Source: an uncultured Chloroflexia bacterium (GTDB lineage Bacteria; Chloroflexota; Anaerolineae; Anaerolineales; Anaerolineaceae). Taken from it: a stretch of DNA of 32,000 bases. The notes under the pieces were generated by a model. That model had not been told where the DNA came from, made no database searches, and saw only the letters and a list, made by a program, of their open reading frames with translations. The position numbers and the translations under genes were made by a program. The stretch is taken from positions 3,330,001 through 3,362,000 of the forward strand of contig OY969938.1 in NCBI GenBank assembly GCA_963704755.1, written 5' to 3'. Positions 1-32,000 of this stretch are shown piece by piece; the first letter of the stretch is position 1; the number at the start of each line of letters is the position of its first letter.

Positions 1-80
1 TTTTTGGGTGGTTATTACTGTATAAAAGAGGTGGAATCTCCGCAGGCACCCTTCGGGAAAAACGAACCCACCTTACAGAC

Positions 81-737
81 TTAATTATATTGTAGAACCG
101 CAACTCCCGGGAATTCTTTGATATTTGATACATTAACATCTAGCTCCTTATAATTCTTTGCGTCTTTTTTTGAAACGGTTATAAATGGTTCGACCTTTTC
201 AAATATGAATCCGAGAATTCCCATCGCTTTCGTCCTGTAGTGCATCGGTATCACGACCGCCGGATTGAGCTGATTCATGACTTCCGCTGCGCCGCTGGCA
301 TCCAGTGTGGCGCCCCCTCCTATAGGAATAAGCAGTATATCCACTTTTCCAATTTCACTAATCTGTTCAAGACTCAACTGATGTCCCAGATCGCCGCAAT
401 GGCAGACATTTAATCCGTCTATCCTGAAATTATAGACGATATTTTTACCTCTTTTTTTCCCGGAAACATCATCATGAAAGGTCGGCACACCTTTAATCTC
501 GATGCCTTCCTGCGAAAATTCCCCTGGGTCTTTGATATGCACAAAGTCCCCCTTAACCGCGCCGACATTGTTATGATCGCCGTGACCGTGACTGACTGTG
601 ACGATGTGCGCGTCAATCTCCGGCAGTTTAAAGCCGGCCATAGCGCCAAACATATTGGAATACGGGTCCGTGACGATCTTAGTGCCGTTTTCAGCGGTGA
701 GCATGAAACACGATTGACCAAACCATTGTATTTTCAT
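81..737 (-). CDS. MBL-fold metal-dependent hydrolase
   Basis: 218-aa ORF with HxHxDH metal motif (SHGHGDH). AAGGAG lies 6 nt before the ATG at 737. It starts 19 nt downstream of the MFS gene on the same strand. Confidence 0.8.
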   Translation of the reverse strand: MKIQWFGQSCFMLTAENGTKIVTDPYSNMFGAMAGFKLPEIDAHIVTVSHGHGDHNNVGAVKGDFVHIKDPGEFSQEGIEIKGVPTFHDDVSGKKRGKNIVYNFRIDGLNVCHCGDLGHQLSLEQISEIGKVDILLIPIGGGATLDASGAAEVMNQLNPAVVIPMHYRTKAMGILGFIFEKVEPFITVSKKDAKNYKELDVNVSNIKEFPGVAVLQYN

Positions 738-756
738 ATGTATCTCCTTTCATTTA

Positions 757-2124
757 TCAAGCCTTGCTCGTGACCCATCGGTCTGTAACGGTTAAGAGCA
801 TCGCCAAGACGCTAACCGCAAGCATAATGATCGCAATAACATTGAGCCCGGAATCCGAAACACTCTTTTGAAAAACTATGCTGATTATGGCTGTTGAAGC
901 AATGGAACCTAAATATCCGGCAGTGCGGAAAAGTCCAGAAGCGGTTCCGAGCTGGTCTGCGGTAGACAGTTTATAAATGGCTGCTTGATTTCCGATAATC
1001 ATTGACCCCATCGTGACGCCGAATAAAACAGTGATTATCACAATGAATATGACCGAAGACGCCGTGGACAGAAAGAGAGCGCAAACAGAGGCAGCAATTG
1101 CGAATCCTGCAGCGATGAAGAGCGAACCGCGCACCATGTTTCTTCTGGATAACAAAAGCGCCACGACAGTTGAAACGATTACCATGGGCAACATAAGCAG
1201 TCCGGAGTTTGATGAACTTATTCCTTTTGCCACTTGCATCCATTCAGTCAGGCCATAAAGTATGGCGTAACTGCACAGCGTGAGTGCAGCAAAACGTATA
1301 TATGTACGCGTAATCGCCATATTCTTAGCAAGTAGGCGTACGTCTATGAATGGGTGTTTTACACGCAATTCCCACACAATCGATGCTGCACCGAAGATTA
1401 CGGTCAGAGCGAGAGGAATCCAAACGAAATGAGGCAGCGAGAATAGGAATATCAGGAGGGAAATCATTGTTCCCGCAAATCCGATGATTCCCATTCCATC
1501 AATACTGGAGAATACCTGGCCAAATGATTTAGCGCCATCGGTATGGATATCCCGGGGAATCCATAATATAGTTATGATAAATGCGACCAGTGCAAAGGGA
1601 ACATTAATAAAAAATGTCATACGCCATCCAACAAATTGTACGAGAGCTCCGCCAATCGGCAGTCCAATGATACTTGTAATCAGAGCAGCAATCTGAAGCG
1701 AGCCCAGTACATTTCCAGGCGGTTCGGATAGGCCGCCGGATTCAGCCCGTTGACGGATGATCAGCATGGATGATGGATAGGCTGTTGATGTGCCAATACC
1801 AATGAGAACCCTTGATATGATGAGCATAGTCAGATTCTGCCCAAATCCCCCGACTAAACCGCCCAAAAGTAAGATAATAATCCCGCTCAAAAATACCCGA
1901 CGCGGCCCTAATACTTCTGACAATTTTCCGGCGGTAGGCTGAGCAACCGTACAGGCCAGGTAGAGTACCGTGACTAATATGGTTACTTGAGCCACGGAGT
2001 TATTCATGAAATGAGCGATTGGTACTAAAGCAGTGGTAAGCAGCGTTGTATTTATAGGGTTAAGTGAAGACCCCAAATAAAGCGGCCACACAAATTTCCC
2101 TGGAAACAGCTTTTTATCCGGCAT
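757..2124 (-). CDS. MFS transporter, DHA2 (EmrB/QacA-like) drug:H+ antiporter type
   Basis: Very hydrophobic multi-helix ORF. Start trimmed from the track ORF (2202) to ATG 2124, which has GGAGGA 8 nt upstream. Confidence 0.75.
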   Translation of the reverse strand: MPDKKLFPGKFVWPLYLGSSLNPINTTLLTTALVPIAHFMNNSVAQVTILVTVLYLACTVAQPTAGKLSEVLGPRRVFLSGIIILLLGGLVGGFGQNLTMLIISRVLIGIGTSTAYPSSMLIIRQRAESGGLSEPPGNVLGSLQIAALITSIIGLPIGGALVQFVGWRMTFFINVPFALVAFIITILWIPRDIHTDGAKSFGQVFSSIDGMGIIGFAGTMISLLIFLFSLPHFVWIPLALTVIFGAASIVWELRVKHPFIDVRLLAKNMAITRTYIRFAALTLCSYAILYGLTEWMQVAKGISSSNSGLLMLPMVIVSTVVALLLSRRNMVRGSLFIAAGFAIAASVCALFLSTASSVIFIVIITVLFGVTMGSMIIGNQAAIYKLSTADQLGTASGLFRTAGYLGSIASTAIISIVFQKSVSDSGLNVIAIIMLAVSVLAMLLTVTDRWVTSKA

Positions 2125-2486
2125 ATGATTATTCCTCCGCGTACAATTCTGAGAATTGAGGCTTAACGCCTTTCCTCTTGCTAAAATAAAATCGACCTTC
2201 AATGGTTCATCTCAATAAATCCGGATAGGATCAGGCTGACGAGAATGACCGCCCCCAATTGAGTTCTTTGGCAGCTTTTGTGACCAGATCGGCCATTGGC
2301 GGGATCTGGTTTGCACCGGAAATCCGGTCGTGAATATACTGATAAAAACTCACCTCTAACTTCTTGGAAGTAGCGGCCAGAGTCGCGAAACAGATACAAA
2401 TTGACCCGCAAAAAATAAACGGAAATTGGCCCTTCTTAACGCCGAGAAAATCCCTGGCCAGGTTTGAAGTTGATTTTTACTAACCA

Positions 2487-2948
2487 TTATTTGTTTTCAT
2501 TCTTGGAGTCAAACTGTTCTAAAATGCGTTGCAGAGCTAAAAACGTGGTTTTAAAGGCCTCAATTTCGGCCATAGATAGCTGCTCGAACACATCCGTCAG
2601 GTATTCAACCTGCATCTGGCGGGCGGGTTGCCAATGGGCGCGCCCCTCTTCGGTAACCTTTAACAGGGCGCTACGCCGGTCTGCTGGGTCGGGAATTCTC
2701 TCAACCCAGCCGTGTTCGACCAATGATTGCACCTGTAAACTGGCCCCTTGGCGGGTTACGTTGATCTCCTGGGCCAGGTCGCTTAAGGTAATAGGCTGTT
2801 CGATCAGTTTGTCAAGGGTGCGGAGTTGGCTGAAAGTGATCTCATCCGCGATTTTTTGGTGAAATTGGTTCGTGATAAGGCGTTTAAAGCGTGGAAATAT
2901 GGTTAAAACTAATTCTGCGACCGATTGGGTGCTTTCTTTTGTGTCCAT
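2487..2948 (-). CDS. MarR family transcriptional regulator
   Basis: 153-aa ORF with a winged-HTH MarR pattern (..LSDLAQEINVTRQGASLQVQSLVEHGWVERIPDPADRRSALLKVTEEG..). GGAGGA precedes the ATG. Confidence 0.85.
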   Translation of the reverse strand: MDTKESTQSVAELVLTIFPRFKRLITNQFHQKIADEITFSQLRTLDKLIEQPITLSDLAQEINVTRQGASLQVQSLVEHGWVERIPDPADRRSALLKVTEEGRAHWQPARQMQVEYLTDVFEQLSMAEIEAFKTTFLALQRILEQFDSKNENK

Positions 2949-2977
2949 TTAGTCCTCCAAATAAGTCAAGTTGCCGG

Positions 2978-3006
2978 ATTATAGACCAGTTGACAATATA
3001 TGTCAA
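2978..3006 (-). promoter_or_regulatory. Consensus sigma70-type promoter for the MarR gene (TTGACA-N17-TATAAT)
   Basis: Minus strand reads TTGACA (3006-3001), a 17-nt spacer, then TATAAT (2983-2978), about 30 nt upstream of the MarR ATG. Confidence 0.7.
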
Positions 3007-3044
3007 GTTAATTGACAGTCAAGTATATTGACATAATAAGTCAA
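2990..3044. promoter_or_regulatory. Three TTGAC..GTCAA inverted repeats (putative MarR operators)
   Basis: TTGACAATATATGTCAA (2990-3006), TTGACAGTCAA (3012-3022) and TTGACATAATAAGTCAA (3028-3044). The first overlaps the -35 box and spacer. Confidence 0.5.
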
Positions 3045-3213
3045 TTGGAGGATTCTTTTTGCCGCTAATAAAAATCGAAATAGGCGGCTAAAGGAGTATT
3101 TATGGTCGAGATAAATATTGAAGAACATTCCGCCCTGCTAGTGATGGATGGGCAGACTGCACCGCTTTTTTCAGCGGAGATCATTATCCCCCTATCATAA
3201 TCATATTTGCAAA

Positions 3214-3318
3214 CAAAAAGCGCCTTCCATTTGTTGGAAAGCGCCACAATCTTATTGCTAATTTTAGTGAAATAGAATCGGCCTAAACTTGTACCCGTAT
3301 ATACAACTCGGTCCGCGC
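3214..3318 (-). repeat. DT unit copy A (DUF35-tail mimic plus terminator hairpin)
   Basis: Minus strand reads GGA CCG AGT TGT ATA TAC GGG TAC AAG TTT AGG CCG ATT CTA TTT CAC TAA (GPSCIYGYKFRPILFH*) with no start codon. It is followed by the hairpin GCGCTTTCCA-N5-TGGAAGGCGC and T5. Confidence 0.7.
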
Positions 3319-3402
3319 CTAACGCACAGTGTCTATCGGATCATCGTTTTCTCTTTGTGGTTCGGTTCGCATTCATTTTCAACAAATCTCTTCGCAAACT
3401 GC

Positions 3403-3428
3403 GAACTTTTTCAGGTAGGATTCCGTAA
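3403..3428 (+). promoter_or_regulatory. ECF-type promoter candidate (GAAC-N17-CGTAA)
   Basis: GAAC at 3403-3406 and CGTAA at 3424-3428, about 30 nt upstream of the sigma factor ATG. This matches the general ECF -35 GAAC / -10 CGT pattern. Confidence 0.4.
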
Positions 3429-3459
3429 TAGCTTATTGAGTCCAACTGGTGAACCTTTG

Positions 3460-4029
3460 ATGACAGATCCTTTAAGTGATGAGCAGATTATTGCCCAGGT
3501 GATGCTGGGAAAACGAGCGTCCCTGGAGATCCTTGTAGAACGGTACCACAAGCTATTATTCGGTTACCTTTACCGTTTGACAAACGGCAACCGTCCCCTG
3601 GCGGAAGATCTGGTCCAGGAGACGTTCCTTCGCGTGCTCCAACAAGATTCCTATCAAACCCAACGGCCGTTCAAACCCTGGTTGTATTCGATTGCCACCC
3701 ATCTGGCTTACGATTATTTCCGTTCTGCACAGGCGCGACGAACGATCAATACAGATGAAAACGGCTTTTCCGATTGTGCCGATCCTCAGCCTGCTCCGGA
3801 AGAAATTGCACAGACAGTGGACGAGGGCGAAGTAATTGCGTCTGCGATTGGCCAGTTAGGAGAAGAGTATCGCGCCGCCTTATTTTTGCGATTTTATCAG
3901 GGATTATGTCTGCAAGAAATTGCCCAGACACTGCAGATCCCGCTGGGGACGGTGAAATCACGCCTTTCGGTAGGCGCCGCGCGCCTGCGGGAGCTTCTGG
4001 TGGATTATGAAAAAGGAGAAGAACGATGA
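3460..4029 (+). CDS. ECF (sigma-70 family group 4) RNA polymerase sigma factor
   Basis: Region 2 (LVERYHKLLFGYLYRL..AEDLVQETFLRV) and region 4 (LRFYQGLCLQEIAQTLQIPLGTVKSRL) are recognisable. Start trimmed to the internal ATG at 3460 because the 5' part of the track ORF runs through DT copy A. Confidence 0.85.
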   Translation: MTDPLSDEQIIAQVMLGKRASLEILVERYHKLLFGYLYRLTNGNRPLAEDLVQETFLRVLQQDSYQTQRPFKPWLYSIATHLAYDYFRSAQARRTINTDENGFSDCADPQPAPEEIAQTVDEGEVIASAIGQLGEEYRAALFLRFYQGLCLQEIAQTLQIPLGTVKSRLSVGAARLRELLVDYEKGEER

Positions 4030-4898
4030 AAGATTTCACCTATTCGTGGCCTTTGGATCAAGAGGACCATCTGGCAGACGCGCTGCGGGAACAAGGAACG
4101 CCGGAAGAGAAGATCCCCGAACTGACCCAATCCCTGATGCGGCTGAAGGAATGGCAGGCCCCCACCCTCACCGCTGGCGATTCCCGGCAGTTGGTCGAAC
4201 GTTTAGCCTCGCACCTGCCGGCAGTATCCGATATTCGCCGAGCAGTCCGCAACCATCCTCCGGGCCTTCTAGGCGAATTCGTAGATCTGCTCAGGTTGGT
4301 CCAGACCCAGGTCAGCCTGTTCCAGATGTCCTTCTGGTTGGCGTCATCGGTGATCATCCTGCTTGGCGGCCTGTTGATCCTGAGCGGCCCAATATTGAAC
4401 CCCACATTTTTGTTACAGGTGATCGGTCCTTTGCTTAGCTATCTTGGAATAGCCACGGCATTCCGAGGCAGCGGGTTGCACATGCTGGAATTCGAGCTGG
4501 CTTGCCCGCCCTCTCCACGCCAATTGACCCTGGCCCGCCTGGTGATTGTACTTTGTTACGATATCGCCCTGGGCCTCTTTTTGTCGCTCGTCCTTCGGGT
4601 TTCGAGTAATTTTAGCTTCTGGCTGATCACCCTGCACTGGTTGGCGCCACTCCTCCTGGGCACGGGATTGACCTTGCTGCTCTCTTTGCGCATTCCGGTC
4701 TCCCGGGCAGCAGTCATCAGTTACGTCGGCTGGCTGGTGGTCCTGGCTTCGGCGTTGATCGAACAGAACAGCGTGCAGACCTCGGTCAGCGTCTTCTCCG
4801 GCCTGACTGAACTGGGGTTTGGCCTGGCGGGCCTGGCAATGCTGGTTGGAGTGATCCTCTGGCTGCCGAAGACCGTTCAGTGCATGCTGCCTGGCTAG
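4026..4898 (+). CDS. Multi-pass membrane protein, putative anti-sigma factor
   Basis: The ATG overlaps the sigma stop (ATGA). About 90 aa of soluble N-terminus are followed by about six hydrophobic helices. No zinc anti-sigma motif was seen, so the call rests on position only. Confidence 0.45.
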   Translation: MKDFTYSWPLDQEDHLADALREQGTPEEKIPELTQSLMRLKEWQAPTLTAGDSRQLVERLASHLPAVSDIRRAVRNHPPGLLGEFVDLLRLVQTQVSLFQMSFWLASSVIILLGGLLILSGPILNPTFLLQVIGPLLSYLGIATAFRGSGLHMLEFELACPPSPRQLTLARLVIVLCYDIALGLFLSLVLRVSSNFSFWLITLHWLAPLLLGTGLTLLLSLRIPVSRAAVISYVGWLVVLASALIEQNSVQTSVSVFSGLTELGFGLAGLAMLVGVILWLPKTVQCMLPG

Positions 4899-5009
4899 TC
4901 GATACGGGCTGCGAACCTTTTTGCCAGCTTCTCCGTAACAGTTACTGCAGACGCTGATCGACCATTGTTCACGAAAACGAAGCGTGAAGCGGTCTGTAAA
5001 GGAGAATTC

Positions 5010-5930
5010 ATGCAAATAACTCAATCCAAAACTGGGGCAGGCGGGATCGTACCGATCCCTATCGAACCGGTCTCCGCCCTGACCAGAACCCTTCAAGTGA
5101 CTGGCTGGGAATGGAAGCATTTTCTCTCCAACCGGTCGAGCTGGATGATTGGCGGTGCGGCGTTCTGTTTTTTCACCGGGCTGCTCGCCGTACGTAACCA
5201 GTGGGGCGCTGTATTGGGGACGACAGCTCTGGGACAACTGGCTGAACTGGTGTACGACCTGATGCTGATTTTCGGTGTCATGCTCCCATTCCTGGTGACC
5301 GACCAGGTGGCTCACGACTACCAGGAGCGCATGCACGAACTGCTCATGACCACCGCTATTCCTACCAGCATCTACGTACTCGGGCGCTACCTGGCCGCAG
5401 TGTTGATCAGCTTTTGCCTGGGGCTGGCATTACTGGCGGCGCAGCTCCTGGTCAATCTGGCCTTACCGTTTATTTACCCAATCTATCCGGCGGTAAACGC
5501 TCTCACCACGCTGTCTCTGTGGGCGCGCCTGACCCTTCCGGCCGGGTTACTGGCCGGCAGCTTGTGTTTTTGCCTGGGGACACTCTTCCCTCGCGTCACG
5601 GCCGTCCCCAAAATTGCTACCAGCCTGGCCTGGGTCATCCTGGCGCTTGATAATGATCCTACCGACCTGACCTGGCGCGCTTATTGGAATCCCACCGGGG
5701 CTGGGATGATCACCCTGGCCTACAAACACTTCCAGGACCTGGCTGAAGCCGGTTTGAAGACGGCTCTCAATCCTGCCGGAGGATCGGAACTGATCTTACA
5801 CCTGCAGCAGAATCTCCCCGACCTGCAGCCCTGGTTGGCGCCGTTCCTGGCGCTGGCAGGGATCGGCCTGCTGCTGGGCCTCCTAACGGTGGCTGGTTTC
5901 CGGCGCTTTCGCAGCAGCATGAACGCTTGA
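5010..5930 (+). CDS. ABC-2 type transporter permease
   Basis: Hydrophobic ORF. AAGGAG lies 6 nt before ATG 5010. It is a paralogue of the next gene (VTDQVAHDYQERMHELLMTT vs VTEGASRDYRQRIHEVLMAT). Confidence 0.65.
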   Translation: MQITQSKTGAGGIVPIPIEPVSALTRTLQVTGWEWKHFLSNRSSWMIGGAAFCFFTGLLAVRNQWGAVLGTTALGQLAELVYDLMLIFGVMLPFLVTDQVAHDYQERMHELLMTTAIPTSIYVLGRYLAAVLISFCLGLALLAAQLLVNLALPFIYPIYPAVNALTTLSLWARLTLPAGLLAGSLCFCLGTLFPRVTAVPKIATSLAWVILALDNDPTDLTWRAYWNPTGAGMITLAYKHFQDLAEAGLKTALNPAGGSELILHLQQNLPDLQPWLAPFLALAGIGLLLGLLTVAGFRRFRSSMNA

Positions 5931-5940
5931 AGAGGAACCC

Positions 5941-6849
5941 ATGAAGACCAAACCATTTATTCTCAGCCGGGCGGATGATCTATCCGCGAACCCCCCCAGT
6001 CCTTTGTTCAGCGTCTGGGGATGGGAGTTGAAGCGTATATTTACTAAACCCTTGAATTGGGGATTCGCCCTGGGTAGTTTCCTCTTTTTTGGCGCGATGA
6101 TGTGGTTCAAACATGCCTGGACATTGGGGACGGAAAGTGGGACACGGTTTACCCTATACGGCACGAGCGCGTTCGGCCTGTTCTACGAATTCACCGTGGT
6201 CTTGATGCTGGTGTTTGCATTCATCCTGCCATTCGTGGTCACCGAAGGAGCTTCGCGGGATTACCGGCAGCGCATCCATGAGGTATTAATGGCCACTCCC
6301 CTGCCGGGCCAGGCGTACGTCTGGGGACGCTTCCTGGCCACCCTCACGCTTGCCATAGGGCAGGCAGTTCTGATGGTGGTTGCAGCGTGGTTGATGGGCA
6401 CGATCCTACACCTTCGAAACGGGTTCTACCCGCAGCCAACTTGGCCGAACCTGATCACTGCCTGGGGGCTGGTCGTCATCCCGGCGACGATCTTGATCGC
6501 AGGCCTGGGGTTCAGCTTGGGCACACTCTGGCCGCAGCGGACTCGCCTGATCATGCTGGGGTTGTTGATCGCCTGGTTATTATTCTTCACGGTAGGCGAC
6601 ATCTTGAGTGTCAATCCAACCGGTGTCAGTATATTAGGCACACAGATCTCCCGTCTGGTTCAGGCGGCAAACGCGCAGTTGGCCTCGATCCCGGCGGATC
6701 AGCAAGCCGCCTGGCTCGAACGGCTCCAGGTTGCCTCGCCAGATGTGAGCGGTTGGTGGCTGACCCAATACGCCCAGGCGGCGCTTGGGATTATATGCGT
6801 GGTCGTCGCTGCTGCCGGATTCCGGCGCTATCGAAAAGAAGTAGATTGA
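5941..6849 (+). CDS. ABC-2 type transporter permease (paralogue)
   Basis: 302-aa hydrophobic ORF with GAGGA upstream. It shares a loop motif with the preceding permease. Confidence 0.65.
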   Translation: MKTKPFILSRADDLSANPPSPLFSVWGWELKRIFTKPLNWGFALGSFLFFGAMMWFKHAWTLGTESGTRFTLYGTSAFGLFYEFTVVLMLVFAFILPFVVTEGASRDYRQRIHEVLMATPLPGQAYVWGRFLATLTLAIGQAVLMVVAAWLMGTILHLRNGFYPQPTWPNLITAWGLVVIPATILIAGLGFSLGTLWPQRTRLIMLGLLIAWLLFFTVGDILSVNPTGVSILGTQISRLVQAANAQLASIPADQQAAWLERLQVASPDVSGWWLTQYAQAALGIICVVVAAAGFRRYRKEVD

Positions 6850-6866
6850 AGAAAAGAGAGCCAAAA

Positions 6867-7751
6867 ATGGAACTGCACATCGAGCACTTGAGTAAACAAT
6901 ATGGCCGTCATCCGGCCTTGAAAGGGATTTCACTTACCTGCAGCAACGAAATGGTCGGGTTGGTTGGGCCGAATGGCGCCGGAAAGACCACCCTGATGCG
7001 CATCCTGGCCACCCTCATCCCCCAGACTGCCGGAAAAGTCACCTGGAACGGGAAGGATATCCATGAGGATCCGCAGGCCCTCCGCCGGGTGCTGGGTTAT
7101 TTACCCCAGGAATTCGGTCTCTATGAAGAATTCAGCGCGCGGCAGATCCTCCGTTACCTGGGTGCCATGAAAGGACTGCCGGATACACTCGCCCGGCGTA
7201 GGGTGGACGAATTGATCGAGCTGGTCAACCTGGAAAAAGACGCCGATCGCAAGCTTAAGACCTATTCGGGTGGGATGAAGCAGCGGGTTGGCATTGCACA
7301 GGCGCTCTTGAATGACCCGGAGCTGCTGATCGTCGACGAACCCACTGCTGGATTGGATCCGGCTGAGCGGGTACGCTTCCGCATGCTGCTTGCCAGCCTG
7401 ACCGCCGAGCGTCTGGTGATCCTCTCGACCCATATCATTGGTGACGTCGAGGCTGTCGCCAGCCGGCTGGTCGTGCTGAACCAGGGAGAAATTGTCTCCG
7501 ATACGCCCCCTGAAATGCTGTTGAGCGCCGCCAAAGGCCAGGTGTGGACGGTGACCACGGACCCCGAAACAGCCATTCGCATTCAGAGCGCTTATCAGGT
7601 GAGCGCGATGGTCCAGCAGCCGGGCGGCGTCATGCTACGGATCGCCAGTCACGAGCGCCCACACGAAAGTGCAGTTCCGGTGGAACCCACTTTGGAAGAT
7701 GCCTATTTACTGGTGGTTGGGGAACAATTGGAACAAGAAAAGAATTTGTAG
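6867..7751 (+). CDS. ABC transporter ATP-binding protein
   Basis: Walker A GPNGAGKTT, signature YSGGMKQRV and Walker B LLIVDEPTAGLD. Start trimmed to MELHIEHL (6867), because the track ORF 5' extension overlaps the permease. Confidence 0.9.
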   Translation: MELHIEHLSKQYGRHPALKGISLTCSNEMVGLVGPNGAGKTTLMRILATLIPQTAGKVTWNGKDIHEDPQALRRVLGYLPQEFGLYEEFSARQILRYLGAMKGLPDTLARRRVDELIELVNLEKDADRKLKTYSGGMKQRVGIAQALLNDPELLIVDEPTAGLDPAERVRFRMLLASLTAERLVILSTHIIGDVEAVASRLVVLNQGEIVSDTPPEMLLSAAKGQVWTVTTDPETAIRIQSAYQVSAMVQQPGGVMLRIASHERPHESAVPVEPTLEDAYLLVVGEQLEQEKNL

Positions 7752-7787
7752 TTAATGGGATGGTTTGGTAATCTTTTCGAAATAAAG

Positions 7788-7819
7788 CAGCGACCCGTTG
7801 AGATTTTCACGGGTCGCTG
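7788..7819 (+). terminator. Hairpin downstream of the ABC operon
   Basis: CAGCGACCCGT-N10-ACGGGTCGCTG, 37 nt after the stop. The T tract is weak. Confidence 0.45.
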
Positions 7820-7875
7820 TTGCATATTCATAGTATTTGAAAACGACCATAACTTAGCGATGATTTTGTCACAAA

Positions 7876-7980
7876 ACAAAAAGCGCCCTCCATCTCTGAA
7901 GAGCGCTTCAATTGTCTCAGGATTTTCTCTACTGCATCACCGGATGGAACTTATACCCGTATATCCGACTCGGTCCACAC
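7876..7980 (-). repeat. DT unit copy B
   Basis: Minus strand reads TAG TGT GGA CCG AGT CGG ATA TAC GGG TAT AAG TTC CAT CCG GTG ATG CAG TAG (CGPSRIYGYKFHPVMQ*), preceded by an in-frame stop and with no start codon. It is followed by the hairpin GCGCTCTTC-N7-GAGGGCGC and T5. Confidence 0.75.
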
Positions 7981-8005
7981 TAGAGAGGTCAAATTGCGAA
8001 TTGGT

Positions 8006-8581
8006 TTATTCCATTCCTTTCAAAGCACGCTCCAGCAAATCGCTTACTTTTAGTTCATTCGCCCATTTCTTCAAATAAATCAGGTCGAGCCCACTGGCGC
8101 GAGTTTTCAGTACACCAAGGATGTCACGCCATTGACGCTCAGACACCTCGCCGCCAAGACGATACCACTCGAGTTTTGCCAGGATCGTATCTTCAGGGCT
8201 GCTAAACTTTGCGCTTACCTCTTTCTCAAAAAGAAAGGTTTGCTTTTGAGCGCGGTCCAGTTGCAATTGTAAAAAGGGACGGGGATGAGGAATGAAAATA
8301 TCCACCTTGAACATGCTCTCACGATGGATGATGTTAAAACTGGAGTGGCGCTGTATGGATTGGGCAATCATCTCTTCATCCACATAGAATTCGTCTTGTT
8401 AGGCTGAAACAAACCGTTGAAGATGTTCCAATTGCATTTCTGCCACGATGTCTGAATCCTGGGTAGTTCGCACCATGCCATAAAGGGTGCTGGCAAGTGA
8501 ACCGCCAATAAAATATGGGATGTTTAGTTTTTCGAGAACCTGTGTGACCCGGATGGTGACTTCGATCGGTTCATTTTGCAT
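8006..8581 (-). pseudogene. Nucleotidyltransferase-fold protein interrupted by one in-frame TAA
   Basis: The N-terminal ORF (8399-8581) carries GGSLASTLYG..TQDSDIV (NTase GS..DxD pattern). The C-terminal ORF (8006-8383) is in the same frame. The halves are separated only by TAA at 8399-8401 plus 5 codons (..FVSA*QDEFYVDEEM..). Confidence 0.6.
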
Positions 8582-8825
8582 CGGGAAGGTCTCCATAGAC
8601 CTTACATGCGATTTCTTCACCAAGCAATAGGCCTGCCAGTCTGCGTTTTAGCTCGGCATCGCCAGCCAGGGGATATTGCTTCCGTAAACCGGCTAAGGCT
8701 AACAAACGGGCCGATTGGTTGAGCTGCGCCAACATTTGCATTTTCCGAGTGGGGCTCGCTGCCCGCCATAAATCAATTTGCAAGGCTTCCATTTTGGGAT
8801 GGGTATCCGGGAATAAGGCGGCCAT
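8571..8825 (-). CDS. Small conserved hypothetical protein, partner of the nucleotidyltransferase
   Basis: 84-aa ORF whose stop overlaps the NTase ATG (ATGCAAAATGA). This is a two-gene, TA-like layout. Confidence 0.5.
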   Translation of the reverse strand: MAALFPDTHPKMEALQIDLWRAASPTRKMQMLAQLNQSARLLALAGLRKQYPLAGDAELKRRLAGLLLGEEIACKVYGDLPDAK

Positions 8826-8949
8826 TTGCTTTTTATTCCTTTCGTGACGGCAATTTCGTCTTCCTTTAGATTACAGAGGCTATAAGCTCAAGCGCCAATT
8901 TATTTTCATTTGTTATTGTATGATTTAATTTTACCTGAAATGGAAATGG

Positions 8950-9054
8950 GAAGCACCCTCCATATTCAGGAAGGCGCTTTTGTAATCGGAATTTGCCGTG
9001 GACCAGCAAGCGCCGGGTTAAATTTATACACGGATATACGACTTGGTCCACACG
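8950..9054 (-). repeat. DT unit copy C (stop codon lost)
   Basis: Minus strand reads TGT GGA CCA AGT CGT ATA TCC GTG TAT AAA TTT AAC CCG.. (CGPSRISVYKFNPALAG..). It is followed by the hairpin AAGCGCCTTCC-N7-GGAGGGTGCTT. Confidence 0.65.
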
Positions 9055-9074
9055 GCTGATGTGAGAGTTTCAAT

Positions 9075-9200
9075 CTAACGGCTTGCTGGTGGGTGGGCGG
9101 GACGAGATAAAACTTCGAGAGCAGGATTCTATTCGGATGTAGAAAAAAGCCCGAAAATGGCGCGGAATCCCACCCGTCAAAAGCGTACTTTGTTGGGCGC
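9075..9200 (+). repeat. R2 repeat copy 1 (~130 nt)
   Basis: CTAACGGCTTGC..GGTGGGTGGGCGGG..~70 nt..TCCCACCCGTCAAAAGCGTACTTTGTTGGG. It aligns along its length with copy 2. Confidence 0.6.
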
Positions 9201-9271
9201 AATCATGAAACGCTAGAACTCGCTGGCTAAGAATCAAATCTTACTCCAATTCTTAAACGACCAAACTCTAA

Positions 9272-9748
9272 CTATTTCTTAGCATTTGCAAGGTGCTGTT
9301 GTGCGAGGGCGATAAATTGCTGTCTGTGTTCTGAACTTTTGAAAGCATTTTCTGGAATTGTGAATGCGTTTGAGTTCTTGCCAGTAATGATGACTCTATC
9401 TGGAGTTGTAGAAATGCTGTCAACGGCTTTCCAAAGGATTTTGTCTTCCTTCTTGCCAATTTTCGTTTCAATTCCTTCTTCGTTTATTGACAAAACTCTT
9501 TTCTGCGTTTTTGCGGTGACAAAACTTAAGCCAGGAATTGCCAAAATAATGCCAACGGCAAACATAATCGCAACGACAAAATCATTCAGGTTTAGATTGC
9601 CTTGAATGCAATAGTGGAGGAATAAATAATAAGCGGAAAATAAAAAAGCCGCCCCTAGAACAATCAATCTCGTTCTAGATGAGTTTCTGAGGTTGAAAAA
9701 ATATGCTTTGACCAAATCCATTCGCTTGATTCGATATTCAATGACCAT
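9272..9748 (-). CDS. YcxB-like membrane protein
   Basis: 158 aa with two N-terminal TM helices and then a soluble domain, the layout of the YcxB family. GGAG lies 6 nt upstream of the ATG. Confidence 0.55.
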   Translation of the reverse strand: MVIEYRIKRMDLVKAYFFNLRNSSRTRLIVLGAAFLFSAYYLFLHYCIQGNLNLNDFVVAIMFAVGIILAIPGLSFVTAKTQKRVLSINEEGIETKIGKKEDKILWKAVDSISTTPDRVIITGKNSNAFTIPENAFKSSEHRQQFIALAQQHLANAKK

Positions 9749-9779
9749 TATTGCTCCAATGTTTTATCGTATTTGTGCG

Positions 9780-9911
9780 CCCAACGGCTTGCGTTACCCG
9801 CGTGTGGGCGGGTGTGGGCGATGCCTGGGGGCAGGAAAAACCCGAAGCGAGGTAAATGTCAGAATAGCCGCACGCGAAGAGTCCCACCCATCAAGTGCAC
9901 GCTTTGTTGGG
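9780..9911 (+). repeat. R2 repeat copy 2
   Basis: CCCAACGGCTTGCGTTACCCGCGTGTGGGCGGG..GTCCCACCCATCAAGTGCACGCTTTGTTGGG. It is a direct repeat of copy 1 and the two flank the YcxB-like gene. Confidence 0.6.
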
Positions 9912-10087
9912 AGGACTTTTGGGGCTGAAATCAACCCCAAATGCATAACCGATACTTCCAAAAATTTTTAACAGCCTGGAGACTGGTTAAGTCGCCGCAT
10001 CGTGCCAGCCTGATAGACTGCGTTTTCCTTGAACGACAATCCGGGAAAGCTAGCAAAATAGCCATTTCGTGATGTCAGGCTTCGCCC

Positions 10088-10654
10088 CTAGGTCGGAAGT
10101 AGATCAGATAGCTGGTGCTCGAGTTCGTTGTAAACAGCGTCTGCCTCGGCTCCCAGGGCGTTGAATGTCTTGCTAGCAAAGCTACGCATCGTTGCCGTCA
10201 GCGTAATGTCGAGGATTTCAACATCTTCAAGACCCAACGCACGCAGCGCATCAACATCCGCTTGAGTCATTTCGTTGGCGTTCCGTGCAACTTTCTGGGC
10301 GAATTCCATCATTGCAACCTCAACGCTTTCCAACCCCGCGTCATGGAAATTTGTGAGGATCGCACGCAACTGATCTACACTGACCCCGTTCTTGTTCAAG
10401 ATTGCGCCATGAGCAAGCAGGCAGTAACGACAATTCAAGGCCATCGCAGCAGCGAACGTGACCAACTCGTAAGGTCTCAATCGCAAGTTCTTGCGAATGC
10501 TGGCTTGAAAGGTGCGCCATGCTTCCAACACCTCAGGGCGCAGGCTGAAGACTTTGGCGTGATTGGGCACGTACCCCATACTCTTTTGGTCGCCTTCGTA
10601 GATCTCAAGGAGCTTACCCTCAGCCCCCGCTTCCGAAATGGTTTGAATGTACAT
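10088..10654 (-). CDS. Carboxymuconolactone decarboxylase / AhpD-like family protein
   Basis: CxxC..H motif (NCRYCLLAHG) typical of the family. Start trimmed to MYIQT (10654), which has GGAGGA 5 nt upstream. Confidence 0.8.
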   Translation of the reverse strand: MYIQTISEAGAEGKLLEIYEGDQKSMGYVPNHAKVFSLRPEVLEAWRTFQASIRKNLRLRPYELVTFAAAMALNCRYCLLAHGAILNKNGVSVDQLRAILTNFHDAGLESVEVAMMEFAQKVARNANEMTQADVDALRALGLEDVEILDITLTATMRSFASKTFNALGAEADAVYNELEHQLSDLLPT

Positions 10655-10692
10655 GAATTCCTCCATTAATTCCTCGCTTGTCCTCTGTGCTG

Positions 10693-10730
10693 CCCAACGG
10701 TTTGCGTTACTGGCTGGTGGGCGGTGTGGA
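10693..10730 (+). repeat. R2 repeat, 5' half only
   Basis: CCCAACGGTTTGCGTTACTGGCTGGTGGGCGGTGTGG matches the 5' part of R2 copies 1 and 2. No 3' half was found nearby. Confidence 0.45.
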
Positions 10731-10868
10731 CAAGCAATCAATGTAGTTATGGTTTGGGTTCACCTTTGAACCTTCCAATTATTCATAGAGACCAAATTCC
10801 ACCATATCCATACTTATACCTCAAAATAAACAACTTGCTCAAAACGAAAGTGTATCTTAAAACCATTA

Positions 10869-11215
10869 TTACCTGATAATCTCCGAAATCCCCCGAACAT
10901 CCCTTTCCAAATTCTCCATCACATCATTATTCCAGAACCGCAACACCTTATACCCTTATGCCTCAAGATAAGCCGTGCGTTCGGCGTCATATTCCTGCTG
11001 ATCCAGATGCTGGCTGCCATCCAGCTCGATGATTAACTTTTATTTTGGAGCAACACGCTTCCAGTGGGCAGAGCCAAGTCCACGATGTAAGGCCCGATGG
11101 CATGCTGGCGGCGAAGTTGTGGTGCAGTTTGGACGAATTCTTGAATATGGAAATGCTGGTTCGCCGGTGATTCATTCACCCCCTCCTGCCTCCCCCATTT
11201 TTATTCCAAAAATAG
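10869..11215 (-). pseudogene. DUF559 (Vsr-like endonuclease domain) gene remnant
   Basis: Minus strand gives ..LRRQHAIGPYIVD.. in one frame. After a frameshift near 11031-11050 it gives KLIIELDGSQHLDQQEYDAERTAYLEA*GYKVLRFWNNDVMENLERDVRGISEIIR*, with an in-frame TAA at 10956-10958. Confidence 0.6.
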
Positions 11216-11368
11216 GGGGGAGCGCTTTTAATCAGGGATCGTTTGCAAATTTAAATTTACACTTTTTCATTATATAATCTGAGCGAGGCCACTCCCTCTC
11301 TAAAATTCGAAGGATTTTGCGCTTCCAGCGGGCAAAGCCGGTGAGGGCCAGGGATGGGCGGGGTGAAT

Positions 11369-11398
11369 TAAAAGCGCCCTCCATCTCTGAAGAGCGCC
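11369..11398 (-). terminator. DT-type terminator hairpin (copy D) after the methyltransferase gene
   Basis: AAAAGCGCCCTCCATCTCTGAAGAGCGC is 28/28 identical to the hairpin of DT copy B. It lies 12 nt after the stop at 11410. Confidence 0.7.
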
Positions 11399-11409
11399 TC
11401 TTCCTCATT

Positions 11410-12156
11410 TCACCGCTGCATCAGCGCGAACACCCCCCATCCCATATACTCCCGCGTATAAGCGGCATAGCGTCTCGGCTCCGAGGTCAGTTGGGCGCGG
11501 ACCTCTTTTGCGAGATCGTCATCCGGATTGTCTTCCAGCCACCGGCGCATCGTCAGCCATTTGGCCGCCTCGTAGCGGTCCCAGCCATCTTGGTCAGCCA
11601 GAACCATTTCGACCACGTCGCAGCCAAGGCGGTCGAAAAACTCGAGCAGTTCTGGAAGCATCAAAAATTCGGAGATCGATTCGGCCTGGCACCACCGGGC
11701 AACCTCTTCCGTCGGCGGGATTTTCCGCCAGAACGGCTCGCCGATCAGGAGAATCCCCACAGAGCGCAGGCTGCGTGCCAGAAGCTCGATCGTGCCGGCC
11801 ACACCTCCGCCGATCCAGGTGGCGCCCACACAGGCAGCCACATCGACCTTCTCGTCAGAAACATAGCCGGCAGCATCGTTGTGAATGAACCGGACCCGAT
11901 CGGCAACACCGAGTTCTTCAGCCCGAAGTTTGGCCTGCTCGGTGAACAACGGGCTCAGGTCGATACCGGTGCCGGTGATGCCGTAATCGCGTGCCCAGGT
12001 GCACAGCATCTCCCCCGAACCGCTGCCGAGGTCGAGCACCCGCTCCCCCGGTTTCATCCGCAGCGCCGCGCCGAGCGTGGCCAGCTTATCGGCTGTGATC
12101 GGGTTGTGAATGCGGTGAGCACTTTCCGTGACGTTGAAAATTCGTGGTATGTCCAT
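11410..12156 (-). CDS. Class I SAM-dependent methyltransferase
   Basis: Motif I VLDLGSGSG. Start trimmed to MDIPRIF (12156). No clear SD. Confidence 0.8.
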   Translation of the reverse strand: MDIPRIFNVTESAHRIHNPITADKLATLGAALRMKPGERVLDLGSGSGEMLCTWARDYGITGTGIDLSPLFTEQAKLRAEELGVADRVRFIHNDAAGYVSDEKVDVAACVGATWIGGGVAGTIELLARSLRSVGILLIGEPFWRKIPPTEEVARWCQAESISEFLMLPELLEFFDRLGCDVVEMVLADQDGWDRYEAAKWLTMRRWLEDNPDDDLAKEVRAQLTSEPRRYAAYTREYMGWGVFALMQR

Positions 12157-12239
12157 TGTGAAAAAGTTACTTACAGGTGAATATAAGAAAATAGATCCCG
12201 CCCTCGTTAAAGTATACTTCCGAAAGAATCCGTTAATGA

Positions 12240-12306
12240 CAAAAACGCCCTCCATCGGGGGGTGCTTCTTCCGTGTCTTCGGTGTATTCCGTGGTTAAAT
12301 TTCTTG
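12240..12306 (-). repeat. Degenerate DT unit (copy E, internal deletion)
   Basis: Minus strand reads GGTGGATGACAAG-AAATTTAACCACGG. This resembles copy C (TGTGGACCAAG..TATAAATTTAACCCGG) minus about 16 nt. It is followed by the weak hairpin CACCCCCC-GAT-GGAGGGCG and T5. Confidence 0.35.
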
Positions 12307-12326
12307 TCATCCACCAGGAAAAGGCA

Positions 12327-12677
12327 TTACCCGTTGGCGCGGAAATATTTGGCGCGAATAAACGCATTCATTTTGTCGCGCGATGATGTTCCGTCACCTC
12401 GGTATGGCTGGACAGTTTCACAGGTTTCGTATTCTTCGCAAGTTGCACAAAAATCTTTGCCTTTCGCCAGCGCACATGAACGGATTGTACAGTGCGAGCA
12501 ATCTGTTGCTATAAGTTTTAGATCGGGATACTTGCAACCCAAACAGACAAAGTCGATCGCATCCGTTTTCTCATTACCGAATTCACGATTTATTTGATTA
12601 AGGAGGATGCCATTTCCAGTGACCGTCCCTTTGAATGAAGGACATTCTTCACAATTAATGCCGCAATGCGCAATCAT
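12327..12677 (-). CDS. DUF3795 domain (Cys-rich, metal-binding) protein
   Basis: Starts MIAHCGINCEECP.. and carries further CxxC pairs (CLGC, CSHCTIRSC, CATC). GGAGAG lies 5 nt upstream of ATG 12677. Confidence 0.7.
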   Translation of the reverse strand: MIAHCGINCEECPSFKGTVTGNGILLNQINREFGNEKTDAIDFVCLGCKYPDLKLIATDCSHCTIRSCALAKGKDFCATCEEYETCETVQPYRGDGTSSRDKMNAFIRAKYFRANG

Positions 12678-12845
12678 AGTTCTCTCCATCGGCAGCACGC
12701 TGAATCTCATCTGGCTATTGACTGAAAGGTCAGCCGTTTCATGAGCGACTGATTCGTTCCCGAAATATCGAAAAACCGCTAATAAGCCGCGCTGAATGCC
12801 GGCCTCTCGACAAAGCTCCCAGAGTCACATTATATTATGGGAATC

Positions 12846-12950
12846 AAAAAGCGCCCTCCAGAAATGGAAAGCGCTTCGTCTGTGTTTATCGTTTTTTTCT
12901 TGGTCTATCTCAAAACCGGCCGAAACTTATACCGATAGATTTGATTTACC
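12846..12950 (-). repeat. DT unit copy F
   Basis: Minus strand reads ATC TAT CGG TAT AAG TTT CGG CCG GTT TTG AGA TAG (IYRYKFRPVLR*). It is followed by the hairpin GCGCTTTCCA-N4-TGGAGGGCGC and T5. Confidence 0.65.
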
Positions 12951-12975
12951 GAATTTTTGGATAGTAATTTCTGCT

Positions 12976-13021
12976 TGAAAAAGATGAGTTCACCCTGGCA
13001 CCACCCTCCAGGGCAGGTGAA
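12976..13021 (-). terminator. Hairpin plus T run downstream of the WYL regulator gene
   Basis: Minus strand reads TTCACCTGCCCTGG-N9-CCAGGGTGAA followed by CTCATCTTTTTC. Confidence 0.45.
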
Positions 13022-13114
13022 TACGAACCCACCAACTTAATCCCTACATTAACATGACCCGGTAAATTGTTCTGGAAAACTTTATTTACAGTAAGCTAAA
13101 AGAGGACCAATGTT

Positions 13115-14071
13115 CTATAGAGCGAATTGTTCCAGTAGATCACGCGCTTGTGCTGCGACCGCCTTTTTCAACTCGCAAGGCTCCAAAATCTCTACAAAAC
13201 CAGACAGGCCAAAGACGAGCATTTTCGCCTGCAAGTCAGAATCCAGGGAGAGGGATATTGTCTTCCAGCCCCTATCCTCTGCATCGGCATTCATTTCCCA
13301 ACGCCCAGGCATTAGCGTTTTGACAAACGATATTCGGTCCGGGTGAACCCGTAGGGTGCAATGATAACCTGATGAAAAAATTTCCAGGTTCTGCGTGTGC
13401 GAACGCCAGTAAGTCGGCAGGTCAAAATCGGGGCGGCGCGTAAACGATCCATCGAGCAGTTGCATTGAATGAAAACGATTGACGCGATATATACGCAGCT
13501 CCCCGTCGCGTTCGGCGAGTAAATACCAAACACTCGACTTGCAAATCAGGCTATACGGGGCCAGCGTACGCTCTGCAATATCACCATCATAATTCTCGTA
13601 CTGTGCTTTGATCATTCTGTCTTCATATACAGCCCGCTGAATCTCCTCCCAAAAAGGCGAGATCGAAGCGTCATGCCACCACCACGTTGGGTCTATCATC
13701 AGGCGTTGGCGAATATGATCGGCGGTGGAATGATGCGCATTGGGCAGAGCCGCCAATAACTTAAGCAAGAGGCGTTCTCCGGCGTCCCCCAAACCCACGT
13801 CGCGCAAGGCTTCATTGTTGTTGGTGACGAACAGGCTTTGCACTTCTAACGTATTTAAGCCCGTTAGCGTAGTGCGATACGCCTCGGCGAGCGCAATCCC
13901 GCCTCCATGCCCGCCTTCGCTGTAAACAGGTACGCCTGAAAACGATAACGCATTGATATCGCGCAGGATCGTTCGGCGCGAGACCTCTAATTCTTCCGCC
14001 AATGCTTTGGCGGTCATCTTGCCGCGCGTTTGCAGCAATAGAATGATAGACAATAATCGGTCGGCTCGCAT
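13115..14071 (-). CDS. YafY-type HTH / WYL domain transcriptional regulator
   Basis: N-terminal HTH (MRADRLLSIILLLQTRGKMTAKALAEELEVSRRTILRDINAL) and a central WYL-type region (SVWYLLAERDGELRIYRVNRF). Start trimmed to M10, which has GAGGAA upstream. Confidence 0.85.
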   Translation of the reverse strand: MRADRLLSIILLLQTRGKMTAKALAEELEVSRRTILRDINALSFSGVPVYSEGGHGGGIALAEAYRTTLTGLNTLEVQSLFVTNNNEALRDVGLGDAGERLLLKLLAALPNAHHSTADHIRQRLMIDPTWWWHDASISPFWEEIQRAVYEDRMIKAQYENYDGDIAERTLAPYSLICKSSVWYLLAERDGELRIYRVNRFHSMQLLDGSFTRRPDFDLPTYWRSHTQNLEIFSSGYHCTLRVHPDRISFVKTLMPGRWEMNADAEDRGWKTISLSLDSDLQAKMLVFGLSGFVEILEPCELKKAVAAQARDLLEQFAL

Positions 14072-14158
14072 CGCGTTTTCCTCATTCTTGGGTGACATAA
14101 GGTGTCACCCAATGAAATGTATCATCAAAATATATCAGAAAACAAAAGGAAAAACGAA

Positions 14159-14983
14159 ATGATAAAAACAACTAAAAATTATTTTGATTTGGGGGATGGG
14201 CAATTGTATTACGAGACTGCAGGCACGGGAATACCGCTTGTTTTATCGCATGCCGCCTTCCTGGACAGCGGAATGTTCGATGCCATCTGGGAGCAGTTGG
14301 CCAAAGAGTTCCGTGTGATTCGATACGACCTGCGCGGCTTCGGGAAGTCCAGCCCAGTACCGAGTCCGCTTGCAAGGCGTTACGATCTGGACCGCCTGTT
14401 AGCCCACCTGGACGTGGATCATGCGCATCTGGTTGGTTGTTCCCTCAGCGGAGAGATCTGTCTCGATCTGGCGCTCGAACAACCGCATCGTTTCAGATCC
14501 TTAACCCTGGTGGGCTCAACCCCGAGCGGCTTTCAAATGCAAGGAGAACCTCCGCGCAATTTATTGGAAATGTTTGCCGCTTTGCAAAGCGGCAATTTTG
14601 ACCACGCCAACGAACTTCAAATCCGTATCTGGCTGGACGGTGAACATCGGGAACCAGGCCAGGTCGACTTGAATTTACGAAAAAAAGCATTAGAGATGAA
14701 TCGGATTCCTGTAACCCAAAATACGTTCTTTATCTCCGATATGCAACCAACTCACCCACTTGACCCACCCGCCATTACCCGATTGGAATCGGTCATATGT
14801 CCTACATGGATTGTCGCCGGAGCGCTCGATAATTCCGAGGTCTTGCGCGCGGCTGATGAAATGGTCAAACGGATTCCCAACGCGCGAAAAACGATTATCG
14901 AATCCACCGGGCATGTTCCCAGCTACGAACAGCCCGATATTTTTGTCAAAATGTTACTGGATTTTCTGAGCAGAATTAATTAA
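14159..14983 (+). CDS. Alpha/beta hydrolase
   Basis: Nucleophile elbow GCSLSG and C-terminal His (STGHVP). Start trimmed to MIKTT (14159), which has AAGGA upstream. Divergent from the WYL regulator. Confidence 0.85.
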   Translation: MIKTTKNYFDLGDGQLYYETAGTGIPLVLSHAAFLDSGMFDAIWEQLAKEFRVIRYDLRGFGKSSPVPSPLARRYDLDRLLAHLDVDHAHLVGCSLSGEICLDLALEQPHRFRSLTLVGSTPSGFQMQGEPPRNLLEMFAALQSGNFDHANELQIRIWLDGEHREPGQVDLNLRKKALEMNRIPVTQNTFFISDMQPTHPLDPPAITRLESVICPTWIVAGALDNSEVLRAADEMVKRIPNARKTIIESTGHVPSYEQPDIFVKMLLDFLSRIN

Positions 14984-15275
14984 TCTAAGGTGCTGCCTTA
15001 TCTAAAAACCCATTCATTTTTCATTCCCGAAGGACAACGGGACAGTGTACGGTGGGCTTTATTGGCAACGAAGCAATCTCAATTCATACCCAGGCGATTG
15101 CTTCGAAAGACTCCCGCCATGTACCCTCACAGAAGCCAGGCAGAGTTGGGAGGATAGGAGGGGGGTGGGTGAAAGCAAAATGTTAAGTTTAATAAATATT
15201 TTGTATTTCACACCGCAGACCACCCCCTCTGGCATCCCACCCATTTTCAAAAAACAGAAAATGGAGGAGAAAACC

Positions 15276-15380
15276 AAAAAGGCGCCCTCCACGCATTCGC
15301 GGAGAGCGCCTCATCATTTTTAAAAATTCTTACTGCATTACCGGCTGGAACTTGTACCCGTACATCCGACTCGGTCCACA
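15276..15380 (-). repeat. DT unit copy G
   Basis: Minus strand reads TGT GGA CCG AGT CGG ATG TAC GGG TAC AAG TTC CAG CCG GTA ATG CAG TAA (CGPSRMYGYKFQPVMQ*) with no start codon. It is followed by the hairpin GGCGCTCTCC-N10-GGAGGGCGCC and T5. Confidence 0.75.
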
Positions 15381-15597
15381 AGGCTTGGATATTGTTGACG
15401 GTATAACAAATTAAAATGATCTTATCGCGCTTTTGTACTATATTGCTGAAACCAGCCTGTAATCTCATCCAGAGAGCGTTGAGATTGAGCGTAGGCCAAT
15501 GTAAACCGGACCATCTCAGCATTTTCAACAACCAACCGATAGCCATTAAATCTCAAGGACAGCGCAACGCAGTGATTAATGAGCATTGAAAGTTTCG

Positions 15598-16524
15598 TCA
15601 ATTGAAAGACTGCCGAAACTCCGAAGGCGAAAGGTTGGTTTTTGCCTTGAATAATTTACTGAAAGACTGAGGATGTTCAAATCCTAATTGAAAGGCAATT
15701 TCAGTGACTGATAAATCGGTTGTGGACAGTCTTTCTTTTGCCTTTTCGATAAGTTTGTCATGGATGAGTTGTTGCGTGTTTTGTCCCGTTAACGTTTTAA
15801 GTAAACCGCTCAAGTAGTTGGGCGACACGCTCAGTTTTTCGGCGATGGATTTGACCGTGGGGAGCCCTTTTTCCACCAGATCTTCACTATTGAAATATTC
15901 TGCGAGAATCTCCTCCAATTGGTTTAAAATTGCATGGTTGGTTATTTTTCTGGTGATAAATTGACGTTGATAGAATCTTTCCGCATACGTCAATAGCAAT
16001 TCTATTTGAGCGATGATGATGTTTTGACTGAACTTGTCTATATTGGAGTGATATTCCTGCTTAATGCCTGACAGGATGCTGATAATTGTTGCTTCTTCTT
16101 TTTCTGAAAGGAACAACGCTTCATTGACCGAATAATCAAAATATTCATACTGCTTGATGGTTTTTGCTAACTGTGTATTCCAGAGAAAATCGGGATGGAT
16201 GAGTAAAATCCATCCCGATTGTTTGTGCGCTGCGTTTTGTTCGACCTCAACTCGAAAAACCTGGCCCGGAGCCAGAAAGAACATGATGCCACCATCAAAA
16301 TCATATTCTTGCTGACCATATTTCATCTTGGCGCTTAAATCCCGTTTCAGCGAGATGGAATAAAAGTCAAGCACAAAACTTAAAGGATTATTTTCAGGCG
16401 TATGTTTGATCGCCCCATAATCCACAACACTAATCAAGGGATGCTCCGGTTCGGGCAACCCTCTTAATCGATGAAACTCGCTGATCGTCTTAATTCGGTA
16501 AGGTTTTACGTTCTTCAGGTTCAT
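15598..16524 (-). CDS. AraC family transcriptional regulator
   Basis: C-terminal double HTH (..VKSIAEKLSVSPNYLSGLLK.. / ..VTEIAFQLGFEHPQSFSKLFK..). Start trimmed to MNLKN (16524), 7 nt after the NmrA-like stop. The region is AT-rich. Confidence 0.85.
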   Translation of the reverse strand: MNLKNVKPYRIKTISEFHRLRGLPEPEHPLISVVDYGAIKHTPENNPLSFVLDFYSISLKRDLSAKMKYGQQEYDFDGGIMFFLAPGQVFRVEVEQNAAHKQSGWILLIHPDFLWNTQLAKTIKQYEYFDYSVNEALFLSEKEEATIISILSGIKQEYHSNIDKFSQNIIIAQIELLLTYAERFYQRQFITRKITNHAILNQLEEILAEYFNSEDLVEKGLPTVKSIAEKLSVSPNYLSGLLKTLTGQNTQQLIHDKLIEKAKERLSTTDLSVTEIAFQLGFEHPQSFSKLFKAKTNLSPSEFRQSFN

Positions 16525-16531
16525 AGAATAC

Positions 16532-17428
16532 TCATTTTTGATTATAGATAGATGCAAATTCTTTTGCAAAGTTAGTCAGCTTTACTTTGCCCAACACGGG
16601 GTGATTACAGTAATAGTCTTCAAACAATTGACCGGTGTGCATAGCGGCATTCATCTCAACAAATCCGGCGGCAAGTTGTGGGTTGAAGCCTGCCGCGATC
16701 AAGCCGTTTAGCATTTGTTCATCCGAAACAACAATCCATTTCAAATCGGGCTTTCCAATAGCTGCGCCTAAAATGCTGGCGGTTTCACTGCAGGCCAATT
16801 CCTCGCTTGCCACATAGCGCACTTTTCTGCCAGCGGACGGCGTGCCTAATTCTTCAGCCACGGCAGTGGCAATATCGAGGTGTGAAACCCACGGAATGAT
16901 ATCGTCCCCACCATAGTTTGACACAATCATACTCTGTGTTTTTATCGTGTTTACAAAACTCAACAAATTGTAGTAGAAACCAACAGGACGTACAAACATA
17001 ATCGCTACGTCAGGCGGAAGTTTCTTCAGAATATTCTCTACATTGTGGTGAAAATTAAGCACGCCGTTTCCTTGATCGGTATGCGCGCCAATACTGCTAA
17101 GATGAACCACGTGCTTCACGTTCGTTCGACGAATTGCGTCCGCGTATTTGTTGCCAAGCTTATCATAATACCTTCTCAGGTCAAAATTGTGATCCAAGAA
17201 ACTGACAGGCGGTTCCATACAATACACTGCATCTGCGCCTGTAAACGTAGTTGTAAGAAATTTTACATCTTCGATAGAGCCGATGGCAGCAGTAGCGCCC
17301 AAAGCTTCAATATCTTTTTGTTTTTCCGGTTTACTGCTGATCACTGTAACCAAATGTCCTTTTTGCACTAATTCCTTTGTTAGCGGCTTGCTGATATGCC
17401 CTAAAGAACCCGTTAACGTAACTCTCAT
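16532..17428 (-). CDS. NmrA-like / atypical SDR NAD(P)-binding protein
   Basis: N-terminal Rossmann motif (VTLTGSLGHISK). AAGGAG lies 7 nt upstream of the ATG. Confidence 0.8.
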   Translation of the reverse strand: MRVTLTGSLGHISKPLTKELVQKGHLVTVISSKPEKQKDIEALGATAAIGSIEDVKFLTTTFTGADAVYCMEPPVSFLDHNFDLRRYYDKLGNKYADAIRRTNVKHVVHLSSIGAHTDQGNGVLNFHHNVENILKKLPPDVAIMFVRPVGFYYNLLSFVNTIKTQSMIVSNYGGDDIIPWVSHLDIATAVAEELGTPSAGRKVRYVASEELACSETASILGAAIGKPDLKWIVVSDEQMLNGLIAAGFNPQLAAGFVEMNAAMHTGQLFEDYYCNHPVLGKVKLTNFAKEFASIYNQK

Positions 17429-17594
17429 GCTGATTCTCCTTTTCTCAAGAAAATTCTACGGAGAAAAAGAGGAACTGTCTTAATCAAATCTACGATTGTT
17501 GTAGTCAAAACAAATGGTTTTTCTGATTGGGCTGAGTGTACTTGTCGAAAAACCTTTTCGTGTTCATATCGATCACATAACCTCTTTTTTCTAA

Positions 17595-17628
17595 AACAAA
17601 AAGCGCCACCTGTTTTATAGGTGGCGCT
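17595..17628 (-). terminator. Intrinsic terminator of the DUF35 gene (DT-type hairpin, copy H)
   Basis: Minus strand reads AGCGCCACCT-N7-AGGTGGCGCT followed by TTTTTGTTTT, 26 nt after the stop. Confidence 0.8.
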
Positions 17629-17653
17629 TTCGATTTCATTATAAAAGGGGCTT

Positions 17654-18052
17654 TTATCTCAAAATTGGTCGGAACTTATACCCGTACACGATAATCCCGC
17701 TGGCGTCGCCGTCATTGCGGATTTTCCTGGTGACCATCTCCACCGGCATGCCGATTTGCACTTCCTGACCGTCCAGGTCGGTGAGTTGGGCGGTGACGAC
17801 CGGGCCTTCCTCTAACTTGACCAGCGCCACGGTGTATGGAGCACTCTGCTCAAAGCCGGCCGGGGCTTCGGTGACGTTGGTGAACGAATAGACTTCTCCC
17901 TTGCCGCTAAAGGTAAAGGTGGTTCGGGCGTCGTTACCGCAGTGGGGGCATACGTCGCGCGGCGGGAATATTTTGCCTTCGCAGTGCGGGCAAATCTCTC
18001 CAACCAGGGCATATCGTTGTTGTCGCAGACGCCAGTGGCGTGGAATTTCCAT
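17654..18052 (-). CDS. DUF35 Zn-ribbon/OB-fold protein (thiolase/HMG-CoA synthase partner)
   Basis: Zn ribbon CPHCEGK..CPHCG followed by an OB-fold region. AAGGAG lies 7 nt upstream. It sits in the same operon direction as the thiolase and HMGCS genes. Confidence 0.85.
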   Translation of the reverse strand: MEIPRHWRLRQQRYALVGEICPHCEGKIFPPRDVCPHCGNDARTTFTFSGKGEVYSFTNVTEAPAGFEQSAPYTVALVKLEEGPVVTAQLTDLDGQEVQIGMPVEMVTRKIRNDGDASGIIVYGYKFRPILR

Positions 18053-18162
18053 GTTTTTCTCCTTGTTTCCGCTAATGCAAGGGTAAGTCTAAGGGAGACA
18101 GGCTATCAAATCCTATCAAACCGGCCAAAACCTGCTTTCAAAAGCTATCAGGGGGGGAAGCA

Positions 18163-18508
18163 GTGTCTCGGTTTTTCAGTGATTCAGTGGTTCGGTGTCA
18201 AAATGTCAGGGGGCAAGTGTCAGGTGTTGGAGTGTCACGGTGTCTCTGTGTCTCAGTTTTTCGGTGTCAAAGTAGCAAGTGTCAAAGTGTCAAGGTGTAA
18301 CAGTGTCGTGGTTTTTCGGTGTTGTGGTGCGTTGCGACTTCAATATTTCAACACATGTATGTGGTAATGAAAACTGTGACACTTAAAAACTTAGACACTG
18401 CCACACCTCAAAACCGAGACACGGAAACACTGAAAAACTGAGACACCGCGCCCCCCCGACACTTGACACTTTTTCACCGAATCACTGAACCACTGAAAAA
18501 CTGAATCA
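18163..18508. repeat. ~345-nt imperfect foldback built from GTGTC-rich words
   Basis: The left arm (18163-~18335, GT-rich) aligns with the reverse complement of the right arm (~18365-18508, AC-rich). Example: GTGTCTCGGTTTTTCAGTGATTCAGTGGTTCGGTG vs GTGATTCAGTTTTTCAGTGGTTCAGTGATTCGGTG. Confidence 0.7.
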
Positions 18509-19660
18509 CATTCTTTCAAGTACTTGCGCAAAGGCCGAGGAGGCCGGGCCGCCCAGGTTGAGCGTCAGGGCCAGGCGAGCATCCGGGACCTGGTTGGCGC
18601 CGGCCTGGCCGCGCAACTGTTGGGCGGCTTCCACAATTTGATAGACGCCGGCCGCGCCCAGCGGGTTGCCGCGCGCTTTGGACCCGCCCATGGTCAGGAT
18701 GGGCAAACGGGTATTGGGGCCGATCTCGCCATTTTGCGCCATGCGCCAGGCCTGCCCGCGTTTGGCAAAGCCGGCCGCTTCCAGGCACATCATGGCGTAA
18801 ATGGAAAAGGAGTTGTCCAACTCGAACAAATTGACTTCGCCGGGCAGAATGCCACCCATCTCGCAGGCGCGTTCGACGGCAAACCGGGCGGCATCGAAGC
18901 CGAGCGGGTCCGGGCGATCATGCAGCGCCAGGGTATCGATCACCCCGGCTGTGCCGCGCACCTTCACCAGCGGGTGCGCCACGGCCGCGGCCAGCTCGGG
19001 CGTGGTCAGCAGCACGGCGGCGGCGCCATCGGCGTAGGGGGCTTGATCGAACATGTTGAGCGGGTCGGCGATCAACCCTGCCGTAAGGTAAGACTCGGGG
19101 CGGATGGCTTTGCGAAACATGGCATTCGGGTTGTGCACCGCGTTGGCGTGGGCGATGACCGGAAAAGCGCCAAAAGTGCTGCGCGGCACACCGTTTTCGT
19201 GCATGTAGCGCTGCATCAGCAGCCCGGCCTGGCCGGCCAGGGTCAGCCCCACCATGGCCTCGTAATCGGCGTCCATCGAAAGGGCAATGGCGGCTTCCTG
19301 CTCGCTGCCAACTGCGTCGGTAAACTTTTCTACGCCCAGCACCATGGCCACATCCACCATCCCGGAAGCGACGGCCATGTAGCCGACCTGAAAGGCAGCC
19401 CCGCCGGAGGCGCCGGCCGCTTCGACCGTGGAGGCCTCGATGCCGTCGAGGCCGGCATTATCGGTCAGCAAAGCGCCCAGGTTGGCCTGGTGCGAGGTGA
19501 CGGAGGCCAGAAAATTGCCAATATACAGCGCTTGCGGGGCCAGGCCGCCGGCGTCGATGCGGGCGGACTTGATGGCCTGGTAGGCCAGGCTGCGCAGCGA
19601 AATATCCCAGTGCTCGCCGACCGGCGTCTGGCCGATACCGGCGATGACGACTTCACGCAT
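18506..19660 (-). CDS. Thiolase (archaeal-type acetoacetyl-CoA thiolase)
   Basis: 384-aa thiolase-fold ORF. GGAGGGG lies directly upstream of the ATG, 8 nt after the HMGCS stop. Confidence 0.9.
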   Translation of the reverse strand: MREVVIAGIGQTPVGEHWDISLRSLAYQAIKSARIDAGGLAPQALYIGNFLASVTSHQANLGALLTDNAGLDGIEASTVEAAGASGGAAFQVGYMAVASGMVDVAMVLGVEKFTDAVGSEQEAAIALSMDADYEAMVGLTLAGQAGLLMQRYMHENGVPRSTFGAFPVIAHANAVHNPNAMFRKAIRPESYLTAGLIADPLNMFDQAPYADGAAAVLLTTPELAAAVAHPLVKVRGTAGVIDTLALHDRPDPLGFDAARFAVERACEMGGILPGEVNLFELDNSFSIYAMMCLEAAGFAKRGQAWRMAQNGEIGPNTRLPILTMGGSKARGNPLGAAGVYQIVEAAQQLRGQAGANQVPDARLALTLNLGGPASSAFAQVLERM

Positions 19661-19668
19661 GGCCCCTC

Positions 19669-20742
19669 CTACTCCGCCAGCTTGCCGCGCTGGCGCACGT
19701 ACATGCCGTAGTCGATCTCGGTGCGGCGGGCGATGTAATCCTGGGTGCGCATAGCCCGCCCCTGGCGCGCGCTGATCGCATCGGTCACCCGGATGGAGAA
19801 AGCATCCGAACCAGCGCCGGAGCCATAAGAGACCACCAGGATTCGGTCACCCGGTTTGGCGATATCCAGCGCAGCCGAGAGGCCGATCATGGCCGCGCCG
19901 GCGTAGGTGTTGCCGATGACCGGCGCCAGCAGCCCGGCTTTGATCTGCTCGGGAGTGAAGCCCAACTGGGCGGCGGCGCGCTGGGGGAATTTGCTGTTGG
20001 GCTGGTGAAAGACGGCGTACTGGAAGTCACCGGCTTTCAGGCCGGTCTCGTCCATCAACTTTGTGCCGGCGCCGAGGACGTGCTTGAAATAGGCCGGATC
20101 GCCGGTAAAGCGCTGGCCATGCTGAGGATAGCGTTCGTTGGCTCGCCGCCAGAAATCCGGGGTATCCGAAACGAAAGAATAGCTGGCCTCGATTTCCGCC
20201 AGGGACTCTTCTGCCGGGCCGAGGATATAAGCCGCACCGCCGGCGGCCGCGGTGTACTCGAGCGCGTCGCCCGGGCGGCCCTGGGCCGTGTCCATACCGA
20301 TGGCCAGGGCGTAGCGGCCCATACCGGCGCCGACCATGGCCATGGCGGCGACCAGAGCTTCGGTGCCGGCTTTGCAGGCGAATTCCCAATCGCCGGCCTG
20401 GATATTATTGGAAGCGCCGATGGCCTCGGCGACGATCGTGGAACTGGGCTTGACCGCATAGGGGTGCGATTCCGAGCCGACCCATACGGCCCGCAGCGCT
20501 TGCGGATCGATTTGCGCGCGCAGCAGGGCGTTGCGGGCGGCCTCGATCGACATGGTGACCACGTCCTCGTCCGAGCCGGGCACCGATTTTTCCTTGACCG
20601 GCCCGCCCTCTTTGCCGCCTTTCCAGATGCGCGAAATCTCGCTGGCAGGCAGGCGGTAGCGCGGCACATAAGCCCCGTAGCCGATGATGCCGACCGGGCG
20701 GTTGGGTTTGAGTAAAAGTGATTCGCGTTCAGGTTGTTCCAT
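19669..20742 (-). CDS. Hydroxymethylglutaryl-CoA synthase (archaeal-type)
   Basis: N-terminus [15 protein letters not shown]. and a length of 357 aa are typical of the archaeal/DUF35-associated HMGCS clade. Start trimmed to MEQPE (20742), which has GAGG upstream. The track ORF 5' extension runs into the palindrome. Confidence 0.9.
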
Positions 20743-20764
20743 AGATAGCCTCATAAAATTAACC

Positions 20765-20839
20765 ATGAAGGGATAGAGAGGATCGATGATATTTGCGGGC
20801 GAAGCCCGCAAATATCATCGATCCTCTCTATCCCTTCAT
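20765..20839. repeat. Perfect 36-bp/36-bp palindrome with a 3-nt loop
   Basis: ATGAAGGGATAGAGAGGATCGATGATATTTGCGGGC gaa GCCCGCAAATATCATCGATCCTCTCTATCCCTTCAT. The right arm contains the last three codons and the stop of the HMGR gene. Confidence 0.95.
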
Positions 20840-22108
20840 TTCCTTTAATAGTTCCTCGGCCCGGTCGATGCGCACCAACTTTTCGGCCACCAGGCGATCG
20901 GCCAGGCGGTCGACCAGGTCGCCGGTAGCGCCGGCAGCGATGGCTACCTGGCGGGCGTGCAGGGCCATGTGTCCGCGCTGGATGCCCTCGGTGGCCAGCG
21001 CACGCAGGGCGGCCAGGTTCTGGGCCAGCCCGACCGACACGATGATCTCGGCCAGTTGGCCGGATGTTTCGACGCCCATCAATTTAATCGCAGCCTGGGC
21101 GGCCGGGTGTACGCGGGTGGCGCCGCCAAAGGTACCGGCAGCCAGGGGCATTTCCAGCGAGCCGACCAGGTTGCCGGCTTCGTCCTTGCCCCAGGTGCTC
21201 AGGCTGGTGTAGCGCCCGTTCCGGGCCGCATAAGCGTGGGCCCCGGCCTCGATGGCGCGCCAGTCGTTGGCGGTGGCAATCACCACCGCGTCCACACCGT
21301 TCATAATGCCCTTGTTATGGGTGGCCGCCCGGTAGGGGTCCACGGCGGCGAAAGCCCAGGCGGCAATGATCCCATCGCGGACGTCCTCGGGCGTGTAATC
21401 ACCGAAGCCCAATTCGTCCAGGCGGATGGTCACCCGGGCGCGGGCCAGACGCCGGTCGGCCAGATTGGAGAGAATGCGCAGGTGGACTTTGCCGCCGGTG
21501 ATCTCGGCCACGTGTGGGGCCAGCCGCTCGAGCGCGGTGTTGATCGCATTGGCGCCCATCGCATCGCGCACATCGTAGATCAGGTGTACCACCAGGAAGG
21601 GCCCGATGGGCGAATCCTCGAACAGGCGCACTTCCAGGTCGCGCGGACCGCCGCCGAGCCTGTTGAGGAGCGGATCGATGCGGGCGGCCTCGTCCAGCAG
21701 GGATTGTTTGCGCTCCAGCAAACGTAAGCGGGCGCTGGCCAGGTCGGCCAACTCGAGCACCTGGATCTGTCCGATCATTTCCGGGGCGGTGGTACTGGCA
21801 AAAAAACCGCCGCTCGAACGGGCCAGGCGGGCCATAAAGGACGCCCCGGCCACAACCGAGGGCTCTTCGATGGCCATGGGCACCAGCACCTCGCGCCCGT
21901 TGACGATGAAGTTTTGGGCCACGCCTAAAGGCAGGCCGAATACACCTACCGCGTCTTCCACCATATGGTCGGCCTGGTCGATGCCCAACCCCTTGGCTCC
22001 GCTCAAAGCATCCAGCGCGGCCGGGTCCAGGTTGGCCTGCTCGCCCAGCCACTTCAGGCGCTCTTCGATCGACAAATTGTAGAATTTGATCTTTTTTTCT
22101 TCGGTCAT
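20828..22108 (-). CDS. mvaA: Class II HMG-CoA reductase
   Basis: 426 aa, collinear with the Pseudomonas mevalonii-type enzyme as I recall it (..VLVPMAIEEPSVVAGASFMARLAR.., DAMGAN, GTFGG). Confidence 0.9.
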   Translation of the reverse strand: MTEEKKIKFYNLSIEERLKWLGEQANLDPAALDALSGAKGLGIDQADHMVEDAVGVFGLPLGVAQNFIVNGREVLVPMAIEEPSVVAGASFMARLARSSGGFFASTTAPEMIGQIQVLELADLASARLRLLERKQSLLDEAARIDPLLNRLGGGPRDLEVRLFEDSPIGPFLVVHLIYDVRDAMGANAINTALERLAPHVAEITGGKVHLRILSNLADRRLARARVTIRLDELGFGDYTPEDVRDGIIAAWAFAAVDPYRAATHNKGIMNGVDAVVIATANDWRAIEAGAHAYAARNGRYTSLSTWGKDEAGNLVGSLEMPLAAGTFGGATRVHPAAQAAIKLMGVETSGQLAEIIVSVGLAQNLAALRALATEGIQRGHMALHARQVAIAAGATGDLVDRLADRLVAEKLVRIDRAEELLKEMKG

Positions 22109-22225
22109 GCTGTCTCAAACCTTTGCAGGCGCGGCTTCAGAGTTTGCAGCCCCCGCAGCCAGTGTAGTTTAGCGGTAAACAGCCCTCAAAAGCTATCAAT
22201 TCCCCCTTTAAACCGGGTAGAAGCG

Positions 22226-22280
22226 CCCATAGATAAAGAGATTGCGGTGGCAAAGCTGCCGCAATCTCTTTATCTATGGG
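22226..22280. terminator. Perfect 22-bp hairpin between the protease and HMGR genes
   Basis: CCCATAGATAAAGAGATTGCGG-N11-CCGCAATCTCTTTATCTATGGG, 79 nt downstream of the protease stop. There is no U tract. Confidence 0.55.
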
Positions 22281-22358
22281 ACATAAACCGAATTTGTGGA
22301 AGTGAGGCTGTCCCAAAATTATCTTGGGACAGCCTGGAGATGAACTAATGAGTCGGAA

Positions 22359-25300
22359 TTACGGGGTTGGAGTCACAGGCGCGGCTTCGGCGCTGGCCGT
22401 GCCGGTAGCCATGACCGAGCTAACCACCCAGTTATCCTGGGTGTCGAAGTCGGAGGCGGCTGCACCGGCTACCCAGGCCGACATATTGACGTCGCCGCTC
22501 GACAGGTCCACCGTGGGGTTGAACCGGACGCGCAACTGCATGGACTGGTTGCTCAGCTTGTTAATGGGCTGGCGGAAAACGGTCGAACTGAAGTCCGAGC
22601 CCCAAACCAGGTACGGTCCGCTGCTGCCCTGTAAGGTGAAAGTCCCGATGGGCTGCTCATCGTTATGGGCACCCACGTTGTACAGGTCTAGTTCCACACC
22701 GTCCAGGCTGAGGCCGCTGGGAACGTCCAGTTGCAGCATAAAGTCGGCCAAAACATCGTCGCTCAGGTCGGAGTAGTCGCCAAATGCGACGCTCAGGTCG
22801 AACGAGTCCAGAGACACACTGGTGATATCGTAGTATTCGCGGACAAAACGCAGGTCCGGAATGTGCGACACGACCGGGATGGCATCGGCGGTATTTTGGG
22901 TGGTCCAGGCTGTGGAGGATGCGGTCCAGGCATGGTTGCGGCTCAAGGCGCTGTTCTGGTGATGGAGCAGCAGTACGCCGGCGGGCAGGTTATCCAGGTC
23001 GGTCACGTTGAACTGGGCGGCAATGGTGCTGGTTGGGTTATCCTGCCAGATGGGCAGACCGGGGGCGCCTGCCGAGGTGTCCACCGCCAGGTTGGCGGCA
23101 TCGAACGTGTACATGTCGCTGACATCGGTGGGCGGGTAGAAGCCCAGTGCGTTGCTCATCGAATCGATGTGGTAACTGGTCACATAATAATCGAAGGATG
23201 CGTTCGTGTCGCTCAGACCCAGGTCGGCCGCAAACACCGGCAGGACGATGACGTTGTTGTTGTAAGGCTCCATGTTCAGCAGTTCGGGCGGATACGAATC
23301 GACGTAATCCTCCGCAAATGCTTCGCCGGTACCTACATTGACCAGGACCGTAATCATCGCGTCGGTCGGGCTCCCGCCGGTGGCGGTGCCGAAGTCGCTG
23401 TTGTACAGGATGTAGTCGGTCACCCCATCGTGGTTCACATCGATATTGACATCGAATTCAGCTTCATTGGGGGTGTTCCAGGGGAAATAGCTGGACAGGG
23501 CGAAGAAAACTTCGCTGTCCTGCATCGTGGCCTGGGCCGGCCGGTCAGTGCTGGCTCCCAGGTACTGAATATCGGCTGCATGAGTGGAAAACGGCTGGCC
23601 TGAATCGCGGATCTTGGGGCTCTTTCCCTCCAATTGGAAAGCCGAGACTGCCGAAACCTCGTCCGCCGATTGAACCGGCGTGCCATCCAGGGTGATATCG
23701 ACCAGTTGGTCGGGTTTATACAGGTCGATACTGCTCACGGTGGTATGCATATTACCGGTGGGTCGCAGGTCGGCATATATACTCAGGCGTAAGGTGGGGC
23801 TGTCGGCCTCGCTGAGGACCAGATAACCGGCGGCCTCGCTGACCCATTGGCGGGAGAGAACGCCGTCCTGGCTATCGGCCACAGTGGCATCTCGGGTGTG
23901 AGCCATCTGGCTGGCATCGGCTGTGAGCTGCACCCACAGCCTGGCCGAAGAGTGGGCCGCGACGCTCACCTCGCTGACCGGGTTGCCCGACTTATCCGTT
24001 ATGGCATATTCCACACCGGGTATTTCGACGCGCGAGTCGAAACTGACCGAGTAGGTATGGTCGGTATCGGACTTGTTTTCCACCCGCACGACCTTGGTGT
24101 CGCTGTAGGTGCCGTTCACGTCAATGGCGCCGAAGGAGACGCTGACCGCGCCCCGGTCCGCCTCGCCAAACATGACGACATCCGAAGTGCTGGCCAGTTG
24201 GGCATCGATCCGGCCCGATCCGACCCGTCCGGGGCCATACATATCGCCGGTCTGGCCTGGTTCGGAGAACAGGTCGTGGTTGGCCGTGTTCATCAACAGC
24301 GCTTTGAGCTCCTCGACCGACCAGTCCGGGTGGATCTGTTTGAGCAGAGCCATGGTGCCGGCCGTGTGCGGGGTGGCCATGGACGTGCCCGAGAAGCTGA
24401 CCGCGCCGGTGCCGGTACCTGAAGCAGCCGACAAGATCGTATCGCCAGGAGCGGTGATATCCGGCTTAAGGATATTGGACACGCGAGCCGGGCCGCGCGA
24501 GGAAAAAGTAGAGAGGGTATCGACGATACTGTCGTCGTTGAATACCAAAGCACCCTGGTACGATCCGGAAAGGGTCACCTGGACCGGATCGGTCGCCAGG
24601 GTGGTCTTGATCAGCGTACCGGTGTCCTGGTCGGTCATGATGGAGGGGATGGTGATCGTGTCGGAGGTGCCGCCCATCGCAACCGGGTCACCCGGCGCGT
24701 TGTTGGCCACCAATACGGCGATTGCGCCGGCGTCCTGGGCATTCTGGACCTTATCGACGAAGGCGCACGTGCCGCGGTCGATCAGGGCGATATTGCCGGC
24801 GATCAGGTCCTGGTTTTGCAGGGGGCCGCAACCGTCGGCCGGGTCGGCCAGGATGACCGAACCGCTCACGTCGCTAATTTTGGTCAGGTTTGGCCCGAAT
24901 TGAGTGTCGATGGTGGCCGGGTAAATTCCGGCGATCGTGTCGGGCGCATCGATCGAGAATGCATCCAGGTAGGAGCGCATGTCCACCGAGCTGGCGGCCG
25001 AAATGGCGCGCGAGGCAGTGGCCGGCGAACCGGCGACGTAGTAGGTATCCCCTTCGTTCCCTGCGGCGGCTACCACGATCATGCCGGCACGGGCAGCGTT
25101 ATTAGAGGCGATGGACGCGGGGTCATCCAAAGACCCGTAAGGGGACCCCAGGGACATGTTGATCACGTCCAGGTGGTCACTGAAATCGCCATTATTGTCG
25201 GGGTCCATGGCCCAATCGATCGCTTCGGTGACCAGTGAGGTACTTCCGTTACAGCCAAAGACTTTTAAGGAATACAGGCTGGCCTCGGGCGCTACTCCCG

Positions 25301-26147
25301 GGCCGATTTTCAACGTGCTGTAATCGACCGAGTCGTAACCGCCGGTATAGGTCTGGCCGTCCGTAGTGACGCCGTAACCGGCCAGTGTCCCGGCCACGTG
25401 AGTCCCATGCCCGTAGCAATCGGTCGGGTCGGGGTCTGGCGTGGGCACCACCGAGCCGTTGACGCCATCTCCGTCGTAATTATCGCCGGCAAAGTCATAA
25501 CCGCCGACGACTTTAACCCCCGGGAACTGACCCTGGGGCAGGTCATCGATTACGGTCGGGTCATTGGCGCTGTAATACTGCGGGTCGCCGCCAAAATCAA
25601 CGTGCAGGTAATCGATGCCGGTGTCGATCACGCCCACCCGGATACCCTGGCCGGTCGCACCGCTGCCGGTGGCCGAGTTCCAAACCTCCGGGGCGCCGAT
25701 CAGCGGCACACTGCTGCTGTTATCCAGTTGATAAGTGGGCAGCAGGGACACCGACTTGACGCCAGGCAGACTCTGTATCTTATCGACGTCTCTGGCACTG
25801 CCAAGCTGCAAGGCAATACCGTTGTAGGTGTTCTTGGTCTGGTAAAGGACTTGAATGTTGCTGCCCAGGCTGGTGATGCTGGAGAGAACCTGCTGCTGGG
25901 CTGTTTCGATCTTGTCCAGTTGGGTGCGGGTGGCGTCGACGGCTGCCTCCACGCTGTTGCCTTCGAGCGCCTGGGCGTATGCCATCACAGCCGGGTCATC
26001 TTGCAACTCGATCATCACCGAAACCGGCTGGTCGCTCTTTTGGATATGTTGGAGGATGCTGTCGGTCGCAAGCGATGAGCTATCGATGGACAGCCGTCCC
26101 TGGTTGATCGCGATCCGGCCCGAGGTAGGGCCTGAAATCTTGTGCGG
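22359..26147 (-). CDS. S8 family subtilisin-like serine protease with PA domain insert and long C-terminal region
   Basis: Catalytic triad contexts VGVIDTGID, GHGTHVAGT and SGTSMATPH, with a PA-like insert (IALIDRGTCAFVDKVQNAQDAGAIAVLVANN). The frame is open from 26147. The track starts at GTG 26018 and no in-frame signal peptide is present. Confidence 0.9.
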   Translation of the reverse strand, partial: PHKISGPTSGRIAINQGRLSIDSSSLATDSILQHIQKSDQPVSVMIELQDDPAVMAYAQALEGNSVEAAVDATRTQLDKIETAQQQVLSSITSLGSNIQVLYQTKNTYNGIALQLGSARDVDKIQSLPGVKSVSLLPTYQLDNSSSVPLIGAPEVWNSATGSGATGQGIRVGVIDTGIDYLHVDFGGDPQYYSANDPTVIDDLPQGQFPGVKVVGGYDFAGDNYDGDGVNGSVVPTPDPDPTDCYGHGTHVAGTLAGYGVTTDGQTYTGGYDSVDYSTLKIGPGVAPEASLYSLKVFGCNGSTSLVTEAIDWAMDPDNNGDFSDHLDVINMSLGSPYGSLDDPASIASNNAARAGMIVVAAAGNEGDTYYVAGSPATASRAISAASSVDMRSYLDAFSIDAPDTIAGIYPATIDTQFGPNLTKISDVSGSVILADPADGCGPLQNQDLIAGNIALIDRGTCAFVDKVQNAQDAGAIAVLVANNAPGDPVAMGGTSDTITIPSIMTDQDTGTLIKTTLATDPVQVTLSGSYQGALVFNDDSIVDTLSTFSSRGPARVSNILKPDITAPGDTILSAASGTGTGAVSFSGTSMATPHTAGTMALLKQIHPDWSVEELKALLMNTANHDLFSEPGQTGDMYGPGRVGSGRIDAQLASTSDVVMFGEADRGAVSVSFGAIDVNGTYSDTKVVRVENKSDTDHTYSVSFDSRVEIPGVEYAITDKSGNPVSEVSVAAHSSARLWVQLTADASQMAHTRDATVADSQDGVLSRQWVSEAAGYLVLSEADSPTLRLSIYADLRPTGNMHTTVSSIDLYKPDQLVDITLDGTPVQSADEVSAVSAFQLEGKSPKIRDSGQPFSTHAADIQYLGASTDRPAQATMQDSEVFFALSSYFPWNTPNEAEFDVNIDVNHDGVTDYILYNSDFGTATGGSPTDAMITVLVNVGTGEAFAEDYVDSYPPELLNMEPYNNNVIVLPVFAADLGLSDTNASFDYYVTSYHIDSMSNALGFYPPTDVSDMYTFDAANLAVDTSAGAPGLPIWQDNPTSTIAAQFNVTDLDNLPAGVLLLHHQNSALSRNHAWTASSTAWTTQNTADAIPVVSHIPDLRFVREYYDITSVSLDSFDLSVAFGDYSDLSDDVLADFMLQLDVPSGLSLDGVELDLYNVGAHNDEQPIGTFTLQGSSGPYLVWGSDFSSTVFRQPINKLSNQSMQLRVRFNPTVDLSSGDVNMSAWVAGAAASDFDTQDNWVVSSVMATGTASAEAAPVTPTP

Positions 26148-26235
26148 CTACAACGGTAGGTGAAATGACCATACTGATCACCACGGTGATCATCAGCAAA
26201 AATGAAAAAATGTTCTTTCCTGTAAGCTTGCTCAT
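26080..26235 (-). other. Out-of-frame signal-peptide ORF belonging to the protease gene
   Basis: AAGGAG lies 6 nt before ATG 26235. The ORF reads MSKLTGKNIFSFLLMITVVISMVISPTVVAAQD.., a typical Sec signal, and stops at 26080 in a different frame from the protease body. Confidence 0.6.
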
Positions 26236-26799
26236 GTCTTCTCCTTTATGCAGCCCTGTAGCTCAGGTTTGCACATAACGTGAGTTGAGGTTCAGAATAA
26301 GAACAGACCAGAATTCCAAGGCGGGTTTCCAGGCCAGCCAGGAATACTGTGCAGGCTAAACGAACCTGCGCAGAAAATTTCTCCCCTAATAGACTGTTAG
26401 AGGATTGGTTGGATTGTGCAATGCCCGGGTTTTGGATCGAATGGGTTACCCCATCGTATACATTGACTACAAAACCCCGGCGCCCGGTCAGGTCAAGATG
26501 TTATTGTCCAGCCTGAACTCAGGTTGGACTGGGTGAAGTGTTTACCGGTAGAAAAAGCAAAGGATCAGCTACTTTGGACGGGTTTTACCAAAAGGTCGTT
26601 CGATTTTGGGTCGAAACGACCGGCTGAGATCCCTGGATTGGTGATTTAAATGATAGTTGTGATGGGGGGCCCGCTGCGATTGTTAAAATTTACATTTATT
26701 ATCGACGAAATCATAATTGATGTCAAGCCAATCAAACAAAACGAACAGGTCGATTGCAGCCTGCCCGCATTTCGAGGGCAATTCCCTAAAAAATGGGTA

Positions 26800-26842
26800 T
26801 TTGAGTGTTATTGTGGGGTGTAGCCCCACAATAACACTCAAA
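26800..26842 (-). terminator. Intrinsic terminator of the UPF0173 hydrolase gene
   Basis: Perfect 19-bp stem (TTTGAGTGTTATTGTGGGG-N5-CCCCACAATAACACTCAAA). On the minus strand it is followed by ATACCCATTTTTT. Confidence 0.65.
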
Positions 26843-26941
26843 ATTATCTCTCTGTTGGGACTAAATTGGCATGATGCGATTGCCCTGCAAAACGAATGGG
26901 AATATCCATTAAATGGTATAGCCGGGCTGAGACCGGGAAAA

Positions 26942-27625
26942 TTACAGGCTGTAACTTTCACCGGGCTTGATCAAATGCACCCTGGCTTTGGTCTCTTTTT
27001 CTACCCGTTCGGCCCAGCTTTTTCCATCCTGGGTAATGACCGGGTAGGTGTTGTAGTGGATGGGTACTACGTTTTTGGGTTCGATGAATTTGACCGCCCG
27101 CAGGGCGTCGTCCGGCCCCATGGTGAAGTTGTCGCCGATGGGCAGGACGGCCAGGTCGATGCCTTCTTCACCGATCAGGCGCATATCACCGAACAGGCCG
27201 GTGTCGCCGGCCAGGTAGACCTTTTGTTTGTCGTTGGTGGTGAGCAGAAAACCGGCCGGGTTGCCCCCGTTCGAGCCGTCCGGCAGAACGGAGCCGTGCA
27301 GGGCCTGGGTCAATTTGAGGTAGCCGAAGGGATGAGTATAGCCGCCGCCGATATGTTGGGCGTGGGTACGAATGCCTTTCGCCGCAAACCAGCCGGCGAT
27401 CTCGAAATTGCTGATGACCATGGCGTTGGTCCGCTTGGCGATTTCGACGCTATCGCCCACATGGTCGCTGTGCCCATGGGTGATCAGGATAAAGTCGGCC
27501 TCGACGTTTTCTGGATGGATGCTGGCCGCAGGGTTATCGCTCAGAAACGGGTCGACCAAAATATGAAAGCCGGCCGTTTCCAGTCCCAGAGCCGAATGGC
27601 CGTACCAGGTTAATACGAAGCCCAT
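26942..27625 (-). CDS. UPF0173-type metal-dependent hydrolase (MBL fold)
   Basis: 227 aa with THGHSDH motif. AAGGAG lies 7 nt upstream. Confidence 0.85.
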   Translation of the reverse strand: MGFVLTWYGHSALGLETAGFHILVDPFLSDNPAASIHPENVEADFILITHGHSDHVGDSVEIAKRTNAMVISNFEIAGWFAAKGIRTHAQHIGGGYTHPFGYLKLTQALHGSVLPDGSNGGNPAGFLLTTNDKQKVYLAGDTGLFGDMRLIGEEGIDLAVLPIGDNFTMGPDDALRAVKFIEPKNVVPIHYNTYPVITQDGKSWAERVEKETKARVHLIKPGESYSL

Positions 27626-27707
27626 TTTGATATTCTCCTTTTTTGTCCACGCGGGTTTTCATCCCCTATCCGTGCGGGCAGAACTGCGCTTGCTAAAACC
27701 GGCCGAA

Positions 27708-27905
27708 TTATTTGCCGAGGAAGTTTTCCAGGCCTTTGGTCAGCCCACCAAGGGCGCCTTTTTCGTTCACAAACGAATCGATCTGACCGGCCAGGGGTTC
27801 GGGCAGCTTCTGTTTGACGTAATTCAGCACCGTCTCGACGGCCGTGCGGGCCACATCTTCGCTAAGGTTGGTTTTTTTCATCACGAGTTCGACTAGTTCG
27901 TTCAT
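27708..27905 (-). CDS. Small helical hypothetical protein
   Basis: 65-aa ORF with a TATAAT box about 80 nt upstream on the minus strand. No family assignment possible from sequence alone. Confidence 0.45.
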   Translation of the reverse strand: MNELVELVMKKTNLSEDVARTAVETVLNYVKQKLPEPLAGQIDSFVNEKGALGGLTKGLENFLGK

Positions 27906-28040
27906 ATGAGGTTCCTATCTGTAACTCCAAGGATATTAATTATCGGTTTTGTCTATATTATAGTGCCAGCGTGGGTAAAATAAAAGTGATTTAGGGGTTG
28001 TTTAGTCAGAAATTTTATTTTTTGTTTGGTTTAATATTGA

Positions 28041-29110
28041 TGCTCGGGTTGGAAACCCGAGAGAGCTAATCTAACCGGGAGCCTGGTGTTCTAGAGTGGG
28101 TGCTTGTCGATTTACCCCGAGGGCACGCCGGCCCGGCAGAATTTCGTCTGGGGAACAGGCTTTCGCCGAAAGTGAGACCCACGAAGGTGGGTCTTTGTGT
28201 ATTTGTAGGTGCAGCTTGAACTGCTGGTTGGACTTGGAAAGCTAGGCTACGGGACCGGCCGGCGACCGAGGTCGCGGCAACAAAAACACGAAGCCCGGCC
28301 TGCGCCGGGCTCAGGGTTGGTGGGCGATCTGGCCCGGATGGAGACCCACGAAGGTGGGGCTTTGTGTACGTGTAGGTGCAGCTTGAACTGCTGTGTGGAA
28401 AACGTGGCTCGGGTTTCAAACCCTAGGGAACGCGTGCCCGTTGGCGACCGAGGTCGCGGCAACAAAAACACGAAGCCCGGCCTGCGCCGGGCTCAAGGTT
28501 GGTGGGCGATCAGGCCCGGATGGAGGCCCACGAAGGTGGGTCTTTGTGTATGTGTAGGTGCAGCTTGAACTGCTGGTTGGACTTGGAAAGCCGGGCTACG
28601 GGACCGGCCGGCGACCGAGGACGCAGCAACAAAAACACGAAGCCCGGCCTTCGCCGGGCTCGAGGTTGGTGGGCGATCTGGCCCGGATGGAGACCCACGA
28701 AGGTGGGGCCTTGTGTACGTGTAGGTGCAGCTTGAACTGCTGTGTGGAAAACGTGGCTCGGGTTTCAATCCCGAGGGAACGCCTGCCCGCCGGCGACCGA
28801 GGTCGCGGCAACAAAAACACAAAGCCCGGCCTACGCCGGGCTCAAGGTTGAAGGGCGATCTGGCCCGGATGGAGACCCACGAAGGTGGGTCTTTGTGTAC
28901 GTGTAGGTGCAGCTTGAACTGCTGTATGGAAAACGTGGCCTGGGTTTCAAACTTGAGGGATCGCCTGCCCGTTGGCGACCGAGGTCGCGGCAACAAAAAC
29001 ACGAAGCCCGGCCTACGCCGGGCTCAAGGTTGAAGGGCGATCTGGCCCGGATGGAGACCCACGAAGGTGGGTCTTTGTGTACGTGTAGGTGCAGCTTTTG
29101 CTGCTTTCCT
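28041..29110. repeat. Tandem array of 167-nt (type A) and 182-nt (type B) units, order A-B-A-B-B plus a truncated sixth and a degenerate leading unit
   Basis: Unit starts (GAGACCCACGAAGG) are at 28174, 28341, 28523, 28690, 28872 and 29054. Each unit carries AGACCCAC-GAAG-GTGGGTCT, GCGAC-CGAG-GTCGC and AGCCCGGC-CTNC-GCCGGGCT hairpins. Confidence 0.9.
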
Positions 29111-29135
29111 GAAATCCTGCATGTAAATTAAAACC

Positions 29136-29173
29136 GGCGGGGGCCGGTAAACCTGCGTTTACCAGCCCCCGCC
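29136..29173 (-). terminator. Terminator downstream of the YceI gene
   Basis: 17-bp stem with 1 mismatch (GGCGGGGGCCGGTAAAC-CTGC-GTTTACCAGCCCCCGCC). On the minus strand it is followed by GGTTTTAATTT. Confidence 0.6.
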
Positions 29174-29295
29174 ATAACCGAGTGACTCGACAGTGATCTT
29201 ACCAGATTTTGCTTGCAGATGCTAATTACAATATCGTGAACGGCGTATATGGGATGGGCCGGCCTTGCCGGCTCATCCCATATTTACACGCTCGC

Positions 29296-29844
29296 TCAGG
29301 CCGTTTGGGCCACTTCGGCGACGGTCTCCTGGATGATTTCCAACTCGATGGCGATCTTGATCGAGTCGCCAACCAGCCAGCCACCGGTTTCCAGGGCGAC
29401 ATTCCATTCCAGGCCCCAATCTTTGCGATTGATGGTGGTCACGGCGCTGAAGCCGGCGCTGTAACTGCCGAATGGGCTCTTGATCTTGCCGTTATATTCG
29501 GTATCCAGGACCACTTCGCGGGTAACGCCGCGGATGCTCAGATCGCCGATGATGCGGCCGTGGTTATCGTCCACTACCTCGACCCGTTTGCTCTTGAAGG
29601 TGAGGTATGGGAATTTTTCTGCATCGAAGAAATCCGCGGAGCGCAGGTGCGCATCCCGTTTTTCCTCTTTGGTATTGATGCTGGCCGCTTCGATTTGGAC
29701 CTCAACGGACGAAGCCGCGGGGTTCTCTTCGTTGAAATCGAGCGTACCGGCAAAGTTTTCAAACTGTCCGCGCACGTTGGAAATCATCATGTGGCGTACA
29801 GTAAAGTTGATTTCTGAATGGGCTGAATCGATTTTCCAAGACAT
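29296..29844 (-). CDS. YceI family (polyisoprenoid-binding) protein
   Basis: 182 aa starting MSWKIDSAHSEINFTVRHMMISNVRGQF, the typical YceI N-terminus. Confidence 0.85.
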   Translation of the reverse strand: MSWKIDSAHSEINFTVRHMMISNVRGQFENFAGTLDFNEENPAASSVEVQIEAASINTKEEKRDAHLRSADFFDAEKFPYLTFKSKRVEVVDDNHGRIIGDLSIRGVTREVVLDTEYNGKIKSPFGSYSAGFSAVTTINRKDWGLEWNVALETGGWLVGDSIKIAIELEIIQETVAEVAQTA

Positions 29845-29944
29845 AGTTTTGATGCTCCTTTAGCAATGAAAATTACGATAAGTTAAAATGCATGTTTAAA
29901 TCATTCAACATTGAAATGAATGAGCAAAAAAAAGAGACCTTGCC

Positions 29945-30388
29945 TTACTGCCGGCCCAATTTCCGCAGCATCCGGCCAAGTTCTTTTTGCTCTTCGTGGG
30001 ATAAGATCGAAAACTCCTGGGCAACTGCGGCCGCGTGAAGCGGAAAGATCTCGTCGATCATCTGTTGACCCGCGACCGTCAGCACAATCCGGCTGACCCG
30101 GCGGTCATTTGGATCCGCCTGGCGCTGGACCAGCCCACGTTTTTCCAGGTTATCGATCACCATGGTAATGTTCCCATTGCTTTTCAGCAATTTACCCGCC
30201 ATCTCACACTGAGACATCGACCCCAGGTGCCGCAGCACTTCCAAAACACCAAATTGGGTTTCGGTCAGGTCGCCCATTGTGCCGCGTTGGTTCAAACGAC
30301 TGGATACAGAATTTGCCGCTCGGGTCAATTTGATCCAGGCGTTCAACGCGTCTACTTCTGCTGGCGTGCCCTCGTAATGAGTTGGCAT
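29945..30388 (-). CDS. MarR family transcriptional regulator
   Basis: 147-aa winged-HTH pattern (..EMAGKLLKSNGNITMVIDNLEKRGLVQRQADPNDRRVSRIVLT..). It lies upstream of the YceI gene on the same strand. Confidence 0.85.
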   Translation of the reverse strand: MPTHYEGTPAEVDALNAWIKLTRAANSVSSRLNQRGTMGDLTETQFGVLEVLRHLGSMSQCEMAGKLLKSNGNITMVIDNLEKRGLVQRQADPNDRRVSRIVLTVAGQQMIDEIFPLHAAAVAQEFSILSHEEQKELGRMLRKLGRQ

Positions 30389-30425
30389 TTTTTTTTGCTT
30401 TCAATATCAAATAATTCTATGTCAA

Positions 30426-30454
30426 ATATTATCAACTTTGTCTGGATTTGTCAA
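30426..30454 (-). promoter_or_regulatory. Sigma70-type promoter for MarR-YceI (TTGACA-N17-TAATAT)
   Basis: Minus strand has TTGACA at 30454-30449 and TAATAT at 30431-30426. Confidence 0.55.
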
Positions 30455-30486
30455 GCGGTTCTGGGTAATTCTAACACAACTCAGAT

Positions 30487-30508
30487 AAACGGAATCCGGA
30501 TTCCGTTT
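30487..30508. repeat. 22-nt perfect palindrome
   Basis: AAACGGAATCCGGATTCCGTTT. Confidence 0.9.
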
Positions 30509-30536
30509 GGGTCTCTGGGATCTCCAGTAGAAGAGG

Positions 30537-30589
30537 GTATATGTGGGGGTTATTCGTGCGATTCGCGCACGAATAACCCCCACATATAC
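30537..30589. repeat. Perfect 24-bp stem hairpin
   Basis: GTATATGTGGGGGTTATTCGTGCG-ATTCG-CGCACGAATAACCCCCACATATAC. Confidence 0.9.
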
Positions 30590-30675
30590 AACCTATTCCG
30601 GCGATTCCCACAGAGCCTCCTTTTTTCAATTAACCCAGGTTGGCGCCTGCTTACCCCCCCCAGAAAGAGAAAATG

Positions 30676-30712
30676 GCGTGTTTTTGAGGCACTCTGTGCC
30701 TCAAAAACACGC
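30676..30712. repeat. Perfect 17-bp stem hairpin
   Basis: GCGTGTTTTTGAGGCAC-TCT-GTGCCTCAAAAACACGC. A T-rich tract follows on the minus strand. Confidence 0.9.
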
Positions 30713-30828
30713 TAAATCTTCCAAGAAGATGGATCTATTTGCAAGATCGCAACTTGAGTTAAGTAGAGGTTACTCTCTTTTTTAAAATTATTGTCTGGTC
30801 AACCCGATATTTTTAAGGTTGATTCTCT

Positions 30829-30856
30829 TTGATAATCGCGCTGTATGGCTTATAAT
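30829..30856 (+). promoter_or_regulatory. Near-consensus sigma70 promoter (TTGATA-N16-TATAAT)
   Basis: TTGATA at 30829-30834 and TATAAT at 30851-30856, reading toward the RACo-like gene. Confidence 0.55.
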
Positions 30857-31083
30857 AGCTGCGTCCCCCAGACCAAAACCAGTACTTGCGAAAATTTACG
30901 TCTGGCCGGCCGTTAGAGCCTGGCGTCAGACCTGTCTGCCTGAACGTCGCATTTGTCCATATTCTAGCGGTAAGCTGACAAAAATATATCCAGAAGGTTC
31001 CCGGAATAAACAAGCGGAAACCTATCCGGCTTTTATTGTTTATTGTTTTGCTTCGCGGTAATTGATCAGCAGAGAACAAACAC

Positions 31084-32000
31084 TTGAATTCTACACGCCT
31101 ATCCCCACAATCTGAGTCCTCTGACGCCTCTGAGTATAAAGTTGTTTTTCAACCTTCCGGGCGCAGCGGCAAGATTCCGGACGGGATGACGCTGCGCGAA
31201 GCGGCGCAACGGCTGGGGGTTGGCATCGAGTCAACCTGCGGCGGCCAGGAAATTTGCGCCAAATGCCAGGTCATCATCGAAGAAGGCGAGTTCCCCAAGC
31301 ATGGCTTGATTTCCAGCCAAGATCACGTTACACCGCCTAACGAGCAAGAAAAACGCCTGGCGCGAATTAAGCACTTGCGCCCGGGCGTACGCCTGGCCTG
31401 TATTGCCCGGGTAACCGGTGACTTGCTGGTCAGCATTCCCGAGTACGCCCAGGCCCAAAAACAAATCGTGGTCAAATCTGCCGGCGAGCGAGTGATCCCA
31501 ATCGATCCGATCATCCGGACGCTGTTCGTCAAGTTACCGCCAGCCAGGATCGATGACCGGTCCGATCAGGAGCGCATCCTGGCCCTGGTGACCGAACGTT
31601 ATGGCCTGGAAGGGCTGGTTTTCGATTATCCGGCGCTGCAAGCCTTGCCGATAGCGGTCCGGGCCGGCAAGGGCGACCTGACCCTGACCGTCTGGGACGA
31701 ACGTTTCATTCTACGGGTACAACCCGGCCTGCACGACCGGCCGATCGGGTTGGCGGTCGATATTGGCTCGACCACTCTGGCCGCATACCTGTGCGACTTG
31801 CACAGCGGCGAGCTGCTGGCGACCACCTCGGCGATGAACCCACAGGTCTCCTTTGGCGATGACATCATGTCGCGTATTTCCTACGCCAACGAGGCCGAAA
31901 ATGGCCGCGACCAGCTCCAGCTTTCGGTCGTCCAGGCGATCAATGCGCTGGGTGAGCAGGCCGCATTCGAGGCCGGGGTGGAACCGGAGGATATCGTGGA
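31084..32000 (+). CDS. 2Fe-2S ferredoxin domain / ASKHA (DUF4445) protein, RACo-like corrinoid reductive activator; partial
   Basis: Not in the ORF track because it runs off the window. The frame is open from 31066. It reads YKVVFQPSGRSGKIPDGMTLREAAQRLGVGIESTCGGQEICAKCQV..LACIARV (plant-type 2Fe-2S), then AVDIGSTTLAAYLCDL (ASKHA phosphate-1 motif). The start is uncertain; TTG 31084 is the only candidate upstream of the domain. Confidence 0.75.
   Translation, partial: MNSTRLSPQSESSDASEYKVVFQPSGRSGKIPDGMTLREAAQRLGVGIESTCGGQEICAKCQVIIEEGEFPKHGLISSQDHVTPPNEQEKRLARIKHLRPGVRLACIARVTGDLLVSIPEYAQAQKQIVVKSAGERVIPIDPIIRTLFVKLPPARIDDRSDQERILALVTERYGLEGLVFDYPALQALPIAVRAGKGDLTLTVWDERFILRVQPGLHDRPIGLAVDIGSTTLAAYLCDLHSGELLATTSAMNPQVSFGDDIMSRISYANEAENGRDQLQLSVVQAINALGEQAAFEAGVEPEDIV

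Follow-up and report, generated by a model that had tools for sequence, protein, structure and literature searches.

The 32,000-nucleotide stretch analysed here (hereafter the window; contig OY969938.1, positions 3,330,001 to 3,362,000, assembly GCA_963704755.1, an uncultured Chloroflexia bacterium of the Anaerolineae) carries a mevalonate operon of the order HMGR-HMGS-thiolase-DUF35, the last gene of which encodes a protein with a Zn-ribbon and an OB fold. Downstream of the DUF35 gene lies a 14-kb stack of modules of unrelated gene content, separated by units that resemble the 3' end of the DUF35 gene followed by a terminator. The stack includes two canonical attC sites, an attI-like half-site and two cassettes, along with several multi-gene modules that are not cassette-like. 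The GC content ranges from 0.43 to 0.59 across the stack, as compared with 0.63-0.66 in the mevalonate operon. The features identified are listed below; related loci and contigs used for comparison, including contigs from Logan, are designated by L and a number.

Features of the DUF35 locus and of the downstream stack (positions within the window)
Position	Strand	Feature	Observations
17654..18052	-	Resident DUF35 gene, the insertion target	Pfam OB_ChsH2_C 1e-21 and zf-ChsH2; operon genes at 20828-22108, 19669-20811 and 18506-19660
17597..17686	-	Unit R: resident core plus tail (17686-17654, YGYKFRPILR-stop) and bidirectional terminator (17630-17597)	attL-type junction
15400..17596	-	Module 1: NmrA-like gene (16532-17428), AraC regulator (15598-16569), Doc/Fic-like C-terminal fragment (about 15400-15546)	Pfam, the fragment by reading; GC 0.43; identical arrangement in Logan contig L001
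15274..15377	-	Unit A: arm GGACCGAGTCGGAT (15377-15363), core plus tail YGYKFQPVMQ-stop (15362-15330), terminator (15312-15274)	attR-type junction
13098..14983	.	Module 2: alpha/beta hydrolase (14102-14983, plus strand) and WYL regulator (13115-14098, minus strand)	Pfam; 90.4% identical over 1888 nt to L040 13707-15594, which also sits between tail units, although the two DUF35 proteins are only 75% identical
12845..12937	-	Unit B: core plus tail YRYKFRPVLR-stop (12937-12905), terminator (12877-12845)	Lacks the GGACCGAGTCGGAT arm; a different or decayed arm type
12240..12306	-	Deleted unit: shortened C-type tail remnant plus terminator-like hairpin (12268-12240)	Between the DUF3795 gene (12327-12710) and the methyltransferase gene (11410-12255)
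11368..11400	-	Hairpin-only unit (terminator)	Immediately after the methyltransferase stop codon
10692..10850	-	Promoter-like stretch plus attI-like half-site (...GTAACGCAAACCG/TTGGGC, 10729-10692)	Start of an attC-bounded cassette run; by eye resembles the segment about 200 nt after the DUF35 stop in L013 and L036; L063 and L028 carry a similar half-site at the same position
10088..10690	-	Cassette 1: carboxymuconolactone-decarboxylase-family ORF	Pfam CMD 6e-11
9779..9912	-	attC site 1 (134 nt)	R'' TCCCAAC, L''/L' stem, R' GTTGGGC
9272..9748	-	Cassette 2: YcxB-like ORF	Pfam YcxB 4e-6
9073..9198	-	attC site 2, the last of the run	R'' GCCCAAC ... R' GTTAGAT; the same GTTAGAT ending precedes the arm in related loci
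8951..9072	-	Unit C: 23-nt spacer (9072-9050), arm GGACCAAGTCGTAT (9049-9035), degenerate core plus tail (..VYKFNPALAGPR.., 9034-8996), decayed terminator (8981-8951)	
8005..8825	-	Module of three small ORFs (8571-8825, 8399-8623, 8006-8383)	76-82% identical to segments in L040, L056, L076, L120, L156 and L210; lies between two tail copies in L040 and directly follows one in L056
7877..7976	-	Unit D: arm (7976-7962), core plus tail YGYKFHPVMQ-stop (7961-7929), terminator (7909-7877)	
3289..7751	+	Module: ECF sigma factor, an unknown ORF, two ABC-2 permeases, ABC ATPase	Pfam; transcribed opposite to DUF35; GC 0.55-0.59; not cassette-like
3214..3314	-	Unit E, the outermost: arm GGACCGAGTTGTAT (3314-3300), core plus tail YGYKFRPILFH-stop (3299-3264), terminator (3245-3214)	

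Repeated gene-end and terminator units

The repeated units noted in the preliminary description are real. A search of the 32 kb for the core TACGGGTATAAGTTCC, allowing up to 3 mismatches, returned five matches (17686-17671, 15362-15347, 12937-12922, 7961-7946 and 3299-3284), the first of which is the resident core, and a search for the hairpin arm GGAGGGCGCTTTTTG, allowing up to 2 mismatches, also returned five (15290-15276, 12859-12845, 11382-11368, 7891-7877 and 3228-3214). All the matches are on the minus strand and lie downstream of the gene. Shuffled sequences gave an expectation of 0.10 for the core, with 0 of 100 shuffles reaching five matches, and of 0.11 for the hairpin arm. The more degenerate copy C (9054-8950) and the deleted copy (12306-12240) were read directly, the latter resembling by eye a shortened C-type tail (AAATTTAACC...ACGG) followed by the hairpin. 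For the hairpin-only copy, a relative (L094) carries a homologous methyltransferase gene (84% identity) followed by a spacer and the full arm, core, tail and terminator, so the copy in the window is a deletion derivative that has lost arm, core and tail. Of the five strongest terminator-like hairpins predicted in 3-18.2 kb, four are units R, A, D and E and the fifth is the opposite-strand reading of R; the stems carry G-U pairs that work only on the minus-strand RNA.

The tails are conserved at the protein level (YGYKF.P...stop) with synonymous changes, and copies A, C, D and E share a 14-nt upstream arm, GGACCGAGTCGGAT, that is absent from the resident gene; neither feature had been recognised in the preliminary description. 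An in-frame TAG that had been described as preceding copy B was not found within 15 codons upstream of it, the copies with nearby in-frame stops being D and E. The reported absence of integrase and transposase genes from 1-17.6 kb was confirmed for the longer ORFs by Pfam searches, and tblastn detected no IntI-like match, neither intI nor a remnant of it, in the window. The reported differences in base composition were also confirmed.

Integron components in the window and in related loci

The tail units themselves are not attC sites, in agreement with the earlier account. However, the canonical attC sites of the window had been overlooked, and such sites were also found in the relatives. An alignment of 15 sites folds into R''/R', an unpaired spacer, L''/L' and a bulge, with compensatory changes in 9 of 19 pairs.

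In related Anaerolineae loci, the same tail and terminator directly abut the 3' end of a convergent, bona fide integron integrase gene (intI). A complete element is present in one 3.1-kb contig (L104), which carries DUF35, tail, terminator, an intact intI on the opposite strand, attI (..CATAG/TTAGCCC, the slash marking the crossover position), one cassette, attC (G/TTAGAT), spacer, arm, core, a second tail and a terminator. In L155, the arm, tail and terminator abut an intact intI that scores 487 bits against TIGR02249 (cut-off 265). L215/L216 and L217/L218 have an intact intI convergent with, and 75-84 nt from, the resident DUF35, while L219 has the tail plus the same terminator beside intI even without a DUF35 gene. 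C-terminal intI remnants lie next to tails in L012, L092, L111, L180 and L191, N-terminal remnants lie next to attI in L005, L007, L099, L120 and L134, and L122 has an internally deleted copy. On the other hand, 18 of 20 elements lying between a resident gene end and the first arm lack intI, and IntI relatives also occur at sites with no DUF35 tail (L213, L214, L221 and L222).

The arm is widespread, with at least 120 metagenome contigs carrying the arm plus core exactly. The 45 nt upstream of the arm have the consensus ..GGTAA...AACCG/TTAGAT plus spacer, and a strict attC 3' half-site lies within 70 nt in 32 of 126 cases, 30 of them exactly 24 nt from the arm. The 128 arms are joined to 86 distinct ORF-like tails, which vary mainly at third codon positions and end in a stop within about 3-10 codons. 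Several arm units have 7-12 kb of upstream sequence without DUF35, one of which (L107) follows housekeeping genes. Other types of duplication also exist, with longer gene-like left arms of 60-200 nt (L040, L056 and L116) and with a second arm family (L046, L050 and L077); the core is therefore not the only boundary used.

Tail variability, junction mapping and polymorphism

The 120 closest DUF35 homologues are all invariant up to YGYKFRP and hypervariable after it, and their tails include the types seen as displaced copies in the window (VMQ-stop, VLAGPR-stop, ILFH.. and ILR-stop). Extra same-strand tail copies are carried by 21 of 67 related genome loci. Comparison of third codon positions showed that the arm-linked cores are homogeneous at core nt 3, 6 and 9 (C 0.87, G 0.93 and T 0.89), while the resident genes show 0.55, 0.61 and 0.75 at the same positions (Fisher p = 8e-7, 1e-7 and 0.017, respectively). 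From nt 12 onward the two sets are indistinguishable (p = 0.63 and 0.54). The switch from element-type to host-type sequence is thus sharp and places the junction between core nt 6 and 12, which argues for repeated site-specific insertion. The junction, however, lies 1-6 nt to the left of the G/TT expected for a canonical IntI crossover, and the similarity between the arm plus core and attI is only marginal (p = 0.001-0.23 per attI tested).

A comparison of the region downstream of DUF35 in relatives revealed polymorphism in the occupancy of the site. L212, with a DUF35 of 97% amino acid and 89% nucleotide identity, has a single cassette between the gene and the arm where the window has 14 kb. 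The sharing of the WYL and hydrolase module with L040, despite the divergence of the DUF35 proteins, is a further instance of module sharing between genomes.

Probable origin of the stack

The most likely explanation, with a probability of roughly 0.7, is that the 14-kb region is a stack of about six integron-type elements, each of which integrated in turn, by site-specific recombination, at the same point inside the YGYKF-coding core of the DUF35 3' end. A complete element, as seen in relatives, consists in order of the right part of the core with a replacement tail and stop codon, a terminator, intI on the opposite strand and convergent with DUF35, attI, attC-bounded cassettes, the last attC ending in G/TTAGAT, a spacer of roughly 24 nt, the arm GGACCGAGTCGGAT and the left part of the core. 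In this view, insertion would fuse the host gene to the tail and terminator of the element, so that DUF35 stays intact, and would leave the arm joined to the previous tail and terminator at the far end; the next insertion would use the regenerated gene end, so that older junctions move outward. Every element in the window would since have lost intI and most would have lost attI. Only the segment 11400-8951 keeps an attI-like site and two attC-bounded cassettes, and the locus now resembles a CALIN array mixed with non-cassette cargo. This suggests that whole integrons, usually thought immobile on their own, can move as units.

The analysis directly establishes the repeats, their protein-like tails, the attC sites with their covariation, the adjacency of intI in relatives, the wide spread of the arm, the sharp junction, and the sharing and polymorphism of modules between genomes. 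The site-specific nature of the recombination, the order of arrival (newest next to the gene), the loss of intI by deletion and the identity of the enzyme are inferred from sequence comparisons; IntI, the only recombinase found inside complete elements, is the prime candidate, acting in cis for complete elements and in trans for those lacking intI. Several observations on the window weaken this reading, namely the absence of detectable intI, the retention of attC or attI-like sites in only one of the six modules, and the presence of modules that are multi-gene, run in both orientations and are not cassette-like, such as the ECF/ABC operon, WYL plus hydrolase and NmrA plus AraC. The lack of intI in 18 of the 20 elements next to a resident gene end, the other types of duplication, the arm units without upstream DUF35, the IntI relatives at sites with no DUF35 tail, the position of the junction and the marginal similarity of the arm plus core to attI also count against it.

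The interpretation in the preliminary description is borne out only in part. Its proposal that elements inserted repeatedly at one site in the DUF35 3' end, each supplying a replacement tail and terminator and pushing the earlier tail outward, is supported, and mobilisation in trans remains possible. The locus is, however, not unrelated to integrons; in relatives the units are the two borders of an integron platform carrying a true intI.

Comparison with described systems

Sedentary chromosomal integrons and CALIN arrays (Cury et al. 2016, PMC4889954) share with the present loci an intI with the IntI-specific domain (in the relatives), an attI ending in G/TTRRRY, attC sites of R''/L''/L'/R' architecture, small co-oriented ORFs and the frequent loss of intI leaving attC clusters, and integrons were already recorded in Chloroflexi. 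Here, the whole platform is flanked by direct repeats of the 3' end of a host gene, carries a replacement gene tail and terminator, and occurs in tandem stacks. Known integron platforms are regarded as immobile unless they ride on a transposon or plasmid.

Integrative elements that target the 3' end of a gene and accrete in tandem include ICESt1/ICESt3 and CIMEs at fda in Streptococcus thermophilus, tRNA-gene islands, and phage 21 or e14 at icd. In these, attL and attR are likewise direct repeats, the element restores the gene end, repeated use of the regenerated site builds arrays, and integrase-less members persist between att sites. The present elements differ in that no phage-type integrase or conjugation module is present, the only recombinase in complete elements is an integron integrase, and elements can be as small as about 0.8-2.4 kb.

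IntI-mediated insertion of cassettes at non-classical genomic attG sites (bioRxiv 10.1101/2022.09.11.507474) also places an integron recombination product in the chromosome outside attI or attC. In that case, single cassettes reportedly insert through their attC at relaxed sites, and duplication of a gene end is not known to occur, while here the inserted unit includes intI and attI, uses one defined site and duplicates the core. The integrons of Xanthomonas (bioRxiv 10.1101/2025.06.18.660453) show a lineage-wide association with one housekeeping gene and frequent intI decay. They are fixed next to ilvD, in what is reportedly interpreted as one ancient acquisition, and displaced gene ends, stacks or arm-tail recombinants are not known to have been reported for them.

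Alternative explanations

A less likely possibility is that the architecture is as described above but the recombinase is not IntI, an unidentified host or helper tyrosine or serine recombinase encoded elsewhere inserting and excising elements that carry the arm-core-tail site, with integrons merely as frequent cargo. The lack of intI in most elements and in the window, the many modules that are not cassettes, the position of the junction away from the canonical G/TT, and the second arm family and longer-repeat variants would fit this view. However, in the minimal complete element (L104) intI is the only recombinase gene between the two junctions, the tail plus terminator is physically linked to the intI 3' end in L104, L155, L215-L219 and several remnants, and the consensus just upstream of the arm is the integron crossover motif G/TTAGAT plus a conserved spacer.

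It is unlikely that site-specific activity is absent altogether, with one ancient illegitimate insertion of an integron into the DUF35 end having created the arm junction and the structure having then spread and stacked by RecA-dependent homologous recombination, either through Campbell-type integration of circles carrying a DUF35 3' fragment or through double crossovers after transformation. The duplications with long gene-like arms (L040, L056 and L116) look like products of homologous recombination, and the conserved terminator offers about 30 nt of homology. However, the arm-linked sequence switches from homogeneous to host-like diversity within about 6 nt inside the core, and the available homology to the left of that point is at most 12 nt, too short for RecA. 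The 86 different tails also keep coding-type variation and stop codons, and were therefore displaced after long service as real gene ends, in many separate events.

Local tandem duplication and divergence of the DUF35 3' end, with unrelated genes inserted later between the copies, is very improbable. Units A and D are 92% identical over 50 nt, but the copies carry an arm absent from the gene, each has a different tail type that is found as the resident tail in other genomes, and the same arm occurs in at least 120 unrelated contigs. A generic genome-wide terminator or REP-like repeat with a chance resemblance to the DUF35 end can be all but dismissed, for although the hairpin arm GGAGGGCGCTTTTTG behaves as an ordinary intrinsic terminator, within the 32 kb it occurs only in the stack and only on the DUF35 strand, the units carry a translatable DUF35 C-terminus with synonymous variation, and in related loci the features are almost exclusively co-oriented with DUF35.

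Genomic context and the repeat units of the DUF35 locus

A mevalonate operon is located on the minus strand of the window and comprises the genes for HMG-CoA reductase, HMG-CoA synthase and thiolase and the DUF35 Zn-ribbon/OB-fold gene (see the table). The closest DUF35 proteins belong to Anaerolineae such as Bellilinea, Thermanaerothrix and Anaerolinea, and the exact protein is encoded on a 4.87-Mb contig. Downstream of DUF35, at lower coordinates, the longer ORFs were found by Pfam searches to encode regulators, transporters, hydrolases, a methyltransferase and small unknown proteins, and none of them carries an integrase or a transposase domain.

The recurrence of the DUF35 gene end together with a terminator, as put forward in the preliminary description, was confirmed. 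The 16-nt core of the gene end (up to 3 mismatches) and the hairpin arm (up to 2 mismatches) each match five times, only on the minus strand and only at or downstream of DUF35, whereas about 0.1 matches are expected by chance. Eight units were read directly, namely the resident unit R, units A, B, C, D and E, a deleted copy and a hairpin-only copy. Four of the five strongest terminator-like hairpins in 3-18.2 kb are units R, A, D and E, the fifth being the opposite-strand reading of R. In frame with the core, the copies read YGYKFRPILR, YGYKFQPVMQ, YRYKFRPVLR, YGYKFHPVMQ and YGYKFRPILFH, each followed by a stop codon, with synonymous differences that include CGA/CGG/AGG for Arg and TTG/CTA for Leu; thus, they were once translated gene ends. 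Copies A, C, D and E share an upstream arm, GGACCGAGTCGGAT, which the resident gene lacks. They therefore look like attR-type junctions (element arm, core and older tail), while the resident end looks like an attL-type junction.

The possibility of a REP-like or generic dispersed repeat had been named beforehand as a reading that would overturn the description. Such a repeat would be present in many copies in both orientations and unrelated to one gene, while within the window and in the related loci the copies are strand-specific and lie downstream of DUF35.

Positions of the features in the window and in related loci (L numbers)
Sequence	Position	Strand	Feature
Window	20828-22108	minus	HMG-CoA reductase gene
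Window	19669-20811	minus	HMG-CoA synthase gene
Window	18506-19660	minus	Thiolase gene
Window	18146-18510		Periodic repeats in the spacer between the thiolase stop and the DUF35 start
Window	17654-18052	minus	DUF35 Zn-ribbon/OB-fold gene
Window	15546-15400	minus	C-terminal fragment resembling a Doc/Fic toxin
Window	~11180-10870	minus	Fragments resembling a DUF559-type endonuclease pseudogene
Window	10729-10692		attI-like half-site
Window	9912-9779		attC site, part of the 15-site alignment
Window	9198-9073		attC site
Window	8005-8825		Three-ORF module
Window	28174-29097		182-nt tandem repeat
L040	10247-13613		Array of modules separated by repeats of the DUF35 3' end
L214	7980-8978		Intact intI near a mevalonate diphosphate decarboxylase gene
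L046	17527		Right-end arm of the second family
L050	19580		Right-end arm of the second family
L077	6131		Right-end arm of the second family
L072	4419 and 10379		Right-end arms of the second family
L022	14416		Right-end arm of the second family

Occurrence in related genomes and metagenomes

All 120 nearest DUF35 homologues are invariant through YGYKFRP and differ after it, and their tails include those observed as displaced copies in the window. A total of 80 related genome loci were obtained; of the 67 with at least 1 kb of downstream sequence, 21 have further same-strand tail copies and 10 carry the arm. In a metagenome scan for the arm plus core, at least 120 contigs were identified, containing 128 arm instances joined to 86 different tails, nearly all of which end in a stop after a few codons. 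Variation among these tails is concentrated at third codon positions.

Integron features of the locus

A conserved element of about 130 nt lies upstream of the arm, beginning with GCCCAAC and ending with GTTAGAT, which are the R'' and R' boxes of attC. An attC site is characterised by R'' (RYYYAAC), L''...L' and R' (GTTRRRY) in an imperfect palindrome with extrahelical bases, and the window has two full sites of this type about 0.6 kb apart and an attI-like half-site, which together bound a CMD-family cassette and a YcxB-like cassette. The related locus L008 has an array of five such sites separating single co-oriented ORFs, and the loci L002 and L007 have classical 70-nt attC sites. An alignment of 15 sites gives the expected fold with R boxes, an unpaired spacer, L boxes and a bulge, and 9 of 19 pairs show compensatory changes. 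This test of alignment and covariation replaced two other approaches. MFE folding of single attC sites was uninformative, with z scores from -0.4 to -2.0, while a scan for R''/R' pairs returned 7 hits against 1-8 in shuffled sequences, a false-positive rate equal to the signal. A loose attC 3' motif with up to 3 mismatches is only about twice enriched downstream of DUF35 and was not used for counts.

The tail-terminator units themselves have no RYYYAAC...GTTRRRY frame, and their hairpin is a G-U-containing terminator followed by a T-run. The preliminary description was thus correct that these units are not attC sites, although its interpretation is only partly supported, since the locus is an integron locus. 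No IntI-like match or intI remnant was detected in the window (tblastn, E<0.5), so that a complete integron is not represented there. The attI-like site of the window is a half-site only, whereas relatives show a conserved intI-proximal region ending in ..ATAG/TTAGGC or TTAGCC (the slash marks the crossover point), and its role as a putative attI, where cassettes enter at G/TTRRRY, is inferred from sequence alone. With two full attC sites, a half-site and no intI in 32 kb, the window in its present state qualifies as a CALIN, defined by two or more clustered attC sites with no integron integrase nearby (Cury et al. 2016, PMC4889954). The organisation expected of a cassette array, with co-oriented, mostly single and promoterless ORFs each followed by an attC, is observed at 10.7-9.07 kb (the CMD and YcxB cassettes), but the other modules show both orientations, operons and regulators. 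Fragments that look, by eye, like a DUF559-type endonuclease pseudogene lie between the hairpin-only unit and the attI-like site. A C-terminal fragment resembling a Doc/Fic toxin (..NGYRLVVENAEMVRF..) ends just upstream of arm A and suggests a truncated toxin-antitoxin cassette.

Other origins for the arm were also considered. Rfam at gathering thresholds and ARAGORN found nothing in the window, which gives no support for a structured RNA or tRNA origin. No long ORF ends just before the arm in any locus, and the conserved stretch at that position turned out to be an attC 3' half. No resemblance to the dif consensus was seen that would indicate a dif/Xer-type site. The arm is absent from IMG/VR, and a plasmid BLAST search hit only intI genes, so that carriage by phages or plasmids is not indicated.

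The tail units as borders of an integron platform

A complete element is present in a single 3.1-kb contig, L104, in the order thiolase end, DUF35 (tail VLAGPQ and a stop), a terminator, an intact intI on the opposite strand, attI (..CATAG/TTAGCCC), one cassette, attC (G/TTAGAT), a spacer, the arm, the core, a second tail (VGLGTAR and a stop) and a terminator. In the related locus L155, the arm, tail and terminator abut an intact intI, the product of which is an integron integrase by NCBIfam (TIGR02249, 487 bits against a cut-off of 265). An IntI1 sequence served only as a search probe, and all conclusions rest on the L155 protein and the NCBIfam result. A 260-aa ORF fragment that looks, by eye, like an IS110-family transposase sits beside the integron on the attI side in L155.

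Seven full-length relatives (75-89% identical) were examined. Two of these, L215/L216 and L217/L218, are intact, lie convergent with and 75-84 nt from the resident DUF35, and have a co-oriented ORF array on the other side. One, L219, has the tail and the same terminator beside intI without a DUF35 gene, and four are elsewhere with no tail. In L214, an intact intI of the same clade lies near a gene for mevalonate diphosphate decarboxylase, another mevalonate-pathway gene, without any DUF35 tail. C-terminal intI remnants lie next to tails and N-terminal remnants next to attI in a dozen loci, and one copy is internally deleted. The 120 best database matches to the IntI N-terminal fragment are all truncated proteins of 85-160 aa from many phyla, and the contexts examined were not next to DUF35; decayed intI genes of this clade appear to be very common. 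The hairpin-only unit of the window is explained by the related locus L094, in which the homologous methyltransferase cassette is followed by a full arm unit.

Evidence for a fixed crossover point

In 110 distinct arm-linked cores, the third-position nucleotides at core nt 3, 6 and 9 are far more uniform than in 80 resident genes (C 0.87 vs 0.55, G 0.93 vs 0.61 and T 0.89 vs 0.75), with Fisher p values of 8e-7, 1e-7 and 0.017, which are not corrected for relatedness of the sequences. From nt 12 onward the two sets do not differ. The junction therefore lies between nt 6 and 12 (GTATAAG), slightly to the left of the canonical IntI G/TT. The displaced tails keep coding-type variation and were therefore real gene ends until displaced, in many separate events. 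Homology to the left of the junction is at most 12 nt, which is short for RecA-mediated recombination.

Polymorphism and transfer of the modules

No near-identical strain with an empty site was found, the contig L001 being identical to the window. The relative L212 (DUF35 97% identical in aa and 89% in nt) has one cassette between the gene and an arm unit, followed by an unrelated flank. The WYL plus hydrolase module of the window is 90% identical to one in the related locus L040, also lying between tail units, although the DUF35 proteins are only 75% identical. The three-ORF module recurs in six other loci. The GC content is 0.43-0.59 in the stack and 0.63-0.66 in the operon.

Probable mechanism and significance

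The locus works like a gene-3'-end-targeting integrative element that accretes in tandem, while its parts are those of an integron. It carries direct repeats derived from the target gene (attL/attR), with the gene end restored by the element. However, no phage-type integrase was found next to an att site; only IntI occurs in complete elements, and neither an IntI-like match nor, among the longer ORFs scanned with Pfam, an integrase domain is present in the window. No description of DUF35-linked integrons or of integron platforms flanked by gene-end repeats was found in the literature, within the limits of the library searched.

The repeats, the attC sites, the linkage of tails to intI in relatives and the confinement of the junction to a few nucleotides are direct observations, whereas the site-specific nature of the recombination, the enzyme responsible and the function of the attI and arm-core-tail sites are inferred. 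IntI is the leading candidate enzyme but is unproven. Of 20 elements between a resident end and the first arm, 18 lack intI, and several modules are not cassette-like. Similarity between the arm plus core and attI is marginal, being significant for two of seven attI regions only, and is retained as a weak lead. Some arm units have 7-12 kb of upstream sequence without DUF35, one of which (L107) follows SerS and DnaB, and this could reflect long stacks, rearrangement or other sites. Other repeat types were also observed, with long gene-like arms in the related loci L040, L056 and L116. In L040, an array of modules of about 1 kb is separated by 85-185-nt repeats of the DUF35 3' end that include 45-120 nt of coding sequence upstream of the core, and no attC sites or intI remnants were detected in that stretch. 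In addition, a second family of right-end arms (GCGGGGTAYATATCYRGTR plus core) is joined to DUF35 tails in L046, L050, L077, L072 and L022. More than one element lineage therefore uses the same core.

A more far-reaching possibility, which remains doubtful on present evidence, is that the integron integrase itself carries out a classical double-strand attP x attB-type reaction between the arm-core-tail site beside its own gene and the DUF35 3' end. A minimal platform of about 1.35 kb (intI, attI and this site) would then be a self-integrating element that replaces the end of a housekeeping gene, and elements without intI would be moved in trans. In this view, integron platforms would be mobile in their own right, IntI would have a second natural substrate class and Anaerolineae would use DUF35 as a dedicated docking site for stacked accessory DNA.

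Integron platforms are treated as fixed chromosomal features unless carried by transposons or plasmids, and the locus bears on the question of how they reach their chromosomal positions. Here, a whole platform appears to have entered the same nucleotide position of a conserved gene many times, in many Anaerolineae lineages, carrying a spare gene end so that the target survives. The arm-core-tail site and the DUF35 3' end provide defined substrates for the question whether IntI or a partner enzyme can move the platform itself. The site explains a variable region in bacteria that are common in digesters and sediments, and the last residues of many annotated DUF35 proteins would be element-derived. 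The locus also illustrates how CALIN arrays can form by in-place decay of stacked integrons.

Other repeats in the window

Two further repeats were observed outside the stack. A 182-nt tandem repeat is present in about 4-5 copies with 81-93% matching, and each unit holds, by eye, several GC-rich inverted repeats, with no matching Rfam family. The spacer between the thiolase stop and the DUF35 start is filled with about 360 nt of 8-nt periodic repeats (GTGTCnnn / GTTTTnnn on the minus strand), whereas the 89%-identical relative L212 has only a 157-nt spacer there.

Follow-up and report, generated by a model that had tools for sequence, protein, structure and literature searches.

A repeat at a mevalonate-pathway locus of an Anaerolineaceae genome probably represents displaced 3′ ends of a DUF35 gene

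The short repeat that recurs through this 32,000-nucleotide stretch of DNA (the window, taken at its full length) is probably the displaced 3′ end of a DUF35 gene, with successive accessory modules joining at a conserved core and pushing the old tails downstream; we put the probability of this reading at roughly three in four. Each displaced piece would consist of the last 10–13 codons of DUF35, the stop codon and an intrinsic terminator, and the landing point would be a 15-nt core that encodes YGYKF. An incoming module of 1–11 kb, without a recombinase of its own, would join at the core and bring a replacement tail and terminator, such that DUF35 would stay intact; the previous tail and the older modules would be shifted downstream, where old tails would decay. 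In the inferred order of events, the newest module would be the one that adjoins the gene. Synonymous differences between copies would represent standing polymorphism among DUF35 alleles, and non-synonymous differences would represent later decay.

The resident DUF35 gene is the last in an operon that runs HMG-CoA reductase, HMG-CoA synthase, thiolase and DUF35, in a host genome of 4.87 Mb and 54.8% G+C. A complex of thiolase, HMG-CoA synthase and DUF35 protein is familiar. A Pfam scan assigned a Zn-ribbon (PF12172) and an OB-fold (PF01796) to the resident protein, and its nearest homologues are, by name, those of Bellilinea, Thermanaerothrix and Anaerolinea. One study describes DUF35 proteins in complex with thiolase and HMG-CoA synthase (PMC12960953). 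The spacer between the thiolase gene and DUF35 (18053–18505) is unusually long at about 450 nt, and contains GT-rich inverted repeats (repeat families D3, D7 and I2–I6).

On the minus strand at 7979..7929, the repeat CGPSRI-YGYKF-HPVMQ-stop stands where the sequence-only reading of this DNA had placed it: CGPSRIYGYKFHPVMQ and a stop, with the codons TGT GGA CCG AGT CGG ATA TAC GGG TAT AAG TTC CAT CCG GTG ATG CAG TAG, are followed by a G+C-rich hairpin with a T-run at 7909..7880. The degenerate core TAYGGNTAYAARTTY, allowing at most one mismatch, has 5 matches in the window, every one of them on the minus strand, where shuffled sequence would give 0.01; a sixth copy, C (core at 9020–9034), is more decayed than the other five. 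The six window copies are co-oriented, and one of them is the true end of the DUF35 gene. Three further copies lie to the left of the window at genome positions 3329965 (35 nt from the window edge), 3329107 and 3328273, bringing the genome overall to about ten copies, nine of which are co-oriented within 19.4 kb downstream of DUF35. The build of the unit is constant, with the core, a short tail and a stop followed, after about 20–25 nt, by the G+C-rich hairpin and its T-run. Over a stretch of 31 nt the terminator of partial unit D matches the copy B terminator at 97% identity (11370–11400 versus 7879–7909), and unit D looks like either a unit that is missing its core or a gene fused onto the tail of such a unit. 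A stray copy at genome position 659551–659570 (minus strand; L047, about 9551) reads ..IYRYKFRPMLK-stop with a terminator, and no DUF35 gene is near it. Around it is a 31-kb island of low G+C (about 655–686 kb), and close to the end of that island there is an ORF for a 469-aa tyrosine recombinase (685458–686009).

Table 1. Resident DUF35 gene, displaced units and intervening modules, listed downstream from the gene in window coordinates.
Feature	Position	Strand	Description	Basis
Resident DUF35 gene	17654..18052	-	132 aa; PF01796 and PF12172	Pfam; sequence; operon neighbours
Resident core	17672-17686	-	YGYKF	Sequence
Resident tail (copy H)	17654-17671	-	RPILR-stop	Sequence
Terminator of resident unit (copy H)	17599..17631	-	Intrinsic terminator	Alignment of units
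Module 1	15381..17598	-	NmrA-like and AraC regulator; 42% G+C	Pfam
Remnant G	15276..15380	-	Class I arm CGPSRM 15363-15380; core 15348-15362	
Remnant G, distal part		-	Tail QPVMQ-stop 15330-15347; terminator 15279-15312	
Module 2	12961..15275	.	Alpha/beta hydrolase and WYL regulator	Pfam
Remnant F	12846..12960	-	Class II arm ..CCAAAAATTCGGTAAATCAAATC; core YRYKF 12923-12937	
Remnant F, distal part		-	Tail RPVLR-stop 12905-12922, then terminator	
Module 3	9055..12845	-	DUF3795, methyltransferase, CMD, YcxB; two attC-like R2 repeats	
Partial unit D	11369..11420	-	Methyltransferase gene end ..ALMQR-stop and terminator; core absent	
R2 repeats (module 3)	9075-9200; 9780-9911	-	Half copy near 10693-10730	
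Remnant C, decayed	8950..9054	-	Class I arm 9035-9052; core SVYKF 9020-9034	
Remnant C, distal part		-	Tail NPALAGPRQ.., stop lost, then terminator-like hairpin	
Module 4	7981..8949	-	84-aa ORF and nucleotidyltransferase-like ORF split by a stop	
Remnant B	7876..7980	-	Class I arm CGPSRI 7962-7979; core YGYKF 7947-7961	
Remnant B, distal part		-	Tail HPVMQ-stop 7929-7946; terminator 7880-7909	
Module 5	3319..7875	+	ECF sigma factor, membrane protein, two ABC-2 permeases, ABC ATPase; 56% G+C	
Remnant A	3214..3318	-	Class I arm RGPSCI 3300-3317; core 3285-3299	
Remnant A, distal part		-	Tail RPILFH-stop 3264-3284; terminator 3219-3245	
Module 6	1..3213	-	MarR, MFS transporter, metallo-beta-lactamase-fold protein; ends at the remnant 35 nt left of the window	

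The sequence-only reading had pointed to differences between copies that mostly preserve the amino acid, and the codons that it listed are all correct, both for the tails (Arg as CGA, CGG or AGG; Leu as TTG or CTA; Pro as CCA or CCG; Val as GTG or GTA; Phe as TTC or TTT; Lys as AAG or AAA) and for the arm that precedes the core (CCA versus CCG, CGT versus CGG). The excess of third-position and synonymous change holds in a codon-aware count with more copies, in which each of 29 remnants was set, core and tail, against its closest match among 94 distinct resident sequences. The 197 differences fall on codon positions 1/2/3 as 58/39/100 (chi-square p = 3.6e-7), and 95 of the 197 are synonymous versus 22% expected from random mutation (binomial p = 2e-15); both p values are optimistic in that related copies are treated as independent, while the direction of the effect is unambiguous. 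The YGYKFRP codons of 28 resident DUF35 genes of relatives show zero non-synonymous changes, their variation being confined to third positions and a synonymous CGN/AGR switch. Allele ratios are given here for residents versus remnants (28 each): TAC:TAT 21:6 versus 21:7 and TAT:TAC 19:9 versus 20:8 for the two Tyr codons, AAG:AAA 20:8 versus 19:9 for Lys, and TTC:TTT 20:8 versus 21:7 for Phe. Changes private to the remnants are even across codon positions (distinct alleles minus one = 13/9/12). Because of this even spread, the pattern is two-layered, with synonymous polymorphism inherited from translated alleles and, added once a tail had been displaced, changes that look like neutral decay. 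Several remnants differ from a resident allele purely or almost purely synonymously (synonymous/non-synonymous 5/0 in L036_7482, 3/0 in L053_353, 4/0 in L055_2511 and 6/1 in L090_15512). From proximal to distal, the non-synonymous counts in this genome are 1, 2, 6, 3, 7, 3, 9 and 6, suggesting that decay tends to grow with distance from DUF35 (rank correlation, rho about 0.71 with n = 8).

The 120 nearest homologues without exception close with ..RG[IML][IL][IV]YGYKFRP and a hypervariable tail of 2–18 aa, and the 107 resident genes compared at the DNA level have the same C-terminal pattern. When the remnant tails were set against these orthologue C-termini, every tail type of the window was found among residents: RPVMQ, RPVMQH and RPVMQG match the tails of copies B and G; RPILR, RPVLR and RPVLK those of copies H and F; RPILFHEN.. 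that of copy A; RPVLAGPR that of copy C; and RPVMR that of the copy 35 nt left of the window. The division of tails into two classes stands inside the window and fails beyond it, where there are ten or more tail families. Within a tail family the variation is again synonymous, as for AVRA, which is written GTC CGA GCT, GTT CGA GCC or GTA AGA GCG; members of a family differing in this way implies that the tails were, or are, translated.

Comparison within the genus located the break in conservation. Mean pairwise identity is 0.65–0.80 along the gene body and 0.80 at the core, falling past the core to 0.55 and then, from about +24, to the random level of 0.27–0.30. In three close species pairs, the identity over 366 nt of gene body is 97.5%, 94% and 92.6%, and over the next 60 nt it is 37%, 18% and 22%, respectively; differences are sparse to +17 and dense from +22, and the tails themselves differ (VLAGPR, VMR, AVARAITAD). 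The sister-species comparison found no divergent patch upstream of the core, which disfavours homologous recombination alone, with crossovers at any point along the gene. The resident tail does not follow the phylogeny of the gene body, and the break coincides with the insertion point. The tail has been replaced, together with cargo, at the core, repeatedly and horizontally. Shared synonymous alleles, the matches to orthologue tails and this swapping of tails bear out the earlier proposal that the remnants are displaced, once-translated DUF35 C-termini or element-borne substitutes for them.

The arm upstream of the core differs in kind from the tail. The sequence-only reading had counted CGPSR to the DUF35 C-terminus, and here it was mistaken: GPSR occurs in 0 of 120 homologues and 0 of 107 resident genes, and in several copies the reading frame closes between one and a few codons before the arm. 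The lack of GPSR in orthologues and the closed frame make CGPSR a conserved distal arm of the modules or cassettes rather than a DUF35 end. The accompanying remark that CGPSR varies at third positions proved sound, in that the variation is codon-like across 19 copies from 9 genomes; minority counts by codon position are 13/4/32, and all four third bases occur in the Arg codon CGN of xGPSR(I/M), a pattern for which a mere binding site offers no explanation. In one relative (G010), a remnant has the arm's upstream part (..CTCACCTCCACCGCG) fused straight to CGG CAT CAT AGT C.., the gene's own RGIIV, and the arm in another genome (G229) reads DDGSNRM, resembling the DG(D/N)ERG of DUF35. Taken together, the joint and the resemblance suggest that the arm may be an old, diverged copy of the last stretch of DUF35. 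Both arm classes are unique to the DUF35 locus in this genome, and class II arms appear to derive from class I arms by deletion. Several genomes have an attC-like R′ box (GTTAGAT or GTTAAAT) immediately before the class I arm.

Some units allow the arm and the tail to pair, as do copy C (8990–9059; GTGGACCA ... TGGTCCAC), L036:18401–18470 and L032:10069–10138, whose fold z-scores are -2.0 to -2.4; the paired units show apparently compensating changes between genomes. An arm–tail hairpin was rejected as a general attC-like feature; a few units reach z = -2.4, -2.0 and -1.7, and most are at about 0. A protein search for GPSR arms with an 84-aa query, limited to its last 40 residues, gave no candidate, and ordinary DUF35 proteins with the same C-terminal words were likewise not returned by it, which makes this negative uninformative.

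The modules parted by the units in this genome are 1–4.6 kb long and carry unrelated cargo, with G+C contents from 42 to 56% (Table 1); module 5 has the opposite orientation. The nucleotidyltransferase-like ORF of module 4 is interrupted by a single in-frame stop at 8399–8401 (ORFs 8399–8623 and 8006–8383). One module can occupy different array positions in different genomes, as for module 4, whose counterpart immediately follows the resident DUF35 in G005 and lies further down the array in G012. A Pfam scan of about 50 module ORFs returned regulators, transporters, type I restriction-modification, AbiE, a two-component system, ferritin, a SUFU-like protein and others; Abi systems and toxin–antitoxin pairs also belong to the accessory cargo. 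The first gene of a fresh 1.8-kb module directly behind the resident DUF35 tail on metagenome contig L119 (1674–2408) encodes a GIY-YIG nuclease domain, and is the sole nuclease-like gene among about 20 modules.

The layout recurs among relatives. The class I arm–core junction (GGACCGAGTCGNATN-TAYGGN..) is present in 8 of 23 genomes of the genus, invariably on the DUF35 contig, downstream of the gene and co-oriented with it, and a reversed control pattern gave 0 matches. Relatives hold 1–5 remnants each, and further ones, with a third arm type among them, come from metagenome contigs. Two other Anaerolineae families share the layout: G229 has its DUF35 at C20:31457–31840 with four downstream remnants and the arm GSNRM, and G241, whose DUF35 is 60% identical to that of this genome, has a class I arm 5 kb downstream. 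Recent events are apparent in G014, where a direct repeat of 173 bp at 94% identity flanks 8.6 kb and starts inside the core, and on L119 and L065, where 1.8-kb modules are flanked by near-identical direct repeats that start in the core. Junctions are mostly at the core, and some remnants carry from 10 to more than 120 extra codons. In G016 (L035, G016:C7, oriented 510–740) DUF35 codons 65–126 are displaced with a 21-nt insertion inside the core, at G009:C182:5399–5623 there is a whole decayed DUF35 copy, and the G010 remnant includes about 10 extra DUF35 codons; left edges as variable as these do not arise from a single exact crossover. Replacement is not limited to the last codons in every event.

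We searched for the enzyme that might move these modules. A search of this whole genome placed no PF00589 or PF00239 gene closer than about 300 kb to the array, and the nearest match to PF00589 is at genome position 3,992,700; no PF00589 gene is near the arrays on the array contigs of five other genomes, and a Pfam scan found no recombinase gene among the about 50 ORFs of about 20 modules. A TIGR02249 search of 23 genomes of the genus detected no intact IntI at the family cut-off. A truncated intI in G014 (L038, G014:C11; 863–1237, plus strand) matches TIGR02249 positions 1–125 at E = 1.3e-38 and has an internal TAG; it comes immediately past the distal DUF35 remnant, with a GNAT gene after it and a RibD_C gene on its other side, where cassettes would be expected. 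No copies of the unit were found near the other intI relics (G020:C4, G003:C3 and G005:C18).

Traces of integrons are nonetheless visible inside the arrays. In module 3, the R2 repeats have ends that fit attC boxes (GCCCAAC ... GTTAGAT/GTTGGGC) and form hairpins that are long and imperfect; they bracket the YcxB-like gene and follow the CMD gene. Relatives of R2 number at least four between resident and remnant in G006, and they also occur beside the intI relic in G020. Module 3 looks as though it embeds a small integron cassette array, and integron cassettes therefore belong to the cargo of the arrays. An integron-type integrase is one candidate for the enzyme. The units themselves, examined as attC sites, have no RYYYAAC/GTTRRRY pair and no consistent hairpin (z mostly about 0), and neither known RNAs (Rfam) nor tRNAs were found. 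Our literature search returned no report of integration at DUF35 and only a passing mention of Anaerolineae integrons.

How the modules join is less certain than that the tails are displaced. The mechanism we prefer, at close to even odds, is site-specific recombination at the core by a trans-acting recombinase that would be encoded elsewhere in the genome, with the conserved arm upstream of each remnant core serving as the element-side half of the site; SCC-like elements without ccr at rlmH and CIMEs beside ICEs accumulate in this manner. We favor it because the break at the core is sharp in independent species pairs and recent repeats start in the core, and because the arm is conserved across host families whose DUF35 is only 60% identical. 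It is unlikely, by comparison, that the arrays reflect an undescribed capture system at the DUF35 end, common to Anaerolineae bacteria and without a recombinase in cis, whose dedicated enzyme would recognize the YGYKF core and the arm and swap tails with cargo; that enzyme could be a host recombinase, an integron-type integrase acting at G/TT of AAGTTY, or a nuclease. If such a system were real, the codon-like variation of the GPSR arm would imply that the arm is also translated at some stage of the cycle.

The main rival, equally unlikely in our estimate, is a homing-type replacement of the 3′ end, akin to WHO elements or intronless homing, in which a nuclease would cut sensitive DUF35 alleles at the core. 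Repair would then copy from the donor a resistant tail, the attached cargo and, as second homology arm, a tail fragment located downstream, shifting the old tail further along; synonymous recoding of the core would then confer resistance to cutting. The WHO/FBA1 architecture is alike in having its 3′ end replaced, the old end pushed rightwards and a duplicated 3′ fragment as second homology (PMC7282813). Homing would account for the missing integrase, units of 100–173 bp are long enough for homologous recombination, the resident and remnant of recent events differ mainly within the core, the variable left edges of some remnants suit recombinational repair, and the fresh L119 module opens with its GIY-YIG gene. 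However, a nuclease-like gene is present in only 1 of about 20 modules, the sister species show no co-converted divergence upstream of the core, and the core polymorphisms are ordinary synonymous alleles of residents with no evident split into sensitive and resistant forms. Still more doubtful is an integron-linked capture, with an IntI of the genus using the core G/TT (AAG/TTY) as an attI- or attG-like site and the array acting as an unusual integron platform. The G014 intI pseudogene, which shares a contig with DUF35 and comes just after the distal remnant, the R2 repeats with attC-like ends and hairpins that flank single genes in module 3 and recur in G006 and G020, and the R′ box directly before the class I arm in several genomes all speak for it. 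But the units lack attC boxes and have hairpin z values mostly about 0; insertion by attC × core recombination would destroy the F-R-P codons, an outcome never seen among 120 homologues and 107 residents; most arrays have no intI nearby while other intI relics have no unit copies; and an intact IntI was found at cut-off in 0 of 23 genomes.

Two further explanations have very little to recommend them. That the units are a non-coding dispersed repeat of the REP, MITE or terminator type, resembling a gene end by chance, would fit the terminator hairpin in each unit and the stray copy at 659551; it is very hard to square with copies confined to one locus and one orientation, with variation that is triplet-periodic and synonymous, with tails that equal real orthologue C-termini, and with the absence of an Rfam match. 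The sequence-only reading had likewise denied that these are copies of a non-coding repeat, and the reading-frame signal, the single locus and the lack of an Rfam family agree with it. A silent store of tails from which the DUF35 C-terminus would be switched in a programmed way, as in shufflons or pilin variation, is similarly far-fetched: many in-frame alternative tails do lie co-oriented in cis and the resident tail is hypervariable between species, but many remnants are decayed (stops, lost core residues), the tails are 2–18 aa without a conserved feature, recombination between co-oriented repeats would delete the cargo, and no invertase or recombinase was found near the array.

The codon pattern makes these short repeats a readable history, in which the end of an essential mevalonate-pathway gene has been overwritten repeatedly and each overwrite has brought new accessory genes. 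Anaerolineae are abundant in sludge and sediments. The collecting of genes at DUF35 resembles integrons and SCC islands with no enzyme visible, and it recurs across Anaerolineae families; identifying the enzyme would define a new route of gene capture. The sharp break at the core offers a simple marker for such flexible islands in metagenomes.

Several known systems share parts of this architecture. In the SCC and pseudo-SCC islands of staphylococci, elements insert serially at the last codons of rlmH (orfX), each restoring the gene end, and SCC-like elements without ccr stack at the rlmH 3′ end, many of them depending on a recombinase in trans. In both cases, gene-end repeats in direct orientation divide the tandem elements, many of which have no recombinase of their own; the DUF35 arrays differ in that no Ccr-like serine recombinase or other recombinase was found in or near them, in that the repeat unit includes the full terminator, and in their Anaerolineae host and DUF35 target. 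In the icd gene of E. coli, e14 and phage 21 supply a substitute 3′ end with mostly synonymous differences and leave a displaced pseudo-end at the far junction, and CIMEs, att-flanked and without an integrase, accrete beside ICEs. There, in contrast, an integrase is identifiable in the element or in the neighboring ICE, and arrays of nine or more units are atypical. With integrons and CALINs the DUF35 arrays share stacks of small, recombinase-less cassettes, and attC-like repeats and intI relics lie in or beside them; the boundary repeat, however, is a gene tail with a terminator and not attC, and the modules comprise 1–10 genes in either orientation. WHO elements of the yeasts Torulaspora and Lachancea have repeatedly replaced the 3′ end of FBA1, an essential gene, with the old ends decaying downstream, the newest element adjoining the gene, and the gene end fast-evolving and phylogenetically discordant (PMC7282813). 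The DUF35 end is likewise replaced and discordant, and its old 3′ ends are displaced and decayed, whereas WHO elements encode an endonuclease and DUF35 modules carry ordinary cargo and almost never a nuclease, and the displaced coding piece is about 50 nt at DUF35 versus about 400 bp in WHO. The DUF35 arrays are a variation on these known systems of 3′-end replacement.
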